Source: a virus | Taxonomy: Duplodnaviria > Caudoviricetes | IMG/VR virus record: IMGVR_UViG_3300021400_000080 | Span: 1 to 64,000 of that record | Length of the DNA stretch: 64,000 bases | Strand: one strand, 5' to 3' | In this document: in pieces, positions 1-64,000 of the stretch | Layout of the letters: each line of letters starts with the position of its first letter | Numbering within the stretch: position 1 is the stretch's first letter | Notes under the pieces: model-generated | Database searches by the model: none | What the model saw: only the letters and a program-made list of their open reading frames with translations | Told to the model about the DNA's origin: nothing | Made by a program: the position numbers and the translations under genes

Positions 1-268
1 GGGATTGTTCCAGCATACGCTCGTATCCCTTGTCGATGGAATCCGAGACTTCAATATCGTACTCATACATATCCAGAATGTCGAACACCGTGGGTTCGTT
101 ACAATATTGGTTCCTGTCCGTTAATGGACATTCAATCTCATCGGCCAGATAGAAGTAGTCATCCTCATCGGTATCCTCCACGGGGATCGGATGGGTGCAG
201 ATGTAATCCCCCTCTTCTCCGTATCCGCGATAAGGGCATTTGAATCCGTGACAACATGGATTGCTCAT
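1..268 (-). CDS. Hypothetical acidic Cys-rich protein, truncated by window edge
   Basis: Manual translation MSNPCCHGFKCPYRGYGEEGDYICTHP..., open to position 1. Confidence 0.6.
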   Translation of the reverse strand, partial: MSNPCCHGFKCPYRGYGEEGDYICTHPIPVEDTDEDDYFYLADEIECPLTDRNQYCNEPTVFDILDMYEYDIEVSDSIDKGYERMLEQS

Positions 269-282
269 CTCGTCCTCTCCTT

Positions 283-513
283 TCAGTATCTCCCGTACCT
301 TTTCATAATCAGTTTGTTCTGCCTTTTGAGTTCCTTCATCTCGGATTTTTTTATGGCCTTGGAACACATATTGACAACGGGTTTTCCGTTCTCCTGTTCC
401 TTCTTGTCGGAACCCAGGATATGTCCGATGAGGATCAGTTCGGTCGCAACACGGCATATCTCTTCTGCGACCTCTTCAACGGTCTTGGCTCCGTTGGGAT
501 TGTCCTCGGTCAT
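283..513 (-). CDS. Hypothetical protein
   Basis: 76 aa ORF, TGA stop, fits operon packing. Confidence 0.6.
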   Translation of the reverse strand: MTEDNPNGAKTVEEVAEEICRVATELILIGHILGSDKKEQENGKPVVNMCSKAIKKSEMKELKRQNKLIMKRYGRY

Positions 514-547
514 CCGTCATGTCCTCCGGCTTTTATATCCGTCTTGC

Positions 548-585
548 ACTGATATACTTTATCCAGATCATCCCACGATGGCTCA
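548..585 (-). promoter_or_regulatory. Bipartite promoter-like element (TGAGCCATCGTGGGA-N14-TATATCAGT), copy 1
   Basis: Same two boxes with identical spacing at 2176-2213. Confidence 0.55.
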
Positions 586-843
586 TATCCATCCTATGCC
601 GTGTAATGTGGCTAACACGAAACACACGCAGACCGTGGCCGCGAATATGATCAGGGTCAGGGGGATGTATGAATCCCAATCGCCTTGGAGTCTCCACGCG
701 ATCTCCATCGGTCCGGGTGAATGAAGCTCGCTATGAGGGGTCTTGTCGTGGTACTCCTTCGCTTTCCTGTATGTGCGGAAGTACGAGACCTTGTAATCCT
801 TATCGTTGGTGATCTCCAACACTTTCCATCCTCTTCTCAACAT
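583..843 (-). CDS. Hypothetical protein with C-terminal TM helix
   Basis: 86 aa; hydrophobic LTLIIFAATVCVCFVLATL. Confidence 0.6.
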   Translation of the reverse strand: MLRRGWKVLEITNDKDYKVSYFRTYRKAKEYHDKTPHSELHSPGPMEIAWRLQGDWDSYIPLTLIIFAATVCVCFVLATLHGIGWI

Positions 844-1202
844 TTTCCATTCCTCCTTTTCGCCATCTGTACGATGTCGTTGCTATCGTCGAACCTCATC
901 CATGTCTCCAATTTGAAAGTGAACTCCGGGATGGATATGCTGTCGAACAGAACATCATGGTTAGCATTATCATATAGGGCGAGGGCCTCCGTGCCGTCAC
1001 CGTGGAACATAACCTTGATGACGTAGTAGTTGATGTCCAGACATCTTCCGTTGTCGGTGTATGTGTTGCGGTATGTCTCGGTCAGATTGCGTGCAACCTT
1101 GTCGGAAACGAAATCGACCTTGCCGTATGACCCTATCTTGTGCGTACCCGGTAGCCAGTATGCGGCGGTGTCGATGTATGCCCACGGTTCGTTCTCACTC
1201 AT
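837..1202 (-). CDS. Hypothetical protein
   Basis: 121 aa, overlapping start/stop with neighbours. Confidence 0.7.
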   Translation of the reverse strand: MSENEPWAYIDTAAYWLPGTHKIGSYGKVDFVSDKVARNLTETYRNTYTDNGRCLDINYYVIKVMFHGDGTEALALYDNANHDVLFDSISIPEFTFKLETWMRFDDSNDIVQMAKRRNGKC

Positions 1203-1606
1203 TCCCTGACCCCCAATCTCTCGAACAATAACGGATGTTCAGCGATCATCTTCCTTAGACTGTCGGGGTCGTAATGCCTTACCTCCCCGTCCCATTCCAC
1301 GAATCTTTTACAGTTATTCTCTCCGATGATGATATAGTATCCAGCACGCTTGCGAAGCACGATATACAGGATCTCCCCCAGGAATTTAGGGTTGTCACCG
1401 TAGATGCCGCACTCGATTTTGTTTCCGTGATACGATTGGCTGGATGCATACCATGAATGACGGTTGTTGCGATCTGTCCTACGTCTGTCGTAGTGGGGTA
1501 GTTGAAGCGTGTTCTTACAGTAGCTGCTGAATATCACTCCCAGGTCCCCGACATCGGTGTTCTCCAAACAGTCCTTGACCGACTGCAACAGCGATTCGTC
1601 CGTCAT
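1199..1606 (-). CDS. Hypothetical protein
   Basis: 135 aa, ATGA overlaps. Confidence 0.7.
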   Translation of the reverse strand: MTDESLLQSVKDCLENTDVGDLGVIFSSYCKNTLQLPHYDRRRTDRNNRHSWYASSQSYHGNKIECGIYGDNPKFLGEILYIVLRKRAGYYIIIGENNCKRFVEWDGEVRHYDPDSLRKMIAEHPLLFERLGVRE

Positions 1607-1878
1607 TCCTCTATCATCTCGTAGGAATCAACGATGATGCTCTGCCTACGGGTATAGACACGGCTGCTGACCGTCCCTCTGCTCGTTGCTCCTATCGACC
1701 CTCCGGATACGGATACGAAATCCAGGATGTGTTTTCCATCCATCGGGGTGATCTTGACCTTCCCTGATACGGTATAGACCTTGCTCTCCCCTTCCTCTCC
1801 GTTCTTGAGGATGTTCGTCACGATGACACGTCCCTTCTTGAAGAGACCGCCCTGAACAATCTTCGCCTTCTTCGTCAT
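1603..1878 (-). CDS. Hypothetical basic beta-rich protein
   Basis: GGGGTGA SD upstream of ATG 1878. Confidence 0.7.
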   Translation of the reverse strand: MTKKAKIVQGGLFKKGRVIVTNILKNGEEGESKVYTVSGKVKITPMDGKHILDFVSVSGGSIGATSRGTVSSRVYTRRQSIIVDSYEMIEE

Positions 1879-1890
1879 TTTCTTCACCCC

Positions 1891-2142
1891 TTAACAGACC
1901 TCGGAGATGTCCTATCCCCACTCCTTCTTCCAATAGGAATGAGGTCTCTTGTTCCAACAGGATACCGGCATATCCTTTCCGTTATATGGGATAAGCAATA
2001 GGAATCCGGTCGCACCGATCTCCGCAGCGTCCTTCTTCACCTTAGCCAGTATCTTGGACTTGGGTACTCCCTTGTATATCTTCACATCATGATATTCGGT
2101 AATGCCGAACCAATTTACGATCCATTCCCTTCCGTTAGCCAT
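1891..2142 (-). CDS. Hypothetical protein, probable amber read-through (TAG at 1912-1914)
   Basis: ...KKEWG*DISEVC then TAA that abuts the SD of the next gene. Confidence 0.55.
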
Positions 2143-2175
2143 TCTATCACTTCCGTTTTTTCATACCTTTTCCGT

Positions 2176-2213
2176 ACTGATATAGATTGTCATACATCTC
2201 CCACGATGGCTCA
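2176..2213 (-). promoter_or_regulatory. Bipartite promoter-like element, copy 2
   Basis: Matches 548-585. Confidence 0.55.
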
Positions 2214-2423
2214 CTTGCTCCGGGGTTTGCGTTTCTCGTAGCACTTCGGACACTTCATACCGTGGGTTCCGACAAACCAGCCGTCGTTCTTGATACTGCT
2301 GATTATATCCCTCTGGCTTGCTTCGAGATCGTATTCCCATTCCTCGGACAGACCGCACACGCAGCAAGTCCTACGGACTCCGATGAACATCTCCAGATAA
2401 CCGTTGAATAACGTCTTGGTCAT
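2211..2423 (-). CDS. Small Zn-finger protein
   Basis: CCVC...CPKC motifs. Confidence 0.65.
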   Translation of the reverse strand: MTKTLFNGYLEMFIGVRRTCCVCGLSEEWEYDLEASQRDIISSIKNDGWFVGTHGMKCPKCYEKRKPRSK

Positions 2424-2764
2424 TCTTTCGCACCCTCTCCGCAGCCGAGGAACAGATTATCCATGAGTTCCCTCATTTTCAGCCAGATCTTCTTACCCTT
2501 GGATGCCGGGTATTTCCTATAATATTCGGAAAACTCCGACATATAGATGGACTTCTCGACGATCGGACATACCCTATCGGTCCTGGGTATGTAATATGCG
2601 GTCAGAATGACATCGCTAAGAGTCTCCGACACAAAATACCCGGTAACGAAATACACGCTCTCGTATCCATCGTCCGGTTCATCGCGCACCCATGTCCCTA
2701 CGAGGGTCTTGGCCTTCTCTTCGAGTTTTGCAACGTACTCTCTGCACTCATCTTCGTAGGTCAT
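2420..2764 (-). CDS. Hypothetical protein
   Basis: 114 aa, ATGA overlaps. Confidence 0.7.
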   Translation of the reverse strand: MTYEDECREYVAKLEEKAKTLVGTWVRDEPDDGYESVYFVTGYFVSETLSDVILTAYYIPRTDRVCPIVEKSIYMSEFSEYYRKYPASKGKKIWLKMRELMDNLFLGCGEGAKE

Positions 2765-2925
2765 TCCTTATCCTTCCTCATCACTCCCTGTCCGGGATTG
2801 CTCATCGCAGCAAGGCACATCTGCAACAGCGACTCCGCATCCCCCAGGTCGGCCATGATGTAGGTATCGGTCTCTCTGACGATCTTGTCCTTGGGGATTT
2901 TGACAAACATGTGTTCGTCCGTCAC
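2761..2925 (-). CDS. Hypothetical protein
   Basis: GTG start overlapping the MTase stop; 54 aa. Confidence 0.55.
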   Translation of the reverse strand: MTDEHMFVKIPKDKIVRETDTYIMADLGDAESLLQMCLAAMSNPGQGVMRKDKE

Positions 2926-3587
2926 TCCATCCCCTCCTGACAGATTTCGTAGACGTGTTCGCACAACTTGACGGGGATGCGTGCGCGATCCCTCGCGCCC
3001 TTAATCGCCTGTGTTCCGCACTTGCTCCCCCTTGGCGCACGCTCATGGCATGGGTCTCCGTATCTGCACGGGGTCTTGAACCTCGGATTGGGGTGATTGG
3101 TCCATAGATCGGTCGGCTTCATCCTACTGTCTCCGTACTGGCAGTATGTTGTGGTGTAGCGTGTCATGAATCCATCCCTCTCTCTGTCGAGCATGAATCT
3201 CATGGTCCTCAATCCGGCACGGGGATTCTCGATGAAGAAATATTTGGGTGATAATTCCTCGATGAGTTCCAGCACATGCGCGTTCACACGGTCGCACATC
3301 CTCGCATAGTCGGTCTGCGGGTCCAGTTCCCCCGTCTCCTTGTTCTTGCGCCTGTGATGACCCATAGCCGCGACGGAATAGGAGCTGCAATCCGGGGATG
3401 CCCATATCACGTTCGGCTTGCCGCCGCACATCTTGATGCAATCCTCTGCGGTCAGCGAACCGATGTCAGCGTGGAGGGTGACATCGAATTGCTTATCCCA
3501 ATCCACGGTGTAAACCTCCCATCCGTGGGATCTGAATACATCTCCGACCGAGGACGTTCCGGCAAACAACTCTAACAATTTCGGCAT
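2922..3587 (-). CDS. Compact C5-cytosine DNA methyltransferase
   Basis: Motif I ELFAGTSS, motif IV WASPDCS, motif VI FIENP. Confidence 0.85.
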   Translation of the reverse strand: MPKLLELFAGTSSVGDVFRSHGWEVYTVDWDKQFDVTLHADIGSLTAEDCIKMCGGKPNVIWASPDCSSYSVAAMGHHRRKNKETGELDPQTDYARMCDRVNAHVLELIEELSPKYFFIENPRAGLRTMRFMLDRERDGFMTRYTTTYCQYGDSRMKPTDLWTNHPNPRFKTPCRYGDPCHERAPRGSKCGTQAIKGARDRARIPVKLCEHVYEICQEGME

Positions 3588-3589
3588 CT

Positions 3590-3745
3590 TCAGTCCTCAT
3601 TTATTTTACATTCAAACGGGATGTGTTCGAGGTCAATGTCTATTAAATACATGAACGCATCCATAACCTCGGAGTATTCCTTTTCAGTCGGAAAAGTGAG
3701 GTCTATCCTAACCGTGATTGCCTTTCTTGCCTTTCTTTTTGCCAT
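3590..3745 (-). CDS. Small hypothetical protein
   Basis: Manual ORF MAKRKARKAITVRIDLTFP..., 51 aa. Confidence 0.55.
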   Translation of the reverse strand: MAKRKARKAITVRIDLTFPTEKEYSEVMDAFMYLIDIDLEHIPFECKINED

Positions 3746-3750
3746 TCTTC

Positions 3751-3900
3751 TCAATCCTCCCTCGGCTCATAGCAAGGGCAGTCCGTGTCCTCGTCCATAT
3801 CGAACGGCACACGGGGATCCTCGCAGTCGCACACGAACATATCCTGTCCGTCCGGGAAACCGCCCACGGCTCCCGCCCACTTACAGTTATCACACTTCAT
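3751..3900 (-). CDS. Small Cys-rich protein
   Basis: MKCDNCKW...CDCEDP...CPCYE, 49 aa. Confidence 0.6.
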   Translation of the reverse strand: MKCDNCKWAGAVGGFPDGQDMFVCDCEDPRVPFDMDEDTDCPCYEPRED

Positions 3901-3904
3901 TCTC

Positions 3905-4027
3905 TCAATCCTCCTTCTCATGAACAAGAGCATCCCTGATCTCTGCCAGCATCTTGTTCTGTTCCTCAATCGCGTGCGCGATACGGATAATCGCGTGCAT
4001 GGCATCTATCTCGATGTTCGTCAGCAT
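3905..4027 (-). CDS. Small helical hypothetical protein
   Basis: Manual ORF MLTNIEIDAMHAIIRIAHAIEEQNK..., 40 aa. Confidence 0.5.
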   Translation of the reverse strand: MLTNIEIDAMHAIIRIAHAIEEQNKMLAEIRDALVHEKED

Positions 4028-4039
4028 TTTTTCACTTCC

Positions 4040-4300
4040 TTAACAACTCGTCTTGCCGCATACACGGTTGGATTGGTCGTAAACATGGAAGCATCCCTTG
4101 TAGATTCTCAGATTCCATTTTCCATCCCACTTGTCAAGCACGATACAAAGACAATCCAGATGAACCAACCTCAAGGTAATCTATATCCCGTGCTTGCTCT
4201 TCTTGAATAACTCGCGTATCTCCTTCGGGGTCATACGCTTGTGATAATGGTGTCCGTTGCGACCGTAGTAATCGGTCATGAACGTCTTACTGCTCTTCAT
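4040..4300 (-). CDS. Hypothetical protein with in-frame TAG (codon 40, 4181-4183); paralog of 9420-9698
   Basis: DYYGRNGHHYHKRMTPKEIRELFK aligns with DYKGRNGHWYQKQNMTAAEIRRIYK; read-through gives 86 aa vs 92 aa paralog. Confidence 0.75.
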
Positions 4301-4610
4301 TCTCCGTCTCCTCCTCTAACAGTCCCTCGACTGCCTTGGCGATCTTGTTCTTGACCCTCGCATCATCGCAGTAGTCGATATGGACCATACGATCCTCTGC
4401 ACCGATCCAAACCTTAGTGTTCTGAATGTATCTCTTGTAATGGTTGTTGGACATCTCCGTGCCGTCCTTCCACTCGACACAAGACACGTTGCCGGTGTTG
4501 TAGTAATAGACGGTCAATCCGATGAGGTCCATCCAGTTATTGATGTAGTATCTTGACTGCCCTCTGTCCGGTGTCCACAATTTCCCGATCTTCGCCAAAT
4601 CCACAGCCAT
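4287..4610 (-). CDS. Hypothetical phage protein
   Basis: 107 aa ORF. Confidence 0.7.
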   Translation of the reverse strand: MAVDLAKIGKLWTPDRGQSRYYINNWMDLIGLTVYYYNTGNVSCVEWKDGTEMSNNHYKRYIQNTKVWIGAEDRMVHIDYCDDARVKNKIAKAVEGLLEEETENEEQ

Positions 4611-4626
4611 TTTTTACCCCCTTCAC

Positions 4627-5175
4627 TCATACAGATAGTGCATCGCAGACCTCTTGGGTCTCGTAGCGCGCGATGTAGCCGTGATTGGGGAACATCGGAC
4701 CGCACAAGCCGTTCAGAGCCGGGCAACGCGCGAACTTGCGCGCATCATTGGGGTTGCCCTCGCACCTGACTCCGAACCTCTCGATGGCCTCGGATAAGCG
4801 CATCTCCTGAACCCCGTTCATATCACAGATCATCACGAGACCGTCCATCACATCCTCCAGTCCGAGAGTGTCCACGACCATCCAAAACCCATCGGATGAA
4901 TCGAGGATCACCTTGAAATCGCAATTGTCAAGATGTCCAGTCATGAACTCATCGAACGGAGTCCAGTTGTTGTTCTCCTTTTGTGCGAACCTGATCTTGT
5001 AAATCCTGTCCTCGCTCGTACTGACCTCGCACATCGACAGATTGTTCCAAGCGGGCGGGCAGCACTGACCTTCGCACACAATGGTATTGGCAAGGTCCTC
5101 AAGGCGCGTGTCGAAGTGTCCTCCCATAAGGTACTTCTTCTTCCAAGACAGGCAGTCAATCGTTTCGGTTGTCAT
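4627..5175 (-). CDS. Hypothetical protein (first gene of a promoter cassette)
   Basis: 182 aa, preceded by AGAGGAATCGAAATG leader. Confidence 0.75.
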   Translation of the reverse strand: MTTETIDCLSWKKKYLMGGHFDTRLEDLANTIVCEGQCCPPAWNNLSMCEVSTSEDRIYKIRFAQKENNNWTPFDEFMTGHLDNCDFKVILDSSDGFWMVVDTLGLEDVMDGLVMICDMNGVQEMRLSEAIERFGVRCEGNPNDARKFARCPALNGLCGPMFPNHGYIARYETQEVCDALSV

Positions 5176-5280
5176 TTCGATTCCTCTTTATCCGCAGCCG
5201 TTCCCGACTCGTTGTTTGGTATATAGCATTGAGTAGTATAAATAATTTACTGTCTAATTCTCCCTCTATTACGCGCGCGA
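5176..5280 (-). promoter_or_regulatory. Early-type promoter cassette: (CG)4 box, TATA, AGAGGAATCGAA leader
   Basis: Shares TATAGCATT, TATAAATAATTT and TTACGCGCGCG with 12151-12256. Confidence 0.65.
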
Positions 5281-5982
5281 TTATGAGGAGATAAATCCAG
5301 ACAATCCCCCATTAAGTAGTGATTGTTGGGTCTCCTTGATTCTCTGTTCTGCCGTCCTGTAATATCCGGGGTCTATCTCGCATCCGATGAAGTTGCGGCC
5401 TTCGAGGACGGCTGCGACCCCGGTTGTACCGGACCCCATAAAGGGATCGAAAACCGTACCGCCCGGAGGACATGAGTTGCGGATCATCGTGCGTATGATG
5501 TCCACGGGTTTGATGGTCGGATGGTTGTATAGCTTCTTGTCCTTGGTATTCAGGGGGGTTATCCAATAGGTGTGGTGATCCGCGAATCCCCCATACAATT
5601 TAACTCCCGGCGAGCGTGCAAATAAACAATATTCCGTGTCACCGAGAAATTTGTTTGAACACATTGGAACTGGATTTGTTTTATGCCACGATAATAAAGC
5701 CGTATTGCAATTTTTAAAGTAAGGCAGATACTCTATAATCGCTTTCCAATTTCCCCACAGATATATGTTTGTTTTATCCATAATGCTCAAGACATCATTC
5801 ATAAGTTTAGCATCTACTCCCTTGGAGATAGATACCAATTCATTCTGATACTCGCGATCCCCGAATGACCCCCCCCCCCTGGAAACATGTGGCATTACAT
5901 AAGGCGGGTCCATGATGATGAGGTCGGCCTTGACCTTGGGGATGTAGTCGCGGCAGTCCCCTTCGTAGATCGTAACGGTCAT
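5281..5982 (-). CDS. N6-adenine/N4-cytosine DNA methyltransferase (beta class) with internal G11 tract
   Basis: DPPY catalytic motif, HPTIKP, DPFMGSGTT SAM motif; C11 run at 5869-5879. Confidence 0.9.
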   Translation of the reverse strand: MTVTIYEGDCRDYIPKVKADLIIMDPPYVMPHVSRGGGSFGDREYQNELVSISKGVDAKLMNDVLSIMDKTNIYLWGNWKAIIEYLPYFKNCNTALLSWHKTNPVPMCSNKFLGDTEYCLFARSPGVKLYGGFADHHTYWITPLNTKDKKLYNHPTIKPVDIIRTMIRNSCPPGGTVFDPFMGSGTTGVAAVLEGRNFIGCEIDPGYYRTAEQRIKETQQSLLNGGLSGFISS

Positions 5983-6173
5983 TCTACCGCCCTCCTGTTC
6001 CACTTATCGACCAATTCACCGCGCGCGGATGTTTCGCGGCTCTCGTAACCCTCCAGGATGCACCCGTTGTCCGGATGTACGATTGAGTAGCGTTGGGTCT
6101 TTACAATTCTATAATCCCTGATCGCCATACTCATCTCGCACCCACAGAACGGGCACGGCTTTAATCCGGTCAT
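5979..6173 (-). CDS. Lar-family (restriction alleviation) Zn-binding protein
   Basis: LKPCPFCG ... WNRR signature. Confidence 0.7.
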   Translation of the reverse strand: MTGLKPCPFCGCEMSMAIRDYRIVKTQRYSIVHPDNGCILEGYESRETSARGELVDKWNRRAVE

Positions 6174-6391
6174 TCCTCTCTCCTCCGTAGGATGACAACC
6201 TCATCGAGATCGTGGAGGATGAGTACCCTGTCCCCCACGTTTATGGGTCCGTGATCCTCGTATCCTTGCAGCGAGTAACCCTCACATAGATGTCCTTTCC
6301 ATGTGAATAGATCGCGGTCGAGCAACATGGATTCACATTCCTCCGTGCCGTCGTAGGTCAGTATCTCTCCGTTCACATCTTGCCAGATCAT
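6170..6391 (-). CDS. Hypothetical protein
   Basis: 73 aa, ATGA overlaps. Confidence 0.65.
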   Translation of the reverse strand: MIWQDVNGEILTYDGTEECESMLLDRDLFTWKGHLCEGYSLQGYEDHGPINVGDRVLILHDLDEVVILRRREE

Positions 6392-6591
6392 TCCTTCACT
6401 TCCTTTATGTCGAAATCGAATACCCTTGCCACATCCGTTGCGGTTTGTGTGCGCTGGATCTCGGACTCTTTATGACCTACACCGTAGATGAACGCACGAT
6501 CCAGAATATCGCAGATAAGATTCTCCGCTTGTTCCCTGTCCTCGGCTATCACGTCGATTGTCACGGGGATAGAATACAGCGAATAAGTCAT
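6388..6591 (-). CDS. Hypothetical protein
   Basis: MTYSLYSIPVTIDVIAEDREQAE..., 67 aa. Confidence 0.6.
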   Translation of the reverse strand: MTYSLYSIPVTIDVIAEDREQAENLICDILDRAFIYGVGHKESEIQRTQTATDVARVFDFDIKEVKE

Positions 6592-6719
6592 TTCCAACAC
6601 TCTCCCCACAGAACGGGACACGAATCGCATGCCATCTCGTCCTCGTCCACGTTGCTGCGCCTTTCACACCATACGGTAGAACCGGCATAGGGACATCTGA
6701 ACGGTTTGATCTCACTCAT
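6588..6719 (-). CDS. Small Cys-rich protein
   Basis: Manual ORF MSEIKPFRCPYAGSTVWCE...CDSCP, 43 aa. Confidence 0.55.
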   Translation of the reverse strand: MSEIKPFRCPYAGSTVWCERRSNVDEDEMACDSCPVLWGECWK

Positions 6720-6924
6720 CTTTCCTCGTCTCCTTCCATGCAAACACTTTCAACGTGACCTCTACCTTGTAGGATGTGGGTCCGTATTTCAAGAGGATGT
6801 CCTCGGTCATTGGACCCATCGCATCCCTCATGGTCTCAAGCATTTTTTTACCGTATTTCTTCAGTTCACGGTCATTGAGATTGTCGGTTTTCACGATAGT
6901 TTCATAGACTGTTTCATATCCCAC
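6712..6924 (-). CDS. Hypothetical protein
   Basis: 70 aa ORF. Confidence 0.6.
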   Translation of the reverse strand: MGYETVYETIVKTDNLNDRELKKYGKKMLETMRDAMGPMTEDILLKYGPTSYKVEVTLKVFAWKETRKDE

Positions 6925-7047
6925 TCATTCACTCTCCTTGTATCCGCATCCGTCACATTCCCAAATTTGATAATAGGTCCTCTCATCCTCGCACAATACC
7001 ATCGCTTTACCGCATTTCGGACAGATTCTGCCCTCATGGAAAGTCAT
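6925..7047 (-). CDS. Zn-ribbon mini-protein
   Basis: Manual ORF ICPKCGK...WECDGCGY, 40 aa. Confidence 0.6.
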   Translation of the reverse strand: MTFHEGRICPKCGKAMVLCEDERTYYQIWECDGCGYKESE

Positions 7048-7250
7048 TCGTCAATCCCTCTATTGAATGTTTTTATGAGATTATCCAGTTCTTCTTGGCT
7101 GATATACAACTTTATGGACTTGGTTTGTTCCTTGTTCAAAATCCCAATCACCTTACCACCTGAAAGACTGTTGCCCAGGTTAATCATTGAATCCGGTTGG
7201 ATTTTGACAATTTCATAATCCCCCAATGTATTGTTAATCTCGATAATCAT
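7044..7250 (-). CDS. Hypothetical protein
   Basis: 68 aa, AT-rich ORF. Confidence 0.55.
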   Translation of the reverse strand: MIIEINNTLGDYEIVKIQPDSMINLGNSLSGGKVIGILNKEQTKSIKLYISQEELDNLIKTFNRGIDE

Positions 7251-7472
7251 TCATTCACTCTCCCCGGTGTAGGTCCACAGACGGATGCCCGGCCCTCCGT
7301 GGGGATCGGCTACGAGCCGCGATGTAACGAGGTTGTAGACCTCCATCCTCCGCAGTATCCCCATCAGGTGCGTGCGTGCCGCAGAGATTCTCGCGTTACC
7401 CACGTCAGGGCAGCATAGCCGGGCGAGGTCCTTGGTCGGGATGTCCGGATTCTCCTTGAGTATCGGGATCAT
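7251..7472 (-). CDS. Winged-helix DNA-binding protein
   Basis: IPTKDLARL...ILRRMEVYNLV...LWTY; similar to 7749-7988 and 20448-20699. Confidence 0.6.
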   Translation of the reverse strand: MIPILKENPDIPTKDLARLCCPDVGNARISAARTHLMGILRRMEVYNLVTSRLVADPHGGPGIRLWTYTGESE

Positions 7473-7652
7473 CTAATCCCTCATCGTCATCGCCATTCGA
7501 TCACTCTCCTTGTTTTCCTTGAATACCAATATATTGTCCGGCGAATCCCCTCCGCATGTGTTCCCGAACCTTTTTCTCACTATCTCGACCTCGTTCTCTC
7601 TCACGATGATGACTATCTTCCTTCCCCTGTTCGCTCTCAACCTGAATCTCAT
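7473..7652 (-). CDS. Hypothetical protein ending in TAG directly followed by the in-frame ATG of the wHTH gene
   Basis: Manual ORF MRFRLRANRGRKIVIIV...MRD*(TAG)MIP. Confidence 0.5.
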   Translation of the reverse strand: MRFRLRANRGRKIVIIVRENEVEIVRKRFGNTCGGDSPDNILVFKENKESDRMAMTMRD

Positions 7653-7747
7653 TCATCCTCCTCTCCGTCCGAGTACGGACATTCGCTGCACGACATCGGG
7701 GGTTCTTCCGATATGAACGGACATATCATGGATTCACAACGGCACAT
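7649..7747 (-). CDS. Cys-rich mini-protein
   Basis: MCRCESMICPF...CSECPY, 32 aa. Confidence 0.4.
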   Translation of the reverse strand: MCRCESMICPFISEEPPMSCSECPYSDGEEDE

Positions 7748-7748
7748 G

Positions 7749-7988
7749 TCAATCATCCGTCCAGTACCAGATCGCCAATCTCGTTCCAGGATTGGTCGGG
7801 TGTTGGGTGATCTCCCTGCGGACCATCTTGTATCTCATGAACATGTGGAGCTTCTTGGACACGGCTGCCCTCTTCGACGATTCATCCCACGGGTCCATAT
7901 CCGGATATATCTTATTGATAACGTCCAGGGTAGTCATCCCGCCCTTGTTCTCCTTGAGTACCTTCATCACTTCATCGGTTAGATTCAT
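7749..7988 (-). CDS. Winged-helix DNA-binding protein
   Basis: MTTLDVINKIY...VSKKLHMFMRYKMV...WYW. Confidence 0.65.
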   Translation of the reverse strand: MNLTDEVMKVLKENKGGMTTLDVINKIYPDMDPWDESSKRAAVSKKLHMFMRYKMVRREITQHPTNPGTRLAIWYWTDD

Positions 7989-8176
7989 ATCTCTTCCCTC
8001 CTCATAGCCACTATGATGTCCTCGATCCTCTCCCTGACCTCCGTGTAGAACTCGTCCCGGTTCCTTCTATGAAGTACCCATTCGTCCCTCTGCGCGCGCA
8101 CGGTATTCGCCTGTGTGGCCTTGAGGACCGAGATGATGTAATCGTCTACCTGTTTGTAGAACTCTTGATTCTCCAT
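7985..8176 (-). CDS. Hypothetical protein
   Basis: 63 aa helical ORF. Confidence 0.6.
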   Translation of the reverse strand: MENQEFYKQVDDYIISVLKATQANTVRAQRDEWVLHRRNRDEFYTEVRERIEDIIVAMRREEI

Positions 8177-8180
8177 CGTC

Positions 8181-8411
8181 TCACTCCGTCAGTCTGCGGT
8201 AGTGGATTCCGATCTCCCTGTCTACCTTCTCGATGAGATGCAGCAGATCGGTGTTGATGTCGATGATGGTATCCTTGAATTTCTCGTTATCCTCGAAATA
8301 CCCCTTGTTCAGTGCCAGTACGTCGGTGAACTCGATGTGCGCCCGAACCAGGCGATCCCTCATCTCCGTACTGAACTCGTACTCGGTCATTTCATGTTTG
8401 GTGATCGTCAT
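8181..8411 (-). CDS. Hypothetical protein
   Basis: 76 aa helical ORF. Confidence 0.65.
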   Translation of the reverse strand: MTITKHEMTEYEFSTEMRDRLVRAHIEFTDVLALNKGYFEDNEKFKDTIIDINTDLLHLIEKVDREIGIHYRRLTE

Positions 8412-8747
8412 TCATATCCTCTCCTCATTGATTGCATCCATTATCTCCTGAACCCTGTCCACTAATATGGGGTCATCATCGCCCTCTTCATCTATAAGAT
8501 CGCACAGGACTTTAAGGATGCGGTCATTGGTGACATCTTCGGTGAACGAGTCGGGAACCTTCATCCTCGGCATCCCTTTAGCAGTTGCCTCGCGGATTTC
8601 CCCCTCCGTGACTTCGTGAATGTCAAAGACATTCTTGTTGTGGAATGTGTACCACGCTTTGACCCACGACATAGACGGTCCGTCGCACAGATTCACGCTG
8701 GCAACTCCGTCGTCCACATACTCGTAGTTTACCTCGTATGTAGCCAT
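8412..8747 (-). CDS. Hypothetical protein
   Basis: Start MATYEVNYE after GAGGGGG SD. Confidence 0.65.
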   Translation of the reverse strand: MATYEVNYEYVDDGVASVNLCDGPSMSWVKAWYTFHNKNVFDIHEVTEGEIREATAKGMPRMKVPDSFTEDVTNDRILKVLCDLIDEEGDDDPILVDRVQEIMDAINEERI

Positions 8748-8758
8748 TTCGATCCCCC

Positions 8759-9109
8759 TCAGTAGAAGTACCCCTGATCCGGGCAGCCGTTGGACGGTCC
8801 GCACTTCTCGTAGACGGCATTGGAACGGCTCGCGATCTTGATGGGATACTTGAGAGCCGCGTTGTCCTTGTCGTAGCACGCGATGTCGATGCCCACATTC
8901 CTGTCGGTGACTCCCTTGTTCCAGTAGGCAACGAGGGAGTAGATGTCCTGTCCTCCGAACACTCCGTATCCCTCATAGTTGTCCTCGCGGATGTGTCCTC
9001 CCCCGAACTCCTTGGGGATGAGGACATAGACCGGGAAGGTCTTGCGGCCGGAGTAACGGTTGCAGATGCTCCTTCCAGTATCGCAGGTAAGCCATGAGAA
9101 GAACCCCAT
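8759..9109 (-). CDS. Hypothetical phage protein (MGFFSW-type N-terminus)
   Basis: MGFFSWLTCDT...YEGYGVFGGQDIY. Confidence 0.7.
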   Translation of the reverse strand: MGFFSWLTCDTGRSICNRYSGRKTFPVYVLIPKEFGGGHIREDNYEGYGVFGGQDIYSLVAYWNKGVTDRNVGIDIACYDKDNAALKYPIKIASRSNAVYEKCGPSNGCPDQGYFY

Positions 9110-9110
9110 C

Positions 9111-9380
9111 TCACTCACCCTCGCACACGATTCCGCAGTAATCCGCGACATCGGGGAGCAGTCCTCCTTCGGCAGCCGAATACACGGTATCGTCCAGCCA
9201 GATAAGGTCCAGGTTGTCGTAATCGTCCTTGCTCATCGGGAGGTCTCCGAGGAAGTCCCCGTCAGCGGATAGAACATCGAACGCATACGGTTCGATGTCA
9301 TCGGGGGTTTCACGGATTCCGTATCCGATCTCCACGTTGTTCACGGTCAGATTTCCGGTCTTGAGATAGTTTGTATCCAT
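9111..9380 (-). CDS. Hypothetical protein, member of a three-copy domain family
   Basis: Aligns with 10462-10713 and the C-terminus of 11116-11607 (LGxLP...AExGxLP). Confidence 0.7.
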   Translation of the reverse strand: MDTNYLKTGNLTVNNVEIGYGIRETPDDIEPYAFDVLSADGDFLGDLPMSKDDYDNLDLIWLDDTVYSAAEGGLLPDVADYCGIVCEGE

Positions 9381-9419
9381 TTTGATTCCTCTTGTTTTTT
9401 TGGGGTTTGGGAAGGGGTT

Positions 9420-9698
9420 TCAGCAATTGGTGTACTCGCAGAGGCAGTAGCCAATCTTGGTGATTCCGTTGTATCTCTCCGCAAAAATCCCGATGTAGTT
9501 GATGGACCTTGCTTGGAGACTGATGTGATTGTTTTGGTTCCAATAGGTCACAAATCCCTTATCGGTGTGGAGCCAAACATTGAATGTAGTGGGTTTGACC
9601 CTCTTGTATATGCGCCTGATTTCGGCAGCGGTCATGTTCTGTTTCTGATACCAGTGACCGTTGCGGCCCTTGTAATCGAAGTCAATTGCTCTAAACAT
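9420..9698 (-). CDS. Hypothetical protein, paralog of 4040-4300
   Basis: DYKGRNGHWY motif. Confidence 0.7.
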   Translation of the reverse strand: MFRAIDFDYKGRNGHWYQKQNMTAAEIRRIYKRVKPTTFNVWLHTDKGFVTYWNQNNHISLQARSINYIGIFAERYNGITKIGYCLCEYTNC

Positions 9699-9800
9699 TT
9701 TCGATTCCTCTTGTTTTTCTAAGGAGTTTTTCTGAAAGGGGTTTGCAGCCGTTCTTCACGGCTCGTTAAGTAATGTATTACTCGGTAGTATTTAATTCTT
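9699..9800 (-). promoter_or_regulatory. Early-type promoter cassette
   Basis: GTATTACTCGGTAGTAT (9775-9791) identical to 24741-24757; AGAGGAATCGAAA leader. Confidence 0.6.
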
Positions 9801-9811
9801 TCCTATCTCTG

Positions 9812-10150
9812 TCAGCAGTGTGTCTCGCAAGCGACCGCCCACCAGAGACCGCCTTCTCCCTTGAACTGAACCGCAGTCTGGCGGTAATCCCCGAAGGTTC
9901 CGTCGAGGTACTTGTACGCTTCCTCGCGCGTATCATAGATACGCGATGTGAAATAGATGGGGTCTTTCGGACCCTCCCACTTATCGAACCTCCTGACCTC
10001 TTCCTCGTCCTCGTCATCATCCCACGCTGGATCGCAGCTGAATCCATGCTCATAGGGATCGCAGTTGTGCTTCTGCCACTTGTAGCACTCTGCCACAATT
10101 TCCTTCTCCGGGGTTTCCGGACTGAACTCCAATATCTCGCAAGCGTGCAT
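9812..10150 (-). CDS. Hypothetical protein
   Basis: 112 aa with acidic insert. Confidence 0.65.
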   Translation of the reverse strand: MHACEILEFSPETPEKEIVAECYKWQKHNCDPYEHGFSCDPAWDDDEDEEEVRRFDKWEGPKDPIYFTSRIYDTREEAYKYLDGTFGDYRQTAVQFKGEGGLWWAVACETHC

Positions 10151-10159
10151 CTTTTCACC

Positions 10160-10387
10160 TCACTCGATGCTGTCGAGAGCATCAATGCAATCCGAAATGT
10201 AGGAGTCTGCATCCTCCAGATACCCGATGTTCTCCTGGAACCGATCTCCCTTCTCCCCATCGCGCAGCGAGTCAGGGAGGTTGTCGTACTTCTCTTCTTC
10301 CTCATCCCTGATCTCCTCGATCTCGCTCATGCAGTCGTTCAGTTTTTCAAGGATTTGGCTCAGTCTCTTTCTCTGTTCAGCGTTCAT
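10160..10387 (-). CDS. Hypothetical helical-hairpin phage protein
   Basis: MNAEQRKRL...EEEKYDNLPDSL..GEKG. Confidence 0.7.
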   Translation of the reverse strand: MNAEQRKRLSQILEKLNDCMSEIEEIRDEEEEKYDNLPDSLRDGEKGDRFQENIGYLEDADSYISDCIDALDSIE

Positions 10388-10461
10388 ACCGATTCCTTCT
10401 TTTCCGTGCCGGCTTGCGGCTCGTTATGTGTATGTATTACTTCCCTCTATTTATAGTTTAC

Positions 10462-10713
10462 TCATAAACCGCACTCGGTCGCAACTCCGGGCAAAAACCC
10501 ATATTCCGCTACGGATTGAACGGACTTAGCCAACCAATCCGGGTCGATCTCAGGGTTGCCGTCACTATACCACGGCAATTCGCCTAAATACGATCCAGAC
10601 TTGGAATAGAAGTCAAGGATGCCCTCATCGGTCTCGCTATGGGACTCTCTACACACCTTGTAGATGACCTCTACTCCGTTGATGACGATGGTTCCGGTTC
10701 TCATCAGCACCAA
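10462..10713 (-). CDS. Hypothetical protein, three-copy domain family
   Basis: YLGELP...VAEYGFLP. Confidence 0.7.
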   Translation of the reverse strand: MVLMRTGTIVINGVEVIYKVCRESHSETDEGILDFYSKSGSYLGELPWYSDGNPEIDPDWLAKSVQSVAEYGFLPGVATECGL

Positions 10714-11114
10714 ACCCCCAATGCCGCGTAACGGTCGGCCGAGAGACGGTGACTGTACTCTCCCACGATGACCGTGCGGCCATCCATTGTGCGGTAGTGT
10801 GTGACGATCTTCCTCTCCTCCGTCCCCTTGGATTCGGAGAACATTCTGAGGATGAACTTCGTACCGGGGATGTTGTGGGATGCCGTGTGCTTGGAAAGAA
10901 CCATTGAGAACGGAACCGCCAGATATGACGATGGCTGGTAAAGGATGCCCTTAAGACCGGATGCGGTCTCAATATACATCGTCTTGTAGTAGCGGAACTT
11001 CTTGTAGATCGCACGGACATCTTCTGCGTTTCCGACCTCGAATGTGTTGTCATATCCGTACTTGCCGCGGGTCTTGATTCTGACGATCCTCATGGGGTTG
11101 TCCTTGTACTCCAT
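10704..11114 (-). CDS. Hypothetical basic protein
   Basis: Start MEYKDNP after GAGTGAG. Confidence 0.6.
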   Translation of the reverse strand: MEYKDNPMRIVRIKTRGKYGYDNTFEVGNAEDVRAIYKKFRYYKTMYIETASGLKGILYQPSSYLAVPFSMVLSKHTASHNIPGTKFILRMFSESKGTEERKIVTHYRTMDGRTVIVGEYSHRLSADRYAALGVWC

Positions 11115-11115
11115 C

Positions 11116-11607
11116 TCACTCACCCCCGGTCTTGGTTTCAGCGATGTTGCACTCCTTCGCCAATTCGGGCAGCAGACCCATCTCGGCTGCGAGACGGACG
11201 GACTCCTTAAGGGAGTCCGGATTCGGGAACTTCCCATCATCCTTGTTAATGGGGAGGTTGCCGAGGTACTTCCAATCAATCGACCTGAACGAGACGATAC
11301 ACCCATCGGGGATGTCTTGCACGGCCTTGTACCTGATCGCGATTCCGTTCACCAAAAATGTATCGTATCCTTCCTTGAGTTTTTTCTGATCCTGCACATA
11401 TCTGCGTGCCTTGTTGAGATTGTTGTGAACCTTTACCAACGATGTGGCTGCATCATCCAGATACCCCTCCAGGGTAGGATCGCGCCCTGCAAGGGTGATG
11501 TCGTTGGCTTGCGTTATCACTTCATCAATTATTTTCAGCAGGTTGCGCCCTACTTCGTTCAAATGAATCAGTATGCCCTCAAAATCGGTCTCTATATCCA
11601 TACTCAT
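11116..11607 (-). CDS. Coiled-coil plus three-copy-family domain protein
   Basis: AGAGGAATCGAAATG leader; YLGNLP...AAEMGLLP. Confidence 0.7.
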   Translation of the reverse strand: MSMDIETDFEGILIHLNEVGRNLLKIIDEVITQANDITLAGRDPTLEGYLDDAATSLVKVHNNLNKARRYVQDQKKLKEGYDTFLVNGIAIRYKAVQDIPDGCIVSFRSIDWKYLGNLPINKDDGKFPNPDSLKESVRLAAEMGLLPELAKECNIAETKTGGE

Positions 11608-11650
11608 TTCGATTCCTCTTTTTTTTTGATTAATGGGTTTTAGAAGGGGT

Positions 11651-11968
11651 TTAACAACTCTTGGAGTGGTACTGGCCGTCAATCTCAATGAAGTGATAGC
11701 CGTTGATCTTGTATTCATTGATGTTCCCCATCTGCGTGCGGTAGTAAGGATAATCTCTGAACACCTTTTTCGAGATCTTGCCGTCATCACCGACAAAATG
11801 GGACATCTCGATGCGCCTTGCCGAACCGCACCAAACATCCACAAAGAAGTCGTTGATCCCGCGCTTGAGCAGTTTGCGGATGTACTCCCCTCCGGCATCG
11901 TTCTCACAATTCTTGGTGAACCAACGGCCAGTCGGCAGCTTGTATCCGATCGCGTAACTGATACTCAT
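11651..11968 (-). CDS. Hypothetical protein
   Basis: 105 aa ORF. Confidence 0.65.
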   Translation of the reverse strand: MSISYAIGYKLPTGRWFTKNCENDAGGEYIRKLLKRGINDFFVDVWCGSARRIEMSHFVGDDGKISKKVFRDYPYYRTQMGNINEYKINGYHFIEIDGQYHSKSC

Positions 11969-12150
11969 TCAACATCACCGGTTGAAACAGGGGGGTAGAT
12001 GTTTGCCGTGAACTTGTCGATGATGTGTGATTCGTATTCGCACCCGCAATACTCTGCGTATGCGAAAACGAAATCAATCTCGTTGTCGAACTTCTCCGTT
12101 CTCTCGTATTCCCCATTGTGTCCGAAGATGTGCAGCTTGTAGGTTGTCAT
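11965..12150 (-). CDS. Hypothetical protein (first gene of a cassette)
   Basis: AGAGGAATCGAAATG leader. Confidence 0.65.
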   Translation of the reverse strand: MTTYKLHIFGHNGEYERTEKFDNEIDFVFAYAEYCGCEYESHIIDKFTANIYPPVSTGDVE

Positions 12151-12256
12151 TTCGATTCCTCTTTTTCCCTTGCGCTTCTGCGCTTGTTATTTGAGATATA
12201 GCATTAAGCAATATAAATAATTTGTTATCAACCCCCCTTATTATTACGCGCGCGTA
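12151..12256 (-). promoter_or_regulatory. Early-type promoter cassette with ACGCGCGCGT box
   Basis: Homologous to 5176-5280. Confidence 0.65.
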
Positions 12257-12272
12257 TAATCACGCGATTGTT

Positions 12273-12524
12273 TCACTCATTGTTTTCTGATTCGACCTTT
12301 TCTGGTTCTACCGGACCCAAACCGTTCCACAATAGGATCGCGGTCTCGCGGTCCTGTGCCAGCGGTCCCCTGAATCCGCACCCGGCGCACTTGACCTGGA
12401 TGCCGAGGGGACGGAACGACCCCGTGGTCCATGTGCGGTCCGATCCGCACCGGGGACACGGCTGCACGTCCTCCCTCGGTCCGTGCTTCTCCCTGTGCGC
12501 TCTCCACTTCTCTCCTATGCTCAT
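12273..12524 (-). CDS. Lar-like Zn-binding protein
   Basis: PCPRCG...VKCAGCG...AILLWN. Confidence 0.65.
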   Translation of the reverse strand: MSIGEKWRAHREKHGPREDVQPCPRCGSDRTWTTGSFRPLGIQVKCAGCGFRGPLAQDRETAILLWNGLGPVEPEKVESENNE

Positions 12525-13231
12525 AATACCACCTTCTTGTCCAGTCTCTTGATGATGTTCTCGTCATTGACCATCCTCGGAGCCACATAGTAGGACATCC
12601 TTACACCGTAGGCATCCCATGTGAACTTCGCAATAGATTGATTCTCCCAATCCACGGTCACGTCCCCCTTGACCATCCTTGCCAGCTTCTTGAGGTAGGC
12701 CGCAGCGAACAACGTGTATCCGGGTTCCCCGATGTTCCCGTGCATCTTGACACGGATATTGTCCAGTATGCCCATGTAGTGACCTTCGGAGTCGTTCTTG
12801 ATGTAAATCACCGGATCGTCCTTGAGGTCTTGGGATGCCAGCACCTGGATGGTCTTGGAATCAACGGATGCCCGGTAAGGATAGGTCTTGACGAGGACCC
12901 TCTTGAGGTTCGGAGATAGACCCTCTATCACATACTGACGATGGCATACCGTGACATCCGCACCGATGTTGTGCGAACTGCCGTCCTCCGCGAAAGAGAT
13001 GGTCCCCTTGAATCTGTTAAGGCCTCTGCCCAACGTTTCTGCCGAGATCGTGAACGGCTGCGTAGCGATTACCGGACCCGTCTCAATGTTCTCGATGGTC
13101 AGCATGGTACTGCGTATGTTATCCAGCGCGTACATCATATCCTCGCCCAGCTGCGCTGCTGCATCCTTGTTCACGGTCATCAGACACTTGGCGATGTATT
13201 TGAGCCGGGTTGAATCAATTGCCGGATCCAT
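12521..13231 (-). CDS. Divergent PCNA-like sliding clamp
   Basis: 236 aa; C-terminal FAAAYLKKL...VTVDW...SYYVAPR resembles the PCNA YxxxYL...YYLAPR terminus. Confidence 0.6.
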   Translation of the reverse strand: MDPAIDSTRLKYIAKCLMTVNKDAAAQLGEDMMYALDNIRSTMLTIENIETGPVIATQPFTISAETLGRGLNRFKGTISFAEDGSSHNIGADVTVCHRQYVIEGLSPNLKRVLVKTYPYRASVDSKTIQVLASQDLKDDPVIYIKNDSEGHYMGILDNIRVKMHGNIGEPGYTLFAAAYLKKLARMVKGDVTVDWENQSIAKFTWDAYGVRMSYYVAPRMVNDENIIKRLDKKVVL

Positions 13232-13481
13232 ATTCGTTCCCTCCGTAGCGGTTCGCCCAATCCAGGATTCCGTGTAATGCTATCCTGTCCTCGTCCGTGG
13301 TCGCGGATATGCTCACGATGTCGGTTGAACGTATCAGCGTGGTACACGGCTCATCCTCATTATCGGTCGGCAGCTCCCATATCGGGATCCATACTTCCTC
13401 TTGCAGACTCGACAATATGTCCTCCCACAGATGAGGGGTAGCGAACTCCTTGCCGTCCCTTGTCCTGATTATTATGCTCAT
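13215..13481 (-). CDS. Hypothetical protein
   Basis: MSIIIRTRDG..., 88 aa. Confidence 0.6.
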   Translation of the reverse strand: MSIIIRTRDGKEFATPHLWEDILSSLQEEVWIPIWELPTDNEDEPCTTLIRSTDIVSISATTDEDRIALHGILDWANRYGGNEYGSGN

Positions 13482-14596
13482 TCCTTCTTCCTCTCCAATC
13501 TCTTGTATCTCTCGATGTCCTTCTCCGGGGGGTTGAAAACCCATCCCAGGAGCCATGTATCCTTATCGTCCTTGCCCTTCCTGTAAATCTGCCAACGGCT
13601 GCCCTTGATGTCCCCTGAAAGGGCATCGCAGCCGTAACCCGTGCGCGTGTCCTCGATGTAGCGGGTGAACACCCGATCCTCGGTATATCCCTCCACACGG
13701 AGGAAATTATCGAAATCGGTGAAATAATCCTCGGCTCCGTCCGACATGGTAGACCCCATGCTCGACCGCCATATCCAGTCGTTGCGCGGGGTCCTCGGTT
13801 TGTTCACGGGATCGGGATACGCTTGGGAACATACCTTGCAATACCTCTTCCCGTCCACCTGGATGTCCTCTCCGTACAATTCGTATCCGCGCCACTTCTT
13901 ATGGCACACGCAGCACTTCGGCTCGTAATCATCGGACAGATACTTGAAGTAGTCATTGACCGCATAGCACCACTTAGATATGTCGTAGTGCATCCCCCCG
14001 TTCTTGTCGCGGTATCCTCCGATACGGTGTCTCTTATCCCCTTCGGAGTCCTCAACGAATGTCAAGGGGAACAACTCGAACGGAATGTCCTCTTCTTTTC
14101 TTCCACACGGATGTTTGCCTCCGTTCCACGACACATCGCAGCGGTAGTCCTTATACTCCGGATTGCAGTACAGTACGTCCGGTATCTGATTGATAGGGTA
14201 TGTTCCCCAATAATTACCCGAACAATTCAGATGTTCGCACGTCTTGAGGTTGATACGGTACTTCTTGGGATCGGACCAATCCTCGCATGTAAATATACCG
14301 AGTGGCTTGTATTCGGGTATGATCTCCGCTTCTATCGTGGGTTCCTCTCCGCACCACGGACATACTTTTAAGTGAAGATCCAGCGACTCCTTGAGCCGGG
14401 CGGTAATCTCCTTCTCCATCTTCTTGGCCTTGAGGTACTGCTCGTGTTCCCTATCCTTCCTCTTCTTCTCCGTGTCTCTCAACTCCCGTAGGTTGTCTGC
14501 CGATTCCTGCAATAACCTCATAAGATTGTTATGGGCGCGTTGCTCCTTCTCGGCTTTCCTCTGCGCCCTTCTGTCCAGCATCCTTCTTACTCCCAT
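13478..14596 (-). CDS. Coiled-coil / multi-Zn-finger protein
   Basis: Charged N-terminus; CPWC, CCVC, CKVC; YWGTYPI motif shared with 15289-15654. Confidence 0.7.
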   Translation of the reverse strand: MGVRRMLDRRAQRKAEKEQRAHNNLMRLLQESADNLRELRDTEKKRKDREHEQYLKAKKMEKEITARLKESLDLHLKVCPWCGEEPTIEAEIIPEYKPLGIFTCEDWSDPKKYRINLKTCEHLNCSGNYWGTYPINQIPDVLYCNPEYKDYRCDVSWNGGKHPCGRKEEDIPFELFPLTFVEDSEGDKRHRIGGYRDKNGGMHYDISKWCYAVNDYFKYLSDDYEPKCCVCHKKWRGYELYGEDIQVDGKRYCKVCSQAYPDPVNKPRTPRNDWIWRSSMGSTMSDGAEDYFTDFDNFLRVEGYTEDRVFTRYIEDTRTGYGCDALSGDIKGSRWQIYRKGKDDKDTWLLGWVFNPPEKDIERYKRLERKKE

Positions 14597-14939
14597 CAGT
14601 CCACTTCCTCTCGAAATCCAGTTTTCTCTTCTCCCTTTCCATTTCCCCTTCTTTCCAACATTCGTGCCGCCATTCATCGTACATCTTGGACAGTTTGGCC
14701 GCGCATCTCGGACATACGGTCTCATAAACCTTCGCACGGGGTCTCCCACGGGATTTGCCGTGAATGATAGGGGGATAGCGACATATATTGAAGAACGGTC
14801 CTCCGGTCATCTTGATCTTCAGGGTCTTAGGGGACACATAGGACCAATCGTTGTATCCTCCGACGTACATGTTTTCTCTGTCAGCGATACGTCCACACAC
14901 ATCGCATAGCGTTCCCTCAAGAACGATCTTCTTCCTCAT
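14529..14939 (-). CDS. Zn-finger protein, tandem paralog of 14936-15292
   Basis: MRKKIVLEGTLCDVCG...VCPRC...LDFERKW. Confidence 0.7.
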   Translation of the reverse strand: MRKKIVLEGTLCDVCGRIADRENMYVGGYNDWSYVSPKTLKIKMTGGPFFNICRYPPIIHGKSRGRPRAKVYETVCPRCAAKLSKMYDEWRHECWKEGEMEREKRKLDFERKWTDGSKKDAGQKGAEESREGATRP

Positions 14940-15292
14940 TCCTCTCCCCCGGTTCTGCCTCCGTATTTCTGCTCGAAATCGAGTATGCGTTTGGCACGTT
15001 CCTCTTCGCCGGCCTTGTCACACTCTCTTATCCATTGATTATAATGGCTTAGAAAACGAGACACACATCTCGGACAGATCTGTTTCTTCCCCGTTCTGAT
15101 GTTGTGGTATCCGTATACCGTTTCGAGACCCCTGTACTTGAGGGGGGATGACATCTTCACGGTCAGTCTTTTTTCGCATACCCACGATATATCATGCCCT
15201 GTCACGGGATCCTTCTCCACAAGGATGCCCGGGTCTATCACACACCCGCACGTTTCGCAGATCGCTCCGTCCAACACCATCTTCTTTCTCAT
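14936..15292 (-). CDS. Zn-finger protein, tandem paralog of 14529-14939
   Basis: MRKKMVLDGAICETCG...ICPRC...LDFEQKY. Confidence 0.7.
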   Translation of the reverse strand: MRKKMVLDGAICETCGCVIDPGILVEKDPVTGHDISWVCEKRLTVKMSSPLKYRGLETVYGYHNIRTGKKQICPRCVSRFLSHYNQWIRECDKAGEEERAKRILDFEQKYGGRTGGEE

Positions 15293-15654
15293 ATCCTCAA
15301 CCTCAATTGCGTATCTATCGACATATCCCTCTGAACTTCATCGAGATGCTGGCTGATGGGATATGTTCCCCAATACGAATAATTCTCCGCATATTCCTTG
15401 ATAGTGCCGCAGCCGTCACCACAATAGAACTGTCTGCGCCATGTCCTCTTGATGTACCACGGCTCCGGGTCCCTTTTTTCGGACAATCTCTTCTTCTTGG
15501 ACCTCTGACCGCATGCACATGTCCAAATGCGCTTGTACTCCGGTCTGTATCCGTTCAGATGATGTTTGCGGTATAAGGGCGAATAGTCGCAATACGGACA
15601 GTATGTCCATTTGTAGTCGGGGTTGGTGATGTAGTCGGGGATGTAATCACTCAT
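15289..15654 (-). CDS. Zn-binding hypothetical protein
   Basis: CPYC, CACG, YWGTYPI. Confidence 0.6.
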   Translation of the reverse strand: MSDYIPDYITNPDYKWTYCPYCDYSPLYRKHHLNGYRPEYKRIWTCACGQRSKKKRLSEKRDPEPWYIKRTWRRQFYCGDGCGTIKEYAENYSYWGTYPISQHLDEVQRDMSIDTQLRLRI

Positions 15655-15856
15655 GTCTATCATCTGACACGATACGATGGATAGCGTACTTGATGTTGCA
15701 CATCGGACAATGGCACGGATACTCCCTTTCGTAGCTGTCCTTGTCGCAGCGTGAACAATGTCCGAGATAACGTTCCGCATATCCCTTGATAGGGATCTTC
15801 GTTCCGCACCACGGACATACGGTCTCGCCGGGTTGTTCTTTCCACTCCCAGGTCAT
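15647..15856 (-). CDS. Cys-rich Zn-finger protein
   Basis: CPWC, CSRC, CPMC. Confidence 0.65.
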   Translation of the reverse strand: MTWEWKEQPGETVCPWCGTKIPIKGYAERYLGHCSRCDKDSYEREYPCHCPMCNIKYAIHRIVSDDRHE

Positions 15857-16434
15857 GCGGCCCACTCGTCCATCGACCTCTGCGGGGTCTTGCCGTCCAT
15901 ATCATCGACGATCACACCTAGGATGGCCGCGAAACAATCCACGACCACACTGTTCCCTGCGAAACGGTAGATCGCACTGTTGGAGTAGGTCGGCTTTTCC
16001 GTGACCTTGCCGTTCTTGGCGGTCTTGACGGTCTTGGCATCCATCAGACGATCTATCTCATCGTCGTCGTACCCCATCAGGCGCATACATTCGCGCGGGG
16101 TCAGTTTACGCACGCGCAATCTGGATACGTCGGTCTCATCGAGGGCATCTCCTATCTCTCCGGCATCGGACATCTTGTAGCTGCCCGACTTGTCGCGGTA
16201 GACATAGCCGACGTAGGGGTTGCCGTCCTTGTCGGTGAACACACCATCCGCGACATCGCCCATATAGCCGACATGCCCTATCTCGTGACCGATCCCGTCG
16301 TAAACGGGGATGTCCGGACCGTGGACCTCGTGGATACCGTGGCGGTATTCCCATTCCGCGACCGCGCCCTTGAGGGCATCTGTCAGACTGTCGTATCTCT
16401 TCGCGTTCTCTTCCTTACTCAATGTGTATTCCAT
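15853..16434 (-). CDS. C5 methyltransferase C-terminal subunit (motifs IX-X)
   Basis: RVRKLTPRECMRLMGY and YRFAGNSVVVDC; no motifs I-VIII. Confidence 0.85.
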   Translation of the reverse strand: MEYTLSKEENAKRYDSLTDALKGAVAEWEYRHGIHEVHGPDIPVYDGIGHEIGHVGYMGDVADGVFTDKDGNPYVGYVYRDKSGSYKMSDAGEIGDALDETDVSRLRVRKLTPRECMRLMGYDDDEIDRLMDAKTVKTAKNGKVTEKPTYSNSAIYRFAGNSVVVDCFAAILGVIVDDMDGKTPQRSMDEWAA

Positions 16435-16470
16435 TGTAGCACACTCGTTGTTCTATCCAGTGATTGTAGG

Positions 16471-16499
16471 TATAAATACAATTCCATACAATCACATAC
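16471..16499 (-). promoter_or_regulatory. Promoter-like element shared with the ERF gene upstream region
   Basis: GTATGTGATTGTATGGAATTGTATTTATA vs GTATGTGATTGTATGGAAATGTATATAAT at 35725-35753. Confidence 0.6.
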
Positions 16500-16677
16500 A
16501 ATCAATTGCCTTGACTACTACTCCTACCCCGCCGCCGGACCATGTGGTGATGGAGTTGCTTCTGCCGTGGGTGACGGGTGATTTGCTCTTACCGGGGAAC
16601 TCCGTGAAGATGGAATCTCCCTCGTATGCCTACATATATCCCGTAGGGTTATCGGCTCTGATCCTTATGCACTGCAT
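16492..16677 (-). CDS. MTase TRD-like module 12, in-frame TAG at codon 16 (16630-16632)
   Basis: MQCIRIRADNPTGYM*AYEGDSIFTEFPGKSK...SNSITTWSGGGVGVVV; matches the GYxEAxEGDSI...NTLTT...GVV repeat of phage C5 MTases. Confidence 0.75.
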
Positions 16678-16825
16678 CCTCTCTCTCCGTCATAACCATC
16701 ACTGCCTGACCCCCTCCGTTAATCGACGTTATCGTGGGGGATATTCCTCTCGGTGAATAGATCCTCTTCGCCATTATGTAACCCGATGGGATGTCCAATT
16801 CGGCTGCGACGATTATCCGACACAT
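16649..16825 (-). CDS. MTase TRD-like module 11
   Basis: Manual ORF ...KRIYSPRGISPTITSINGGG..., 58 aa. Confidence 0.7.
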   Translation of the reverse strand: MCRIIVAAELDIPSGYIMAKRIYSPRGISPTITSINGGGQAVMVMTEREDAVHKDQSR

Positions 16826-16997
16826 CCCAAACCACTACTCCCAATTCACCGGGTCTTGCCGTTACGGTTCCCGCTACCCCTCCCCCCATAACGGGGGTAT
16901 GACGATCCCCTACATAGGTCAGGAACACACAATCCCAAACATGGGCCGTCTTGAACTTTCTCTCTTGGTTCGCCACTATCCTTACCACGTCGGACAT
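16719..16997 (-). CDS. MTase TRD-like module 10
   Basis: VMGGGVAGTVTARPGELGVVV. Confidence 0.6.
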   Translation of the reverse strand: MSDVVRIVANQERKFKTAHVWDCVFLTYVGDRHTPVMGGGVAGTVTARPGELGVVVWDVSDNRRSRIGHPIGLHNGEEDLFTERNIPHDNVD

Positions 16998-17167
16998 AAT
17001 ACCGTACCTCCTCCGTCCTTACTGCGGATCGTACTGCTCTATCCGTCTGCACTGATTATCGCCTCGCCTTTATAATGCGGGTCTGCTGCGATACGGATGA
17101 TCCCCGATTGGGGGGATATACGACCCAGGTTGCTCACCTTCCAATGATTGCGGGTATCTTCTTCCAT
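16982..17167 (-). CDS. MTase TRD-like module 9, in-frame TAG at codon 43 (17039-17041)
   Basis: ...AIISADG*SSTIRSKDGGG aligns with VYSDEGICPTIPTGGGG. Confidence 0.7.
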
Positions 17168-17168
17168 G

Positions 17169-17540
17169 TTAAACCTCCACCGCTATCCAACCCGGATGAT
17201 TGGCGGTTATGGTCGGGGACAATCCTCTTTCGTGATATGCTCTGCCGCCCATCTCGAACACGTTGGGAACGGGGATGCTCACCCCGACTGCATCCCATCC
17301 TTCGATGCCCAACAGATCGCGTACCCTCGGCCATATAGACACTTCCGGGGGTGCGTTGTATCTATCCGTCCTGAACCAATGTTCGGCCTCTGTGACAGGA
17401 ACGGAAAGAGCATCCGCTACGCTGCGGATCGTCATCCCCTTACGCATACGCGCATCTTTAAGGACACGGGCGAGTTCTATGGAATCGAAATCCGGACGAT
17501 GGGATACCGTGAACAACACATCCAATTCGATGAGTCTCAT
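17169..17540 (-). CDS. MTase TRD-like module 8 containing an XRE-type HTH
   Basis: LKDARMRKGMTIRSVADALSV HTH followed by RAYHERGLSPTITA. Confidence 0.7.
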   Translation of the reverse strand: MRLIELDVLFTVSHRPDFDSIELARVLKDARMRKGMTIRSVADALSVPVTEAEHWFRTDRYNAPPEVSIWPRVRDLLGIEGWDAVGVSIPVPNVFEMGGRAYHERGLSPTITANHPGWIAVEV

Positions 17541-17688
17541 ATCCTCTCACCAATATCTTCGGCATCACGTTACCTCCCCCGCCCGTAGGGATGGTCGGAC
17601 AGATACCCTCATCGGAATAGACCCTCTTGAGACAGTCGTAGCCGTTGAGGGCGGGCAACGTGCATACCTGTTCACATCTCTTCGTCAT
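17458..17688 (-). CDS. MTase TRD-like module 7
   Basis: KRVYSDEGICPTIPTGGGGNVMPKILV. Confidence 0.75.
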   Translation of the reverse strand: MTKRCEQVCTLPALNGYDCLKRVYSDEGICPTIPTGGGGNVMPKILVRGYETHRIGCVVHGIPSSGFRFHRTRPCP

Positions 17689-17830
17689 GTATCAGCACCT
17701 TGATCTGTGTCGTTCTCCCGATTGCCGTGTGTATGGTCGGGGAACAATAATCGGGATCGTAGACCCTCCTGTGTTGTTCCAGCCAGCCGGGCCAATCGAG
17801 GATGGCTATGACCTTGCAACGATTCTCCAT
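17672..17830 (-). CDS. MTase TRD-like module 6
   Basis: Manual ORF ...RRVYDPDYCSPTIHTAIG..., 52 aa. Confidence 0.7.
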   Translation of the reverse strand: MENRCKVIAILDWPGWLEQHRRVYDPDYCSPTIHTAIGRTTQIKVLIHDEEM

Positions 17831-17957
17831 ATACTGCCACCAGTTTAGGGTCCTTATAGTCCCTGGATTCTATCGTGGGGGATATTCCTCTCGAATCGTA
17901 TATCCTCCCGGCTTTCTCATAGCTGCAATCAAGGGTCCCTATCTGTCTGCATCTCAT
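17685..17957 (-). CDS. MTase TRD-like module 5
   Basis: GRIYDSRGISPTIESRDYKDPKLV. Confidence 0.75.
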   Translation of the reverse strand: MRCRQIGTLDCSYEKAGRIYDSRGISPTIESRDYKDPKLVAVYGESLQGHSHPRLARLAGTTQEGLRSRLLFPDHTHGNRENDTDQGADT

Positions 17958-18123
17958 CCTCTTCCCTCACGAATATCATGGGTTGGTTCGCCTTGGCGAA
18001 AGCCAATGTTATAGTAGGACACAAACCTCTTCCTCCCCATACGACATTACATTTGTCGAATCCGGACGGACGGTAGTTGGGGAGGACGGCTATCTTCACC
18101 AATGCCTTAATCGGAGTCATCAT
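17929..18123 (-). CDS. MTase TRD-like module 4
   Basis: VVWGGRGLCPTITLAFAK. Confidence 0.7.
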   Translation of the reverse strand: MMTPIKALVKIAVLPNYRPSGFDKCNVVWGGRGLCPTITLAFAKANQPMIFVREEDEMQTDRDP

Positions 18124-18568
18124 CTTCAATCCTCCTTATTATTCCAAGATGTCCGATGTCCGTAGGTACGAGGGTAGGACAGACACAATCCTCATCCAAT
18201 AGGTGAGTCACCTCGAAAGAGAGCTGCCCGAAAGCAATATCATACCCCATCGGTTCGGACTTATCGGCTACGCGATGCCCATTGGACCATTTTCTCGGAT
18301 GTCTGTAATCAAGATAACCTTTTGCCAACAAATCGTCCAACATGGCTTGCAGTCCGTCACAATCATACAATTCCCGGATCATCTCTGTTGTAAGAGGTCT
18401 GCCTTCCTCTCCGGGATAACGTCTCCATCTGGACAATCTGCGACCCCTCAATATTATGTCCAACAATTCCCTCTGTTCCTTAGAGACTTCTCCTTTCAAG
18501 CACATATCCCACGAATGGATGACATTCTCGCCTCCGCGCTTGTCCGTGACAGTCCATCCGAGATTCAT
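18107..18568 (-). CDS. MTase TRD-like module 3 (large, resembles the variable region of a bacterial C5 MTase)
   Basis: DKRGGENVIHSWD..KGEVS..Q.ELL...LDDL..KGYL...LSFEV..LLD...PTLV.TD. Confidence 0.7.
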   Translation of the reverse strand: MNLGWTVTDKRGGENVIHSWDMCLKGEVSKEQRELLDIILRGRRLSRWRRYPGEEGRPLTTEMIRELYDCDGLQAMLDDLLAKGYLDYRHPRKWSNGHRVADKSEPMGYDIAFGQLSFEVTHLLDEDCVCPTLVPTDIGHLGIIRRIEDDDSD

Positions 18569-18738
18569 TTTACACACTCTTCCGAGACCCATACAAGTAT
18601 GAGGGGAGGGGGACACTTGATCCCCCAATTGGCTAAGACCGTTGGAGCATCCCCGGACGGGTCGAGGACGAGATCGCGGTTCCCGTAGGTTCCTTTACCC
18701 GTCAATCCCCGTCCGATGATCTTCAATGCGTACTTCAC
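18565..18738 (-). CDS. MTase TRD-like module 2
   Basis: Manual ORF (GTG start) ...RDLVLDPSGDAPTVLANWG..., 57 aa. Confidence 0.65.
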   Translation of the reverse strand: MKYALKIIGRGLTGKGTYGNRDLVLDPSGDAPTVLANWGIKCPPPLILVWVSEECVK

Positions 18739-18891
18739 CGACATAGACCAGACCCTCGATCACATTCTTAGCGAAATGTGCCGTGATAGTGGGTGCTAAT
18801 CCCCCCCCCCGTAGACACGGCCGTTCTGACCGAAGTGATTATCACCGAACATAAAGACGATTATACTCTTTTTTGCTGCGGTGCGTGCCAT
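18695..18891 (-). pseudogene. MTase TRD-like module 1, frameshifted at a G10 tract (possible phase-variable OFF state)
   Basis: FGQNGRVY-(G10)-LAPTITAHFAK; one more G restores a 65 aa ORF with the Y-x4-LAPT spacing of sibling modules. Confidence 0.7.
18801..18810. repeat. C10/G10 homopolymer
   Basis: Read directly. Confidence 0.9.
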
Positions 18892-20135
18892 TCCAGGTTG
18901 CCTTCCGTTATGAGGTAATTGCTGGTCTTTCTGCCACCCTCATGACAACTTATGCACAATGCTTTCCGTTCTCCGTGTTGGGGGTTCCAGCAGAATCCTC
19001 GCCCATTCTCCTTCTCCCTCTCCGTGGACCATATCAGACCCTTCAGACGATCCTGACTAAGATAATACTTCTCGTCCACGGGTTCGGGTTCGAGGTAGTC
19101 CCTCATACACTTGGTAAGCGGTACGGGTTTGGGCAGCTCCGGGGGTTTGCCATTCAGTTTGCTTATCACGAACAACCTCTTACGGTTCTGTGCAACTCCG
19201 TAGTCGCACGCATTGAGGACCTTCCAGGTGTGCTGGTAGCCGATTGCGGATAACTCGTCCATCAACTCGTCGAAATTCGCCTTGAACTTCTTGGATACCA
19301 TCATGGGTACTTCTTCCATGACGAGGTACTTGGGTCTCTCCTTCTCTTCCGTATTGCGGAGGATACGAGGAACCTCGAAAGCCAGCGAGGATCTTGTTCC
19401 GCTGTCCTTCGCATTACCCGCCAACCGTCCGGCATTGGAGATGTCCTGACAGTTATGAACGATGATACCGTTCACCGTGAACGAATGGCTGTCCTTGACC
19501 GTGAGATCGTAGACATCCGTTTTCTCGAATCCGAAAGATAAATTCACTATTGGGAACCATGCGAATCCGTTTTTAAATGTGGACCCAGGATACAACGACC
19601 AATTCCCGGCGATAGCATCGGGCCGTCCGAGATAATGCGACATGGTAAGATTTTTCGCCTCTATCCATTCGGGTTCGGTAAGTGACCCATCTACTATCTT
19701 ACAAGCATAGAATTTATGGTCGAAAGTGGCTCCGATTTCCTCATTACCGGATGCCTTGATACGCATAATCTCCTTATGTCCGGTCTTGCCCGCCCATTCC
19801 ACGGGATGCCATTGGCCGTCGTGGGACATCACCATATTCCCGACCTCGACTTCCTCGATGGGGATGTATCCCCTCTCTTTCGTGAGGACCATATCACCCT
19901 TGCGGATGCACGGGGGTGTCCAGAACAGAACGTCCACTTGATTCTCCCCTCCGATGTCGCGTACCTGGGTGATGTCCCCCAGGTTGCGGGTCTCTCCATG
20001 AAGGGTATCATACGCGCGTGCGGTCGGAGGGTCGAACTCGCACTGGAATACCATCTGATAGTCGATCCCCAATCTGTCGGCAGCGGAATGGTGCGCTCCG
20101 ATCCCGGAAAAGAATCCTCCGATACGCATCATCAC
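18861..20135 (-). CDS. C5 methyltransferase N-terminal subunit (motifs I-VIII) with mini-intein
   Basis: FFSGIGA (I), TPP/CQD (IV), MEEVP (VI), LNACDYGVAQNRKRLFV (VIII); motifs IX-X absent. Confidence 0.9.
   Translation of the reverse strand: MMMRIGGFFSGIGAHHSAADRLGIDYQMVFQCEFDPPTARAYDTLHGETRNLGDITQVRDIGGENQVDVLFWTPPCIRKGDMVLTKERGYIPIEEVEVGNMVMSHDGQWHPVEWAGKTGHKEIMRIKASGNEEIGATFDHKFYACKIVDGSLTEPEWIEAKNLTMSHYLGRPDAIAGNWSLYPGSTFKNGFAWFPIVNLSFGFEKTDVYDLTVKDSHSFTVNGIIVHNCQDISNAGRLAGNAKDSGTRSSLAFEVPRILRNTEEKERPKYLVMEEVPMMVSKKFKANFDELMDELSAIGYQHTWKVLNACDYGVAQNRKRLFVISKLNGKPPELPKPVPLTKCMRDYLEPEPVDEKYYLSQDRLKGLIWSTEREKENGRGFCWNPQHGERKALCISCHEGGRKTSNYLITEGNLEWHAPQQKRV
19452..19910 (-). mobile_element. 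Mini-intein (153 aa, no homing endonuclease) inserted before the catalytic Cys
   Basis: Starts CIRKGDMVLT; block B ATFDHKFY; ends VYDLTVKDSHSFTVNGIIVHN followed by +1 Cys. Confidence 0.9.
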
Positions 20136-20278
20136 ACATACCTCTCTTCGTAGATGAGATCCCTCTTACAGCGCGGGCAGCGGTAGACCGTCCTGCATCT
20201 GATGACCTCTCCTGCCACGTCGTTCCTCTGTTCCGTAACGACCTCGCGGCCGCACATGCAACAAACCATCTTCGTCAT
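20132..20278 (-). CDS. Zn-ribbon protein
   Basis: CCMCG...CPRC. Confidence 0.6.
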   Translation of the reverse strand: MTKMVCCMCGREVVTEQRNDVAGEVIRCRTVYRCPRCKRDLIYEERYV

Positions 20279-20451
20279 TTCTCTTCCTCTTCCTGTTCTT
20301 CCTTGGGTATCTTGGTGAGTTTGACACGGACCATATCTCCGGGGTTGAGTCCCATCATGGCCATCTCCCTCGTGATACGCACGACATATCCCGTTCCGCA
20401 CGGGACGATCTTCTTGTCCGACTCAAGGCACTCCATATAGCCGTCGCTCAT
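20275..20451 (-). CDS. AbrB/SpoVT-like DNA-binding protein
   Basis: GTGYVVRITREMAMMGLNPGDMVRV. Confidence 0.7.
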   Translation of the reverse strand: MSDGYMECLESDKKIVPCGTGYVVRITREMAMMGLNPGDMVRVKLTKIPKEEQEEEEK

Positions 20452-20699
20452 TCCGTGCGCCTCCAATATGCGACCTTCATCTTGGAATCCGGGGAATAGT
20501 CCAGCCGGGTCTTGATGACCATCCCGTATTCAGCGAGTACCTTCAGGTATCCGTATGCTTTCGTGACCCTCATGGTCCTGTCCCCGTGGACACGGTTCTT
20601 CTCCCAATAGTCGGCCATGAGATCCGCAATCTCCTGGGTGGTGAACTCACGATCCCCCATTCCCTCGACCAACGTCCTTACATAGTCCAGATGTGACAT
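20448..20699 (-). CDS. Winged-helix DNA-binding protein
   Basis: FTTQEIAD...YLKVLAEYGMV...YWRR. Confidence 0.65.
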   Translation of the reverse strand: MSHLDYVRTLVEGMGDREFTTQEIADLMADYWEKNRVHGDRTMRVTKAYGYLKVLAEYGMVIKTRLDYSPDSKMKVAYWRRTE

Positions 20700-20700
20700 T

Positions 20701-20856
20701 TCACTTCTCTCCTGTTCTCCATTTCTTGACCTTGCCGCAGCTTGAACATACCGCTTGCCAGCGTTCCGGGGTCATATACCGGGTCTTGTAGACCGCCATC
20801 GTGTTGTGGCATTTCGGACACTCGATATACGAATCCAGGAACATCTTGACCTTCAT
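20701..20856 (-). CDS. Zn-ribbon protein
   Basis: Manual ORF ECPKCH...CSSCGK, 51 aa. Confidence 0.6.
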   Translation of the reverse strand: MKVKMFLDSYIECPKCHNTMAVYKTRYMTPERWQAVCSSCGKVKKWRTGEK

Positions 20857-21344
20857 CTCAATATCTCCGTGACGAATCTCCCGCTGTTCAGTCCCTTACG
20901 GAACCTGTCTGCCGAGATCGGCAGCTCGACTATCGTTCTCATCCCTCTTCCAGTAACCTCCGCTGGTATGTATACCCTCACGGGCGCACCGTCCTTGGTT
21001 ATGCGGTCTATCAGTCCGTTGTCGTTGATACGGACCGTGTAATCGTGGATTATATGATCCCCTTCGGACATGACCTTTGTCGGGCGGGTCCTTGCAGCCA
21101 GATCGGAACGGTACTCGTACATGGTCTTGCGCTCCGATTTGTCGTGCGCGATGTGACCCTTCTTCAACAGATTGCACAGGACCCCCGATATTGTGCGCGC
21201 ATACAGGGAATAACGGGAATCCCCGACCTCGCAGCCGGACACGGCCTTCGTGATGTCGCGTATCGTCATCGGTCCCTCGTCCTTGAGGATGGAGATGATG
21301 ATCTCTTCGTTCTCACGGCAGATGCTGTCCCTCTTGAATGTCAT
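20853..21344 (-). CDS. wHTH plus C-terminal domain protein
   Basis: ILKDEGPMTIRDITKAV...LCNLLKKGHI. Confidence 0.7.
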   Translation of the reverse strand: MTFKRDSICRENEEIIISILKDEGPMTIRDITKAVSGCEVGDSRYSLYARTISGVLCNLLKKGHIAHDKSERKTMYEYRSDLAARTRPTKVMSEGDHIIHDYTVRINDNGLIDRITKDGAPVRVYIPAEVTGRGMRTIVELPISADRFRKGLNSGRFVTEILR

Positions 21345-21478
21345 ACCTTCACTCCCTTGATTTCTAATTTAGTGACCTGAACGGTCTCGGTGTGACCCTC
21401 GATCCTCACCACGGGGGTAGCATGGGGATAATGGAAACAGTAGATGTATCCCTTGGATTGGCATTTCTCACATCTCAT
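21341..21478 (-). CDS. Small hypothetical protein
   Basis: Manual ORF MRCEKCQSKG..., 45 aa. Confidence 0.5.
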   Translation of the reverse strand: MRCEKCQSKGYIYCFHYPHATPVVRIEGHTETVQVTKLEIKGVKV

Positions 21479-21842
21479 CTCCGGTATCCTCCTTCGGCTT
21501 TTCATCCTCGGTATCTTCCTTCCGCTTTATCACGGAACGATAGAAGTCCGGCAAGTCGATGTTCTTCGCTGCATCTGACACATCCCTATTGAGTAAATCC
21601 ATGCGTATCTTGAAGTAATCATCCATTTCTTTTTTTGCCGTGAGCATACCGTCCTTCGCCTTACGGATGGAAAGGGCGGTGTCTATCATCCCGGCCATGC
21701 AGCGGTCACACAGATAGAATACCTCTCCGCGATAAAGTATTCCTTCGGGTGCGAGACGGAGTTGCGGCTCGTGGATGAACCTATGCCAGAGTACGGTGTC
21801 CGTGCTGCCGCAGACCTTACATGCGGTGGGTGTGACATTCAT
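21468..21842 (-). CDS. Zn-finger/coiled-coil protein
   Basis: CKVC...LCDRC. Confidence 0.65.
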   Translation of the reverse strand: MNVTPTACKVCGSTDTVLWHRFIHEPQLRLAPEGILYRGEVFYLCDRCMAGMIDTALSIRKAKDGMLTAKKEMDDYFKIRMDLLNRDVSDAAKNIDLPDFYRSVIKRKEDTEDEKPKEDTGDEM

Positions 21843-22123
21843 TCTACCTTCTCCCCCAGGTCGATGGTGTCTATCTGCTTCGGCTTGCTGCCGAACAATC
21901 CGTTGAGGGTCGCGCTGACGATCTGCTCGATCTCGGACGGTTCGCGCACGTCCTCTTCCTTGGCCTCGATGGCCGCGATGTTGCGTAGATTGATGAACAC
22001 GGTGTTACCCTCGACGGTGCGTATGCGTATCCATTCCGTACCGGGTCTGAAAAGGTCGCACTCGATGTCCTGACTGGTCGTGTATGTGCGCCCGTTCCCG
22101 GCTATGATCTTGTAGAAGGTCAT
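21839..22123 (-). CDS. Hypothetical protein
   Basis: MTFYKIIAGNG... Confidence 0.6.
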   Translation of the reverse strand: MTFYKIIAGNGRTYTTSQDIECDLFRPGTEWIRIRTVEGNTVFINLRNIAAIEAKEEDVREPSEIEQIVSATLNGLFGSKPKQIDTIDLGEKVE

Positions 22124-22284
22124 CGGCTCATCTCCTGGATGATGTCCTCGACATGATAGAGCATATTGAGTTGATCGTCGAATCCCTCGATGCCGTGCTT
22201 GGCGCACACATCCTTGGCGACGGCTTCCATGAGGGAACGGTACTCGCCCGCGCGCCTTAACTCGTCCATCGTGTATTCCTTCAT
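22120..22284 (-). CDS. Hypothetical protein
   Basis: MKEYTMDEL..., 54 aa. Confidence 0.55.
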   Translation of the reverse strand: MKEYTMDELRRAGEYRSLMEAVAKDVCAKHGIEGFDDQLNMLYHVEDIIQEMSR

Positions 22285-22320
22285 TATCCATTCCCTGCAT
22301 ATCTCCGGATGGGGTAACAT

Positions 22321-22677
22321 TCACATCACGTTCTCCTTAATCCATTTTTCAATGCAGATGTCTGCATGCTCTCCGCAGTGGATATAGGCACGCGGCATCT
22401 TGTATTCTTTCGCGTTTATCTTGATGATGATCTCTTCCTCGCACGGCCTGGCGGTCAATACGGAATCCGAGGGTCCGAACTTCATGAGGACGATCGCGTT
22501 GTTGTATTCACACACATTGGATAGTCCCTTGAGGTCATCGGTCGTGTCCTCCGGGTTCATTGGGGGGTATCCGATGGGCGCGAACCCCATATCCTCAAGT
22601 GCCTGGATGTCGTGGTAGGTTGCCCATACCCTTACCCTCATCTCCTGTTCTCTCTCGATCTCGTTCTGTCTCATCAT
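22321..22677 (-). CDS. Hypothetical protein
   Basis: MMRQNEIE..., 118 aa. Confidence 0.6.
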   Translation of the reverse strand: MMRQNEIEREQEMRVRVWATYHDIQALEDMGFAPIGYPPMNPEDTTDDLKGLSNVCEYNNAIVLMKFGPSDSVLTARPCEEEIIIKINAKEYKMPRAYIHCGEHADICIEKWIKENVM

Positions 22678-23075
22678 GTGAACCTCACATCGTAGTCGGT
22701 ATTGTACTTGACAACTCCGCTGACCGAGACCTTGCGCGCGTAGGTGATCTCCCCCCCGGTGTCGGAGTAGTCGCACCAATACGCGCCCGGATTGAGACCG
22801 CAGTAGTCCTCGCAGTCCTCCGGGGTTGCCCAAACCATCGCACCGATGGGCGCGTAGTGGTTCTCGGTCTTGTCCTTCTGCCCCTTGAACTGGAAGTAAC
22901 CCAGGACGTAACCGGGGGTGTAGATGAGGACATCAGCGGTCAGTTGGGTGTCGCGGTCGATGTTGCCATGTCTTGCCAGCTTCTTATACTCGCGTATGAA
23001 GAACGCACGCACGCTGTTGATGTCGGTCGAGGTATATTCCTCCCCCGTAGGGGGAATGACGATCTTGAACTGCAT
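22674..23075 (-). CDS. Hypothetical protein, related to the C-terminus of 23085-23867
   Basis: GLNPGAYW vs GLRPGAYF; both end V(R/K)FT. Confidence 0.7.
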   Translation of the reverse strand: MQFKIVIPPTGEEYTSTDINSVRAFFIREYKKLARHGNIDRDTQLTADVLIYTPGYVLGYFQFKGQKDKTENHYAPIGAMVWATPEDCEDYCGLNPGAYWCDYSDTGGEITYARKVSVSGVVKYNTDYDVRFT

Positions 23076-23084
23076 TTTTCTCCC

Positions 23085-23867
23085 TCATGTGAATTTAACG
23101 TAAATCCTTCCGAGTCTGCCCTTGTCAGTGATGTTCTTGGCATATCCGTTGAGATCCCCGAAATATGCTCCGGGCCGCAGACCCCCGTAATCGGCTGCCC
23201 ATTCCAGATTGACCCAACTGCATGAGTCATAGTCGTACCATGATCCCGCAACGTACTGCTCGTACTTGCTCTCCGGTATGACGGGGACGTTGGCATACCC
23301 CTTGGGATCGTTCTTGTAGGTTTTCAGGCGGGTCTTGCAATTCTCTCTGAACGATGCCCTCAAGACATCAAGGTCATCGAAGATCTCGTCCTCGCCCAAT
23401 CCGTCCTTGGACCACAACAGACGATACTTGGAGTCACGGTTGGCCTTATCGTCTCTCTCCCATAGAGATTTCCATTCCTCAACGGGGTATTCCGGATCCT
23501 CCAGCCACCTATCTTTCCATTCCTCCGTTTCGGTATTGTATAGGTAATGCGTGGACAGATTGCGACCCCACTCGATATGGAACTTCCCCCCTCTCTTGAT
23601 GACCTTTCCGTAGCGTGTTCCCTTGTAGGTATCGCCATCATCGGTCTCGTCCACAGGACCGAAATAGATGGAGACGAACGACCCCTCCCCGGCTTCGGAC
23701 AATTCCTCGACCGCTTTAGCGGTCAGTTTCTCAAATGCCCAAAATTCAAATCTATGAATGAACCTCGGACCGTTGTCCATAGGGGTCTCGATGCTGTCAG
23801 CATCCATCCCGACAGAACTGAAATATCCCCACTCGTTTGAGGACCCATGATACCTCTCGTTGATCAT
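23085..23867 (-). CDS. Hypothetical two-domain protein
   Basis: 260 aa ORF. Confidence 0.7.
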   Translation of the reverse strand: MINERYHGSSNEWGYFSSVGMDADSIETPMDNGPRFIHRFEFWAFEKLTAKAVEELSEAGEGSFVSIYFGPVDETDDGDTYKGTRYGKVIKRGGKFHIEWGRNLSTHYLYNTETEEWKDRWLEDPEYPVEEWKSLWERDDKANRDSKYRLLWSKDGLGEDEIFDDLDVLRASFRENCKTRLKTYKNDPKGYANVPVIPESKYEQYVAGSWYDYDSCSWVNLEWAADYGGLRPGAYFGDLNGYAKNITDKGRLGRIYVKFT

Positions 23868-24235
23868 TCGTTGCACTTCCTTTTATCGTAATAAATGTCC
23901 AACTTCTCGGCAGGTATCTCCTCGTAGGATACGCGGCATCCCGTCTCATCGAATACCTCCGAGGTATAGACAACAGGGCAATTACGCTCTACCTCCGATG
24001 TGAACGCGCCTCTCAATTCCCACGGGTCCTTGTATATGCTCACCAGTGCAAGACCACCCTTGTTACCGCGATCGAAATACAGGGCAAAATCCGGTTGGAG
24101 GATGTCATAGACCCCATCGAGGTAGATTCCCCACCTCATATCGTGTGCCTTGAGCAGCTCGATCTCCTTCACCGCCTCGGCCAAATGGAGATATGACCCC
24201 ATAGGAATTCCACGGTCACGGACGATGTAGGTCAC
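23864..24235 (-). CDS. Hypothetical protein, paralog of 24232-24459
   Basis: YIVRD..PMGSY.HLAEAVKEIE...HD vs FYVRE..MMGPY..IEDAIESIE...HD. Confidence 0.65.
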   Translation of the reverse strand: MTYIVRDRGIPMGSYLHLAEAVKEIELLKAHDMRWGIYLDGVYDILQPDFALYFDRGNKGGLALVSIYKDPWELRGAFTSEVERNCPVVYTSEVFDETGCRVSYEEIPAEKLDIYYDKRKCNE

Positions 24236-24459
24236 GCGACCACCCCTGTGTCTGCGGGATTGATAAGGTTGCCCTTGGAATCATAGACCTCCTCGGCACG
24301 AAATTCCTCGTTGAAATGGATGATTCTGTAACTGTCCTCAACGAACGCGCCAATGCGCCGGTCGTGTTGCTCGAACACTTCGATGGATTCAATCGCATCT
24401 TCGATGCAGCCGTAAGGACCCATCATTATCTCATCCATCTCACGGACGTAGAACGGCAT
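24232..24459 (-). CDS. Hypothetical protein
   Basis: 75 aa. Confidence 0.65.
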   Translation of the reverse strand: MPFYVREMDEIMMGPYGCIEDAIESIEVFEQHDRRIGAFVEDSYRIIHFNEEFRAEEVYDSKGNLINPADTGVVA

Positions 24460-24464
24460 CCCTC

Positions 24465-24698
24465 TCAGGCCTCCTGTCCGGCGATGTATTCGCGGATCTC
24501 TCCGACGGTCACGGAACCGATACACTTACAGTCGATGTCGAACAGGTCCACCTGGGCATCGCTCTTGTAATTGTCGCAGATGATCTCCAAAATCAATGAT
24601 AATCCGTAACCATCAATCTCCTCTTCGGGGTAGTCGATTGCATCATCGCCCGCCCATACAAGAAGGGAGGCAATCTTGTCTGAATCAAGGGTTGTCAT
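24465..24698 (-). CDS. Hypothetical acidic protein (first gene of left arm)
   Basis: GAGGAATCGAAAATG leader. Confidence 0.7.
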   Translation of the reverse strand: MTTLDSDKIASLLVWAGDDAIDYPEEEIDGYGLSLILEIICDNYKSDAQVDLFDIDCKCIGSVTVGEIREYIAGQEA

Positions 24699-24967
24699 TT
24701 TCGATTCCTCATTTGGCCGTTTCCGGCTTGTTGTGTATAAGTATTACTCGGTAGTATATATATCTATTGTCTATCCCCGTTCGGGTCCGATTGACCGCAG
24801 CCGTTCCGATCCCCCGTCATATATACGCGCGCGTAACTATAATGCGCGAGTGTAAACAAATTGGTTGTAATTCCGTATCAATGCGAACTTATTTATATTA
24901 GCGAGTAATATATTCATTCAGAACCGCGAAAGGCGGCTCACCCGACAGGGATAAAAGAGGAATCGAA
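24699..24967. promoter_or_regulatory. Central divergent promoter region
   Basis: Strand switch; TATA boxes on both strands; ACGCGCGCGT at 24825-24834; GAGGAATCGAA leaders on both sides. Confidence 0.75.
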
Positions 24968-25426
24968 ATGACTGAAGAACTCAGAACTGTGCCGACCGGT
25001 CTCACCGGTCCGAAAGCGAACGACATCCTTAACTCCGTCATCGGACAGCTGTCCGACGGGATCTGGGAGGAAGCGAACAACCTAAGAAGGTTCTGGCATT
25101 ACGCACACGTCGGAGAGGACAACTCCATCCTCGTGTCCGAGAGTTACGGCTCCGCTTACCGCGGCAAGACCGATGACTATGTGCGCGGATATTTCGCCAA
25201 GAAGATCGTCCAGATCGTCAAGATATGGAAGGAGGATAACCCCGGACTCGTTGGGGACGAGGATGCGGATGTCAGTTACCTCTCCTACGGAGAGCATATC
25301 ACCGTTGCGGATGCCAAGGCCGTTGCCAAGGCACTCCGTCACTACGGGGAGACCTCCAAGGCGGCCGGAACGGTCAAGGACTGCGCCGCTGCGAAGAAGA
25401 TCAGGACTCTGGACTGCTTTTTCTGA
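24968..25426 (+). CDS. Hypothetical protein
   Basis: 152 aa, AGAGGAATCGAAATG leader. Confidence 0.75.
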   Translation: MTEELRTVPTGLTGPKANDILNSVIGQLSDGIWEEANNLRRFWHYAHVGEDNSILVSESYGSAYRGKTDDYVRGYFAKKIVQIVKIWKEDNPGLVGDEDADVSYLSYGEHITVADAKAVAKALRHYGETSKAAGTVKDCAAAKKIRTLDCFF

Positions 25427-25436
25427 GGTGAGACGA

Positions 25437-25730
25437 ATGGATTACAAGGGGATGAAATTCGAGGTCGGCAAGGTCTATGAGGCCACAACCTACCATGGCA
25501 GCAAGAAACTCTACAAGGTCATCAAGAGGTCCGAGTCCGGTTACATCACATTCGAGGAGGTATTCTCGACACAATACTGCAAGCCGAAGAAGTTTGCCAG
25601 AATCCCTCTCAAGGGATGGGAACACGCAGACGAGCGCGTGACTATCCAGAAGGGAACATTCGGAAGGGTCTGCTGGACCGGGGGATACGACCTCTACGCA
25701 AGAGACCTCGTGACCGAGCCGAACGAGTGA
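25437..25730 (+). CDS. Hypothetical SH3-like beta protein, paralog of 25740-26024
   Basis: KFEVGKVY...YKVIKRSE. Confidence 0.7.
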   Translation: MDYKGMKFEVGKVYEATTYHGSKKLYKVIKRSESGYITFEEVFSTQYCKPKKFARIPLKGWEHADERVTIQKGTFGRVCWTGGYDLYARDLVTEPNE

Positions 25731-25739
25731 GGCGAGAAG

Positions 25740-26024
25740 ATGGGATCGAAATTTGAAGTCGGACAGATATATGCGGAACACAGGAAACACATCCTGGAGG
25801 AATACATCGTGAGGTATAAGGTAGTCAGGCGCACCGAAAAGACCGTGTGGGTCTGCCGTATCAAGGACGATGGGACGGAGTGTCTGCCGGAGGGTCATAG
25901 GGTAGAACCTTTCGGGGACTGCGAATATATCCACGGACGCGGCATCGGGAACCCCCGGTCCGTATGGTACTCCGACGGTCTCAATCTGTTCTCGAAGGAC
26001 ATAATCGAGGAGGGATCGGAATGA
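25740..26024 (+). CDS. Hypothetical SH3-like beta protein
   Basis: KFEVGQIY...YKVVRRTEKTVW. Confidence 0.7.
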   Translation: MGSKFEVGQIYAEHRKHILEEYIVRYKVVRRTEKTVWVCRIKDDGTECLPEGHRVEPFGDCEYIHGRGIGNPRSVWYSDGLNLFSKDIIEEGSE

Positions 26025-26680
26025 TCACCGAAGAACGTCTCAACGAGATCATGTCGGAGGTCGGAGCCGAGTACGGCTACGAATCCGCAACCGCCTACCT
26101 CGTGCCGATGACCGAGGTCAAGGCGAACTGGCGCAGAACGTCCGAATGGGTCCAGATGGACCTCCCGGACTATCTCGTCCACGCACCCGAAGATGCAATC
26201 AGGAGCATCATCGTGACCGCTTTCCGTCATACCCAGGGCGAACACCCGAAGGGGTATGGGGATGCAGCCGACAAATGGCTCTGCTCCGATGATTTCGTCC
26301 GTCAGAACCAAGCCGTCTATCTGGCGCGCCGCGGCGCGGATACCGTGACGGATGCCGACAAGCTGCACGCGGCTCTGGAGAGGATCAAGGCATACACAAC
26401 AGTCCCCCCTATGGCGGTTGTCGCATGGGACGATCCGGTCAATGCGAAGATCACCGGGATGTCCTCTCTGCTGATGAGGTCGGTACTCCTGAACCCGGAT
26501 CTCAAGGATGTCCCCGACTACGTTCTGGACTACATCCTCATCGAGAGGGTCGTTCCCCTGACCTGCCCGTATTTCTGCCGTCCGTTCACCATCGAACGGA
26601 GGACCGAGAAGGCATTGGCAACCTACCCCGACCGTGAGAGGGCGGCCGAATGGCTGGAGGACAGAGGGCTGCCGAGGTGA
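26021..26680 (+). CDS. YgjP/DUF45-like metalloprotease homolog with degenerate HExxH
   Basis: LLNPDLKDVPDYVLDYILIERVV, where the family has YVIxHELxH. Confidence 0.6.
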   Translation: MITEERLNEIMSEVGAEYGYESATAYLVPMTEVKANWRRTSEWVQMDLPDYLVHAPEDAIRSIIVTAFRHTQGEHPKGYGDAADKWLCSDDFVRQNQAVYLARRGADTVTDADKLHAALERIKAYTTVPPMAVVAWDDPVNAKITGMSSLLMRSVLLNPDLKDVPDYVLDYILIERVVPLTCPYFCRPFTIERRTEKALATYPDRERAAEWLEDRGLPR

Positions 26681-26894
26681 TCGGGATGGACTGGACTGCG
26701 ATAAAGGTAAATCTGTTGAACATCATGGTATTCTGGAAGGTAAATGACTGAGTGAATACCATCCCCGGTACGGACGGAACGAGGGGTCTCGCGAGCATCC
26801 CCATTGTACGCGCAGGTCCTATTCCTACCTGATCCCCGCCCCTCCCGTAAACCGTGCCGGGTATGTAATTATATACTTCAAACAAAATTCAAGA

Positions 26895-27287
26895 ATGGTG
26901 AGCAATATGGCTACTGCGAAAAAGCAAGAGATCGGATTTTATGCCGGAGACATTCCCTCCAACGCGAAAATCTATGAAATATCCATCGAACAGATCAAGG
27001 TCGGTTCCAAGTGGCAGACTGTCAAGGTGAAAGGTTCGACGATCACCAAGGAATACTACCTCAACACCGTGTCCAATGACACTCTCAAGTGGTTCAGGGC
27101 AATCGGAGGAACGGAGGTCCGTAAGACTAACTTCACCCCCTACGGAGTCATCGCAACGCAGCTGAACTCTACCGACCCCACTAAGACCAACAGACACATC
27201 CGCGAATACTACTTCAAGGGTCAGGAGGACTCCTACAAATTCTATCTGGAAAAATGGAAGAGTCAGATCAAGAAGGAGAAGAGGTGA
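26895..27287 (+). CDS. Hypothetical basic protein
   Basis: 130 aa, TATA upstream. Confidence 0.7.
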   Translation: MVSNMATAKKQEIGFYAGDIPSNAKIYEISIEQIKVGSKWQTVKVKGSTITKEYYLNTVSNDTLKWFRAIGGTEVRKTNFTPYGVIATQLNSTDPTKTNRHIREYYFKGQEDSYKFYLEKWKSQIKKEKR

Positions 27288-27292
27288 CGAAC

Positions 27293-27601
27293 ATGGGTTA
27301 CTATATTCCAGTTGGAAACAGTCACAGGGTTTTCGAGAACAATCTCAAGGATGCATACCTGACCGCAGCCAAGGTTCTGATTGGCAAGTACCGTTTTACA
27401 AACGGACAGATTCACAAGGAGATCCCCGAATATACTGGATCGTATGGTATTCCGATATACGATTCCGCGACCGGCAAGGCAACTTCCCATTGGGTCAAAT
27501 TCCACAATGGGAGCAACCCCAAGGACGGCTACGAGGAGTGTTCTTACAACAAGAACATAGGGATGAGTACCAAATCCAAGTCGTTCCCGAAGAACTGGTA
27601 A
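27293..27601 (+). CDS. Small basic K/Y-rich protein (paralog family)
   Basis: NLKDAYLTAAKVL helix motif. Confidence 0.65.
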   Translation: MGYYIPVGNSHRVFENNLKDAYLTAAKVLIGKYRFTNGQIHKEIPEYTGSYGIPIYDSATGKATSHWVKFHNGSNPKDGYEECSYNKNIGMSTKSKSFPKNW

Positions 27602-27640
27602 AACCTCTTCCCTTTAAAGGGGATCAAAAGGTGATCTCAA

Positions 27641-28021
27641 ATGGGCGCAGTAATATTCGTTGGGACAAGTTATGAGTCGTGGGTTGATCTCAAAAAGATT
27701 GCCCAAACGTCTAACCTGAACAAGAAGTATTCCAAGGTCGCTACAACATATCGGAGTCTGGAAGAATGTAGGCATCGCGTAGCCGATGTCGGCAGCTGGA
27801 GTGCTTTCCATTCCGAGAGACAACAGGGTTTCGTTTATGATGCCAAGACCGGCAAACTGAAAGGGATGATTAAAGGAGACGGCTGGTATTTCTTCCGTGA
27901 TGGTATGTGGTATCACAGATTCATCAACAAAGGCGGCAAATTGGATTCACGCTACCCCGCCCGCCCGCATCCCGAAATCAAGATTGACCCTGATTCAAGA
28001 CTCAATGTGGGGAGAGAGTGA
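27641..28021 (+). CDS. Small basic K/Y-rich protein (paralog family)
   Basis: YRSLEECR motif. Confidence 0.7.
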   Translation: MGAVIFVGTSYESWVDLKKIAQTSNLNKKYSKVATTYRSLEECRHRVADVGSWSAFHSERQQGFVYDAKTGKLKGMIKGDGWYFFRDGMWYHRFINKGGKLDSRYPARPHPEIKIDPDSRLNVGRE

Positions 28022-28024
28022 AGT

Positions 28025-28315
28025 ATGTTCTACTTCTACGACGGTACGATCGACAAGGGGTTCCACGGATACAGGACGGAGAAGGCCGCCATCCGTGAGG
28101 CCATCATCTATGCCAAGAGGTTCCCCCGGAGATACATCGGGGTCTATGAGGAACATAACTACGGAGGGGAGTTCCTCGGCCGTGTGTATATCGGCACTAT
28201 CAAGGGTAAAGAAACGGCCAAATACGAGTCCCATTCGGGAACGTACCGGCTGAACAAGGACGGATCGCTCGGCAAATATCTGAACGGCAACAGATATTCC
28301 TGTCCGAGAAATTGA
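28025..28315 (+). CDS. Small basic K/Y-rich protein (paralog family)
   Basis: YRTEKAAIREAIIYAK; ends YRLNKDGSLG. Confidence 0.7.
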   Translation: MFYFYDGTIDKGFHGYRTEKAAIREAIIYAKRFPRRYIGVYEEHNYGGEFLGRVYIGTIKGKETAKYESHSGTYRLNKDGSLGKYLNGNRYSCPRN

Positions 28316-28371
28316 TCCTCGACCCCCTTCGGGGGTTTTCCTTTTAAATATGCCAATCGGGATTACTTATC

Positions 28372-28857
28372 ATGCCCTATAAAGTCGGATTCAAACTCGA
28401 TGACGGAAGAACCTTATGGCTCAAACAGACCTACGCATCCAAGTCGTATGCGGAGAAGGTGATGAAGAGGGAACGCGCCAAGCTGCTCGAAATGGGGATC
28501 AAACTCACCATCCCCTATGTGGTGAAGGTCGATGACGGCAATCTCAAACTGGCTACACGTTCGACCGCACCCTCCAGCACCTCGAAGGTCCCCTCCGGCA
28601 AGGCATCGTCCGAGATCTACATCAAACCGTGGTACTGCGCGAAATACCCCACGGATAGTATGGGTCAGGACATCAATCCCAAGGCAACGTTCAAGGGCGC
28701 GATGGATGTCCTGAAACATACCAAGACCTCTTCCGACTTCTATAACTATGTCGATGTCCACGACTCCGTTGTACGCGAACGCATCTTCGATGAACTGGCG
28801 AGGAGGAGGAACCAATCCTACGATACAATCTACCGCGCGTGGTTAGGAGAGATTTGA
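28372..28857 (+). CDS. Two-domain basic protein (shared N-terminal domain family A)
   Basis: N-domain ends AKLLEMGIK. Confidence 0.75.
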   Translation: MPYKVGFKLDDGRTLWLKQTYASKSYAEKVMKRERAKLLEMGIKLTIPYVVKVDDGNLKLATRSTAPSSTSKVPSGKASSEIYIKPWYCAKYPTDSMGQDINPKATFKGAMDVLKHTKTSSDFYNYVDVHDSVVRERIFDELARRRNQSYDTIYRAWLGEI

Positions 28858-28927
28858 TCCACTGAACTGTCTAAAAACCTTTTACCCTCTGGGGTCTTTT
28901 TTAATACCGGTATTCGGATTATCAACC

Positions 28928-29404
28928 ATGTCATATACTGTATATGCCAAGCTGCCTAACGGCAAGGTCATCAAGTACGGAAAACCGCTGCAGACTCTCC
29001 CGGAGGTCAATAATGCTAAGGCCGAGATGAAATCCGATCTCGAAAAAGCCGGAATCAAGGCGAAGGTCGAGGTATCCATTGATGCCTACGCGACCGGGGG
29101 ACCTACTGTCAAGAAACCATCCATCTGCACCGCCAAGAATCCGAGAGGAGGGGACATCGCTGTCAATGGCAACCCCTACAAGCACGATTACTCTGCCGTA
29201 CTGAAAAATGCCCGGAGATTCTACAAGGATGCCGTTGTCGTGGTATGCTATAATAAAGCGGAACTGTGGGGGAGCCGCAGGGATGCGATGTCCTTCTATA
29301 TGGAGGGCATCTATGCGTGCGAGGGAGCCGAACGCGAACGCTACGAGAACATCTACTTCGATCTCCAGGATAAGAAAGACGTTGCCCTCGATGAGTGGTA
29401 CTGA
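28928..29404 (+). CDS. Two-domain protein (family A)
   Basis: N-domain ends SDLEKAGIK. Confidence 0.75.
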   Translation: MSYTVYAKLPNGKVIKYGKPLQTLPEVNNAKAEMKSDLEKAGIKAKVEVSIDAYATGGPTVKKPSICTAKNPRGGDIAVNGNPYKHDYSAVLKNARRFYKDAVVVVCYNKAELWGSRRDAMSFYMEGIYACEGAERERYENIYFDLQDKKDVALDEWY

Positions 29405-29464
29405 AACCCTTTACCCCTTCAAGGGGGATTTTCCTTTAAATATCTGAATGGGGATATTTTCATT

Positions 29465-30067
29465 ATGTCCGATGAGCGGCGCACATACGCTTTGATCTAC
29501 GTCGATGGGGAGAGGAAACTTATCAAAACCAAACCCCATTCTTTTTATTATTCTGACGAAGCCAAAAATGAATTAATACGGGATTTAAAAAAATCCGGAC
29601 TCAAATATAATTTCCTTGGCGAAAGTAAGACCCATATAACAATGGCCTCCATAACCAGAGTAGAAAAACTCGCCAGCAGAATCAACCCTCCGGTCGGAAC
29701 GTGGTTCGCTACAAACGCAACTCGCAATTACACAAAATACAATTTTATGAGGATTGCCAAGAAGTGCGGAAATCCTTTCCCCCTCCAAGTCTATGTAAAC
29801 CAAACCCCATATATTGTCCAAGAAGTCGTGATGTCCTTTTATTCCAGCAAACTTCTGAAATCAGAAGGGCCGGGTTACGACAATTACAGCTGGTATCTGC
29901 CCGATAAAAAGACAAACGAAACCGAAACCGGCTACATCAGAATCTCTCCCAATGGCGAACTTACCGTCAATCCCGCACCAACCATGCAGAGTTGGCCTAT
30001 ATGGGAACGGTGGGATGATCGCAAAAAGGAACCGATAGTTGTCCACACAGCTTACGACCCTTGGTGA
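29465..30067 (+). CDS. Two-domain protein (family A)
   Basis: YVDGERKLIKTK...AKNELIRDLKKSGLK. Confidence 0.75.
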   Translation: MSDERRTYALIYVDGERKLIKTKPHSFYYSDEAKNELIRDLKKSGLKYNFLGESKTHITMASITRVEKLASRINPPVGTWFATNATRNYTKYNFMRIAKKCGNPFPLQVYVNQTPYIVQEVVMSFYSSKLLKSEGPGYDNYSWYLPDKKTNETETGYIRISPNGELTVNPAPTMQSWPIWERWDDRKKEPIVVHTAYDPW

Positions 30068-30134
30068 ACACCTTTTCAAACCCTTTACCCCTTCGGGGGT
30101 TTTCCTTTTAATACGGAAACGTGGATTATCATCT

Positions 30135-30701
30135 ATGCCGCAATATGCATACGCAGTCGTAATCGTAGACGGGAAGAAGAAGGTCATCAAGACCAAGGGA
30201 TATTCCGATGCCAAGGTCATACTTGCCAAGAACGAATTGGAGAAGGATTTGAAAGCCGCCGGGATCAAATACACCTACATCGGCATCAGCGAACATCCCC
30301 CGACCGCTGCCGACTTGGATGCCTCGAAGAGAGAAATTCGCAGGACAGAAAAACAGAAGGACACCATATCGAAAATGGGGAAAAAGACCCCAAGAAAGAG
30401 TGCATACGATGAAAAACTGCCCAAAAACGGAGATATTTATGTTTGCACCTACGGACCCTACTCAACCGTAGAATTTTATATGGTTAAAGGAACTAAAGAA
30501 TCCTCTCTGTATAACCTCGTCTCCATATCGAAAGAGATGTATGATGATGAAAACGTAATCCCTGATCCTCACGATGTCTTGACAGTTGGAAAATGGTACA
30601 AATACAACCCCGAATCAAGATCGTTCCAGATATATCCCCATATTCACGCAATAAAATGGGATGGTAAACCCGTTTATACCAGCGATTTTGAATACGCATA
30701 A
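30135..30701 (+). CDS. Two-domain protein (family A)
   Basis: IVDGKKKVIKTK...AKNELEKDLKAAGIK. Confidence 0.75.
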   Translation: MPQYAYAVVIVDGKKKVIKTKGYSDAKVILAKNELEKDLKAAGIKYTYIGISEHPPTAADLDASKREIRRTEKQKDTISKMGKKTPRKSAYDEKLPKNGDIYVCTYGPYSTVEFYMVKGTKESSLYNLVSISKEMYDDENVIPDPHDVLTVGKWYKYNPESRSFQIYPHIHAIKWDGKPVYTSDFEYA

Positions 30702-30761
30702 ATCCATTCCCCCCTCCACGGGGGATTCATTCTTTTTATACTCCCGTGACCATCCGCAATC

Positions 30762-30977
30762 ATGGTATTCTTTGTCATCGGTGGACACTATCACAAGGAC
30801 AACACGCACATAATCATCACCGGGATAAGCAAGGATCACGTCACCTATATGCGTGCCAACGGGCGCACGGAGTACCGCGCGAAACTCTATTGGGCGAAGA
30901 TGAAACATTCCCAACACGTCCTCCAATACATCCGGCTGGACGGCAAGAGGATCTACTCGGTCAATGTGGGCGATTAA
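30762..30977 (+). CDS. Small hypothetical protein
   Basis: 71 aa, own TATA. Confidence 0.6.
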   Translation: MVFFVIGGHYHKDNTHIIITGISKDHVTYMRANGRTEYRAKLYWAKMKHSQHVLQYIRLDGKRIYSVNVGD

Positions 30978-31061
30978 TGGTATTGCTTTAAATACGCACG
31001 CATTGATAAGGAGATTGCGGCCTACCGTTCAAGGGTTGTCGCGGGAGGCCGCCCTCGTACC

Positions 31062-31883
31062 ATGTCAAGGAGTCTTTCTGTTCTGACGGGAATATGTGTC
31101 GGAACGATCATCTTCCTGACCATCGTTTTCCCCGCGCAGATATGCTCCTGTTACAAGGACGTGAAGGTCTCCGAATACGAAGGGGACAGTATCGTATCGT
31201 GGTATATGCCCGTGTTCGACGATTCCGGGATGGTGAAGTTACAATACCCCGTCACCACGGATACCGGTATCACCGAAGAGGATTTCCGGGAGGCGATGGA
31301 TTCCCCCATGTGCCGTAGGATCCTCGGCTCCACGGGGTACGGGATGTCCGACATACCCGACTGCCCTCAAGGGGTCGTGGACGGCATAGACGATGCCCTG
31401 GGACGGGTAGGGATGACCGCTGCGGACCTCACGGAGCATCAGCTGTGCGTGGTGATCTCGGCTTTCGTGAGGACGGGGATAGGATACGCTTACGATGACG
31501 ATCTCTACGGCTGCCCGGATTACGCGGCATCGCCTACGGAGACGGTCTATCTCGGACGGGGTGACTGCGAGGACGTCGCCATATTGTTCGTGTCCATCGC
31601 GCGCGCATACGGGATAGATGCCGTCCTGATAGGTTACTCGGACCATTGTAATGCCGGGATCAGGGTAAGCGGATGGGAAGGGTGGAACACCGTGGAGGGA
31701 TACACGGTCGTGGAATGTACGTCCTCGTATTGGTACGTCGATAGGATCTTCTCACCGGACTGCGGAGAGGGAAGGGTACTCGGTCAATCCGCTGCGGACC
31801 GCATCGTGGACTCCTATGTGACGTTCTGCGACCGTACCCTGCCGTTCAACCCCATTCTTTATATCGCACGGATGCTTTCGTAA
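31062..31883 (+). CDS. Secreted/membrane-anchored transglutaminase-like cysteine protease
   Basis: N-terminal TM; GDCED catalytic Cys, DHCNAG His, VECT acidic residue. Confidence 0.8.
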   Translation: MSRSLSVLTGICVGTIIFLTIVFPAQICSCYKDVKVSEYEGDSIVSWYMPVFDDSGMVKLQYPVTTDTGITEEDFREAMDSPMCRRILGSTGYGMSDIPDCPQGVVDGIDDALGRVGMTAADLTEHQLCVVISAFVRTGIGYAYDDDLYGCPDYAASPTETVYLGRGDCEDVAILFVSIARAYGIDAVLIGYSDHCNAGIRVSGWEGWNTVEGYTVVECTSSYWYVDRIFSPDCGEGRVLGQSAADRIVDSYVTFCDRTLPFNPILYIARMLS

Positions 31884-32345
31884 TTCCGCGATTAGAATGA
31901 TCTCCGAAATCGGTAGGAATTAACGATTTGCCCGCTTGACCGGGCGAAAAGGTCTCCCGGACCGTATTTTGTAATACGGAAGTCCGGTTCTGTATTTCAT
32001 GTATTACGTTCTGTATTGCTTCTGTATTACTTCTGTATTGCACCCCGCTACAATCGCGCGCCTTTAAAGATTTAAACGCTCGCGCGTGCGCGCCCGCAGG
32101 AAAACCTATTGTATGGATATGACCTATATCTGCCCTATATAGTTTTTATAAATTCCTTGTTCTGTATTACACTTTAAATACTCTTTAAATACTAACCTAC
32201 TAAAATGATAATACAGAAGTAATACAGAAGCACTACGGAAGGCAAAAATGTAATACAGAAGCACTACGGAACAAGGGATGCGAGCCGGAAATGTGGGAAA
32301 ATTAGGTATTTCGTTAAATAGTGTGAGAAACGATAAGTCCAACCG
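31884..32345. other. Candidate replication origin (inverted iteron arrays around an AT-rich core)
   Basis: TTCTGTATT at 31988, 32009, 32020, 32031, 32160; inverse AATACAGAA at 32210, 32221, 32252; 11-bp spacing; directly upstream of the helicase. Confidence 0.7.
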
Positions 32346-33851
32346 ATGCCCGAAAACGACAACCCGCAGACAGATTACCGCCCTATCGAGGTTCCCACTC
32401 CCGATCCCACACGGTATTCGATTTTCAAGCAGGGTCCGAAGGGCGGTCTGACGTTCTATCCCAGGAACATCATCAAGTACCTCGCGGCGAAATGGATCGT
32501 CTACGACGGTCATACCCCACGCATATTCAACGGGCGGTCATATCAGGTCATCCCCGACAATAAGTTCGTCGCCATGGTCGCGGATTCCGTCGATGCCTAC
32601 ATGACGGACACGCTCGTATCGAAAGGGCAATACCAATCAATCTTCTTCAATGCCGAGGCGATCCTGGACTTCGACAGGGTCCCGTACTTCGAGGACCCCG
32701 AACAGAGGGACGATTACTCCGTGGTCGAGGATCAGCGCATAGCCGGGGGTCTCTTCGCTTTCGAGAACGGCATCCTGAACACCGCCAACGACAAGTTCCT
32801 CCCCTTCACCCATCATCTCATGGTGAGGTCGTGCTACAACTGCCGCTACGACCCCTCCGTGGAGACGTGCCGTGCGGAGAGCATAATCGAGGGGATATTG
32901 CCTGATGCCGACACGAGGAGGTTCTTCTTCGAGATGGTAGGGTCCATCCTCTTCGGGGACATGAACCCGCCCGCCATCTTTGTCATATACGGTCCGGGTG
33001 AGACGGGTAAATCCGCATTGGCGAACATGCTGACCACACTCATGGGCGACGATATGGTATCGAGGGAAACCCTCAAGCAGCTCGGCACGGATAAATACTC
33101 CCCCGCAGAATTGGAGGGCAAACGTCTCAACGTGTCAGGGGAGACGGGTGCTGTGAAGAACAAGTACACCACCCCCGACGGGGAATTGATAAAACAGCTT
33201 TCGGACGGTCAGGAGATCTCGGTCCAGCGCAAATACGGGCATCCCTATAAGATCCGCAACACCGCCAAACTGTTGTTCCTCACCAACACCGTACCGGACT
33301 TCGGTGACACATCCAGCGGTCTCTACCGCCGCCTTTATACCATCCCATGCCGCACGAAACAGGATCCGGCACTCAACATCTACAAACTCATGACAGACCC
33401 CCAATCCCTTTCATGGCTGACTAACCGCGCCCTTGAGGGATACATGAGGGTCAAATCCAGGGGATTCAAGTTCGAGCCGTCCGAAGAGATGCAGAAGGAA
33501 TGGCAGAACATGAGGGTCCAGGACCCCGTGTTCGACTTCCTCTACACGACATTCGATTCCACGGACATCCACGATATATGCGGTCAGATCGTAGCGCACT
33601 CCGAGTACAAGAGGACGAAGTTCATCTACGACAGATACCGCGAGTTCTGTTACGCGAACAACGTGACCCCGTTGGGATCGCGCAAGTTCTACGAGAAGAT
33701 GAGGAACGAGACCGAATTGGACATCGGGAAGAACCCCGTTATGTTCCGTGTGGACGGAGTACCTACGAGTACCCGTGTGTTCCAATGGAAAGAATCGGTC
33801 CTCAAGGCGCATTTACAGTCCAAGACGGGTAAGGACAAGGGGAAGCCATGA
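32346..33851 (+). CDS. D5/P4-like SF3 helicase (D5_N + ATPase; no primase domain evident)
   Basis: AFENGIL (D5_N), Walker A GPGETGKS, GKRLNVSGE, LFLTN motif C. Confidence 0.9.
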   Translation: MPENDNPQTDYRPIEVPTPDPTRYSIFKQGPKGGLTFYPRNIIKYLAAKWIVYDGHTPRIFNGRSYQVIPDNKFVAMVADSVDAYMTDTLVSKGQYQSIFFNAEAILDFDRVPYFEDPEQRDDYSVVEDQRIAGGLFAFENGILNTANDKFLPFTHHLMVRSCYNCRYDPSVETCRAESIIEGILPDADTRRFFFEMVGSILFGDMNPPAIFVIYGPGETGKSALANMLTTLMGDDMVSRETLKQLGTDKYSPAELEGKRLNVSGETGAVKNKYTTPDGELIKQLSDGQEISVQRKYGHPYKIRNTAKLLFLTNTVPDFGDTSSGLYRRLYTIPCRTKQDPALNIYKLMTDPQSLSWLTNRALEGYMRVKSRGFKFEPSEEMQKEWQNMRVQDPVFDFLYTTFDSTDIHDICGQIVAHSEYKRTKFIYDRYREFCYANNVTPLGSRKFYEKMRNETELDIGKNPVMFRVDGVPTSTRVFQWKESVLKAHLQSKTGKDKGKP

Positions 33852-33897
33852 AAAATGCCTTAGAAGGCGATTCCGATAGATTAGGAGGGAGATCACG

Positions 33898-35394
33898 ATG
33901 ACACGCACATACGCACAACCGCTGCACAATCCGGAGAAGTTCACGCTCAAGGAACATCAGACCTTCGCATCAGAGATGATGGAGAACGTGGAATGTCTCG
34001 CCCTTTTCTACGAGGCGGGAACAGGAAAGACCATGTGCGTACTCGATTGGGCCTACCGCGCGGTCGAGAGAGGGGATCTGAACTCCCTCCTGGTGATATG
34101 TCCCGCCAACATCGTGGGGGTATGGACATCAGCGGTCGATAAGATGATCGAGTTCGAGGGATACACCAAGGACGGCATCGCCCGGCTCAAGAGCATCATG
34201 ACCGTCCGTTCGTTCCAAAAGACCTACAAGACGGAGACCCGCGAGGTACAGCACAGGAACGGCAGCAAGGGACAGAAAAAGACCCGCGACATCCGTCCGG
34301 ACATCAACCGCTATTGGGGAGCCATAGTCGTGGACGAGTCGCACAGTATTGGCGCGCACCAATCCGTCCAGACGAAGGCCGCCCTCGCCCTCGCCATGAA
34401 AGCATCCAAACGGTTCATCCTCACAGGCACACCCGTGTCGGGAGGAGGAGGCGCGGGAGATTATAAGAAACTCTACGGACAACTGAAATTCCTGGACAAC
34501 ACGGTATGGGCATCGTGGACGGACTTCTGCAAGAGGTATGTGCTGGCTTTCGACGTGTTCCGCAACCCCGTCCGTTACCGCGAGGCCGAGTTGAAGAAAC
34601 TGATGGAGGACTACGGGATCGTCGCAAGACTGGACATGTGCTACGACATGCCGGATTCGTCCGAGATCGTCATCCCGTGCGAGTTGAAGGAACCCCAGGC
34701 ATACAAGCGTATCCGTGAGGGAGATACCGCCACCTACGGATTCGAGATACGCACGGGAGGGGGTCAGTACATCAAGCTGCTGGAACTCGTGTCCGGATTC
34801 GTCAAGACCGACGATAAGGAGGTATCCCCCGGCAAATTCACCAAGGAAGTGCTGAAATTCAAGTGCGAGAAACAGGATGCCCTCAAGACCATCATCACGG
34901 GAACGGACGATAAGGTCGTGGTATTCTGCAAATTCCGTGAGAGCATAGACGATGCCTACGAGGTATGCTCCAAGATGGGCGAGACGGTCGTGTTCGACGG
35001 TCGGTCCAACAAGGACACATGGCGCGACTTCCAGTACGGGGATGCCCGCTATCTGATCTGCCAGTACCAGTCGGGAGGGGTCGGACTCGATCTCTACGCG
35101 AGTCACACGATGGTATTCTACGAACCGGAATGGTCCTCCCTGCTGCTGGAACAGGCGAAGGCGCGTATCCGGAGGAAAGGTCAGACCAAACGCTGCATCT
35201 ACTACTGGCTGTCCACGAAGGGGACCATCGAGGAAGATGCGATCCAGTCCGTGAGGAACGGAGTCACCGTCACCACCGAACTCCTTGAGATGTGGGCGAA
35301 ACGCGAGATGAAGAACACGGTCAGCAACGACGATGAAGATGAGGACAACCCCGACACCGACAACCCGGATGAGACGGGAGAATCCGAGATATGA
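33898..35394 (+). CDS. SNF2-like SF2 helicase
   Basis: EAGTGKT, VVDESH, LTGTP, GGVGLDL, EQAKARIRRKGQ. Confidence 0.9.
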   Translation: MTRTYAQPLHNPEKFTLKEHQTFASEMMENVECLALFYEAGTGKTMCVLDWAYRAVERGDLNSLLVICPANIVGVWTSAVDKMIEFEGYTKDGIARLKSIMTVRSFQKTYKTETREVQHRNGSKGQKKTRDIRPDINRYWGAIVVDESHSIGAHQSVQTKAALALAMKASKRFILTGTPVSGGGGAGDYKKLYGQLKFLDNTVWASWTDFCKRYVLAFDVFRNPVRYREAELKKLMEDYGIVARLDMCYDMPDSSEIVIPCELKEPQAYKRIREGDTATYGFEIRTGGGQYIKLLELVSGFVKTDDKEVSPGKFTKEVLKFKCEKQDALKTIITGTDDKVVVFCKFRESIDDAYEVCSKMGETVVFDGRSNKDTWRDFQYGDARYLICQYQSGGVGLDLYASHTMVFYEPEWSSLLLEQAKARIRRKGQTKRCIYYWLSTKGTIEEDAIQSVRNGVTVTTELLEMWAKREMKNTVSNDDEDEDNPDTDNPDETGESEI

Positions 35395-35720
35395 CATGGA
35401 GAGAACGCAAGGCAAGGCGCACGATATGGAGATACTGGAACCGCAGGATGTCCCTCATCGGGCGCAGATTGAGGGAGACCACGACATCCGACGAGGATCT
35501 TGTGGGGTAGTGGGATGCGTGTTCCTCCGAGAGCAAGGACAGATTCGTGAAGGACATCAGGTCGCAGTTGGAGAACCAGCACACGGAATACGGGGAGGAC
35601 TACCGCACGTTCGCCATCCTGGACGAGTCGTGCGCGGTCCTGTTGGGTATCGAGTACACCATAGCCATGGCGAGGGTGAGGATAGCCAAGAAGAGGGCAT
35701 CCCGTGTATTCCTCAATTGA
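35391..35720 (+). CDS. Hypothetical protein with in-frame TAG at codon 40 (35508-35510)
   Basis: ATGA overlap with the SNF2 stop; MTWRERK...DLVG*WDACSSESKDRFV...VFLN-TGA; coding-type codon usage on both sides of the TAG. Confidence 0.7.
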
Positions 35721-35724
35721 CCGA

Positions 35725-35753
35725 GTATGTGATTGTATGGAAATGTATATAAT
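35725..35753 (+). promoter_or_regulatory. Promoter-like element shared with the MTase C-subunit gene
   Basis: 18-bp identity plus TATA-like tail. Confidence 0.6.
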
Positions 35754-35793
35754 CGTACGAGATAATCGAGGAATACCGAAAGGTGAAATGCGA

Positions 35794-36531
35794 ATGACAG
35801 ACGAGAATAAAGCGATTCTGGATAAGGTCGCGCAACTGTCCGAGAGGATAGCCGCGTGCGACTGGACCCCGGACGGAGAGTACCCCGTGAAGGGCAAACC
35901 CCTCCGTTATGTCACCGGGAAGAAGATCAAGCGCACCCTCCGTCCTATCCTCAACGAGATGGGCATCGTGTTCCGCTACGACATGGCAGACGTTCAGTCG
36001 CTACCGGCATGCGGGGTCAAGGAGAACCACGTCCTCATCAGGGGATTCGTCACCCTGACCGACAAGGTAACGGGTCAGTCCATCCAATACTCCGTCATAT
36101 CGGAGGGCGCGGATGCGGGCGATAAGGCGGTCATGTCGGGAGCCGCGTATGCGAAGAGGTTGTTCTGGATAAGCAATTTCGACATCGTGGACGGCATGGA
36201 GAACACCGAGGACGAGGGAGGGGTCTCATCCTCCGATGTCGCGGCCAATCTCATCAGACAGGCGATCCCCGAAACCCCCGCACCGACCCCGACCCCCGTC
36301 CATCCCGTCACCGGATCCGCGGGCGAACCCGTCACATCGCCCGGAGAGGGCAACATCGCCAAGATGCAGGTCCGTGCTATGGACAACGCACTGGCGGCCA
36401 TCAAGAGGGCAGACGACGAGGGACGTATCCTCCACGAATACTACGAGAAGGCACTTGAGATCCGCAAGAAGGCATCCTGCAAGGAGGATGTCGAAGCTCT
36501 GCTCAACATCAAGAGGGAACTCGGACTATGA
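35794..36531 (+). CDS. ERF-family single-strand annealing protein
   Basis: LRPILNEMGI...GADAGDKAV..GAAYAKRLF..SNFDI. Confidence 0.75.
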   Translation: MTDENKAILDKVAQLSERIAACDWTPDGEYPVKGKPLRYVTGKKIKRTLRPILNEMGIVFRYDMADVQSLPACGVKENHVLIRGFVTLTDKVTGQSIQYSVISEGADAGDKAVMSGAAYAKRLFWISNFDIVDGMENTEDEGGVSSSDVAANLIRQAIPETPAPTPTPVHPVTGSAGEPVTSPGEGNIAKMQVRAMDNALAAIKRADDEGRILHEYYEKALEIRKKASCKEDVEALLNIKRELGL

Positions 36532-37565
36532 GGAACTATGTGGCTCCCCGCTATCCGTTCACCATCGCGGATAACCGTGTCTACACGGAGGCCGACGAAG
36601 TATACCATGTGACGGGGACATCCATCGGTGCGCTGCTCGGTCAGTCACCGTGGGAATCCCCGTTCACGGCATCCGCGAAACTGCTCGGATTGTGGCTCGA
36701 AGCGGATGTCGGGGACAAGCCGGCAGTGAACACCGGAAAGGTACTCGAAGAGAGGATCATCGACTACGTTGCGGAGAAACACCCGGATGTCGGACAGTTC
36801 TTCCGTGCGGAGGATCTGTTCGCACCCCGCGAGGGGGACCATGAGAAGTGGCCCTCCGATTTCGAGGATGAGGATTTCCACGGCCATGTCGATGGTATAA
36901 TCTCGAAGGACGGAGTGGACTACATCCTTGAGGTCAAGACCGTGAACGAACGCGGCCTTTCCGCATGGAACGGCTCGATCCCCGCCCATTACCTCTGGCA
37001 AGTGTATCTCTACAATCACTTCCTGACCCAACAGGATAAGGCATATTTCGCTATCGGACTCGTGAACAGCGACACCTACGCGAACCCCTATGTGTGGGTC
37101 CCGAACAAGAACAACTGCCTGCTCATCGAGGTCCCGATAGACCGCGAGATGGTAGCCGCCAAGATCGAAGAGGTACGCGCTATCCGTCATAAGATCGTGG
37201 AGGAACGTGCTACGCTCCCCGCTGATTTCAACGATCCGCGCGATAAGGAACTCATGGTACATCTCATGGACATCTCCGGGGACACCGACAGACTGTTGGA
37301 TGCCACCGCACGTTATGAGGAACTCATGAGACAGATCGACGAGGCCGAGTCGAGGATAAAGCCGCTGAAGGACCAAGCCGAGGACTACAAGACACGCATC
37401 AAGGACATGATGGTCGCACATTCGCTGTCCAGGTGCGCCAATCTCAATCTGACTACGCAGACCCGCGAAACGTTCGATTTCGCCAAGGCGCGCGCGGATG
37501 GATTGAACATCGACCCGTACACCAAAACCACAACCACGAAGATATTAAGGAGGTCTAAGATATGA
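36528..37565 (+). CDS. YqaJ/lambda-exonuclease-family nuclease
   Basis: TGTSIGALLG..PWES, GHVDG, LEVKT, YLWQVYLY. Confidence 0.85.
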   Translation: MRNYVAPRYPFTIADNRVYTEADEVYHVTGTSIGALLGQSPWESPFTASAKLLGLWLEADVGDKPAVNTGKVLEERIIDYVAEKHPDVGQFFRAEDLFAPREGDHEKWPSDFEDEDFHGHVDGIISKDGVDYILEVKTVNERGLSAWNGSIPAHYLWQVYLYNHFLTQQDKAYFAIGLVNSDTYANPYVWVPNKNNCLLIEVPIDREMVAAKIEEVRAIRHKIVEERATLPADFNDPRDKELMVHLMDISGDTDRLLDATARYEELMRQIDEAESRIKPLKDQAEDYKTRIKDMMVAHSLSRCANLNLTTQTRETFDFAKARADGLNIDPYTKTTTTKILRRSKI

Positions 37566-38014
37566 TTACACCTACACCCTGGATTCTAAGCAGCATGGTC
37601 GCAAAAGCAACCGTCCCTCTCTGCGAGGGCAACCACACCCTTCAGATCACGGAGGCATCGTTCAAGGACGATGAGAACTACTACTCCCTCACCCTCAAGT
37701 CCCTCGACGAAGAGGACGAGCAGTCCACCCTCCGCTACTACATCATCAAGAAGGACGGGACCAGGAACGAACAGGCCATCGGCACGCTGAACAAACTCGG
37801 ACACTGCATTTTCGGACTTCCGGAGGATCAGGTCGGAATCCCCAACCCGGAGGACATCGTGAACGGCATCGTCAGGGGATTCGTCAAGCACAATGTCTAC
37901 GAGGGCAAGGAGTTCGTGAACATCTACGAGTACACCCCCGTAGACAAAAAGACCCTTGAGATCGCCAAGGAATCCGGCATCACCGTTCTGGACCAGTACG
38001 CAATCGAGGGATGA
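37562..38014 (+). CDS. Putative OB-fold ssDNA-binding protein (DUF669-like)
   Basis: EGNHTLQITEA...VKHNVYEGKEFVNI; located in the recombination module. Confidence 0.55.
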   Translation: MITPTPWILSSMVAKATVPLCEGNHTLQITEASFKDDENYYSLTLKSLDEEDEQSTLRYYIIKKDGTRNEQAIGTLNKLGHCIFGLPEDQVGIPNPEDIVNGIVRGFVKHNVYEGKEFVNIYEYTPVDKKTLEIAKESGITVLDQYAIEG

Positions 38015-38304
38015 GTATGGTATTCGTCCGTACATCCACCATCAAGAACAAGGGGAACGGACGGGTAATCTACATCCCCGCAGAATGGGGATTCAAGGCG
38101 GGGGATTGGGTCACTATCCGCATGGCTAAAACCGGTGCGACGTGGCCCTATTCCCTCACGACCCGTATCAAGCCGCAGAAAACGGGATCGGATTACATCA
38201 ATATCCCCCCCGAATGGCCGTTGTTCATCGGGGATATGGTCGATGTGAAGATCACCTATGCAGACATCCCCAGGACGGAGATGGCGAAGGATGCCAACCC
38301 CTGA
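38011..38304 (+). CDS. Tandem AbrB-like DNA-binding protein
   Basis: IYIPAEWGFKAGDWV and INIPPEWPLFIGDMV repeats. Confidence 0.6.
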   Translation: MSMVFVRTSTIKNKGNGRVIYIPAEWGFKAGDWVTIRMAKTGATWPYSLTTRIKPQKTGSDYINIPPEWPLFIGDMVDVKITYADIPRTEMAKDANP

Positions 38305-38620
38305 ACAGCTCATCAAGAGGGACCTCAAGAGGTTCATCGAGGGCATCGGGGGTTATTGGGTATCCGTCCAAGGGGGACCCGGCTCCAAGCCGGGGGACCC
38401 CGACATCATCGCATGTATCGACGGAAGGTTCATCGGCATCGAGGCCAAGACCGACACGGGAAGATAGTCGGAGATCCAAAAGCACCGCTGCGAACAGATA
38501 ATGTCGGCAGGGGGAGTCTATCTTACTGTGCGGTCGTTGGAGGACCTTAGACAAGGACTCCGCGATGCGGGGATTCCCGGACTCCGAGACGGGCGCGAAA
38601 CCCGTCCTAAAACCCCTTAA
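38291..38620 (+). CDS. VRR-NUC (PD-D/ExK) nuclease/resolvase with in-frame TAG at codon 59 (38465-38467)
   Basis: GDPDIIACIDGRFIGIEAKTDTGR*SEIQKHRCEQIMSAGGVYLTVRSLEDL; the conserved SxxQ...GG...RS.ED half lies after the TAG. Confidence 0.9.
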
Positions 38621-38692
38621 CCACTTTTCGATTATCCATTAGTCCTAACACCACGAAATACCTTAAATAGTCCATATTTTGATTCATTCATC

Positions 38693-38935
38693 ATGGCAGA
38701 TATGATGGACAAAACCATTAGCGCGATACTCACTGCGTTCGTCGCGGTGATATTGATCGCTTCTGCGTTCATCCCTACTGCCATTCAGCAGATCGACACT
38801 CTCAACGACAAGTACGGGTCGGATGTAGCGGGTTACACCGCACTCATCTCGACGGTCATCATTGTGACGATTGTCGGTATCATAATCGGCATAGTGAAAA
38901 CCTACTCCTCCGGAAAAGGCGATGGAGACCGTTGA
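38693..38935 (+). CDS. Two-helix hydrophobic protein, spindle-virus capsid-like (minor/divergent)
   Basis: Two hydrophobic helices, F-I-P turn motif, 80 aa. Confidence 0.6.
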   Translation: MADMMDKTISAILTAFVAVILIASAFIPTAIQQIDTLNDKYGSDVAGYTALISTVIIVTIVGIIIGIVKTYSSGKGDGDR

Positions 38936-38962
38936 TCTGACGAATATCGGAAGGTATGAACA

Positions 38963-39205
38963 ATGAACACCGAAGATTTCACCAGCAAAGTTGTCGGCAT
39001 CGTGATTGCCGTCATCGTGATCGCGGTCGTTGCCATCCCCATCATCAATGGCATGATCGGAACCGACGGAACCCCTGAGGGATCCACCTACCCCATCCAG
39101 TCCGGCTCCACCGAAGCTACCATCATCAAGGTCATCCCCATCTTCCTCATCCTGGCCGTCCTGATGGGAGTCGTCTACATGTTCCTCAACGGAAAGAAGA
39201 ACTGA
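38963..39205 (+). CDS. Spindle-shaped-virus-type major capsid protein (SSV1 VP1/VP3-like)
   Basis: VVGIVIAVIVIAVVAIPIIN...TIIKVIPIFLILAVL parallels SSV1 VP1 as I recall it (LFIFILIGIVLLPVIV...TLLNLVPLFYILVLI). Confidence 0.7.
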   Translation: MNTEDFTSKVVGIVIAVIVIAVVAIPIINGMIGTDGTPEGSTYPIQSGSTEATIIKVIPIFLILAVLMGVVYMFLNGKKN

Positions 39206-39218
39206 AGGAGGCATGAAA

Positions 39219-39434
39219 ATGAACACCGAAGATTTCACCAGCAAGGTTGTCACCGTTGTCATCGCGGTCATCGTGATTGCTGTCGTGGCCATCCCCGTCA
39301 TCAATCAGGCGGCCGAGGAAAGCGGAGCCGACAACACCACCAAGACCATCCTGGGAGTCATTCCCATCTTCCTCATCCTGGCCGTCCTCATGACCGTGGT
39401 CTACATGTTCATGAACGGCAAGAAGGACAACTGA
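39219..39434 (+). CDS. Second spindle-virus-type capsid protein paralog
   Basis: Near-identical helices to 38963-39205; two 26-bp identical DNA blocks. Confidence 0.7.
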   Translation: MNTEDFTSKVVTVVIAVIVIAVVAIPVINQAAEESGADNTTKTILGVIPIFLILAVLMTVVYMFMNGKKDN

Positions 39435-39444
39435 TCGCAGAACC

Positions 39445-39478
39445 ACGGGGGGTAGGGTTTACCCCCCAACCTTTTTTC
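39445..39478 (+). terminator. GC hairpin plus T-tract after the capsid operon
   Basis: GGGGGGTAGGGTTTACCCCCC-AACCTTTTTT. Confidence 0.7.
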
Positions 39479-39616
39479 ACGACTGCGTAGTTTTTATACA
39501 TCCCACTCATTAGGAGGATTGAGGTTGCCTACATCCTCCGGGGGGTTCTCGATTCCTCCCCCCGATATTCCTTTTTTGTATGCACGTTTTATAAACCACG
39601 TTTCCGATAATCGAGT

Positions 39617-42127
39617 ATGCAGACAGGAATGAAAGCGGGTCTTGCAATCGTCCTCGCGGTATTCCTCACGGGCATCGTGGGGTTCCTCACCGCAGTCGTG
39701 CCGGAGGACGAGGAAAGGACCTATTACGACCAAGTGAGCGATCTGACTCCGATTGTGGATGCCAGCGCAATCGACTCGTACACGGAATATAACCCGGTGA
39801 CGAATGTCAGCGGATGGGCGAACATAGAAGGTGTGACGATCCCCACATTAACGACTGGCATATCTGCATATCCGTACAGATATACCACTGCCGGAGAGGA
39901 TAGCGATATATCCAGATCGGTGAAGTTCGCAGCAGTCCTCGATGAATATCCTGATGATCCAGAGAAGTCATATTTCTGGCCCGTTGCTAAAATCTATTCG
40001 TTGTATGAATCCTCAATCCCTAACAGTATCGAGTACAACGATGTAGAGATAGCAACGTCGGGCAGAGGTAATATAAGCGTAACCAAGGAGTATCAGGAAG
40101 GGGAATCGTTCGCAATCTGCATACTCCACATAGATACGCAAACGGCACAGCCAATCCATCAATTCACATACGAGGTCCACGTTAGTCCAACGTCTCAAAA
40201 CAATTTCCGTCAGACCATCTCGACACTGGCGGTATTGGATAACCAGACATCGAGGACGATAACCGTGGGATGGGGGGAGAACTTCGAGTTACAGATCAAT
40301 GTGTCATTGGGCGCACATCAGACCATCCGTGTGGACATGTTATCCCACGAAGGATATAGAGGACAGAATATCTTGTTAGATAATGGCGAGATCGTCAATG
40401 GTTTTTCATCGAATCCGGTATCGCCTAAAGAATATTACGGAGGGGGATTGGATCAGCAGTATGCCCAAGGCGCACCTTCCACACGCACGACCTCTATCTC
40501 CAATTATCTTGTAGTGGACGGCCGCCATCTGACTACCGAATACGGAGCATACACCGTATATCCGCTGTCCATGTATTTCCCGCAGTCGGCATCCATCCAG
40601 GACGGGACCTTCATATCCATAGCCGGACTGAAATATGCGATGCCCACAACGTTCTATCATGGCACACGGACATGGGACGGCGGAGATTCAGGAGATGATG
40701 TATCGGGAACGTGCCGTACCAACATATCCTCGATAGGGTATGACCATCTTGTTTATGTCAAGGATAACGAGAAGTGGTATCCGGGAGTATTGTCCGAGAA
40801 CGGGTTGTATTATGAGGCCGACATGACTAAACCGGGATATGGTATCGACGAGATATTCATGTTCGCATACGGGTTCAAGCAAGCTGCGACAATCAATGCA
40901 ACGGAGATCGAGGTACAGTACGAATATATCGACGGTACTAAATTCGTTACAGTTGCAGACGGTATCACTGCGAAATGGTCCAATTACATGGACAGTACGG
41001 TAGGCGGCAAGACGGTGACGGTTCCCTATAACAACGGAGCAATCGTGCTTTTGACCGAGCCGGGAACAACCATATCGTCCGATAAAGTGTTCTATAAGGA
41101 CACCGACGGCAACGTGACCCAAGGTAGTATGACACTTACCGTTCCTACATCCATCCCCTACTCGATGGCCCGTGTGACGTTGGACTTCCAGAACAATACC
41201 TACTATGCACAGGGTATCGTGTGGGGATCCATCGACGAGGACGAGAGGGGAACGGGCAACTGGACCCTCCGTCCTTACCAGTATCCGATCTCAATCGGAC
41301 TGAATGGCATCCCTGACGTATCCTACGTCCAGGGGATCTCCGTTGAAAAAGCCGGGGGAACCAAGGTATTCGTTCTTGAGACCAGCGTGCAGACCGACCC
41401 GATGGGCAGATTATGGGGTGATCCCACCATCTATCTCGGATACTTCTTCCCTGACTACTTCACCCACGACAGTGCAACCGGCAACACGGGAGTACCTACG
41501 ACCGCCATCCGTATGCTCATCAACGGAGTTGTGAGTTACGGGACCTCGCTGACTATCAACGGACAGTATATGCCCGTGGCAGACGGGAACATCACGTTCA
41601 CCTACTACACCTACGAGACGGAGACCATTCCCTCCACCGACCCGAACGTCCCGCCTACAACCAACACGATCACCGTCACCAACGAGGGCAACATGCCGGT
41701 CAAGGGTATGGCGATAGATTGGGAGGATGGGCATGTCTATCTTGTGTTCACCGAACAGGGTAAGACCCGTTACGATCTCGGAGAATACGATACGACCGCG
41801 GCCAATGTGGTCATCGCGGGTACGGACACAGGGAAGGACACCGTTGTAACGGACATCATAAGCGGAACGGGGACATGGTATTGGCAGTCCAACCTCTACA
41901 CGATTAACCACGAGATCGAAACGGTCCTCAAACTCGACCTCACACAAGGTTTGTCGGGTTGGGGAATGACGTTACAGGTCTCGATGCTGCTCTTCGCGGG
42001 TATGCTCATCGTGGGGGTTGCCATCGTCCACTACTACTACCGCGACTCCGACGAACCGATGGGAATCCTTGATTGGGTTATTATAGGATTAGCGATATTG
42101 TTATGCTTAGGAGTTGCAGCAATATGA
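39617..42127 (+). CDS. Large membrane-anchored virion protein (tail/terminal fibre candidate)
   Basis: 836 aa; N-terminal TM, Thr/Tyr/Gly-rich beta body, two C-terminal TMs. Confidence 0.7.
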   Translation: MQTGMKAGLAIVLAVFLTGIVGFLTAVVPEDEERTYYDQVSDLTPIVDASAIDSYTEYNPVTNVSGWANIEGVTIPTLTTGISAYPYRYTTAGEDSDISRSVKFAAVLDEYPDDPEKSYFWPVAKIYSLYESSIPNSIEYNDVEIATSGRGNISVTKEYQEGESFAICILHIDTQTAQPIHQFTYEVHVSPTSQNNFRQTISTLAVLDNQTSRTITVGWGENFELQINVSLGAHQTIRVDMLSHEGYRGQNILLDNGEIVNGFSSNPVSPKEYYGGGLDQQYAQGAPSTRTTSISNYLVVDGRHLTTEYGAYTVYPLSMYFPQSASIQDGTFISIAGLKYAMPTTFYHGTRTWDGGDSGDDVSGTCRTNISSIGYDHLVYVKDNEKWYPGVLSENGLYYEADMTKPGYGIDEIFMFAYGFKQAATINATEIEVQYEYIDGTKFVTVADGITAKWSNYMDSTVGGKTVTVPYNNGAIVLLTEPGTTISSDKVFYKDTDGNVTQGSMTLTVPTSIPYSMARVTLDFQNNTYYAQGIVWGSIDEDERGTGNWTLRPYQYPISIGLNGIPDVSYVQGISVEKAGGTKVFVLETSVQTDPMGRLWGDPTIYLGYFFPDYFTHDSATGNTGVPTTAIRMLINGVVSYGTSLTINGQYMPVADGNITFTYYTYETETIPSTDPNVPPTTNTITVTNEGNMPVKGMAIDWEDGHVYLVFTEQGKTRYDLGEYDTTAANVVIAGTDTGKDTVVTDIISGTGTWYWQSNLYTINHEIETVLKLDLTQGLSGWGMTLQVSMLLFAGMLIVGVAIVHYYYRDSDEPMGILDWVIIGLAILLCLGVAAI

Positions 42128-42390
42128 TGTCACCGCAGGAGTTCATCGACATGCTTGCCCAGGCCTTCTTCCAGGGCAATACGCAGATCGCGGGCATAGT
42201 CGTGTTCACCGCTGTCCTCGCCATCATATACCTCCTGTTCGCGCAGAGGAATATCACCGTAGGTCTTATCCTTACCCTCCCTACGACCCTCGTGTTCTCG
42301 CTGATGGGTATTCTGCCGGAGGTCCTGACCATCCTCGTGGTGATCGTAACCATCCTCGCCCTCGTCCATAAGTTCAAGGAGATGTCGTGA
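42124..42390 (+). CDS. Small multi-TM virion membrane protein
   Basis: 88 aa, hydrophobic, ATGA-coupled. Confidence 0.75.
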   Translation: MMSPQEFIDMLAQAFFQGNTQIAGIVVFTAVLAIIYLLFAQRNITVGLILTLPTTLVFSLMGILPEVLTILVVIVTILALVHKFKEMS

Positions 42391-43619
42391 TGATAAGCAG
42401 TATGGGGGGTTCCATGCTCGCCAATGCCCTTTCGGGCGGCGGCGGAGCATCGGAATGGATGCACAAATGGATGCTCATAGGTTTGGGTATCCTGGTATTC
42501 ACCCCCCTGCTGTTCAGTCTGTGGTTCCCTACGGAGTATGAAGGCGAATATGCGGATGTTCAGAACGATATAGAGGAACAGTACCTCCACATGACCGGAT
42601 CCTACTCCACACCCCAACAGAACATCTGGACCCTGACGGGAATCTATACACCATACAATTCCGAGAAATTCGGCTGGACCGATGATGGCTGGCTGTATGG
42701 TTCGGAGGTCAAGACCTATTCCCCGTCGCAGTATCAATCGACCGATCAATTCCCCGGAACGCTGACAGTGAAAAAAGCGGATAACGGGATCTGGTATTAC
42801 ACGTCCGTACCCAACAACTTCCAGGGGATAACCCTCGCCACATGGGACGGGGATAAGGTCACCAATCCGAAGGAGGCATCCGTCTATTCGAGCATCTATT
42901 TCGATAATGCCCACAAGTCGGACAGATTCTTCACCACTACCACGAAAACGGAGACCGCCCAGGGATACTACTACGATTATTCGGGATACAGATACACCTA
43001 TCAGCCGTTGAGCAACTACAATATCGACGTGTCAGGTACGATCACCAAGGTGGATAGGGATACGACATCCCTTTCCCTGATATGGTATCAGTATTCCACG
43101 TTAAGCGGCATAGCCGGGCAGCTCACTATATCGGGCAGCGATTCAGGGGTCAGTTATATCACGTCGGATGACATCATAAGAGTGTTCAACTCCGCGAACA
43201 GCACCGCAGTGTTCGACATGACCTTCAACGGGGTTCCCATGCATCTCCTTATCAGAATGGATCCCTCGCGCCTCGCGTGGTTGAGCGTAGCGGATTGTTA
43301 CAACAGCGGATACTGGAACGTCATGGTATACAGCGATGCGGTCGCGGCATCCCTCTCCGGGGACACCTACGAGTTCAACATCAATACGATGTGGGACACC
43401 ATCGTCAATATCTTCACATTCAACCTCGCCAATGAATACGACATCGACGGTTGGGAGGGATTCGTGGTATCCGTCCTGTTCTCGATGGTCCTCTACTCCG
43501 TCCTGCTCATCATCGCTATGGATCACCCCTTCGTGTTCATAATCATCGGACTGATAGGACTCATTCAGGCAGCTACATCGTTCCTCGGCAGCGGTTCGGG
43601 GTTGTTCGATTTCCTGTGA
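42387..43619 (+). CDS. Membrane-anchored structural protein
   Basis: 410 aa; N-terminal TM, beta-rich body, C-terminal TMs. Confidence 0.75.
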   Translation: MMISSMGGSMLANALSGGGGASEWMHKWMLIGLGILVFTPLLFSLWFPTEYEGEYADVQNDIEEQYLHMTGSYSTPQQNIWTLTGIYTPYNSEKFGWTDDGWLYGSEVKTYSPSQYQSTDQFPGTLTVKKADNGIWYYTSVPNNFQGITLATWDGDKVTNPKEASVYSSIYFDNAHKSDRFFTTTTKTETAQGYYYDYSGYRYTYQPLSNYNIDVSGTITKVDRDTTSLSLIWYQYSTLSGIAGQLTISGSDSGVSYITSDDIIRVFNSANSTAVFDMTFNGVPMHLLIRMDPSRLAWLSVADCYNSGYWNVMVYSDAVAASLSGDTYEFNINTMWDTIVNIFTFNLANEYDIDGWEGFVVSVLFSMVLYSVLLIIAMDHPFVFIIIGLIGLIQAATSFLGSGSGLFDFL

Positions 43620-43663
43620 TAAACCTCTTAATCCTTTTATATGGACAACCGCGATACGAAAGT

Positions 43664-44080
43664 ATGGCAGAATATTGGCTCTATTGGAGCAAGTTCGAGG
43701 ACAACAATAAACGTCCCGGACTGCCCGGAGGATTCAGGACCCTAAAGGATGCGCGCGAATGTGCGTATGAGAACGTTGTCACCAACCATCCCATCGAGAT
43801 CGACGGGTCGGGCGAGGTCATCAAGAAGATCAAGGGCATCGTCTACTCCGAGAAGTCGGGTCGTTCGGGACCTGTCCGTCAGCGTGTCCTCAAGGACGGT
43901 TCCGTGTCCAAGACCAAGATTTTCGTCAATCCCGTCAATACCGCAGCCAAACTTAAAGCCAAGACTGCATCCAAGACATCCTCCAAGACCAAGACCGCGC
44001 CCAAGAAGAAACGCAAATACGGGGAGATCCTGGGCGATGCAGCGGTCGAGTTCGGGTCCGGACTCCTTTCACATCTCTGA
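43664..44080 (+). CDS. Small basic protein (paralog family) with Lys-rich tail
   Basis: FRTLKDARECAY; KTASKTSSKTKTAPKKKRK. Confidence 0.7.
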   Translation: MAEYWLYWSKFEDNNKRPGLPGGFRTLKDARECAYENVVTNHPIEIDGSGEVIKKIKGIVYSEKSGRSGPVRQRVLKDGSVSKTKIFVNPVNTAAKLKAKTASKTSSKTKTAPKKKRKYGEILGDAAVEFGSGLLSHL

Positions 44081-44160
44081 AACCCCTTATCCCCCCTACG
44101 GGGGGAATCTACCCGTCCTTTTTATATGCGCTATCGTGATTACTTCATAAAGTGATAGCC

Positions 44161-45744
44161 ATGCTCAACAAGAAGATCGTATCCGTCCTCGCAGTCACGC
44201 TCATGCTGACTATGGGGGTCGGAGTTGTTTTCATCGGTAATGACGAGTCGGAGGCAGTCACGTCCGAAATGCCTGTTTCGTCAGTCGTGGGGGACGTGGA
44301 GACGTTGTTCTATACTTCCGTCCCGCCTGTACTGACAATGACTCAAAAGGTCGCTAACGGTACTTATTTCAATATCACCAACACATATAACGGACCTTGG
44401 GAATTTCTCATCAAAGGGATTAACGGCACGGCTACGGCAATCGGTTCGACTTCAGATGGCCTTCTTCATACTGCCCAGGGAATCTCTGGAACGTTATCGA
44501 CCAACCTGTCCACCCTTTCTATCGAGTGGGTGGCGCACAATGAGACAGAGGGAGTGGTTGAAGAAGAAGAATATTCATCTGTTTTCACCGTGGTAGACAC
44601 GGGAAGTTCGCAGAACAACCCCTATCTCGATACAATCTCCCTACCAGTCAAGATCTTCCAAATGACACAGGACTACTATGCTAACGTGGGAATCACGGTC
44701 AACCTCACCCACGAGACTGTGAACGGTCTTGAATACGGTGTGACTTCAGTCACATCTGGTTTCGGCTTGACTGTGGACAGCAACACTACAAGTCTATCGG
44801 GAACAATCTCGCACGCTGGAACGATTACCGTGGAGACTTATGTTACGGATGGACATGATATTGAGGAAGAAACTCACACAATCTACGTTACCGACTATAC
44901 TCACGCGGATGTCCGTATGATCGGAGGGGAGACGTGGACGTACACCCCCTCGACCAATATGACCTCTGTCCTGTCCATCTCCGGCACGGCTACCTCCTGG
45001 GTCTCCCTGACATCGGGAACGGTCAGTGGGACCGCGCCCACGAACACTTCCGTTGGGCAGACCTACGACCTCACCATAACCGCCTCGACCTCCGACCCCA
45101 ATCAGAACGTCACGCAGACGGTCACGTTCACCGTGGACCCGCAGATCACCCTGACCGCACCCGCCACTTACACCGTCCAGTTCGGCACGGATACCAGCAA
45201 CGTCCTCGGCAGCAACTTCGAGGACGGAACCAGGAACATCTACTCCATCACCGGGGGTACTGCCACGGGATTCACCGTGAACGCGGCAACGGGGGTATTG
45301 GGATGGAATAACCCCTCTGCGGGAACGATCACATTCACCGCTGCATCCCCCTACACATACACCAGCGGCGCGACCAACACGGCAACGGCTACCGTGGACG
45401 TGACCGTGACGGGTATCCTCACGGCATCCGTCTCCAGCACGCTCTACCTCGTTACGGGGAAAACGGTTCCCAACACCCCTGCCGAGGCAGTCACCCTCAA
45501 CCACAATGATGTCGGGGTTGGAACCTACACCTGGGCGGTCGTGGGAACGAACAACAGCGGAGTCACAGTGGCATCGGACGGCACATTGGGGGGTACTCCG
45601 GGAGCCGTCGGCAGCTACACCGTAACCATTCGCTGCACGTCCGTGGTAGGGAGTACGACACAGACCGCTGACACTACCCTCAACATCGTCATCGTCCAGG
45701 TCCTCGCTTTCACGTCCTTGCCCTCTTCGGGAACCGTCAGGTGA
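44161..45744 (+). CDS. Secreted Ig-like repeat (He_PIG-type) adhesin-like protein
   Basis: Signal peptide ending NDESEA; repeats such as VASDGTLGGTPGAVGSYTVTI. Confidence 0.75.
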   Translation: MLNKKIVSVLAVTLMLTMGVGVVFIGNDESEAVTSEMPVSSVVGDVETLFYTSVPPVLTMTQKVANGTYFNITNTYNGPWEFLIKGINGTATAIGSTSDGLLHTAQGISGTLSTNLSTLSIEWVAHNETEGVVEEEEYSSVFTVVDTGSSQNNPYLDTISLPVKIFQMTQDYYANVGITVNLTHETVNGLEYGVTSVTSGFGLTVDSNTTSLSGTISHAGTITVETYVTDGHDIEEETHTIYVTDYTHADVRMIGGETWTYTPSTNMTSVLSISGTATSWVSLTSGTVSGTAPTNTSVGQTYDLTITASTSDPNQNVTQTVTFTVDPQITLTAPATYTVQFGTDTSNVLGSNFEDGTRNIYSITGGTATGFTVNAATGVLGWNNPSAGTITFTAASPYTYTSGATNTATATVDVTVTGILTASVSSTLYLVTGKTVPNTPAEAVTLNHNDVGVGTYTWAVVGTNNSGVTVASDGTLGGTPGAVGSYTVTIRCTSVVGSTTQTADTTLNIVIVQVLAFTSLPSSGTVR

Positions 45745-45748
45745 CGGA

Positions 45749-46021
45749 ATGAAAGTGGATCCCGTAGCGATATTGGCCGTCGCCCTCTTCCTCGCGGGGA
45801 TGGCTGGCATAGCGATAGCGCACGCAGAAACCTACGACAACCCTCAAGACGAACCTAACCCCGTTGAACCGGAGATCGTGTCGCAGACGGAGGGATAGAC
45901 CCTCTACCGCCTTGACCTTCAGGGCGGTCCTCTCTACTACTACGAATGTGACACCGAGGACGGCACGATCACCAAGATAGTGGCGATAAAGACCGTCACG
46001 ATGGATATAGAAGTCGCGTAA
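45749..46021 (+). CDS. Small secreted/TM protein with in-frame TAG at codon 50 (45896-45898)
   Basis: MKVDPVAILAVALFLAG...QTEG*TLYRLDLQGGPLYYYECDTEDG...EVA-TAA; the TAA overlaps the AAACCTCTT end motif. Confidence 0.7.
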
Positions 46022-46121
46022 AACCTCTTAAAAATCCCCCTTCCTCAATATATCTATAATAAATGTTGCAGATAAGTTCAACATGGCATTGAACACGGCT
46101 TGTTCGTTGAATGAGCAAGGC

Positions 46122-49100
46122 ATGAGCATAAAATGGGTCGGTATCCTGATTTTAGGTATGGCCGCCCTATTTGGATGTATCGTAGCATTTGAATCGGATG
46201 ATGCGGATGCAGCTACCGCCAACCCCAATTATAGGGATGGGGATTGGGGTTATGATCTCGTTACGGAAAACGGTCTTACTACCGCCAAGATCGTATCATA
46301 CTCCGGAACAGGCGGGGGTGCGATAACCATCCCCACTACAATCGGAGGATATACCGTAACCCAGGTCGGTAAAAATGCAGACTACGGTAACAACAATGTT
46401 TTTGAACCGACATTGGTCGCAACCGATCTCATAATCCCCGATGGGATTTTGAAAATCAATAAGTTCGCATGTCAGAATCTTTCCAATTTCACGGGTACGT
46501 TAAGTCTCGGTAACACAGTAACTACGCTTGGGCTTAGTTGTTTTAGTAATGGTGGTTTTACAGGAACTCTGACACTGCCAAGAAGTATTACCACAATTAT
46601 TTATTCAACAGGTAATTACGCAGCATTTTACAATTGTGCCGGTTTCACGGAATTAGTTATCGAGAACGGTATGTCGGGGGACATCGGACATGATATGTTC
46701 CGTAATTGTACGGGATTCACGGGTGCATTGGTGATACCGGATAGTGTAACTTATATCGGAATGAGGGCATTTCAGGGTTGTTCCGGATTCACATCCTTGT
46801 CGATAGGATCCAACGTGACTACGATATATGATAGCGCATTTTACAATTGTACCGGATTCAAGGGCAGTCTCACGATTCCCGACAGTGTTACGACATTCGG
46901 AGGATATTATTCGAGTACCAACCAGGGTATATTCCAGAATTGCAGAGGATTCGACGGAGTATTGAAAATCGGTAATGGAATCACTAAAATTCCAGCAGCA
47001 TGTTTCATGAATTGCAGCGGATTCACCGAATTGATCTTAGGAAATTCCTTGACCGAGATTCAGGATTATTCGGATTATGGTGTATTTAAAGGTTGTACGG
47101 GATTGACGGGTAATCTTACGCTACCGAATACGCTTACCAAGATAGGTAACAGTGCGTTCGATGGATGCAGCGGCCTTACTGGAGCATTAGTGATACCCAA
47201 CAATGTAACATACATCGGATCAGTGGCTTTCAGGAATTGCAGCGGTTTCACTTCATTGACATTGAGTAACAGTCTTACCGAAATCAAGTCAAGTACGTTC
47301 AGCGGATGCACATCCATGACGGGTGATCTGATCATCCCTGACAGTGTGACAACCATATACTACCCATTCAGTTCTTCTTCTTCTACGAGCAGTCCTTTTT
47401 ACAATTGCGGTTTCGGAGGATCGTTGATTATAGGCGATGGACTTACAGCGGTTGGACAATACATGTTCGACGGATGCGTGTTCAACGATAATCTGGTTAT
47501 CGGAGATTCGATTACGGACATCCCATCTGGTGCATTTGCATGTTGTAAGACTGCGACAGGTACGCTTACCATCGGAAGCGGGGTTCAATCAATCGGAAAC
47601 AGCGTATTCTATCAGTATAAATTCACAGGGTCTCTCGTATTACCCAACGGTCTGAAAACCATCAGGGATCAGGCATTTGCTCAATGCACCGGATTCACGG
47701 GATCTCTTGTAATCCCGTCCACCGTGACAACGATCGGAGTCCATAGTTCATCCACATCAAATTCATCCGGAGCATTTAGAGGATGTACCGGATTCACGGG
47801 TGCATTGGTGATACCGGATAGCGTGACTTTACTCGGAGATAGGACATTCCAGGGATGCACGGGACTTACCGGAACATTGACGATAGGTACGGGGGTCACG
47901 GACATCAATCCGTATTGTTTCTATGGTTGTAAATTCACGGGTAATCTGAATATTCCCGGGAACGTGGTTAAGATTCTTGATTATGCGTTCGGCAACAATA
48001 CCGGATTCACATCCCTTACATTACAGGAAGGTCTCGATCTGATTTGGACCCGTGCATTTTCGGAGTGTACCGGGATGACGGGAGTGTTGGCAATACCTGA
48101 TTCCGTGACCACGTTGGGTCCGAAGTCGTATGCGAATGGTTGTTTCTACAATTGTTCCGGATTCACCGGACTGAACCTTGGAGACGGAGTGGAAATCATC
48201 GGGGATACCTGTTTCTGGAATTGTACCGCTATGGCAGGAAGTCTGATCATCCCGGATAGTGTGGAATATATCGGAAAGTGTGCATTTTATGAATGTGCCT
48301 TCGATGGTACTCTTACTATCGGGAATAATGTATCGGAGATAGGATACGGAGCATTTTACAGTTATAATCACGGATCGTTCATAGGCGATCTGGTAATCCC
48401 TGATAGTGTGACTGTGTTCGGGAATCCCAACAGTCAGGGTTATAATCAAGAGCCGATTTTCTGGTATGCGGGATTCACGGGTTCGCTGACTATCGGGAAC
48501 GGGATAACCGTCATTCCCCAAGGCACGTTCTATGGATGCGGATTCACAGGTACGCTTACCATCGGGAATAACGTGACACAGATAGGATCATACGATGGAA
48601 ATACAGGTGCTTTTGAGAATGTACCGTTCACAGGCGCATTGGTCATCCCGGATAGTGTGACTAAGATCATGGGACGTTCATTCAAGGGATGCAGCGGATT
48701 CACGACATTATCCCTCGGTTCGGGATTGACACAGATCACGGGATATGATACATTTAGGGATTGCACCGGATTCACGGGTGCATTGGTGATACCCGATACC
48801 GTCCAGTATCTCGGACCCAAAAATACATCAGGTACTACCTTTACAGGAGGTCGTGCGTTCATGGGATGTACGGGATTCACATTCCTTACCATCGGTAAGA
48901 ATGTGGAACTCATCGGACCCGGAACGTTCAGTGGATGTACGGGATTCAGAGGGGACCTGGTGATTCCCGACAGTGTTGTAGAGATCGCGTATGGATCATA
49001 TTATCATCCGGATACAACCACTCCCTTCTATAATTGCGGATTCGACGGTTCGCTCATCATCGGAGACGGGTTGTCAGCTGTTTATGACTATATGTTCAAC

Positions 49101-50087
49101 GGCTGTGCGTTCCAGAACGACCTTGTAATCGGAGATTCCATCGTAGGTATTCCCATAGGTACTTTTGACAGTTGCAGGAATTGTACGGGTACTCTGACCC
49201 TGGGAAACGGTCTGAAATCAATAGAGAGACAAGCGTTCAGCGGTTATAAATTCACAGGGGAATTGATACTTCCCGAAGGAATGACTGAATTGAAATACGG
49301 TGCTTTTGAGAATTGCAAGGGATTCACGGGACCTCTTGTCATTCCGGATAGCATGATAACCTTGGGTAATAACAATTCATCGAATAATGATGGGGTATTC
49401 GCAGGTTGTTCCGGATTCACATCCCTTGTCCTCGGCAGCTCGCTTGAGATGATAGGCCGCAGTACTTTTGCATCATGCACCGGTATGACAGGCGATCTGA
49501 TAATCCCGGATAGCGTGACTGTGATCGGATACAATGCGTTCAACGGTTGTTCATTCACATCATTGGATATAGGCAGCGGATTAACGTCCATTCCCGGACA
49601 GGCATTTTACGGAAATAAATTCGCAGGAACACTGGTGATCCCGGATAATATACAGACGATAGCAAGCCACGCATTTTATTTCAATAATAATTCAAGAGTG
49701 GATACATTGGTGTTGGGTAGGGGACTCACATCCATCGGAACTTACTCATTCGATACAGCGTATGCAGCACAATCCAGACTGGATAATATCGTGGCATTAT
49801 CCGACCCCACTATCGGCACGGGTGCGTTCAGAGGATCAACAGTATCCCAAATCCTGAATCTGACTGGTTCGGATCTGACCAATGTCGTACCTGGAAACGG
49901 AGACATCCCCTCGACAGCTACGATCCGCACAGCTTTCGAGGATACGGCTATGCTCCAACACACTACCGAGACCATCGTGGTAGATAAAGAAGGGATGGAA
50001 TACAGTATCATGCGGGTGATCCCGATTATAATGGCATTGGCAATACTGATCGGGGTTGCATATTACATCAGGGGGAATAAGATATGA
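46122..50087 (+). CDS. BspA-type (LRR_5) leucine-rich repeat adhesin ending in a capsid-like helix
   Basis: Dozens of LxIPDSVTxIGxxAFxxCxGFTG repeats; signal ...SDDADA; C-terminus SIMRVIPIIMALAILIGVAY. Confidence 0.9.
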   Translation: MSIKWVGILILGMAALFGCIVAFESDDADAATANPNYRDGDWGYDLVTENGLTTAKIVSYSGTGGGAITIPTTIGGYTVTQVGKNADYGNNNVFEPTLVATDLIIPDGILKINKFACQNLSNFTGTLSLGNTVTTLGLSCFSNGGFTGTLTLPRSITTIIYSTGNYAAFYNCAGFTELVIENGMSGDIGHDMFRNCTGFTGALVIPDSVTYIGMRAFQGCSGFTSLSIGSNVTTIYDSAFYNCTGFKGSLTIPDSVTTFGGYYSSTNQGIFQNCRGFDGVLKIGNGITKIPAACFMNCSGFTELILGNSLTEIQDYSDYGVFKGCTGLTGNLTLPNTLTKIGNSAFDGCSGLTGALVIPNNVTYIGSVAFRNCSGFTSLTLSNSLTEIKSSTFSGCTSMTGDLIIPDSVTTIYYPFSSSSSTSSPFYNCGFGGSLIIGDGLTAVGQYMFDGCVFNDNLVIGDSITDIPSGAFACCKTATGTLTIGSGVQSIGNSVFYQYKFTGSLVLPNGLKTIRDQAFAQCTGFTGSLVIPSTVTTIGVHSSSTSNSSGAFRGCTGFTGALVIPDSVTLLGDRTFQGCTGLTGTLTIGTGVTDINPYCFYGCKFTGNLNIPGNVVKILDYAFGNNTGFTSLTLQEGLDLIWTRAFSECTGMTGVLAIPDSVTTLGPKSYANGCFYNCSGFTGLNLGDGVEIIGDTCFWNCTAMAGSLIIPDSVEYIGKCAFYECAFDGTLTIGNNVSEIGYGAFYSYNHGSFIGDLVIPDSVTVFGNPNSQGYNQEPIFWYAGFTGSLTIGNGITVIPQGTFYGCGFTGTLTIGNNVTQIGSYDGNTGAFENVPFTGALVIPDSVTKIMGRSFKGCSGFTTLSLGSGLTQITGYDTFRDCTGFTGALVIPDTVQYLGPKNTSGTTFTGGRAFMGCTGFTFLTIGKNVELIGPGTFSGCTGFRGDLVIPDSVVEIAYGSYYHPDTTTPFYNCGFDGSLIIGDGLSAVYDYMFNGCAFQNDLVIGDSIVGIPIGTFDSCRNCTGTLTLGNGLKSIERQAFSGYKFTGELILPEGMTELKYGAFENCKGFTGPLVIPDSMITLGNNNSSNNDGVFAGCSGFTSLVLGSSLEMIGRSTFASCTGMTGDLIIPDSVTVIGYNAFNGCSFTSLDIGSGLTSIPGQAFYGNKFAGTLVIPDNIQTIASHAFYFNNNSRVDTLVLGRGLTSIGTYSFDTAYAAQSRLDNIVALSDPTIGTGAFRGSTVSQILNLTGSDLTNVVPGNGDIPSTATIRTAFEDTAMLQHTTETIVVDKEGMEYSIMRVIPIIMALAILIGVAYYIRGNKI

Positions 50088-50785
50088 GCCAAGAGGAACT
50101 GTCCAATAACATAGCCGGTATCGCGGTGTGCGTGGTCGTGTTCGCGGTCATAGCCATACCGATCTTCTACGGACTTACCACCGAACCGTATACCAATGTG
50201 AATGAAGATGCGATAGGTGAATTACGTCTCGGATACCAGGAACAGGTTTTCAGGGAGGAGATCATAGAAGCCGAGACGGAGGAAGAAGAGGACGAAGTGA
50301 TATTGGTCGATATTACTGCCTATGTTGCAAAATCGTATCTCTTCACGATCAACGGAGATACTATATCGGTATCGGGTGATTGGACGGGCGAATTATCCTT
50401 GTCCGACAATCAGATCATCATCGGCTCCGACAATTACCAATTGACCATCCAGTACGGAAAACTGATCGAGTCTGTCGATGGATATGGTGTGGAAGTGTTT
50501 TCACCCCTCCAAGTGTCCATCCACGACGGTTCCGTGAAGGATGTTCCGTACACGTTCCTCTATTATCCGGATGCGAAAGGCCCGTATGCCAATTACCAAT
50601 CCTATCGGTATGACATCACCGACCACTATTCTGTCGGAACATTCGCAGGGGTAACGGTTTCCGCGATCAATGACGAGGTAAAGGGCGATAACCAATACGG
50701 TTTCGGAGCCGAGACACAGACCGAAGATGGTACAACGACCGGAGTGGTATATTCGCCAAGAACGGAAGAACAGACCGAATCGTAA
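50084..50785 (+). CDS. Membrane protein beginning with capsid-like helix 1
   Basis: IAGIAVCVVVFAVIAIPIF; no second TM. Confidence 0.75.
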   Translation: MSQEELSNNIAGIAVCVVVFAVIAIPIFYGLTTEPYTNVNEDAIGELRLGYQEQVFREEIIEAETEEEEDEVILVDITAYVAKSYLFTINGDTISVSGDWTGELSLSDNQIIIGSDNYQLTIQYGKLIESVDGYGVEVFSPLQVSIHDGSVKDVPYTFLYYPDAKGPYANYQSYRYDITDHYSVGTFAGVTVSAINDEVKGDNQYGFGAETQTEDGTTTGVVYSPRTEEQTES

Positions 50786-50871
50786 ACCTCTTACCCCCCT
50801 ACGGGGGATTTATATTCTATCACCATAATTTCCGTTCCATAGGGTATTTATAACCTTACGAGGCCGAGAAT

Positions 50872-52830
50872 ATGGCAGAAGAAAAGAGCATAACGAGTAT
50901 GGCGATCACCGTGGTCATCGCGTTGGTCGTGACATGCACCGTACTCTTCCCGGTCATCAACAGTGTTAATGATGGCGGGAACGGGGGAGGCAGCGGAGGT
51001 GGAAGTGCAGTAGGGTCCGCAGCCGGTCCGCTGACCTACACCAACGAGGGGGACTACTACTACCAGGATTATGATAAGGCAACGGCAGATGCTATGGCGA
51101 TCAGTATGTCCTTGTCCAGTGGCAGCGATGTCGGAATGAGCATCAATGTAGGGGGAGATGTGATCAACACCCCCACATATCCTGCAACCTGGACATCAGC
51201 AGTAGGAGACCCCAACGAATGTCAGATTATTCTGCCTCTCTTATACATCGAGCAAATTCCTGGGAATTTTAGCGGAATTTTGATGTATCTCAACGGGCAT
51301 TATGAACTGCCTGGTCCTGCATATACATTCGACATATGTTTCCTTGCAACTGGGACATCCGGCGGGAATCCGATGGCGATTTCGATGGGTATGCCACTCA
51401 CTAACGAGATGCTTGCAGGGGTTACATCGGTAAACACACTTTTGGGATTGTTGCCATTCTTCCCTCCAGGTACAACGATAAGTTACGATACCATTCGCCT
51501 ACTGGCTTCTGAAGGAGATTATGTTTCAGCCAAGAATCCTGTGGTCGGGAACGAAAGCGATGCGTGGCTGTTCAATGCAACGTATGATTATTCCTGGGAT
51601 GAAAGTGAGATTTACGGCATATACAAGTATTATGTATGGTGGATTGATGGTGTGGAGACTCATACCGAGATTTCATACAATGGTGGATCCGGATACAGCC
51701 AGTATGGGAACGATCCTACAATAGTCGTGAACAGATCTACAATCAACGATTTGTCAAGAGTGGATAGCTTCACGGTCCAGTATGTCGGAACTTCCTCTGA
51801 TCGTCACGCGTATCTCGATTATTCCGATGTTTATGCGATTATACCTAAGACCGTAGAATACACGCTTGCATCGGGCGATAATTCAGATAATGTGACCGCA
51901 CATGCGACATATTATGAGACTGCACCTAATCTGAATATCGCAGTGTCCTATACCACGGAAACACGCGAGGCCGCTGTTTGGGGTGAAACTAATACTGTGA
52001 CTTCAGTTGATACTCTTACATTATCCTATGACGGACATTCAATCACAGTCGATAACCGCGCTAATCTTAATGAGTATTTCACCAGGATGGCGAGTGCAAC
52101 GACCAATGATGAGTGGACCGAGATAGATAATTGGATGTATTCGGTTAATTCTGTTCCTATCTTATTCAATCCACCTATCAATAATGAGACAAGTTCGTTG
52201 AGTGATAGGATAGTCACGATTTGGCTACCTTATGCAGTGCCACAAGGGGAGTTTGAAAATGTTTCTTCCGACATACCCACCTCAATATCCATTACCCCTA
52301 CGCAGGTCACTGTAACATCGCCTAACGACTCGCGGGATTATCCCATAGATGGCCCGTGCTATATTATCAGTGACACGGGGGATTACGGAGTATTCACCCA
52401 AAACAATCTGTCCGAGGGAGTTTATGTGGGTTCCGATATTCTGACCGATTTCAACGGCCCTATTACCGGACAAGATTCGGTTTTGAGATTCGTTCAGATA
52501 TTCAATATGAATTTCAGTACGAGTATGTATGAGACTTCCTCACGTCTCCAGGACACCTATGCCTTGACCATCGAGGACGGTATGCTCAAGGACATAGGAT
52601 GGGAGGGAGGATACAGGCAGACGGGCAACAATCCCATGGCCGAATACGGACACATCTCCGCGCAGTATGTCATTCTGCCCTTATCCGCAGACAACGGTTC
52701 GGGAGGCGGTTCCTCCGGCAACGGAAACCTCGGAGTAGCCGGAACGATCCTCGCGGTCGTACCAATCTTCGTGGTCCTGGGCATCCTAATGTATGCCGTC
52801 CAGTATTTCCGCGATCCCCGGAAGCTTTGA
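50872..52830 (+). CDS. Capsid-like hairpin with a ~570 aa inserted passenger domain
   Basis: Helix 1 + GGNGGGSGGGS linker + passenger + GSGGGSSGNG linker + helix 2 (TILAVVPIFVVLGILM). Confidence 0.8.
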   Translation: MAEEKSITSMAITVVIALVVTCTVLFPVINSVNDGGNGGGSGGGSAVGSAAGPLTYTNEGDYYYQDYDKATADAMAISMSLSSGSDVGMSINVGGDVINTPTYPATWTSAVGDPNECQIILPLLYIEQIPGNFSGILMYLNGHYELPGPAYTFDICFLATGTSGGNPMAISMGMPLTNEMLAGVTSVNTLLGLLPFFPPGTTISYDTIRLLASEGDYVSAKNPVVGNESDAWLFNATYDYSWDESEIYGIYKYYVWWIDGVETHTEISYNGGSGYSQYGNDPTIVVNRSTINDLSRVDSFTVQYVGTSSDRHAYLDYSDVYAIIPKTVEYTLASGDNSDNVTAHATYYETAPNLNIAVSYTTETREAAVWGETNTVTSVDTLTLSYDGHSITVDNRANLNEYFTRMASATTNDEWTEIDNWMYSVNSVPILFNPPINNETSSLSDRIVTIWLPYAVPQGEFENVSSDIPTSISITPTQVTVTSPNDSRDYPIDGPCYIISDTGDYGVFTQNNLSEGVYVGSDILTDFNGPITGQDSVLRFVQIFNMNFSTSMYETSSRLQDTYALTIEDGMLKDIGWEGGYRQTGNNPMAEYGHISAQYVILPLSADNGSGGGSSGNGNLGVAGTILAVVPIFVVLGILMYAVQYFRDPRKL

Positions 52831-52895
52831 AACCTCTTACCCCCTATGGGGGTTCATGGGATAATCTAATATCCGACAACCCTGTTTTTCACATT

Positions 52896-53156
52896 ATGAG
52901 ATATATCCTGTCATATTCGGATAAAGCTGCGGAACAGATAGACGGCACGGCAACCTTCGACGATCTGGACAAGGCGAGGAAGAGGGCATGCTCCCTGCTC
53001 CGCGCGGAATCGCTGGTGCGCGTGCATCTGTTCCGCAACGGACGTTATATGGGGTGGGTATCGCACAACACGGCCTACAACTGGTTCCCCCATCACGACG
53101 GTCAGAAGGAGTGGGAAGTCTATCAACTCGACCCCGCAACGGGCAAGGTCGTGTAA
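52896..53156 (+). CDS. Small basic protein (paralog family)
   Basis: FDDLDKARKRAC. Confidence 0.65.
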   Translation: MRYILSYSDKAAEQIDGTATFDDLDKARKRACSLLRAESLVRVHLFRNGRYMGWVSHNTAYNWFPHHDGQKEWEVYQLDPATGKVV

Positions 53157-53189
53157 GACGTTTTTATACCGCAATTGGGATATGAGTCT

Positions 53190-53705
53190 ATGGACATGCA
53201 GAAGAGCATCAACCCCATCATACTGGCATTTATCGGTATGGTCATAGTGGGTATGCTCCTGATCCCGTTCCTGCTGGATGTCACCCATGAGCCGGACATC
53301 AACCAGGGCAGTACGGTCAGTTACCAACCCCGTACCAACCTCGATGCCGACTTCACCTATTCGGGTACGCTGCTCGAACATTCGCAGTACACTATCGACC
53401 CGGAGACGGACGGGATAACGATCACATTCACCGAAGAGGGAACATTCACCCTTATAGTGACCGCGACATCCCATAACCCCTATCAGACCGCCACACAGAC
53501 GATAGAATACGAAGTAGGGGAATACGGGGAATACCACGATTACAAACCGCTGCTGCTCCTCGTTCCCACTATGTTCCTCGTAGCGTTCATGATGCTGGTC
53601 CTCGGACGTAAATCAGGCGGTGACGGGTTCGGGGATGACTCCGGGTTCGGAGGGGGATCGGACATCGCCGGGAAGTTCGGCAGAGGCGGATTCGGGAAAC
53701 GCTGA
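53190..53705 (+). CDS. Capsid-like hairpin with a single Ig-like insert and Gly/Phe-rich tail
   Basis: Helix 1 (LLIPF), Ig domain like that in 44161-45744, helix 2 (LLLLVPTMFLV). Confidence 0.7.
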   Translation: MDMQKSINPIILAFIGMVIVGMLLIPFLLDVTHEPDINQGSTVSYQPRTNLDADFTYSGTLLEHSQYTIDPETDGITITFTEEGTFTLIVTATSHNPYQTATQTIEYEVGEYGEYHDYKPLLLLVPTMFLVAFMMLVLGRKSGGDGFGDDSGFGGGSDIAGKFGRGGFGKR

Positions 53706-53773
53706 TACCGTTCATCTTATATATGGTCGGGAACGATTAATCTGCATAGAACCTACAAGGTTTGGTGATTAAT

Positions 53774-54109
53774 ATGGCAGAGACCAAATATGCGGTTGTC
53801 AAGGGATTGAGTTGTAACGATCCCTCTAAATTGAAGAAGATGACCTTGACTGAGGCGCGTATAGAAGCGTGCAGACTGGCGAAAAAGCATCTTAATTCTC
53901 ACACGAGGATCGGTATTTTCGCAGAGGACAAATATCACATCTCCGGCGGCAGATATATGCCGAAATGTATTGAGGATGTGCGTTATGTTGATGATGGGAT
54001 AGGCCGTAAGGGGTTCTATCTGCTTCAGTGGGAAAAGAACAGGAATTATAGGGTATCCCCTACATCCGGACGTTTGATGGATTACAGCCGCGAGTGGAAG
54101 TACATTTGA
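53774..54109 (+). CDS. Small basic protein (paralog family)
   Basis: MTLTEARIEAC. Confidence 0.7.
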   Translation: MAETKYAVVKGLSCNDPSKLKKMTLTEARIEACRLAKKHLNSHTRIGIFAEDKYHISGGRYMPKCIEDVRYVDDGIGRKGFYLLQWEKNRNYRVSPTSGRLMDYSREWKYI

Positions 54110-54119
54110 GGCGAAAGAT

Positions 54120-54461
54120 ATGGCGAAACGCGGCTCCGATCTGCTCCCCCACAATGCGCCCGGTTATGTCTGGAAACTCGGTTCGAGGTTCGGCACGGGG
54201 AAGAAGATGACCTACGGTCAGTACCTCAAGACGGGCAGCGGATTCAGTTGGGGAGGTCAGGACGGTCCGCAGATAACGAGGGATCGTAAGGTCTACAACT
54301 ACTCCGATGAGTTCATAACCAAGACCTATCGTGGCGAGGAATATGTGTTCTACTCCGTCCAGGTGTATGTGGATGGTTCCCGCAGATACATCCTACCCGG
54401 AACAAGGACGGGAAGAGGATACAAGGACTGGAAGAAGGACGGCATCGTGAGGTTCTATTAA
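54120..54461 (+). CDS. Hypothetical G/Y/K-rich protein
   Basis: 113 aa. Confidence 0.7.
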   Translation: MAKRGSDLLPHNAPGYVWKLGSRFGTGKKMTYGQYLKTGSGFSWGGQDGPQITRDRKVYNYSDEFITKTYRGEEYVFYSVQVYVDGSRRYILPGTRTGRGYKDWKKDGIVRFY

Positions 54462-54470
54462 GGTGAAGAT

Positions 54471-54836
54471 ATGGTGTATAGCATCGAGACATATTCAATG
54501 GGGGATAGGAAGTTCATCGTACTTAGAGACGATATAAAGACCATCAAGACCGCAAGGATTTTAGCATGCAGATATGCTAAAGAATACAGTAAGGTTGCAA
54601 TCTACCCCGCACGCAAAAGCGATCTTCAAAAATTCGGACAAAAAGTTTTCACGGAAGGAGCATTTGCGAAAGAGGAAATCTATTATAACAGGTCGAAAGC
54701 GTGTTATATCTCTGAAAAAAAGGAAGAGATCCTCGATGGAAAAAAGGGTTACAGTCCCATTGTCAATAAGTATTACAAGGTCAATGGAAGAACAGGGGAG
54801 ATCACACTTATTGAAGAATATCGCAAAAAATGGTAA
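54471..54836 (+). CDS. Small basic protein (paralog family)
   Basis: IKTIKTARILAC; ends YKVNGRTGEI. Confidence 0.7.
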   Translation: MVYSIETYSMGDRKFIVLRDDIKTIKTARILACRYAKEYSKVAIYPARKSDLQKFGQKVFTEGAFAKEEIYYNRSKACYISEKKEEILDGKKGYSPIVNKYYKVNGRTGEITLIEEYRKKW

Positions 54837-54853
54837 ACTATCGAGGTGATGAT

Positions 54854-55207
54854 ATGGCATATTACGTCCGTAATGCTAAATGGTGGAACAGGGAGAGCAA
54901 AAGCGAATACACATCCTACTCTACGCTTTCGGAGGCGAGGGTTGCAGCGGCCCGTCTCCTATCCCACGAATACTATGACGGAGAGAGTGTTCCGATCTAC
55001 ATCAAGAAAAGCAACAGATATTCCATCTATGCTTTCGTCCGTGAGGTCATTGGATCTTACGAGGGAGAGGATGAGGACATTCCTGTGGGTTCATCCAAAT
55101 TCGTATATCGTACCGCTTCCGGAACGGAATGTCTCATGTCCAAATCGGGTGAGTTGGGCAAGACCAGATGGAGATCGTGGTTCAAACTCGAATATCCGAG
55201 ACACTGA
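54854..55207 (+). CDS. Small basic protein (paralog family)
   Basis: YSTLSEARVAAARLL. Confidence 0.7.
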   Translation: MAYYVRNAKWWNRESKSEYTSYSTLSEARVAAARLLSHEYYDGESVPIYIKKSNRYSIYAFVREVIGSYEGEDEDIPVGSSKFVYRTASGTECLMSKSGELGKTRWRSWFKLEYPRH

Positions 55208-55220
55208 AAGGCGAAACAAG

Positions 55221-55556
55221 ATGGCTGGATGTGAGGACGTTTTGGAGAAGATCGTTAAGCCGGGGTATTTGGAGATTCCGTCCCTGGATGCCTACGTTGA
55301 GGTCACGGGCGATGATGATTTCGATGATGAATATCTTAGCGTGACCCTTGGCGGGTGGATCTCGTTCCTATTCACAAGGGACGGTTCCAGATGTATCGAG
55401 ATATGGGACATCCATACCGGGGAGGAAACGATCTTCGAGGAGGATGAGGTCGGGGATGCCATAAAGGAATGGTATTCGGCCGCATACGAGAAGAGGGTAT
55501 TGCCGACTCTCCGTGAGTTCTTGAAGGGGGAAAAGAATGAAGATACCCAACAGTGA
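55221..55556 (+). CDS. Acidic hypothetical protein
   Basis: 111 aa. Confidence 0.65.
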   Translation: MAGCEDVLEKIVKPGYLEIPSLDAYVEVTGDDDFDDEYLSVTLGGWISFLFTRDGSRCIEIWDIHTGEETIFEEDEVGDAIKEWYSAAYEKRVLPTLREFLKGEKNEDTQQ

Positions 55557-55845
55557 AGCGCGTTTGATGATCGGGAAAAGGGTACTCTACGAGGTCTGCC
55601 GTACCGTGCAGGCAGAGGTAAGGCACGAAGGGGATAATGTCAAGGCATATCATTACTTCTACTCCGATCGGGATTCCGCTATCGCCAAGTATGATGAGCT
55701 GTGCTGCAAATATCCGTATCCGAAGTCCAGACATATCACGTTGAAGAGATGGAATACATCAGGGATGCTCGTTACCGACATCTATACGAACAGATTTCTT
55801 CATAACGACGGCAAGACGTACCGTGATGTTTCGAAACTGAAATGA
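55537..55845 (+). CDS. Hypothetical protein
   Basis: 102 aa. Confidence 0.6.
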   Translation: MKIPNSEARLMIGKRVLYEVCRTVQAEVRHEGDNVKAYHYFYSDRDSAIAKYDELCCKYPYPKSRHITLKRWNTSGMLVTDIYTNRFLHNDGKTYRDVSKLK

Positions 55846-55893
55846 TCGTTTTAAACCCCTTCTTTTTTTATATGATGATTCGGATTATTTATT

Positions 55894-56250
55894 ATGTCCA
55901 AAACATCGAAAGTCCACGGACCTTATTATCTGGAGTACAAGGGATGGAGTGGCGGTTACAAACCCGTCAGGGATGCCAAGACACCCGGATATGCGACACA
56001 GTACAAGACCATCACCGAGGCGAGGAAGAAGGCGGTCCTCTTCATCAAGCACAACTCCTGCCAGTTGGTCGGGATTCAGGGAGAGGTCGGCAAGAGGACA
56101 TACGGCCGCGATGGGAGGCCCATCGTCCAGGGCGGCACCGCCGGTATCGTGGAGAGGGAGTACGACGGATACACGTTCATCTACCGCGACTACAATTCCG
56201 GCAATACCTACCGTATCAACAAGGACGGATCGGTCAAGAAGATGGAGTGA
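55894..56250 (+). CDS. Small basic protein (paralog family)
   Basis: YKTITEARKKA; ends YRINKDGSV. Confidence 0.75.
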   Translation: MSKTSKVHGPYYLEYKGWSGGYKPVRDAKTPGYATQYKTITEARKKAVLFIKHNSCQLVGIQGEVGKRTYGRDGRPIVQGGTAGIVEREYDGYTFIYRDYNSGNTYRINKDGSVKKME

Positions 56251-56255
56251 GAGAT

Positions 56256-56972
56256 ATGGGAAGATTCACAGTCAAGATCGGCGGCGAGGAAAAGGTATTC
56301 AAGGATGCCGACAACCTCCGCAGATACGTTATGCGTTACGGAGACAAGACCAAGAGATATACCTATCAGGGAGAGGGCGGTCAGTTCATTGACGGCTATG
56401 GGGTCATGTATTACACGCAGAAGGACGGTTGGAAAGTCAAACTCAAGACCGGAAGCATATATCAGATTGACAGAAGGTCTGGAGAGATTTTCGAGGGTGG
56501 CAGATACACAGTCAGGATGGCAGGAAAGGGTGAGTCAAATCCTCGCATCTTCTCTACTGATGATTTCTCCGATGCGATCAACAAGGCAATCACTCAGTAT
56601 GCCCGGAACCGTGGAAGAAAAGTCTATATCTACGATAAGGACAAGAAACTCGGACGTATCGGAGAGAGAAGCGGATACGCAACGTGGATAGACCACAAGA
56701 CCAAGAGAACGACATCGTTCAAGGATGATGATTACGAAGTGCCGAGGAAACCCGCCGGACTTACCCCCAAGCAGCCCGGTTGGATCATCGCCGGCAGGAG
56801 AGCCGGAAGCAAGGGCGCGTTCAAATACTTCTCCGGAGAGTCATTCGCGGCCAAGAAGTATGCGATGGTATGGCCTTACAACAAGTACGAACAGGCAGAG
56901 AAAACCATCGAGGAGCTGCGCTGGTACGGTGAGTATGAACATTACGAGTTCAAGATCGTAAGAGAGTCTTGA
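56256..56972 (+). CDS. Basic protein with three tandem family-like domains
   Basis: FKDADNLRRY, FSDAINKAITQY, YEQAEKTIEEL. Confidence 0.7.
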   Translation: MGRFTVKIGGEEKVFKDADNLRRYVMRYGDKTKRYTYQGEGGQFIDGYGVMYYTQKDGWKVKLKTGSIYQIDRRSGEIFEGGRYTVRMAGKGESNPRIFSTDDFSDAINKAITQYARNRGRKVYIYDKDKKLGRIGERSGYATWIDHKTKRTTSFKDDDYEVPRKPAGLTPKQPGWIIAGRRAGSKGAFKYFSGESFAAKKYAMVWPYNKYEQAEKTIEELRWYGEYEHYEFKIVRES

Positions 56973-56992
56973 TTTCGGAAAGGTGTCCAAAT

Positions 56993-57349
56993 ATGGCAGA
57001 ATATCAGTTCAGACTGGAACAGTGGGTTCTACATTCTGTTAAGAACAGTCGTGGATACTACGATTACACATCGGAATACACCCCCATCGGTAAGATGTCC
57101 AAGAAGTATAAGTCTCTTCAAGAGTGCCGTGCCGCTGCCCGGAAGTATCTTATCGACAATAAGATCTCGTCAGGCACATCAAGTCCGAGGAAAGTGGCCG
57201 TCATCTATCTCAATGGGAAAAAGAGTACCGGGTACGATCTGGTATGTTATGGTGGTATGGTCTTGCTTTTCGGAGCATCGGGCGAGACGGTCGTTTCCGA
57301 GAACGGCAACACGTTCAAATTGAGGACATTCGGTGGAATGTATCACTGA
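56993..57349 (+). CDS. Small basic protein (paralog family)
   Basis: YKSLQECRAAARKYL. Confidence 0.7.
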   Translation: MAEYQFRLEQWVLHSVKNSRGYYDYTSEYTPIGKMSKKYKSLQECRAAARKYLIDNKISSGTSSPRKVAVIYLNGKKSTGYDLVCYGGMVLLFGASGETVVSENGNTFKLRTFGGMYH

Positions 57350-57398
57350 TTGGGAATTGATGGGATTTCCTTAAATACCCAATGTCCGATTCTATCTA

Positions 57399-57460
57399 TG
57401 CCGTCCTTGAAGGATGGGTCAGGGACGGCAATCCGATAGTAGCGATCGTGTCACTTTTCC
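57399..57460 (+). ncRNA. Putative small structured RNA 1
   Basis: TTAAATA box at 57371; 12-bp stem 57399-57410/57419-57430 (one G-U); T-tract at about 57455. Confidence 0.4.
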
Positions 57461-57520
57461 TATGCACCTCTCCCATCCGCTTATCACACTTTTATATACC
57501 CCGACACGGATTCATAATAC

Positions 57521-57650
57521 GGAGGATAGCCGCGGTCCGTCTCCTCCTAACGCAGTCCGAACATCAGACGGCCGCGCGACGAGGGTTCCTTGTAGCCACG
57601 ATGCCGGGTCCCGAAGTCGGTCATTTCGCCCGGCATCAACACTTTTCTTT
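57521..57650 (+). ncRNA. Putative small structured RNA 2
   Basis: TTTATATA at about 57491; GGAGGA/TCCTCC, CGCGGTCCGTCT/AGACGGCCGCG and GATGCCGGG/CCCGGCATC stems; T-tract. Confidence 0.45.
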
Positions 57651-57677
57651 TTATATAGCCATTCTAATTTATGAACT

Positions 57678-58031
57678 ATGCCGCCATCGTCGATTCGCAG
57701 ATTCAAACCTTCGACATTCTATTTCTACGACTATCCCCACAACGGAGATATGATATACGTCCTCAAGAGGGAACTTGTGAAATCCAGTCCGGACACTTGG
57801 CGCATCACATTCGTGGATACGGACAATTATTTTGACGAAGAAGATGGAATGATGCGTATCACAAGCGCAACCGTAAGTCTGGCAGATTATGGGTATTACA
57901 TTACCGAAGTGTTGAACAGCCATAGGGTTTCTGCAACCAGAAGTATGTCCAATAAGGACAGTTACTACAAACCTTTCAAAAAGCACGTTCAGTCTTTTTT
58001 AAAGCGTTCTAAAGCGAAAGGCAAGTATTAA
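57678..58031 (+). CDS. Hypothetical basic protein
   Basis: 117 aa, own TATA and terminator. Confidence 0.7.
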   Translation: MPPSSIRRFKPSTFYFYDYPHNGDMIYVLKRELVKSSPDTWRITFVDTDNYFDEEDGMMRITSATVSLADYGYYITEVLNSHRVSATRSMSNKDSYYKPFKKHVQSFLKRSKAKGKY

Positions 58032-58084
58032 TCTGATAAACAACCCCCCATCTATGATGGGGGGAAAGGGGATAATACATACTA

Positions 58085-58720
58085 TCAATCGTTCTTGAGG
58101 ATCACATACAAGAACACGTTTTGCGCGGTCCTTCCGCTGCCGTCATCGTAGTGTGCAGTAATGGATATGTCCACAACTCCGTCAGCGGAATAATACCAGC
58201 CGTCATGATCCACGACATCCTTGAAGTTGGATCTGTTCCACTGTTCCGTGCCGTCGATGTAGTGGCAGAGATACCTGTTGAATCCGCTTAGCTGCGTGTT
58301 CGCACCATAGGAATGGGAACTGGACTGACCGTTGATGATCACATTGTCAATATCCACATAGGTCACTATACGGTAGTCCTCCCCGTTGTATATCCTTATC
58401 ACGAACGGGGTGTTCTCCGGGATGCTCAATGCGACATTCACATTCCCGTCGGAGTCTGCGATACCTCCGTTGGCATTGTCCTTACTGGATATGGTTATCA
58501 TGTCGTATTCGACCCCTTTATAGGTTGTGGAACCGCCCTCCGTGTTATAATCGGGGGTAGAAGGGTCAATCGTTATGGGGATGTTCGAGGATATGTACGT
58601 CACGGAGATCGTGTTGCCGTCTATCGTGGTGACGGACGTAATAGGAAGTGCGGAGACGATTGTGACGGGAACGAGCAGCAAGGCGGTCAGAAGAACACAT
58701 GCGACGATTCCTTTTCTCAT
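58085..58720 (-). CDS. Secreted beta-rich protein
   Basis: Signal peptide; T..T..NT. motif shared with the neighbour. Confidence 0.7.
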   Translation of the reverse strand: MRKGIVACVLLTALLLVPVTIVSALPITSVTTIDGNTISVTYISSNIPITIDPSTPDYNTEGGSTTYKGVEYDMITISSKDNANGGIADSDGNVNVALSIPENTPFVIRIYNGEDYRIVTYVDIDNVIINGQSSSHSYGANTQLSGFNRYLCHYIDGTEQWNRSNFKDVVDHDGWYYSADGVVDISITAHYDDGSGRTAQNVFLYVILKND

Positions 58721-58771
58721 TCCTTCGTCCTCCGAGATAGAATAGATGGGGTCCGAGGACCCCTAAAGGGT

Positions 58772-59407
58772 TTAAGGTTCGGGGATCTCCGCAACGAATG
58801 TGAAGATACTGCCGGGGTTCTGTGCATCCTGGTAGTTGGTGAATCCGAGGGTAGCACCGGGGTTGGTGTCGATGGACTGCGCCTGTGCGTTGGTATACGC
58901 AACGTAGAGTTCAACATCGTATTCCGTGGAGAGGGCAAGACTCGTGAAGAGCCATCCCGACTGGCCGCGGTCGTTGTGTGCCTGGTATGTGGCAACTTCG
59001 CTGCCGACGGTCATGATGTAGTCCAGTCCGGTAACGGGGGTGAACAGGGTGCAGGTGACGAACAGGTCGAAAGAGGACCCGACATCGCCCGTGGGGGTGA
59101 CGGTGAAGGATATGGCATCCGTGTTGGAGATCTTCGCACATGCCTTTCCGTCCACGGTATTGTCCGTGTTCAGTTTGTATGTGATGGTCTGCGTGTTCCC
59201 GGCGGGTCCATTGACAACGGTGTCGAATTTCGCGCTGCCCAGGAAGTCGGACGTGTCGGTCGCAGAGATGACGATGTACTCGTTGTCGAGAGTGTTGTCC
59301 GTGACATCCGTCTGCGACTTGATGAGATATGCGGCAGTGACCGATCCGGCAGTGAACAGAATCACGAACAGGACAACGGCCACGATAGCGGTTGTTTTCT
59401 TGATCAT
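58772..59407 (-). CDS. Secreted protein with TasA/SipW-substrate-like N-terminus
   Basis: ...GSVTAAYLIKSQTDVTDNTL. Confidence 0.65.
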   Translation of the reverse strand: MIKKTTAIVAVVLFVILFTAGSVTAAYLIKSQTDVTDNTLDNEYIVISATDTSDFLGSAKFDTVVNGPAGNTQTITYKLNTDNTVDGKACAKISNTDAISFTVTPTGDVGSSFDLFVTCTLFTPVTGLDYIMTVGSEVATYQAHNDRGQSGWLFTSLALSTEYDVELYVAYTNAQAQSIDTNPGATLGFTNYQDAQNPGSIFTFVAEIPEP

Positions 59408-59523
59408 AGAGATACCTCTTGTCAGCAGTCTGACATATTACAATCTGTGTGAGGGATTAAAAGCATATCCCAACAATCCCCATTTCCGCAATCCTTTTTA
59501 TTCCCTCCCTCCCATACTTATTC

Positions 59524-61383
59524 ATGGAACAGAATGTTCTTATTACGAAAATGATAGGGATAATCGTTGCCGTTATCGTGGCAGCGGTTGTCCTTGTACC
59601 GATATGCAACTCCCTGACCGAAGGGAACGGGGGTAGCGGAGGAGGAGGAGTAACAGGGATTCAGGTTGCCAATCCCAACTATGTTTCCCCCTCCGTATTC
59701 ATGACAGATGAGATAGGTTGGACGGCTATGACAAATACGGATATGGAGGCATATTTCCCCACATCCGGAGATTACATCGAAGGATATTCCAATATCGTAT
59801 CCGGGAGGAACAAGATCGCATTTGTAGATGATATTTCCATGACCGAATGTACCCTTACCTATTGGAACAGATACCTTGATTCAAGCAGTAATGGTAATCC
59901 TATATGGTATATCTCATTCCCCGGACAGGTGGAAGGATTCGGAGATGCGTCCTCTTGGAGTCTTTCGTCCGATGGTAATATCACGATAACCTACAAGGTT
60001 TCAGGAATGTCGAATTATACCACAAAAACATTCAAGGCATTGTATCTATGGTATGATGCTCCCACGGGTAATTACCACAACCTTAGTGGTATCACATACG
60101 ATCAGAATCTTGAAAAACTCGGAGGTTTCGCTGGTGTCGGTGATTACATCGGAATATCCGGACAAGTCCAGAGTCAGTATAACCCCGGAATGTTACCGTT
60201 CGTATATATGGGTCAGATTCCTGAAAGCATGAATGTATCCATATCATACACGGACTATCAGTTCGATCAAGCCACTGAAACTATCACCCCTATCCCGTCC
60301 ACGGCCAATATCGACCTGACGGCTATATCCTACTCGGTTCAGTTGGAGGATGGCAGATACTATTTCCCTACTGCGTTCGCGGTTGCTCCGACCTATACGT
60401 TCGAGGGTCACTACGAGGATCGTGTCATGACACTGGATTGGATAAAACAGAAAATGTCGGAGGACGATGGTCTATGGGGATTCGATTATTCTGATGCACC
60501 GGGATACGAGGATACTATCCTATGTTTCAACGGGTTCGGTAAGATCGGGACGATGGCGCAGTATTGGGTCTATCCTACGGACGGTCAATGGAGTGAAGGC
60601 AGAATGGAACGTGTAGCCACTACCGCAGCGGATTTCGCTATGGTTTTCGACAATGGTTATGGAACCGGATGCCTTTTGCAGATTGAACGTGAAAAAGAAG
60701 TAGGTAGTGAGACTTGGAGTTATCAGGGTCTTGAGATAACAGAGGATATTGTATTGGGTGAGGTCAATATCAGTTCTTACGACACTGCATATCTCTCGAA
60801 AGCGAATATGGGGAATGTGATGTACTATCGTGATACATTCATGAACAATCAGTTTACAGGACAGTATATCGCGCAGTTCTCGGAAAATGCTAACGGATTT
60901 TGGCTCATTCCTAATTCGGAGGTCATATCGGATGAGGATTTCGATTGGAGCAGTGTTCCTGAAGATTTCCTTATCCCCAATCCCGTATCGTGGGAAACCG
61001 CGCTTGCTAACAACCCAATAACCATAACAAATCTGGCGGTAAAGGATGCTATCTACCCCTATTATGATTTCATCCTTGATAATACAGGAAAGGCATACAT
61101 GTTTGAATCTCCTTCTTCGGAGTATGAGCGTCAGGGACCCGAATACAATGAAGTTGCAATTTGGACACCTGGAACGTCTCCGTTGAATTGTGCAATACCC
61201 ATGTCATACGATTATAGGGTACTCGCAGCCGGAGAGGGGGATTCGTCTAATGGCGGCGGTTCTTCGGGAGGTAACGACCTCGGAGTAGCCGGAACGATCA
61301 TCGGCATCATCCCCGTGTTCGTGATACTCGCCATCCTAATGGGAGCTGCCGGACTGTTCTACCAGAACCGTAAGACGATCTGA
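59524..61383 (+). CDS. Capsid-like hairpin with a ~540 aa inserted passenger domain
   Basis: KMIGIIVAVIVAAVVLVPICN + GNGGSGGGG ... NGGGSSGG + GTIIGIIPVFVILAILMG. Confidence 0.8.
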   Translation: MEQNVLITKMIGIIVAVIVAAVVLVPICNSLTEGNGGSGGGGVTGIQVANPNYVSPSVFMTDEIGWTAMTNTDMEAYFPTSGDYIEGYSNIVSGRNKIAFVDDISMTECTLTYWNRYLDSSSNGNPIWYISFPGQVEGFGDASSWSLSSDGNITITYKVSGMSNYTTKTFKALYLWYDAPTGNYHNLSGITYDQNLEKLGGFAGVGDYIGISGQVQSQYNPGMLPFVYMGQIPESMNVSISYTDYQFDQATETITPIPSTANIDLTAISYSVQLEDGRYYFPTAFAVAPTYTFEGHYEDRVMTLDWIKQKMSEDDGLWGFDYSDAPGYEDTILCFNGFGKIGTMAQYWVYPTDGQWSEGRMERVATTAADFAMVFDNGYGTGCLLQIEREKEVGSETWSYQGLEITEDIVLGEVNISSYDTAYLSKANMGNVMYYRDTFMNNQFTGQYIAQFSENANGFWLIPNSEVISDEDFDWSSVPEDFLIPNPVSWETALANNPITITNLAVKDAIYPYYDFILDNTGKAYMFESPSSEYERQGPEYNEVAIWTPGTSPLNCAIPMSYDYRVLAAGEGDSSNGGGSSGGNDLGVAGTIIGIIPVFVILAILMGAAGLFYQNRKTI

Positions 61384-61442
61384 AACCTCTTACCCCCGAA
61401 AGGGGGTTTACTTTTTTTATATATCTATCTACATTTTCAATT

Positions 61443-61754
61443 ATGGTAAAATACTACCTATGTTACATGAAAGATGACCGTCATGGGGGTAACAATCTGA
61501 AAAAGAGTACCCTCATTGAAGTCAGCAGTATCGTGGTTGCGCGTGCAAAAGCGATAAAGTACCTAAAGGACAACATGAAGAGCAATCGGGATTATGTAGA
61601 GATTCAGAAGGTTGTCCGTAACGGGGTTAAGGATGTTTGCGAGGTCTATTTCAAGAAGGGAAATTACGTTGCCTATTATTACGATAGAAACGGTGAGATC
61701 GTCAGCAAATACCTGAATGTGAAAGGATCATTGGGTAAATCATTCTCTTATTGA
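61443..61754 (+). CDS. Small basic protein (paralog family)
   Basis: SSIVVARAKAIKYL; ends YLNVKGSLG. Confidence 0.7.
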   Translation: MVKYYLCYMKDDRHGGNNLKKSTLIEVSSIVVARAKAIKYLKDNMKSNRDYVEIQKVVRNGVKDVCEVYFKKGNYVAYYYDRNGEIVSKYLNVKGSLGKSFSY

Positions 61755-61843
61755 GATTCGAGGGGGGATTCCTCCCCCCATAAACGGTTTACTTTTTTCC
61801 TTTTTCCATAATTTATATATTCTCTACCCCCGATATTTTTATC

Positions 61844-62143
61844 ATGGTATCATACTACCTTGTCAGATATAAAAACAAGAAGAGGATCGAGGACCCCCGT
61901 GAGTTCTCTACCCTTGATGCAGCACGCAAGGCCGCGATGCGTATGGGTATTCCCGAAGGGGAAAACGTATATGTGTTCCGTTTGGTTGATTCCAAGTCCG
62001 AGGATAAGAAATTCGGGATTGTGGAAAACTACGGAGACCATTGGGTATGGGTCAAGTACGTCCCCGGTAAAGGCGGCCGTCTTTCATACCCCTCATACCC
62101 GATTTACAGAAACGGCAGTATAGGTAAAGAATTCAGATATTGA
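61844..62143 (+). CDS. Small basic protein (paralog family)
   Basis: FSTLDAARKAA; ends IYRNGSIG. Confidence 0.7.
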   Translation: MVSYYLVRYKNKKRIEDPREFSTLDAARKAAMRMGIPEGENVYVFRLVDSKSEDKKFGIVENYGDHWVWVKYVPGKGGRLSYPSYPIYRNGSIGKEFRY

Positions 62144-62169
62144 GGGGGTTCTACCCCCTCATAAACGGT

Positions 62170-63222
62170 TTAATCCTTTTTCCCGTCCTCGTTCTCCGTC
62201 CTCGGATCGCACAGCTCTTTTGCATAGCCGTCCGTGTCGAAGAAGGCGAACACATGGCCGTTGTGCTTGTTATTGAGTGTGACGAGCAGATAGGTCATCA
62301 GGAAGAACAGGAACACATTGGAGATCGCCATCACATATCCCCAAATATCCCATACCGGCTTGATCGGTTCGATGACGATATACGAAAGGACGGTACAGAG
62401 TACCGAATACCCGACCATCATCAGCAGACCGTATTTCGCACCCTCCTCATAGCGCATCGCACCGTGGAGGACCGCGCTGGACACAGGCCAATAGACGTAT
62501 GTGCGGAGCATGAAAGCACCCACGATGAAAGCGAGGAAGAACGCAACGGTCGCTCCGTCCCCGGAATCGAGATGCTTCCCGATTGTCGCAACGATGGACA
62601 GTAAGACCATCATGGAGATGAACGCGGCAGAATACCTCTTGACGTTCACATAGGTGCGATGACCGTCCCAACTGACCTCGGCCTTGCCCGGATTGGGCAG
62701 ATCCATTTCCGACCGGGACTCCATGACCTCTCTCTCGGTGAACCGCTTGATGCGGAGTTTCAGGGTTTTCTCTTTGGCTTCCCTCTCGATCCTGTCCTCG
62801 TATTTCTCTCCGTTCTTATCCTTGCGTTGGAGCATGTATACCCATACCCCGATTATCACGGTTGCAGCAAGGAGATAGAGTCCGATCTCTACCCAATCAA
62901 CGTCATCCCTTTTCATCACGTCAAGCATCGCAATAAGGAATACCGCGAACAGGATCCAATAGAATATTTTAAGGGTCAGACGGATCAACGGATGGATGTT
63001 GTCGCATCCGTTGATGAATCTGTCGGAAATCAGATTGATAAACAGTCCACAGGCCAATGCGGAGATATAGATCACATCTTCCGGGGAGTATCTCTCTCTC
63101 GGTTCCATCCATCCGTAATGGGTGCAAATGGCGATGATGGTGAATATCATGCACAGAACACTCAAATATCCGTAGTACAACAACTGAGTTGGATTCTTTT
63201 CTCTTTTTTCGTTTTCAGTCAT
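62170..63222 (-). CDS. Polytopic membrane protein
   Basis: About 9 hydrophobic helices in two blocks separated by a charged loop. Confidence 0.75.
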   Translation of the reverse strand: MTENEKREKNPTQLLYYGYLSVLCMIFTIIAICTHYGWMEPRERYSPEDVIYISALACGLFINLISDRFINGCDNIHPLIRLTLKIFYWILFAVFLIAMLDVMKRDDVDWVEIGLYLLAATVIIGVWVYMLQRKDKNGEKYEDRIEREAKEKTLKLRIKRFTEREVMESRSEMDLPNPGKAEVSWDGHRTYVNVKRYSAAFISMMVLLSIVATIGKHLDSGDGATVAFFLAFIVGAFMLRTYVYWPVSSAVLHGAMRYEEGAKYGLLMMVGYSVLCTVLSYIVIEPIKPVWDIWGYVMAISNVFLFFLMTYLLVTLNNKHNGHVFAFFDTDGYAKELCDPRTENEDGKKD

Positions 63223-63242
63223 TTTTCTCACCTTATAATCAG

Positions 63243-63653
63243 TTAGTCAGTTAGGTGCGTTACGTTCCAAATGTGGATCACTCTAAGTATAGCGTACCCT
63301 ATCAAGGGTAATGGGTAGCCGAAGGCCACGAATACGAGTCCCGCGACCGCATCCATCATATCGAACAGGGCGAGTATACTTAGAATCGCCGCGCATCCGA
63401 TCATTACGACCAGATATACATCAAGGACGGTAAGGGCGATCAGATAACGGTCTATGTATCCGTTTTTCGGCATCATCAGACATCTGCCGCCTGTCAGCAT
63501 ACCAAGAAGGATTGAGCATATCGCTATGCACCCTACGGCCAATCTTGAATCCTCCTCGTCTATCACCGATGCTATGGATAACACGATGAATCCGAATAGG
63601 AAGAAGAACAGGATCGTAACCGTTCTCTTGTCAGCGATTATCGACTTGCACAT
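63243..63653 (-). CDS. Four-TM membrane protein
   Basis: 136 aa, hydrophobic. Confidence 0.7.
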   Translation of the reverse strand: MCKSIIADKRTVTILFFFLFGFIVLSIASVIDEEDSRLAVGCIAICSILLGMLTGGRCLMMPKNGYIDRYLIALTVLDVYLVVMIGCAAILSILALFDMMDAVAGLVFVAFGYPLPLIGYAILRVIHIWNVTHLTD

Positions 63654-63669
63654 TTTTCAGCACCTATAA

Positions 63670-63888
63670 TTAGTTGGATGTATATTCCACCCAAAAACCT
63701 ACACACGCGCACGCGCATACGCACGCACGGGCGCGGATGCCCGGCAGATCGCTTTTCTCCGGGGGGAGGGGGGAGGCAACCCCGACCGACACGGGAATGG
63801 TGACGGAGGGGTTATCGGGAAGTCCGAAAGGGTTATCGTCAAGGACCCCACAATCGAACACGGCACGATTACCCCTAACCGAACACAT
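63670..63888 (-). CDS. Hypothetical protein
   Basis: GGAGG SD; tail overlaps an alternating purine-pyrimidine tract. Confidence 0.4.
   Translation of the reverse strand: MCSVRGNRAVFDCGVLDDNPFGLPDNPSVTIPVSVGVASPLPPEKSDLPGIRARACVCACACVGFWVEYTSN
63700..63728. repeat. 29-bp alternating purine-pyrimidine tract (Z-DNA-prone)
   Basis: TACACACGCGCACGCGCATACGCACGCAC. Confidence 0.7.
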
Positions 63889-63892
63889 TACC

Positions 63893-64000
63893 TTACTCCT
63901 CCTTACCCTTACCGATTACTACCCTTGCCGAACACTCGTATGCGGCCTTCACGGCCTCCAATCTGCCCGTTGCTTTCAGCAGCTCGTAGAAGGTCGATTG
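63893..64000 (-). CDS. C-terminus of a gene truncated by the window edge
   Basis: ...QSTFYELLKATGRLEAVKAAYECSARVVIGKGKEE-TAA. Confidence 0.5.
   Translation of the reverse strand, partial: QSTFYELLKATGRLEAVKAAYECSARVVIGKGKEE

Follow-up and report, generated by a model that had tools for sequence, protein, structure and literature searches.

In-frame TAG codons in the virus genome

The DNA analysed here (the window) is a stretch of 64,000 nt, positions 1 to 64,000 of IMGVR_UViG_3300021400_000080 (G000), a complete virus genome of 75.7 kb (~76 kb). The features that concern us are the following.

1891..2142, minus strand: 83-aa ORF with TAG at 1912-1914 and an extension of just 6 codons
4040..4300, minus strand: 86-aa ORFan with an in-frame TAG at 4181-4183
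7251..7652, minus strand: two ORFs (59 and 73 aa) with the TAG at 7473-7475 joining them in frame
16492..16677, minus strand: C5-methyltransferase target-recognition mini-ORF with TAG at 16630-16632, codon 16 of 61
16982..17167, minus strand: degenerate target-recognition mini-ORF with TAG at 17039-17041, codon 43 of 61
24700..62143, plus strand: leaderless-type genes with a TATA-like box 25-34 nt upstream and no Shine-Dalgarno, e.g. at 28372, 30762, 39617, 44152, 57678, 61443 and 61844
35391..35720, plus strand: 109-aa gene, function unknown, with an in-frame TAG at 35508-35510
38258..38620, plus strand: VRR-NUC/Hjc-like nuclease gene with TAG at 38465-38467, residue 70 of 120
45749..46021, plus strand: predicted 90-aa secreted or membrane-anchored small protein with an in-frame TAG at 45896-45898

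In-frame TAG codons were confirmed on the coding strand at 1912, 4181, 7473, 16630 and 17039, in minus-strand genes where TAG appears as CTA on the plus strand, and at 35508, 38465 and 45896, where it is read directly on the plus strand. The first-pass annotation had listed all of these but 7473, and its seven sites stand; 7473 is likewise in frame. As it had also proposed, the frames run on past TAG, to a TAA or TGA at 1891, 4040, 7251, 16492, 16982, 35720, 38620 and 46021. These closing stops lie next to the following start or overlap it slightly, or they adjoin a promoter or terminator motif.

In a crude gene call of G000, self-trained and strand-coherent, 135 ORFs ended on TGA (102), TAA (26) or TAG (7), and all seven TAG-terminated ORFs remain open in frame beyond the TAG, in agreement with the earlier reading that nearly all genes end on TGA or TAA. 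Two extra TAG candidates were identified at 16453, inside the window, and at 73705, outside it; genome-wide read-through here means 8-10 codons per 75.7 kb. No gene holds more than one TAG and the genes of 836 and 1334 aa have none, confirming that the codon is rare and that long genes are free of it. Read-through of TAG never led to an out-of-frame overlap of more than 60 nt with the next gene (0/9), compared with 29% of control read-throughs of TGA or TAA (P about 0.04). Per-codon coding scores were 0.04-0.31 in TAG extensions, compared with 0.22 in gene bodies and -0.09 in control extensions. Given the overlap test and these scores, the TAG pattern goes beyond chance.

Genes interrupted by TAG

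The nuclease gene, which probably begins at the ATG at 38291, matches Pfam Hjc over residues 21-83 and phrog_93 over residues 11-103, the TAG being included in both matches. It has 28 full-length homologs, and an alignment with 24 homologs revealed a PD-(D/E)xK motif with an invariant catalytic D47...E62-x-K64, and four further invariant residues 3' of the TAG (Q74, R77, I81 and G86). The TAG codon follows the catalytic lysine by six residues and, in an AF2 model (pLDDT 86.5), lies in the loop preceding helix 72-83. A Foldseek search with this model gave VRR_NUC 4qbn as the best PDB match (92 aligned columns, TM 0.81 on the target), and the Hjc structure 2wcw was also matched. The TAG at 38465 is shared with the sister virus G001, and pN/pS downstream of it is 0.10. 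It sits in the middle of the nuclease fold and splits it, and the assignment of this TAG to a conserved VRR-NUC region was upheld by the Pfam, PHROG, homolog and structural comparisons alike.

The 109-aa gene overlaps the SNF2 stop with its start and the next start with its end. Its TAG at 35508 is kept in G001 and in G003:C155, and comparison with the latter revealed 11 synonymous changes and one non-synonymous change, 6:0 after the TAG, with a pN/pS after the TAG of 0.20. A GTG at 35547, 13 codons past the TAG, is a possible independent start for the downstream part. The protein encoded at 45749..46021 begins with an N-terminal hydrophobic helix, and its sole likely folded part is 3' of the TAG; a weak Pfam match at residues 47-73 crosses the TAG. 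The codon at 45896 is shared with G001, with a pN/pS after it of 0.20, and AACCTCTT comes after the closing stop at 46019-46021.

The first-pass annotation had placed two further TAGs in methyltransferase repeats, and here the evidence is moderate only. A tblastn search aligned residues 8-56 of the mini-ORF at 16492..16677 with the interior of an intact 603-aa C5 methyltransferase of the relative L093 (45% identity, E 5e-7); the residue facing the TAG is Val. This mini-ORF has a Shine-Dalgarno-like stretch ahead of its ATG, and a true stop at 16630 would leave a 15-aa peptide. In the mini-ORF at 16982..17167, which has GGTGGAGG ahead of its ATG, the TAG at 17039 occupies the I/L position of the paralogous motif G-[IL]-[SC]-P-T-I, and the motif resumes after it. 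No homolog outside the virus was found for this second mini-ORF; it may be a decaying copy, and the odd array that holds both mini-ORFs could be partly decayed.

The remaining sites are less clear. Read-through at 4181 covers 141 nt that would otherwise be empty, up to a TAA shortly ahead of the GGAAGTGA-ATG of the following gene; the coding score of this extension is only 0.07, no homologs of the ORFan were found, and a 39-aa fragment of the gene is on record, split off by standard gene calling. The extension at 1912 overlaps the Shine-Dalgarno-like GAGG of the next gene, which has no bearing either way. The TAG at 7473 sits between a Shine-Dalgarno-like GAGGGA and an ATG, the downstream start at 7472. 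In the relatives L088 and L089 the upstream gene closes 8 codons earlier on a TGA, where G000 has CGA; the junction of ...GAGGGATTAG and ATG is kept, and the TAG falls in a short leader or spacer. The TAG of G000 may lie simply in the spacer.

Taken together, these data support translation through TAG in three to five genes at the least. The case for read-through is good at 38465, 35508 and 45896 and moderate at 16630 and 17039; it is weak at 1912 and 4181, while 7473 is ambiguous.

TAG codons in related viruses

G001 shares the TAGs at 35508, 38465 and 45896, and has three additional in-frame TAGs, which lie opposite GAA (Glu), TAC (Tyr) and TTG (Leu) in intact G000 genes. The TAGs are real and are shared by genomes that were assembled independently. 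When the 312 codons that follow these six TAGs are taken together, pN/pS is 0.25 (binomial p 1e-13), and before the TAGs it is 0.33; the downstream sequence is under in-frame purifying selection.

Gln in homologs at the TAG sites had been named in the first-pass annotation as an observation against pyrrolysine. At 38465 the aligned homologs do have mostly Gln (17/24), with Leu or Val also occurring; the residues at other sites are Val (16630) and, in G000 at the extra sites of G001, Glu, Tyr and Leu. At these few sites the presence of Gln does not discriminate, because the residues vary from site to site and are mostly one-step neighbours of TAG: CAG, TAC and TTG are one step away, GAA is two steps away, and Val is not a one-step neighbour.

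In seven IMG/VR relatives that share the replication module, TAG accounts for 3 of 108 stops, as against 127 of 840 in unrelated phages that encode this nuclease (Fisher p 9e-5).

The G000-G001 comparison also documents in nature, on a small scale, how TAG is gained and lost where the residues are Glu, Tyr, Leu and Gln/Leu/Val, which bears on the drift of a stop codon into sense use.

An archaeal virus and its candidate host

Sixteen archaeal TATA-like octamers begin 25-34 nt before ATGs, where about 0.5 are expected from their genome-wide density. These promoters, together with leaderless starts, support an archaeal virus, as had been proposed. ARAGORN and Rfam searches of the 75.7 kb genome found no tRNA genes and gave no Rfam hit, a search of the same genome for PylS and PylB found neither, and terminase, portal and capsid had no match in it.

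The best two genome matches for the nuclease family are the MAGs G002 and G003, which fall within a single GTDB order; PylS is present in 160 of the 261 genomes of this order. Both MAGs encode PylS and PylB above NCBIfam cut-offs. G003 has pylT-pylS-pylB, its tRNA-Pyl(CUA) having been found by ARAGORN, and G002 encodes an MttB with one internal TAG. The labelling or purity of G002 is doubtful, because its NCBI title is 'Dialister hominis'; its 90.7-kb virus-related element is a free circular contig and not an integrated provirus. G003 includes four short contigs that are 87-97% identical to G000, and resembles it in GC content (0.52-0.54 vs 0.51) and in stop usage (TGA 125, TAA 15, TAG 6 vs 102, 26, 7). 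TAG stops make up ~4-5% of calls in both, and the viral ones are all open. What links the virus to G003 is the binning of short metagenomic contigs, together with agreement in composition and in stop usage. CRISPR spacers and pyl genes had been suggested as routes to the host; a search of 38 kb against the GTDB order gave no spacer match, and pylT, pylS and pylB are present in G003.

The earlier proposal that the virus borrows host pyrrolysine (Pyl) stood in so far as the virus is archaeal, its relatives and fragments occur in pyl-carrying Methanomassiliicoccales-type MAGs, and TAG is read through. From this we infer both the Pyl residue and a Methanomassiliicoccales-type methanogen as host, with G003 as the candidate.

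Interpretation of the TAG codons

We consider it likely that G000 is a complete non-tailed dsDNA virus of a Methanomassiliicoccales-type methanogen, and that host tRNA-Pyl passively decodes its few TAGs, as pyrrolysine. Hosts of this type would carry tRNA-Pyl(CUA), PylRS and PylBCD and would rarely or never use TAG as a stop. The viral genome brings no translation genes for TAG decoding. Host Pyl-tRNA would then decode the in-frame TAGs, and full-length viral proteins would presumably bear pyrrolysine at these sites. The virus would have been purged of TAG terminators, as the host is, and its in-frame TAGs would be tolerated, mostly one-step, mutations of ordinary codons at permissive positions rather than functional Pyl sites. 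Reliance on Pyl is to be expected for the virus from the biology of such a host.

It is unlikely that TAG is ambiguous in this virus and acts as a switch, yielding truncated and full-length products in a ratio set by the host supply of Pyl-tRNA, so that methylamine metabolism would govern the nuclease and methyltransferase modules. The first-pass annotation had suggested this, with these modules full-length only in particular states of host growth, and the present data lend it no support. Such a switch would fit the dual stop/Pyl meaning of TAG and the demand-tuned pyl expression in Methanosarcina acetivorans (PMC12626013), as well as the retention of TAG at three sites in G000 and G001, and in three genomes at 35508. 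However, at 85-96% nucleotide identity this conservation is barely above expectation by descent, and the differences between G000 and G001 at three sites are what neutral gain and loss predicts. TAG genes are spread across early, replication and structural regions without a functional pattern, no common sequence context was found 3' of the TAG sites, homolog residues at TAG are variable (Q/L/V, V, E, Y, L), and TAG decoding seems to be constitutive in the host lineage (PMC4153887; 10.1101/2024.09.30.615893). There is a rather small chance that the viral TAGs are non-neutral, tying the full-length junction-resolving nuclease, some methyltransferase specificity modules and a secreted virion-region protein to host Pyl-tRNA, in which case virus development would sense methylamine-dependent host physiology, or else locking the virus to Pyl-decoding hosts.

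That the TAGs are genuine stops seems very improbable; the genes would then be split, cut short or turned into pseudogenes, and the frames downstream would be small genes in their own right or would not code at all. The downstream starts at 7472 (ATG, GAGGGA) and possibly 35547 (GTG), the mere 6 codons added at 1912, the weak coding score at 4181 and the splitting of these genes by standard callers, which left the 39-aa record, all point in that direction. Yet a stop at 38465 would delete helix 72-83, strand 87-91 and the four invariant residues, a part kept at pN/pS 0.10; at 16630 it would leave the 15-aa peptide and at 45896 a signal helix with a linker. The frames past six TAGs evolve as coding sequence, and none of the nine read-throughs clashes with the next gene. 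There is hardly any probability that TAG stands for a canonical amino acid, e.g. Gln as in code-15 phages, by way of a Pyl-independent suppressor tRNA. The Gln in 17/24 homologs at 38465 would suit this, and TAG-to-Gln recoding is well documented for gut phages (PMC9523058; 10.1101/2021.08.26.457843), but Val, Glu, Tyr and Leu occur at other sites, the virus genome has no tRNA gene, and TAG is used very sparingly, no gene having more than one, and is not frequent in late genes. The archaeal promoters and the tRNA-Pyl(CUA) of the associated MAGs likewise speak against this reading.

Implications

We found no published description of Pyl-type TAG read-through for a virus. A preprint on Pyl decoding names transposases, Cas proteins and a casposon as carriers of Pyl, and the words virus and viral are absent from it (10.1101/2024.09.30.615893). 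Decoding of viral TAGs as pyrrolysine would mean that the phenomenon reaches beyond cellular genes and transposable elements and includes a complete virus, and would add a viral resolvase-type nuclease, methyltransferase modules and a secreted protein to the list of predicted Pyl proteins. Because such genomes are called with code 11, their genes are split or truncated in public virus catalogues; re-calling with TAG as sense would mend them. Internal TAGs in combination with very few TAG stops would offer an inexpensive signal for predicting Pyl-decoding archaea as the hosts of viruses.

Comparison with known systems

The nuclease gene shares the alpha-beta-beta-beta-alpha-beta fold and the D47...E62-x-K64 motif with VRR-NUC and archaeal Hjc resolvases (4qbn, 2wcw); its homologs have Gln, Leu or Val where the viral gene has TAG.

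The recoded phages resemble the virus in having a standard stop inside genes, which are fragmented by standard gene calling (Borges et al., preprint 10.1101/2021.08.26.457843; Peters et al., PMC9523058). Their code (code 15, TAG=Gln; code 4, TGA=Trp) is unlike that of their hosts, usually with suppressor tRNAs of their own, and the recoded codon is frequent, mainly in late genes, whereas the virus matches its candidate host's code, has no tRNA and holds about 8-10 TAG codons in 75.7 kb. Recoded phages sometimes carry release-factor genes.

In M. acetivorans (Shalvarjian et al. 2025, PMC12626013) the same Pyl machinery would be at work, and UAG outside methylamine methyltransferase genes is readable without a PYLIS element. 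UAG has two meanings there and still terminates many genes, against a TAG-stop share of about 4-5% of calls in the virus and its candidate host. Methanosarcina is the only case for which demand-tuned dual stop/Pyl decoding has been documented (PMC12626013). 'Ca. Methanomethylophilus alvus' (M. alvus) has 1.6% TAG stops, Pyl in essential proteins and 16 extra predicted Pyl proteins (Borrel et al. 2014, PMC4153887), and in M. alvi proteomics places Pyl at TAG genome-wide (10.1101/2024.09.30.615893).

The proposed Genetic Code 34, with its internal-TAG (Category 1) genes, is like the virus in its near-absent TAG terminators and TGA-dominated stops (10.1101/2024.09.30.615893; PMC4153887), and in having few TAGs, in ordinary non-methyltransferase genes and at non-conserved positions, with no downstream clash. 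By the features of this code, TAG is rare as a terminator in the virus, overlaps of more than 60 nt (Category 4) do not occur, and homology extends to both sides of the TAG at 38465, at 16630 relative to the L093 methyltransferase, and at the three G001 TAGs relative to intact G000 genes. Decoding under Genetic Code 34 needs pylT and pylS; the virus is without pyl genes, and its code would therefore be borrowed.

In-frame TAG codons and the frames beyond them

The first-pass annotation had described seven in-frame TAG codons and taken them as read-through by a pyrrolysine (Pyl) code borrowed from the host. All were confirmed as TAG on the coding strand, those at 1912, 4181, 16630 and 17039 in minus-strand genes and those at 35508, 38465 and 45896 in plus-strand genes. 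As had been noted, each frame runs on to a TAA or TGA; these stops are adjacent to the start of the next gene, a TATA box or the AACCTCTT-hairpin end motif, or overlap it slightly.

Genes were called with a home-made, self-trained codon score, limited to the dominant strand per block. By this call the viral terminators are 102 TGA, 26 TAA and 7 TAG, the last comprising five of the seven sites, a possible terminal TAG at 7473 and one at 73705, outside the window; 16630 and 38465 dropped out of the code-11 call. Stop counts from longest ORFs without a coding score were discarded because antisense ORFs were picked up. An out-of-frame clash of more than 60 nt with the next gene was seen in none of nine TAG read-throughs, compared to 29% of the TGA/TAA controls (P ~0.04). 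The coding score per codon was 0.04 to 0.31 in TAG extensions, against -0.09 in control extensions and 0.22 in gene bodies. Both controls support a genuine TAG pattern. The TAG at 73705 ends a small ORF (73675-73839 of the full record, equal to L104:11675-11839, minus strand) that has a 9-codon in-frame extension, a stretch missing from the sister virus genome G001.

The TAG of the nuclease gene

The strongest of the TAG cases is 38465, in the gene for a small nuclease. The TAG is residue 70 and is crossed by two matches, to Pfam Hjc at residues 21-83 and to the phrog_93 endonuclease at 11-103. All 28 homologs found, of 93-146 aa, are uninterrupted, and when 24 of these are aligned, the invariant Q74, R77, I81 and G86 lie downstream of the TAG and are retained in the viral protein. 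In an AlphaFold model (pLDDT 86.5) the E-x-K strand and helix 72-83 are joined by a loop that contains the TAG; among PDB entries the model is closest to a VRR_NUC domain of 93 residues, with 92 columns aligned, and Archaeoglobus Hjc comes next. The TAG splits the nuclease fold, and a protein stopped at residue 69 would be without a helix, a strand and a second helix of the core.

Conservation, selection and turnover of TAG codons

The TAGs are real and recur across independent assemblies. G001 (IMGVR_UViG_3300031994_005341; 46 kb), which is collinear with our virus at ~85-90% nucleotide identity, has TAG at the same codon in all three plus-strand genes, and the 35508 TAG is also kept on a 1.1-kb contig of the metagenome-assembled genome G003. 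Between this contig and the window, the 35508 gene differs by 11 synonymous and one non-synonymous change, the ratio past the TAG being 6:0. G001 also has TAGs of its own.

Additional TAG codons of G001 and the codons opposite them in the present virus
283-513: gene with TAG opposite GAA (Glu)
From 268 across the terminal repeat: gene with TAG opposite TAC (Tyr)
63947-64207: gene with TAG opposite TTG (Leu)

The comparison of the two genomes thus points to both gain and loss of TAG. As a selection test, Nei-Gojobori counting was applied to the pool of six genes that have a TAG in one or both genomes. Past the TAG, pN/pS was 0.25 (312 codons) and the synonymous share was far over neutral (binomial p 1e-13); ahead of it, pN/pS was 0.33 (202 codons). 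Evolution past the TAG is therefore that of a coding sequence read in the TAG's frame and under selection.

In the alignments, Gln/Leu/Val, Val, Glu, Tyr and Leu face the TAG sites, not Gln alone, and most are one-step codon neighbours of TAG, at variable positions. A six-frame scan of TAG-aligned residues over all relatives was uninformative, as related DNA also aligns in antisense and out-of-frame translation. By the facing residues the TAGs resemble nonsense mutations that are tolerated because the background suppresses them, and not a reassignment to one amino acid. Tolerated nonsense mutations under suppression were proposed for 'Ca. M. alvus' (PMC4153887).

Comparative support is present at five of the seven sites. 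The products of the 35508 and 45896 genes belong to no known family. A stop at 16630 would leave a peptide of 15 residues; over 49 residues, the frame shares 45% identity (E 5e-7) with an internal part of the intact C5 methyltransferase (603 aa) of the related virus L093, where Val stands opposite the TAG. The 17039 TAG occupies the Ile/Leu place of a G-[IL]-[SC]-P-T-I motif that recurs in about ten adjacent mini-ORFs, its own mini-ORF being a degenerate copy with no outside homolog. The 4181 gene is an ORFan, for which phmmer against 1.84 billion representatives returned nothing beyond its own fragment of 39 aa and a spurious match to a repeat protein, and the read-through extension at 1912 is only six codons.

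The case of 7473 is ambiguous. Its homologs match the 73-aa downstream piece only. In two related contigs (L088 and L089) the upstream gene ends on a TGA eight codons before, where our virus has CGA. The junction of GAGGGATTAG with ATG is kept in both contigs, so that their TAG separates a Shine-Dalgarno-like element from the start of the 73-aa gene.

A split C5 methyltransferase

The sites 16630 and 17039 lie between two parts of a C5 methyltransferase gene.

18861-20135, minus strand: C5 methyltransferase motifs I-VIII (Pfam positions 1-227)
15853-16434, minus strand: C5 methyltransferase motifs IX-X (Pfam positions 253-322)

The halves are separated by ~2.4 kb with some ten short overlapping ORFs, preceded by Shine-Dalgarno-like stretches and spread over three frames (15853-20135 in all). 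Most bear an R-x-Y...G-[IL]-[SC]-P-T-I motif of target-recognition type; they may be free-standing specificity subunits, frameshift products or the result of decay. The C5 enzyme of L093 is intact, and relatives of the N-terminal part share the catalytic core alone, not the TAG-bearing modules. An extra in-frame TAG (16453-16455, minus strand) is found 6 codons 5' of the ATG of the C-terminal ORF; should this ORF begin at TTG 16491, just past the preceding TGA, it would gain ...IPTITG-TAG-..., which resembles the module motif.

Genome organization and gene content

The window is the first 64,000 bases of an IMG/VR record of 75,709 bp, which has a 107-bp direct terminal repeat and is rated complete. 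Minus-strand genes extend to ~24.7 kb; beyond this point most genes are on the plus strand. G001 is collinear straight over the terminal repeat (window 1-527 and 74912-75709 of the full record versus G001 4088-5303), and one gene crosses the junction, running from 268 down to 2 and resuming at 75708; this means that the genome does not have fixed linear ends but is circular or circularly permuted. G001 is classed as a provirus by IMG/VR, with no evident host flank on the contig.

Genes assigned to known families
Helicase and exonuclease genes: D5-type primase-helicase, SNF2 helicase, YqaJ-type exonuclease
Nuclease: small VRR-NUC/Hjc-like
DNA methyltransferases: N4/N6 and C5 types
BspA-type leucine-rich-repeat protein: 1334 aa
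Other genes: serine recombinase, Zot/AAA-type ATPase, HNH endonuclease

Three tandem genes for 73-80 aa (38693-39434) are followed by genes for large proteins of 410-1334 aa (39617-61383), among which the 1334-aa protein has the Pfam BspA-type match; for the five others that were tested, neither Pfam nor PHROGs gave a match. None of ten large candidate virion-region proteins, eight of which are located inside that region, matched the capsid, portal or terminase families of PHROGs. No terminase, portal or HK97-type capsid was found among all proteins tested, which fits a non-tailed archaeal virus. The virus genome yielded no tRNA gene, Rfam match, PylS or PylB, and INPHARED phages gave no match by DNA or by the 836-aa protein.

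Archaeal promoters and gene ends

TATA-like octamers (TTTATATA, TTTAAATA and similar) were found 25-34 nt 5' of 16 start codons, versus ~0.5 expected, in genes without a Shine-Dalgarno sequence. A TATA box at such a distance without a Shine-Dalgarno sequence is the archaeal promoter layout for leaderless mRNAs; the bacterial -10 box of a leaderless gene lies ~10 nt upstream. The viral promoters are archaeal.

Five early minus-strand genes (4627-5175, 9420-9698, 10160-10387, 11965-12150 and 24465-24698) share one near-identical upstream cassette, consisting of an AT-rich TATA-like box (TTATTTATA...GCTATATA), followed by ACAACGAGCCG... and by a leader ending GAGGAATCGAAA-ATG. It looks like a repeated early promoter with 5' UTR, in contrast to the plus-strand genes, whose promoters are leaderless and TATA-only. 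At 28300-28371, 30700-30761, 44090-44151, 46019-46082 and 61384-61442, a G/C hairpin (e.g. CCCCC-loop-GGGGG), sometimes with AAACCTCTT ahead, comes after the gene end, and the T-run behind it directly adjoins the TATA box of the next gene, so that terminator and promoter form one compact unit. From one of these units, a piece of 25-29 nt (30075-30103) has exact copies in two genomes of the presumed host order.

The associated archaeal lineage and its code

Scanning one genome per GTDB species with the nuclease alignment gave two metagenome-assembled genomes, G002 and G003, as the best matches. The G002 contig (CAVICI010000002.1) is circular, 90.7 kb (90,731 bp), with an 831-bp terminal repeat; the related G003 contig is 45 kb. 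A module of SNF2, YqaJ and nuclease genes is common to the virus and both contigs, in the same order and with ~40% amino-acid identity.

Both genomes encode a PylS of 273 residues, over the NCBIfam cut-off, with PylB adjoining. In G003, a tRNA-Pyl(CUA) adjoins pylS (ARAGORN; the same program was blank on the virus), and the trimethylamine methyltransferase (MttB) of G002 has one internal TAG. The lineage associated with the virus thus carries a Pyl cassette. G002 and G003 belong to one GTDB order, in which PylS is over the cut-off in 160 of 261 genomes. NCBI titles G003 'uncultured Methanomicrobiales archaeon' and G002 'Dialister hominis'; given the archaeal-type PylS/PylB of G002, its TAG-bearing MttB and the order that it has in common with G003, the latter label looks wrong or the bin mixed. 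Both genomes have PylS in its short form, which lacks the N-terminal domain, with best PDB matches to 8ifj and 7r6o and then 6jp2 and 6ezd. We take these entries to be PylRS of ISO4-G1 and Methanomethylophilus alvus, the first two being ISO4-G1-type, in which case the order would be Methanomassiliicoccales.

At least four short contigs of G003 (C155, C233, C226 and C109) are 87-97% identical to the virus. Over 142 kb of other G003 contigs, stops are 125 TGA, 15 TAA and 6 TAG and GC is 0.51-0.54; stop usage is statistically indistinguishable from that of the virus (102, 26 and 7; GC 0.51). TAG stops number 3 of 108 in seven IMG/VR relatives with the same replication module, compared to 127 of 840 in unrelated phages retrieved by the same nuclease motif (p 9e-5). 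From binning, composition and the near-identical short contigs we infer that G003-like archaea are the host. CRISPR spacers were sought with 38 kb of the virus in the order's 261 genomes; only 25-31-nt matches were found, none in repeat arrays. A 25-nt sequence at 43817-43841 (GTCATCAAGAAGATCAAGGGCATCG), in a 532-nt stretch without a called gene, is identical in five genomes of the order and is not within a repeat array.

Decoding of the viral TAG codons

Taken as a whole, the virus is probably translated with host Pyl-tRNA at its in-frame TAGs. It would infect a Pyl-decoding member of the GTDB order and be translated wholly by host machinery, with host Pyl-tRNA(CUA) winning the competition at UAG. 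Like its host, the virus would have lost TAG terminators over time, and occasional in-gene mutations to TAG would persist where a bulky lysine derivative is tolerated. The borrowing proposed in the first-pass annotation gains from the archaeal promoters and from the Pyl cassette of the associated lineage, while the host and the inserted Pyl are themselves reached by inference; read-through, too, is presumably efficient.

The same annotation had suggested that full-length products might depend on growth conditions. UAG is indeed read both ways in Methanosarcina acetivorans, with pyl expression tuned to demand (PMC12626013), but here such regulated or ambiguous read-through seems unlikely: the TAG genes are scattered, the sites turn over between sister genomes, the aligned residues are variable, there is no common context 3' of the TAGs, and decoding in the Methanomethylophilus lineage appears constitutive (PMC4153887; 10.1101/2024.09.30.615893). 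That the TAGs are true stops or mark pseudogenes is very improbable, being at odds with the nuclease fold and with selection past the TAG. A Gln suppressor as in code 15 is harder still to credit, since the genome has no tRNA gene, TAG is rare and the setting is archaeal.

'Genetic Code 34' was proposed for archaea including Methanomethylophilus, Methanogranum and Methanoplasma; that preprint describes Pyl in transposases, Cas proteins and a casposon, with viruses unmentioned (10.1101/2024.09.30.615893). The full-text literature searched on pyrrolysine together with archaeal viruses, proviruses or phages contained no report of a Pyl-using virus; the main methanogen-virus compendium was outside this coverage and an earlier mention is possible. 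The mechanism would be the known one of the host, the new point being the dependence of a complete virus on Pyl decoding. As in the archaea of Code 34, the virus has few TAGs, mostly internal, and no read-through clash with a neighbour (10.1101/2024.09.30.615893). It is unlike the recoded bacteriophages, whose code differs from that of the host and which carry suppressor tRNAs and use the codon heavily.

What the first reader, a model, noticed from the sequence alone, without database searches (positions are those of the whole stretch)
15853..20135. Split, modular C5 methyltransferase: N-subunit + about 12 free-standing TRD-like mini-ORFs + C-subunit
Seen: motifs I-VIII are in 18861-20135 and motifs IX-X in 15853-16434. 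Between them lie 12 short, overlapping ORFs (52-153 aa), most carrying the R-(V/I)-Y-x4-(I/L)-(S/C/A)-P-T-(I/L) repeat typical of variable regions of phage C5 MTases. Seven are absent from the ORF track. Known: multispecific Bacillus phage MTases (SPR, phi3T, rho11s) carry several TRDs in one chain, and M.AquI and M.EcoHK31I are two-subunit enzymes. I do not know of a case with each TRD-like unit as its own gene. Inference: the catalytic halves assemble in trans with interchangeable specificity modules, or modules are fused by frameshifting or recombination, giving a tunable multi-specificity methylome against host restriction.
Basis: partly seen in the sequence, partly recalled or inferred. 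Interest (0 to 1): 0.9.

Follow-up and report, generated by a model that had tools for sequence, protein, structure and literature searches.

The report
Cytosine methylase encoded as separate mini-genes
This virus encodes its DNA cytosine methyltransferase as a catalytic gene, a closing gene and twelve tiny genes between them, each holding one DNA-reading module and each kept by selection, so one enzyme core probably uses many separate specificity pieces to protect viral DNA from host restriction.

Summary
On the minus strand lie:
- an N gene (18861-20135) with motifs I-VIII;
- twelve TRD-like units (16492-18891), each in a different frame from its neighbour;
- a C gene (15853-16434) with motifs IX-X.

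It is not a misassembly. An independent assembly of the source sample and contigs from a second sample reproduce every frame change except one poly-G run (G10 vs G11).

It is not a decaying gene. Against four close relatives every unit shows pN/pS 0.00-0.36 in its own frame, like the catalytic core. All 12 units begin with a conserved ATG, mostly behind a Shine-Dalgarno-like site.

Relatives gain and lose whole units as cassettes. The same layout recurs in unrelated bacterial phages.

- a 153-aa mini-intein sits directly before the catalytic Cys;
- in-frame TAG codons lie in two units;
- "TRD1" is a conserved segment;
- the C gene has its own TRD-like head and a promoter-like element;
- poly-G and (GA)n tracts are strongly enriched in these genes.

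This scan has noted the same architecture on other DNA (at least 18 genomes).

The parts
18861..20135 (-). N subunit gene: motifs I, IV, VI (EEV in place of ENV) and VIII, plus the conserved proximal segment of the variable region (about 18864-18990)
   Evidence: PF00145 E 7e-36. pN/pS 0.06-0.21 against L019, L029 and L039. About 70 of the 120 best database relatives are N-only ORFs of 240-275 aa that end at the same point.
19452..19910 (-). 153-aa mini-intein between PP and CQ of motif IV; the +1 residue is the catalytic Cys
   Evidence: PF14890 E 5.6e-10 and Hint_2. It starts CIRKGD, has TFDH, and ends VHN|C. It is precisely absent in L029 and L039. It differs from L019 at only 9 of 459 nt, while the flanks have pS 0.31-0.43.
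18695..18891 (-). unit 2 (MARTAAKKSIIVFMFGDNHFGQNGRVYGGGG|LAPTITAHF...), split in this record by the G10 run at 18801-18810
   Evidence: Frames. Logan's contig of the source sample has one more C, which puts the unit in frame. The run is G12 and in frame in L019, and G13 and out of frame in L029.
18565..18744 (-). unit 3 (ATG 18744)
   Evidence: pN/pS 0.05-0.10. Its TGA stop overlaps the ATG of unit 4 as ATGA.
18107..18568 (-). unit 4, a long module (about 150 aa) ending in CVCPTL...LGII
   Evidence: Frames. It is absent as a clean 463-465-nt cassette in L029 and in run X3. No Pfam match.
17929..18123 (-). unit 5 (ATG 18123, behind AAGGAGG)
   Evidence: It is intact here, and broken at a G run in L029, L031 and L039. 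pN/pS 0.25-0.36.
17685..17957 (-). unit 6 (unit proper 17835-17957); its tail runs out of frame over unit 7
   Evidence: pN/pS 0.00 against L031. The tail is unconstrained, while the same bases are constrained in the frame of unit 7. Deleted in L029 and L039 by a 133-nt TGC-to-TGC join.
17672..17830 (-). unit 7
   Evidence: pN/pS 0.12-0.13. Its ortholog P0065 is called as a 53-aa protein elsewhere.
17458..17688 (-). unit 8 (its ATG overlaps the stop of unit 6 as ATGA)
   Evidence: pN/pS 0.00-0.07. Its ortholog P0063 is a 53-aa ORF with a nearby stop.
17169..17540 (-). unit 9, a long module with an HTH-like head
   Evidence: Weak HTH_31 match. pN/pS 0.05-0.10. The same module type sits in line in the continuous array P0001. 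Absent in run X3 (skip of 373 nt).
16982..17167 (-). unit 10 (TAAcATG junction behind GGTGGAGG); in-frame TAG at 17039-17041 inside the G-x-S-x-T-I motif
   Evidence: Absent in L031 and in run X5.
16719..16997 (-). unit 11 (ATG behind GGAGGAGG)
   Evidence: pN/pS 0.12-0.14.
16649..16825 (-). unit 12
   Evidence: Absent in L031 and L039.
16492..16677 (-). unit 13, ortholog of the 'last TRD' that is fused to motif IX in L026; in-frame TAG at 16630-16632
   Evidence: pN/pS 0.12. The TAG is kept in L031 and sits at the same aligned position as a TAG in a unit of L026.
16435..16503 (-). spacer holding repeated GATTGTATG and a TTTATA box about 40 nt before the C start: a promoter-like element
   Evidence: Sequence. 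A 24-nt copy with 2 mismatches lies at 35728-35751 (+), ahead of another operon; 0 such matches are expected by chance.
15853..16434 (-). C subunit gene: about 105-aa TRD-like head, then motif IX (RKLTPREC) and motif X (GNSVVV)
   Evidence: PF00145 profile positions 254-322. The head aligns with the TRD head of the C gene of L032. pN/pS 0.20 against L039.

Best explanation
This is a working, polycistronic version of a multispecific cytosine-5 DNA methyltransferase.

Shown:
- The catalytic part (N), twelve recognition modules of about 50 to 150 aa, and the closing part (C) are separate reading frames.
- Each module has its own conserved ATG and usually a ribosome-binding site.
- Each is kept by purifying selection in its own frame.
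- Whole modules are exchanged as cassettes among related viruses.

Inferred:
- The modules are translated as separate small proteins.
- N (after the intein splices out and restores the PCQ catalytic loop) and C form an M.AquI-like two-chain core. That core already has a conserved proximal segment and one TRD-like head.
- The free modules dock on this core one at a time and give it further target sequences. Viral DNA is thereby methylated at many sites and escapes several host restriction systems.
- A second layer, the poly-G run in unit 2 here and the poly-G, poly-C and (GA)n runs in relatives, switches single modules or the core on and off by slippage. This harms only the affected cistron because the others start on their own.
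For: Real sequence:
- Two independent assemblies reproduce all junctions.

Selection:
- pN/pS is 0.00-0.36 for every unit in its own frame against L019, L029, L031 and L039. The other two frames give about 1 or more.
- In overlaps only the downstream unit's frame is constrained.
- The layout is shared by relatives that differ at pS of about 0.2-0.4, so selection acted on the split state.

Start signals:
- 12 of 12 units have ATG at the unit's first strand, against 24 of 155 internal units with any Met there in continuous arrays.
- Predicted anti-SD pairing averages -7.9 kcal/mol for unit starts and -4.3 for the other 78 ATGs of the region (Mann-Whitney p 9e-5).
- Junctions include ATGA and TAAnATG forms.

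Covalent linkage is dispensable:
- The same two units are fused in L003 and ATGA-split in L002, with pN/pS 0.07.

Recurrence:
- The N | mini-ORFs | C layout occurs in unrelated phages L032/L033 and L036/L037. In the latter a two-unit ORF lies after motif X, where no frameshift could join it to the enzyme.
- 24 of the best 150 profile hits are TRD-only proteins of 117 aa or less.
- About 70 of 120 relatives are N-only ORFs ending at the same point.

Precedent for chain splitting:
- M.AquI, M.EcoHK31I and fragment complementation of monomeric C5 MTases (PMC3404938).

Repeats:
- 31 tracts in about 23 kb of MTase loci against 2 in 44.6 kb of flanks.
- The window's only two G/C runs of 10 or more both lie in MTase genes.
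- The unit 2 run is 10, 11, 12 or 13 long in different assemblies and relatives.
Against: - No protein, RNA or methylation data exist for any of these pieces.
- No known C5 MTase uses a free-standing TRD.
- Split experiments on M.SssI indicate that the small domain should be intact for complementation (PMC3404938).
- A single unit folded alone gave a low-confidence model (pLDDT 63). In the model of the monomeric relative the unit is the one unresolved part (pLDDT below 50 for residues 272-313). The structures therefore give no docking rationale.
- Upstream tails vary from 4 to 146 nt of overlap, as random frameshifts would give.
- Purine-rich start contexts may partly come from acidic linker codons.
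- Motif VI reads EEV, not ENV.
- Two units need TAG to be read as a residue.
Confidence: 0.5

Rival explanations
1. The pieces are joined during expression. Ribosomal frameshifting or transcriptional slippage at each junction would make one or a few long multi-TRD polypeptides like the single-chain enzymes of Bacillus phages.
For: - Nine of the 12 frame steps go in the same (+1) direction.
- An A6G stretch lies at the N to unit 2 junction, and G runs do shift frames in relatives. In L039 a G8 run fuses N directly to unit 2.
- Purifying selection in each frame fits this reading as well as it fits separate proteins.
Against: - No repeat or conserved slippery site lies at 11 of the 12 junctions.
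- About twelve successive shifts would leave almost no full-length product.
- The conserved ATG and SD at every unit start are not needed under this model.
- Upstream stops lie 4-146 nt past the next start and move between relatives.
- A TRD ORF after motix X in L037 cannot be joined this way.
Confidence: 0.12
2. The mini-ORFs are a store of silent cassettes. They act only after recombination moves one into an expressed position next to N or C, as with pilS or vls cassettes.
For: - Relatives differ by clean cassette gains and losses at homologous positions.
- Selection on cassettes is expected if each is expressed from time to time.
Against: - Silent cassettes do not need start codons or ribosome-binding sites, yet all 12 have them.
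- No long flanking repeats or inverted repeats that could drive frequent conversion were found.
- No variant with a swapped expressed site was seen in the two samples laid.
Confidence: 0.1
3. The small proteins are made but do something other than guide the methylase. For example they could bind restriction enzymes or DNA sites as decoys.
For: - Selection and start signals only show that the proteins matter, not what they do.
- A TRD-only ORF sits outside the N-C interval in L037.
Against: - The units are homologous, residue for residue, to the TRD of monomeric relatives and to units of continuous arrays.
- They always sit beside N and C genes.
- A fragment of about 50 aa folding alone was not predicted with confidence.
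Confidence: 0.1
4. This is a broken or misassembled single-chain methylase gene that no longer works, or works only as N+C.
For: - Continuous relatives exist: L021; L003 with four units in one frame; and long arrays such as P0001 and P0007.
- Tails after the frame changes look random.
- Some relatives carry breaks inside the core (L002, L003, L026, L029).
Against: - Independent assemblies agree.
- pN/pS is about 0.1 in every unit.
- Frame changes fall at unit boundaries in 11 of 12 cases, and none falls in the 1.9 kb of N and C.
- The ATGs are conserved.
- The layout is shared across relatives and across unrelated phages.
Confidence: 0.05

Closest known systems
Multispecific C5 methyltransferases of temperate Bacillus subtilis phages (SPR, phi3T, rho11s; Behrens et al. 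1987, cited in PMC4081073)
   Same: One catalytic framework with several TRDs in tandem between motifs VIII and IX. The unit size of about 50 aa and the RVY...PT[IL] core are as in TRDs. The presumed role is protecting viral DNA from several restriction systems.
   Different: Those enzymes are single polypeptides with three or four TRDs. Here there are 12 units, each its own cistron in a shifted frame, separate N and C genes, an intein in motif IV, and a host that is probably archaeal.
M.AquI, the two-subunit C5 methyltransferase (as described in PMC3404938)
   Same: Motifs I-VIII plus the proximal variable region are on one chain. The distal variable region plus motifs IX-X are on another. 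The N and C genes here fit that pattern.
   Different: M.AquI has two adjacent genes and one specificity. Here twelve further module genes lie between the halves.
M.EcoHK31I (as described in PMC3404938)
   Same: A small extra polypeptide, encoded in an overlapping alternative frame, is needed by a C5 MTase.
   Different: Its small chain carries motif IX, not a TRD. There is one such chain, not a dozen.
Phase-variable Mycoplasma CpG C5 methyltransferases with mid-gene poly(G) or poly(GA) tracts (PMC9465063)
   Same: Poly-G and (GA)n tracts lie inside C5 MTase coding sequence, and their length differs among strains and sets the reading frame. M.MpeI is also the best PDB sequence match of the units.
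   Different: Those are cellular single-chain enzymes with one tract acting as an on/off switch. Here the tracts lie in a viral, multi-cistron locus, and in this window only in unit 2.
Type I restriction-modification HsdS specificity subunits
   Same: It may work like them: a separate, exchangeable specificity protein serving a methylase core, varied by recombination and repeats.
   Different: There is no sequence or fold relation. Type I systems methylate adenine and HsdS holds two TRDs with coiled coils. This is a resemblance of logic only, and it was not tested.

Membership tests
DNA cytosine-5 methyltransferase (PF00145) | Motifs I (FxGxG), IV (PCQ), VI (ENV), VIII (QxRxR), IX and X | tested here: met
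   Pfam E 7e-36 for N and 2.4e-6 for C. The motifs read FFSGIG, PPC|QDIS (restored after splicing), QNRKR, RKLTPREC and GNSVVV. Motif VI reads EEV, and this is invariant in the clade.
DNA cytosine-5 methyltransferase (PF00145) | Two-domain M.HhaI-like fold | tested here: met
   Tested on the monomeric relative L021, not on the window's chains. The AF2 model has pLDDT 87 and matches M.HhaI and M.MpeI (Foldseek E 2e-20, TM 0.65-0.75).
Multispecific phage C5 MTase (SPR type) | Several TRDs in tandem between motifs VIII and IX | tested here: met
   Twelve aligned units. The unit profile finds 2091 proteins, the best of them continuous arrays with 4-7 units.
Multispecific phage C5 MTase (SPR type) | All TRDs and both core halves in one polypeptide | tested here: not met
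   There are 14 reading frames separated by stops. The frame changes are confirmed by independent assemblies.
Multispecific phage C5 MTase (SPR type) | Each TRD confers its own target sequence | not testable with these tools
   This needs methylome data from expression of single units.
M.AquI-type two-subunit C5 MTase | Separate genes for motifs I-VIII plus proximal variable region, and for distal variable region plus motifs IX-X | tested here: met
   The N ORF ends after the conserved proximal segment. The C ORF has a TRD-like head plus motifs IX-X.
M.AquI-type two-subunit C5 MTase | Only two chains, encoded side by side | tested here: not met
   2.4 kb holding 12 further cistrons lies between them.
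Repeat-driven phase-variable methyltransferase | Simple repeat inside the coding sequence whose length sets the frame | tested here: met
   The G run at 18801-18810 lies inside unit 2. Relatives carry G, C and (GA)n runs, 31 in about 23 kb against 2 in 44.6 kb of flanks.
Repeat-driven phase-variable methyltransferase | Length varies within a population, and switching is reversible | tested here: inconclusive
   Two assemblies of one sample give C10 and C11, and contigs of a second sample break at the run. Relatives have G12 and G13. Only contigs were available, not reads, so assembly error is not excluded.
Class 1 mini-intein | Cys1, block B TxxH, terminal HN, nucleophile at +1; extein intact without it | tested here: met
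   The sequence reads CIRKGD...TFDH...VHN|C. PF14890 E 5.6e-10. L029 and L039 read PPCQDIS with no insert.
Pseudogene | Relaxed selection (dN/dS near 1) and randomly placed disruptions | tested here: not met
   pN/pS is 0.00-0.36. Disruptions lie at unit boundaries and the starts are conserved.

The most novel reading that the evidence does not exclude
A cytosine-5 methyltransferase that works like a Type I system. A two-chain catalytic core would take free-standing recognition proteins of about 50 aa as interchangeable specificity subunits. Viruses would trade these as cassettes and switch them singly by repeat slippage. Here it occurs in what is probably a virus of a pyrrolysine-using methanogen, with TAG read as a residue inside two modules and an intein gating the catalytic cysteine.
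Probability: 0.33. Interest if true: 0.85.

Novelty: new variant of a known kind. Interest (0 to 1): 0.7.

Why it matters
- How one C5 methylase core can serve several TRDs has been open since the Bacillus phage enzymes were described.
- A natural system in which the TRDs are separate, selected genes makes that directly testable: mix core and single modules and read the methylome.
- If the modules act in trans, this would be the first separate specificity subunit for a cytosine-5 methylase. It would also give a ready kit for programmable 5mC marking.
- It would explain how viruses of the rumen and gut keep pace with varied host restriction.
- For annotation, such loci are now called as one 'DNA methylase' plus unnamed mini-ORFs or pseudogenes. 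The data here say they are neither junk nor errors.

Tried and rejected
Binding was therefore not tested.
- AF2 of unit 8 alone gave pLDDT 63. AF2 of the monomeric relative left the unit unresolved. Neither gives structural insight into docking.
- A blastn search of the region against phage records found no match.
- A scan of species genomes for the N part found no relative, so no provirus or host was identified.
- The repeat search found no long direct or inverted repeats that could act as recombination or inversion sites. A shufflon-type switch is rejected.
- The unit profile against PDB sequences gave only a weak match to the TRD region of M.MpeI (E 0.18).
- Literature searches found no description of TRD-only genes.
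- General sequencing error is rejected. Seven ORFs of 498-1334 aa elsewhere in the window are unbroken, and independent assemblies agree.
- Stop-codon counts over all long ORFs were too noisy to settle whether TAG is a stop.

Full report
**What is there**

The window is part of a 75.7-kb virus record with terminal repeats. On the minus strand:
- ORF 18861-20135 matches the C5 methylase family over motifs I-VIII.
- ORF 15853-16434 matches motifs IX-X.
- The 2.4 kb between them reads, in rotating frames, as a row of units of about 50 aa. Two units are longer, about 125-150 aa.

The units share this pattern: first strand, RVY, three or four residues, G-x-[SCA]-P-T-[ILV], then P-K-[IL]-[LV]-V. The strict motif occurs five times here and nowhere else in six frames of the window.

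Three points complete the count of twelve units, u2-u13:
- The poly-G run in u2 must be taken as G11.
- Two in-frame TAG codons (17039-17041 and 16630-16632) must be read through.
- Every unit then starts with ATG.

- The N ORF holds a 153-aa mini-intein (19452-19910) between PP and CQ of motif IV, so the +1 splice nucleophile is the catalytic cysteine. Close relatives L029 and L039 lack it precisely. Against L019 it differs at only 9 of 459 bases while the flanks have pS 0.31-0.43, which points to recent spread. A larger intein sits at the same site in an unrelated phage, L034.
- The 'first TRD' at the end of N is a segment conserved in all relatives, including monomeric enzymes that have exactly one unit.
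- The C protein begins with about 105 aa that align with a TRD type found at the head of C genes elsewhere.
- A repeated GATTGTATG plus TTTATA element precedes C. A copy with 2 mismatches lies at 35728-35751, before another operon.

**Is it an artefact?**

No.
- Logan's own contig of the source sample covers 16400-20200 with no difference except one extra C in the run 18801-18810.
- Eight contigs from a second sample are at least 99% alike without indels, and they break at that run.
- Long genes elsewhere in the window are unbroken.

Eleven of the twelve frame changes are therefore real sequence. The twelfth, inside u2, is either an assembly error or length variation.

**Is it decay?**

No.
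- Four close relatives are 88-95% identical in DNA: L019, L029, L031 and L039.
- Against them every unit has pN/pS 0.00-0.36 in its own frame. Most are at or below 0.14, like the catalytic core at 0.06-0.21. The other two frames give about 1 or more.
- Where a unit's out-of-frame tail overlaps the next unit, only the next unit's frame is constrained.
- The relatives share the same junction plan, so selection has acted on the split state.
- In a second subclade the same two units are fused in L003 and split with an ATGA overlap in L002, with pN/pS 0.07. Covalent linkage is therefore dispensable.

**Start signals**
- All 12 units have ATG at the first strand, and it is conserved in relatives.
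- In continuous arrays only 24 of 155 internal units have any Met within ten residues of that point.
- Predicted pairing to the 16S tail averages -7.9 kcal/mol for unit starts and -4.3 for the other 78 ATGs in the region (p 9e-5).
- Junction forms include ATGA (u3/u4, u6/u8) and TAAcATG (u9/u10).
- Caveat: the acidic linker codons are purine-rich in any case.

**Cassette exchange**

Units are gained and lost whole, and breakpoints lie at homologous points of neighbouring units.
- u4: missing in L029 and run X3.
- u6: removed in L029 and L039 by a 133-nt join between the TGC codons of u6 and u7; replaced by other sequence in X3.
- u9: missing in X3.
- u10: missing in L031 and X5.
- u12: missing in L031 and L039.
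- L029, L031 and L039 hold an extra unit between u7 and u8.

No long repeats or inverted repeats were found.

**Recurrence**
- A profile of the units finds 2091 proteins. The best are continuous arrays of 4-7 units, but 24 of the top 150 are TRD-only proteins of 117 aa or less.
- Contexts were checked in two unrelated bacterial-phage lineages. L032/L033 shows N | four to six mini-ORFs | C. L036/L037 shows the same plus a two-unit ORF after motif X, with a strong ribosome site, coupled to the next gene.
- About 70 of the 120 best relatives of the full-length enzyme are N-only ORFs ending at the same point. About a dozen are monomers.
- This scan has noted the same architecture in at least 18 other genomes. 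Those notes were read after my own tests and are not used as evidence.

**Repeats**
- Poly-G, poly-C and (GA)n tracts are about 30-fold denser in these loci than in their flanks (31 in about 23 kb against 2 in 44.6 kb).
- They sit at conserved places: before motif VI, before the proximal segment, and in GGGG stretches of units.
- They are in frame in some relatives and out of frame in others.
- In this window the only two G/C runs of 10 or more lie in u2 and in a second methylase gene, the N6/N4 type at 5281-6003.
- Mycoplasma C5 methylases are known to phase-vary through such tracts (PMC9465063).
- In a multi-cistron locus a slip silences one module only. That may be why the two features travel together, but this is inference.

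**Mechanism**

The evidence best fits separate small proteins that serve an M.AquI-like N+C core. The known parallels are M.AquI, M.EcoHK31I and fragment complementation (PMC3404938).

That step is not shown:
- The single-unit model was poor.
- The unit is unresolved in the model of the monomeric relative, whose core matches M.HhaI and M.MpeI.
- The M.SssI split data caution that the small domain prefers to be intact.

**Host**

Several features fit an archaeal host with rare TAG stops, as earlier notes on this genome propose:
- TATA boxes lie 24-30 nt before many start codons.
- TGA or TAA ends all 30 confident genes checked.
- TAG is kept at the same aligned unit position in the window, L031 and L026.

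No host was identified here. The runs that hold the virus or its relatives are ruminant gut samples.

Noticed in passing
window 19452-19910 (-): A mini-intein sits directly before the catalytic Cys of motif IV. It is much less diverged than its flanks against L019 and is absent in L029 and L039. A larger intein occupies the same site in an unrelated phage (L034:1242-3011), and several database relatives carry PF14890.
   Followed up: partly
window 17039-17041 and 16630-16632 (-); L031 about 1365; L026 about 1952; L021 K231 and K307 of P0151: In-frame TAG codons lie inside selected TRD units and inside a continuous relative. The TAG of u13 is kept in L031 and aligns with a TAG in a paralogous unit of L026, where other sequences have E, D or H. 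None of 30 confident genes in the window ends in TAG. This fits TAG being read as a residue.
   Followed up: partly
window 5281-6003 (-), run at 5869-5879: A second DNA methylase gene (N6_N4_Mtase, E 1.7e-27) carries a G11 run on its coding strand about 125 nt from its start. It is in frame in this record and is a candidate on/off switch.
   Followed up: no
window 2922-3587 (-): A 221-aa ORF gives a weak match to the first third of the C5 methylase profile (E 6e-4, below the cut-off). It may be a third, truncated or divergent methylase.
   Followed up: no
window 16473-16496 (-) and 35728-35751 (+): A shared 24-nt element (2 mismatches) with a TATA-like box lies ahead of the C gene and ahead of an operon on the other strand. 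It looks like a common promoter or operator.
   Followed up: partly
window 18990-19320 (-); alignment A2: Motif VI reads EEV instead of the usual ENV. This is invariant across this virus clade, while more distant relatives in alignment A8 keep ENV.
   Followed up: no
window, downstream of 29404, 43619, 50785, 52830 and 61383 (+): A recurring AAACCTCTTACCC-like motif follows the stop codons of several plus-strand genes. It may be a terminator or processing signal.
   Followed up: no
L039:5734 (G8 run): In a 59-kb relative seen in at least 13 samples, a G8 run shifts the N frame inside the conserved RKTDNF segment and fuses N in frame to unit 2, giving a 303-aa product found identically on 15 contigs. 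A repeat may thus select between 'N alone' and 'N fused to a unit'.
   Followed up: partly

Follow-up and report, generated by a model that had tools for sequence, protein, structure and literature searches.

The virus analyzed here carries a predicted nuclease gene whose reading frame is crossed by a single TAG codon, and the segment after this TAG is real coding sequence. We consider it likely that the gene (38291..38620) is intact and functional, and that its TAG is translated by the pyrrolysine (Pyl) tRNA of the host at a tolerant position in a loop. The virus record is a complete genome of 75,709 bp with a 107-bp direct terminal repeat (IMG/VR). The window, by which we mean the whole stretch of DNA analyzed, comprises the first 64,000 bases of that record.

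An in-frame TAG divides the last gene of a replication-recombination operon

The nuclease gene and its surroundings comprise the following features:

32346..38304, plus strand: replication-recombination operon directly upstream of the nuclease gene
38291..38620, plus strand: predicted nuclease gene of VRR-NUC/Hjc type, PD-(D/E)xK; 109 codons plus TAA, with one TAG that needs read-through
38291..38464, plus strand: N-terminal part with helix 1, strands 1-3 and the catalytic D-P-D and E-x-K; called as a 58-aa protein by standard gene callers
38465..38467, plus strand: in-frame TAG, codon 59 of 109, in the loop that joins strand 3 (E-x-K) to helix 2
38468..38617, plus strand: post-TAG part with helix 2 (carrying the invariant Q and R), strand 4, helix 3 and a tail modeled at low confidence

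The operon encodes, in this order, a primase/D5-type helicase, an SNF2 helicase, a small TAG-containing ORF, an Erf-like annealing protein, a YqaJ/RecE-like exonuclease and two unknown genes. Its genes overlap at their stops and starts, and the nuclease gene is its last member. VRR-NUC genes of phages often adjoin SNF2 helicases, and the same holds for the nuclease gene here. The module of helicase, annealing protein, exonuclease and nuclease is common to the viral contigs L044-L050 and to contigs of three MAGs of Pyl-encoding methanogens.

The ATG at 38291 overlaps the TGA of the preceding gene and has a GGAG about 10 nt on its 5' side. Translation probably does not begin at the in-frame ATG further 5' (38258), since the homologues and a natural 109-aa variant (P0045) begin M-x-TPEQ; the ends of P0045 are identical to those of the 38291..38620 product. 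The frame is closed by the TAA at 38618-38620.

The first-pass annotation of this DNA held that a TAG interrupts the nuclease in the middle of its fold and that a stop there takes away about half of the domain. Both statements agree with our analysis, as do the peptide strings that it quoted. The TAG at 38465-38467 is codon 59 of 109, a stop at this point would remove helix 2, strand 4 and helix 3 (51 of the 109 residues), and the domain needs read-through. From an internal ATG at 38501, gene callers also predict a separate C-terminal ORF (P0032).

The read-through protein resembles VRR-NUC and Hjc nucleases

The AlphaFold2 model of the read-through protein (pLDDT 85) has the topology a1-b1-b2-b3-(loop with TAG)-a2-b4-a3, and its pLDDT over the folded post-TAG part is 89-96. 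The best PDB match found by Foldseek was the VRR-NUC structure 4qbn_A (TM 0.78 on target, rmsd 2.1 A, 90 columns), followed by Archaeoglobus Hjc, 4qbl and RecU. When the family profile was compared with the PDB, it matched 4qbo (E 1.5e-4), 4qbl (E 0.005) and 4qbn (E 0.025), each match spanning the TAG. The PD-(D/E)xK signature (D ... E-x-K, with a conserved Q in the next helix) is present, and the motif string given at first pass for VRR-NUC proteins, E-x-K ... G-x-x-S-x-x-Q ... GG ... RS-x-ED, fits the consensus of the subfamily.

The Pfam models gave a different ranking. The VRR_NUC model had no match to the read-through protein at E<=1 and reached 8 of 27 relatives at E<=0.01 (best 8e-4). 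Hjc (PF01870) was the sole Pfam match of the read-through protein, spanning profile positions 4-66 of 93, and it matched 6 of the 27 relatives. The name VRR-NUC nuclease, as first proposed, is therefore upheld by the closest structures in profile and fold (4qbo, 4qbn, 4qbl), but not by the Pfam family of that name. As fold and profile favor VRR-NUC, while only Hjc passes its Pfam threshold, we label the predicted product a stand-alone nuclease of VRR-NUC/Hjc type and not a certified member of PF08774.

With the VRR-NUC structures (4QBN, 4QBO, 4QBL; PF08774) the protein shares a size class of ~90-145 residues, the alpha-beta-beta-beta-alpha-beta core and the D ... E-x-K ... Q signature, although its sequence is only ~20% identical and the Pfam VRR_NUC model does not reach it. 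With Hjc (PF01870; 2WCW, 1HH1, 1GEF) it shares the catalytic motif and the core fold (Foldseek E 7e-4, TM ~0.5), but Hjc proteins are longer (~120-145 aa versus 109 aa here) and the fold match is weaker than that to VRR-NUC. Stand-alone VRR-NUC proteins of bacteria and phages have been reported as dimeric Holliday-junction resolvases. Judging from the family and from the position beside Erf-like, RecE/YqaJ-like and SNF2 genes, the product probably resolves Holliday junctions or branches in recombination-dependent replication.

The segment after the TAG is conserved as protein-coding sequence

The open run of 50 codons after the TAG is unremarkable alone: TAA and TGA make up ~2.5% of codons in the non-coding frames of the window, and from these stop frequencies such a run is expected by chance with P ~0.3. 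Codon-usage scores over the 50 post-TAG codons did not separate the frames and were uninformative; homology and dN/dS were used in its place.

Profiles were compared with and without read-through, as the first-pass annotation had envisaged for VRR_NUC. That model stayed unmatched, whereas two others gained. PHROG 93 ('endonuclease') scored 27.7 bits with the N-terminal part alone and 52 bits (E 9e-14, residues 11-103) with the read-through protein. For Pfam Hjc the score rose from 17.4 to 23.2 bits, so that the cut-off of 21.1 was passed only with read-through.

We found 28 uninterrupted homologues of 93-146 aa. The 26 that were aligned share 33-65% identity with the read-through protein in alignments that span the TAG, and together with a TAG-bearing copy from a related virus (G001) they form a 27-sequence alignment. 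D47/D49, E62, K64 and Q74 (P0001 numbering) are invariant in this alignment, with Q74 lying 3' of the TAG, and the invariant post-TAG columns are Q74, R77, I81 and G86.

The related virus is a 46.3-kb IMG/VR record that is collinear with the virus genome (here G000) at 83-91% DNA identity, and its nuclease gene has TAG at the codon corresponding to codon 59. The two copies differ after the TAG by 10 synonymous and 3 non-synonymous changes (pN/pS 0.10, binomial P 1.7e-4), while pN exceeds pS in the two other frames of the same segment. Across 48 orthologous genes pS is 0.298 and pN 0.082; the nuclease, with pN 0.021, is among the better conserved. No frameshifts or additional stops were found in the nuclease gene of the related genomes examined.

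The truncated form is also widespread in public assemblies. Stumps of 58/59 aa make up 16 of the 17 members of one protein cluster and occur on >100 contigs (59, 23, 5, 4, 4 and so on per variant) from NCBI, Logan, ENA and JGI. The seventeenth is P0045, which has 109 aa and a Leu at position 59. A separate stump lineage (P0031), 83% identical, ends at the same residue. The stumps on >100 contigs are known as protein, and the TAG was read in the DNA of two genomes. DNA-pattern scans of IMG/VR and JGI metagenomes for more TAG-bearing copies returned only G001 and its source contig. In shared genes of distant relatives (L044-L050 and others), in-frame TAGs were antisense-frame noise only, and genuine internal TAG was seen only in the G000/G001 lineage.

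Homology, structure, the comparison with G001 and the population data thus establish the post-TAG part as coding. The stumps on >100 contigs, with the Leu variant and the stump of the P0031 lineage, exclude sequencing error and recent decay. Two outcomes had been named at first pass as fatal to read-through, a post-TAG segment that fails to align and relatives with frameshifts or decay; we observed instead a segment that aligns and relatives under purifying selection.

The virus genome avoids TAG as a terminator

A gene set self-trained with TAG as sense contains ~127 genes, which end in TGA (99) or TAA (28). TAG is the first stop in ~8 of these 127 genes, compared with a background TAG share of 22.6% of stop triplets (P 7e-7). 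The genome avoids TAG as a terminator. The eight first-stop TAGs lie at 1914(-), 7475(-), 16632(-), 17041(-), 35508(+), 38465(+), 45896(+) and 73707(-). Reading through them never creates an overlap of more than 60 nt with the next gene, nor any large out-of-frame overlap, and the other TAG-ended ORFs of the genome are antisense shadows. Among prokaryotic genomes generally, ~6% TAG stops is nothing unusual.

The further genes with first-stop TAGs are these:

35391..35720, plus strand: second gene with a conserved TAG, at 35508-35510; the SNF2 stop and its own start overlap in ATGA
45749..46021, plus strand: third gene with a conserved TAG (45896-45898), kept in G001; post-TAG pS 0.22, pN 0.043
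7251..7652, minus strand: candidate read-through gene (TAG 7473-7475) whose extension ends exactly at the start of the next gene; outside the cover of G001
16492..17167, minus strand: two small genes of a methylase-module array, with first-stop TAGs at 16630-16632 and 17039-17041
1891..2142, minus strand: gene with first-stop TAG 1912-1914, only 6 codons more before TAA, where stop and sense are indistinguishable

The TAG at 35508-35510 is kept both in G001 and in the fragment G003:C155, which is binned in the MAG G003 described below (post-TAG pS 0.24, pN 0.048); no family match was found for this gene. At the 35508 and 45896 genes the post-TAG pN/pS against G001 is thus ~0.2. A weak paralogue alignment (E 8e-5) spans the TAG at 16630-16632. 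In G001 an extra TAG stands where gene 283..513 of the present genome has GAA, which indicates that TAG sites turn over.

PYLIS-like RNA structure was sought on the 3' side of each of the eight TAGs; the z-scores ranged from -2.7 to +1.8, and no signal was common to the sites. The 64-kb window contained no Rfam RNA match. ARAGORN found no tRNA gene in the complete 75.7-kb genome and none in G001. Since the virus brings no tRNA, decoding must be supplied by the host.

The nearest relatives are binned with pyrrolysine-encoding methanogens

Three MAGs contain the three closest genome-borne homologues, each within the same module; the MAGs belong to a single GTDB order that counts 261 species with genomes of 1-3 Mb. 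All three MAGs encode PylS (259-272 bits against a curated cut-off of 178) in the short form, with open frames of 293-363 aa; all three have McrA above cut-off, and MtrH had no match in any of them. Each carries mttB or mtmB with exactly one in-frame TAG. Among 121 genomes sampled from that order, 63 have PylS.

The virus itself has close matches in one of the three MAGs, G003, in which three short contigs are 89%, 96% and 97% identical to it. G003 encodes PylS and McrA, and each of its two mtmB genes has one TAG. Among 35 long ORFs in a 46-kb sample of it (53% G+C), 31 terminate with TGA, 4 with TAA and none with TAG.

The traits of the MAGs fit Methanomassiliicoccales (PMC4153887). The binning of these short contigs and the relatives of the module make a gut methanogen of Methanomassiliicoccales type the most likely host. 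The 90-kb contig G002:C2, which carries the closest genome-borne homologue, was considered as an integrated provirus and rejected: it is a tailed-virus contig with a terminase and counts as binning evidence only. CRISPR spacers were also searched. Genomes of the host order gave matches of 25-32 nt to the virus, but no repeat array contained any of them, so that no spacer match was obtained; one fell in an LRR-repeat gene. A 25-nt exact match (window 43817-43841), present in five genomes, was not beside a tRNA gene, and no integration site was identified. As for the records themselves, the submitter names of the three MAGs (Dialister, Lachnospiraceae, Methanomicrobiales) disagree with a placement in Methanomassiliicoccales.

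A model for decoding of the nuclease gene by the host

Our model suggests that the nuclease would act as the last step of the Erf/exonuclease recombination-replication module of the virus. Having no suppressor tRNA, the virus would depend on a host that decodes TAG, and the likely host would read TAG as pyrrolysine and barely use it as a stop, as in the proposed 'Genetic Code 34'. The host Pyl-tRNA(CUA) would then insert pyrrolysine in the surface loop that leads from the E-x-K strand to the next helix. From the link to the host, the inserted residue is likely pyrrolysine.

The TAG column is variable: in 80 viral homologues it holds P, L, Q, I, V, A, M, N, E, S or T. Among the closest relatives it is Q or L, each one base from TAG, and the codon probably arose by a single-base change (CAG or TTG to TAG). 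It may persist because it would have little or no cost in a host in which TAG is sense. The variable column, the Q or L codons one base away and the natural Leu variant fit a neutral appearance and persistence of the TAG.

We also considered whether the TAG might do more. Viruses of Code 34 methanogens might use the 21-amino-acid code of the host, so that pyrrolysine in essential replication genes would lock multiplication to Pyl-active hosts; if Pyl-tRNA varies with methylamines, the TAGs in the resolvase gene and its operon could together form a sensor that gates replication. We regard this extended proposal as unlikely. The first-pass annotation had made the related suggestion that dependence on Pyl is a natural switch for productive replication. 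In such a scheme the full-length nuclease would be made only when charged tRNA-Pyl is plentiful (e.g., during growth on methylamines), the 58-aa stump would be made otherwise, and replication would be coupled to host physiology. A precedent for variable supply exists in Methanosarcina acetivorans, in which UAG is ambiguous, serving both as stop and as Pyl codon, and in which Pyl supply tracks methylamine demand (PMC12626013, PMC13663744). Moreover, the TAG allele is the commonest (>100 contigs versus one with Leu), the stump of the 83%-identical lineage has equal length, which leaves room for selection, and the replication operon has another conserved TAG (35508). Against this, the residue at the TAG position varies among homologues and Leu occurs there naturally, the TAGs are scattered over unrelated genes with some extensions of just 6-9 codons, and there is no conserved downstream RNA structure. 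That three TAGs are kept between G000 and G001 is, at pS ~0.2-0.3, expected by chance, with an estimated ~0.5 per site, and no observation sets the nuclease apart. Finally, no TAG stops occur in the sample of the candidate host, and Code 34 archaea are reported to decode TAG constitutively (bioRxiv 10.1101/2024.09.30.615893). The variable column, the Leu variant, the scattered TAGs and the absence of TAG stops in the host sample point to constitutive decoding and neutral drift. A conditional switch is therefore unsupported, and we judge it distinctly unlikely.

Three explanations do without pyrrolysine. The TAG could be a leaky stop in a host that lacks Pyl, misread now and then by a near-cognate tRNA (Gln, Tyr, Lys or Leu), which would yield little of a resolvase that may be toxic. 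Only small quantities of resolvases are needed, and Q or L is frequent at the column and one base from TAG. Leakiness at one gene leaves the genome-wide avoidance of TAG terminators unexplained, however, and at least two other genes of different kinds have conserved TAGs with constrained downstream frames. With relatives and near-identical fragments of the virus in bins of Pyl-encoding methanogens as well, we consider a leaky stop very unlikely. Recoding of TAG to glutamine by a suppressor tRNA, as in gut phages that use code 15, would suit the closest homologues, in which Q occupies this column most often, but it appears highly improbable in a virus in which neither the complete genome nor G001 has a tRNA gene, in which internal or terminal TAGs are not dense (only ~8 in 127 genes), and whose genes and relatives point to archaeal methanogen hosts. 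A pseudogene or assembly error, yielding the stump or nothing from a broken nuclease, would match the 58-aa product of standard calling and the separate C-terminal ORF permitted by ATG 38501, yet it is improbable in the extreme given a stop shared by independent assemblies (>100 contigs) and confirmed in the DNA of two genomes, a post-TAG pN/pS of 0.10 in the original frame only, a frame free of frameshifts and further stops, and catalytic and structural invariants that are all intact.

Relation to known cases of TAG decoding

Decoding of TAG by the host, as we propose it here, has close parallels in cellular genes. In 'Ca. M. alvus' ('Ca. Methanomethylophilus alvus') 1.6% of stops are TAG, and 16 non-methyltransferase genes, including cas1, have an internal TAG (PMC4153887). 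'Genetic Code 34' has been proposed for such archaea, in which all TAG would be read as Pyl, with validation by proteomics (Kivenson et al., bioRxiv 10.1101/2024.09.30.615893). The same preprint defines 'Category 1' internal-TAG genes, by >30% identity on both sides of the TAG and an extension of >15 aa, and viruses are unmentioned there (10.1101/2024.09.30.615893). The nuclease gene, with 33-65% identity and an extension of 50 codons, falls in this category. Like the Category 1 genes, it has a single TAG in a conserved non-methyltransferase protein with homology on both sides. TAG is likewise avoided as a terminator, no cis element is needed, and homologues have ordinary residues at the position, which fits neutral appearance. 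Category 1 genes are cellular, whereas the gene described here is viral and belongs to a complete virus genome without Pyl machinery.

Pyrrolysine is also found in native proteins outside methylamine metabolism, with Thg1 of Methanosarcina acetivorans as an example. Neutral drift has been described for such proteins (PMC12626013), and they resemble the nuclease in that the TAG occupies a non-essential, variable position of an ordinary enzyme. The drift cases are cellular, whereas here the gene is viral and the TAG is the majority allele across many metagenomic assemblies.

Among viruses, smacoviruses have been assigned to Methanomassiliicoccales by their avoidance of amber stops (Diez-Villasenor and Rodriguez-Valera 2019, PMC6336856). 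There too the stop codons of the virus follow those of a host that decodes Pyl, a pattern taken as a clue to the host. Smacoviruses show avoidance of TAG terminators only, whereas in the present virus TAG also lies inside conserved genes and must be translated. Gut phages with code 15 have in-frame TAGs that likewise lead to truncated calls under the standard code; their TAGs are dense and they typically carry suppressor tRNAs, in contrast to the ~8 TAGs in 127 genes and the lack of any tRNA gene here. In a 2026 study, 3,708 archaeal virus genomes were screened by coding density and none showed an alternative code (PMC13465236), and in the literature searched we found no description of internal Pyl codons in virus genes.

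The nuclease gene is a viral instance of a phenomenon known from cellular methanogen genes, and it bears in practice on how virus genes are called and hosts assigned. Recoding as sparse as this escapes screens based on coding density, and standard callers have systematically truncated a conserved replication-repair enzyme to 58 aa in >100 public contigs. Internal TAG combined with terminator avoidance is a possible marker by which to recognize viruses whose hosts are Methanomassiliicoccales of rumen and gut, archaea that matter for methane emission. The nuclease is also a small, easily assayed natural protein with which to ask whether pyrrolysine outside the methyltransferases is neutral, functional or regulatory.

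Probable methanogens of the candidate host order and their possible links to the virus

We analyzed three metagenome-assembled genomes (MAGs) whose database names differ widely.

MAG records and their submitter labels
L003, CAVICI010000002.1: Dialister hominis
L004, CALAVG010000010.1: Methanomicrobiales archaeon
L005, CAVIUM010000003.1: Lachnospiraceae bacterium

McrA, a short-form PylS and TAG-containing methylamine methyltransferases were present in all three, while a search for MtrH gave no match in any of them (0/3). All three MAGs are placed in a single GTDB order, and they look like Methanomassiliicoccales-type methanogens. Thus, the submitter names appear to be wrong.

The candidate host MAG, G003, holds only short pieces of a relative of the window virus. 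These pieces (contigs C109, C155 and C233; 1.1-1.9 kb) are 89-97% identical to the virus, and one of them stops just downstream of the nuclease gene, suggesting that strain variation in the virus population fragmented the assembly.

We also observed short matches to genomes of the candidate host order. A 25-nt segment of the window (43817-43841) has an exact match in five of these genomes (G257, G137, G208, G204 and G233). No tRNA gene was found beside this match in the single flank examined, and the segment may be a conserved coding word. A second segment of about 30 nt (30075-30106) has a 97% match in two genomes of the order (G202 and G062), with no CRISPR array in the flanks of these matches.

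Annotation and evolution of the nuclease module and of in-frame TAG codons

Because the nuclease frame contains an internal ATG, gene callers can report its C-terminal part (window 38501-38620) as a small ORF of its own. The protein collection includes a product of this kind, P0032 (49 aa, with a different tail). Consequently, public data annotate the nuclease as two unrelated mini-proteins.

The contig carrying the closest genome-borne nuclease homologue, G002:C2 (L151-L155; about 90.7 kb), is a tailed-virus genome that encodes a large terminase, a BspA-type LRR protein and a 3,236-aa ORF. It shares with the window virus a module comprising SNF2, an annealing protein, an exonuclease and the nuclease. 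This recombination module seems to pass between markedly different kinds of virus that share one host order.

Finally, we compared the window gene at 283-513 (minus strand, 76 aa) with its orthologue in the related virus G001 (L040-L042). Codon 25 is an in-frame TAG in G001, whereas the window gene has GAA (Glu), so such TAG sites are gained or lost even between close relatives.
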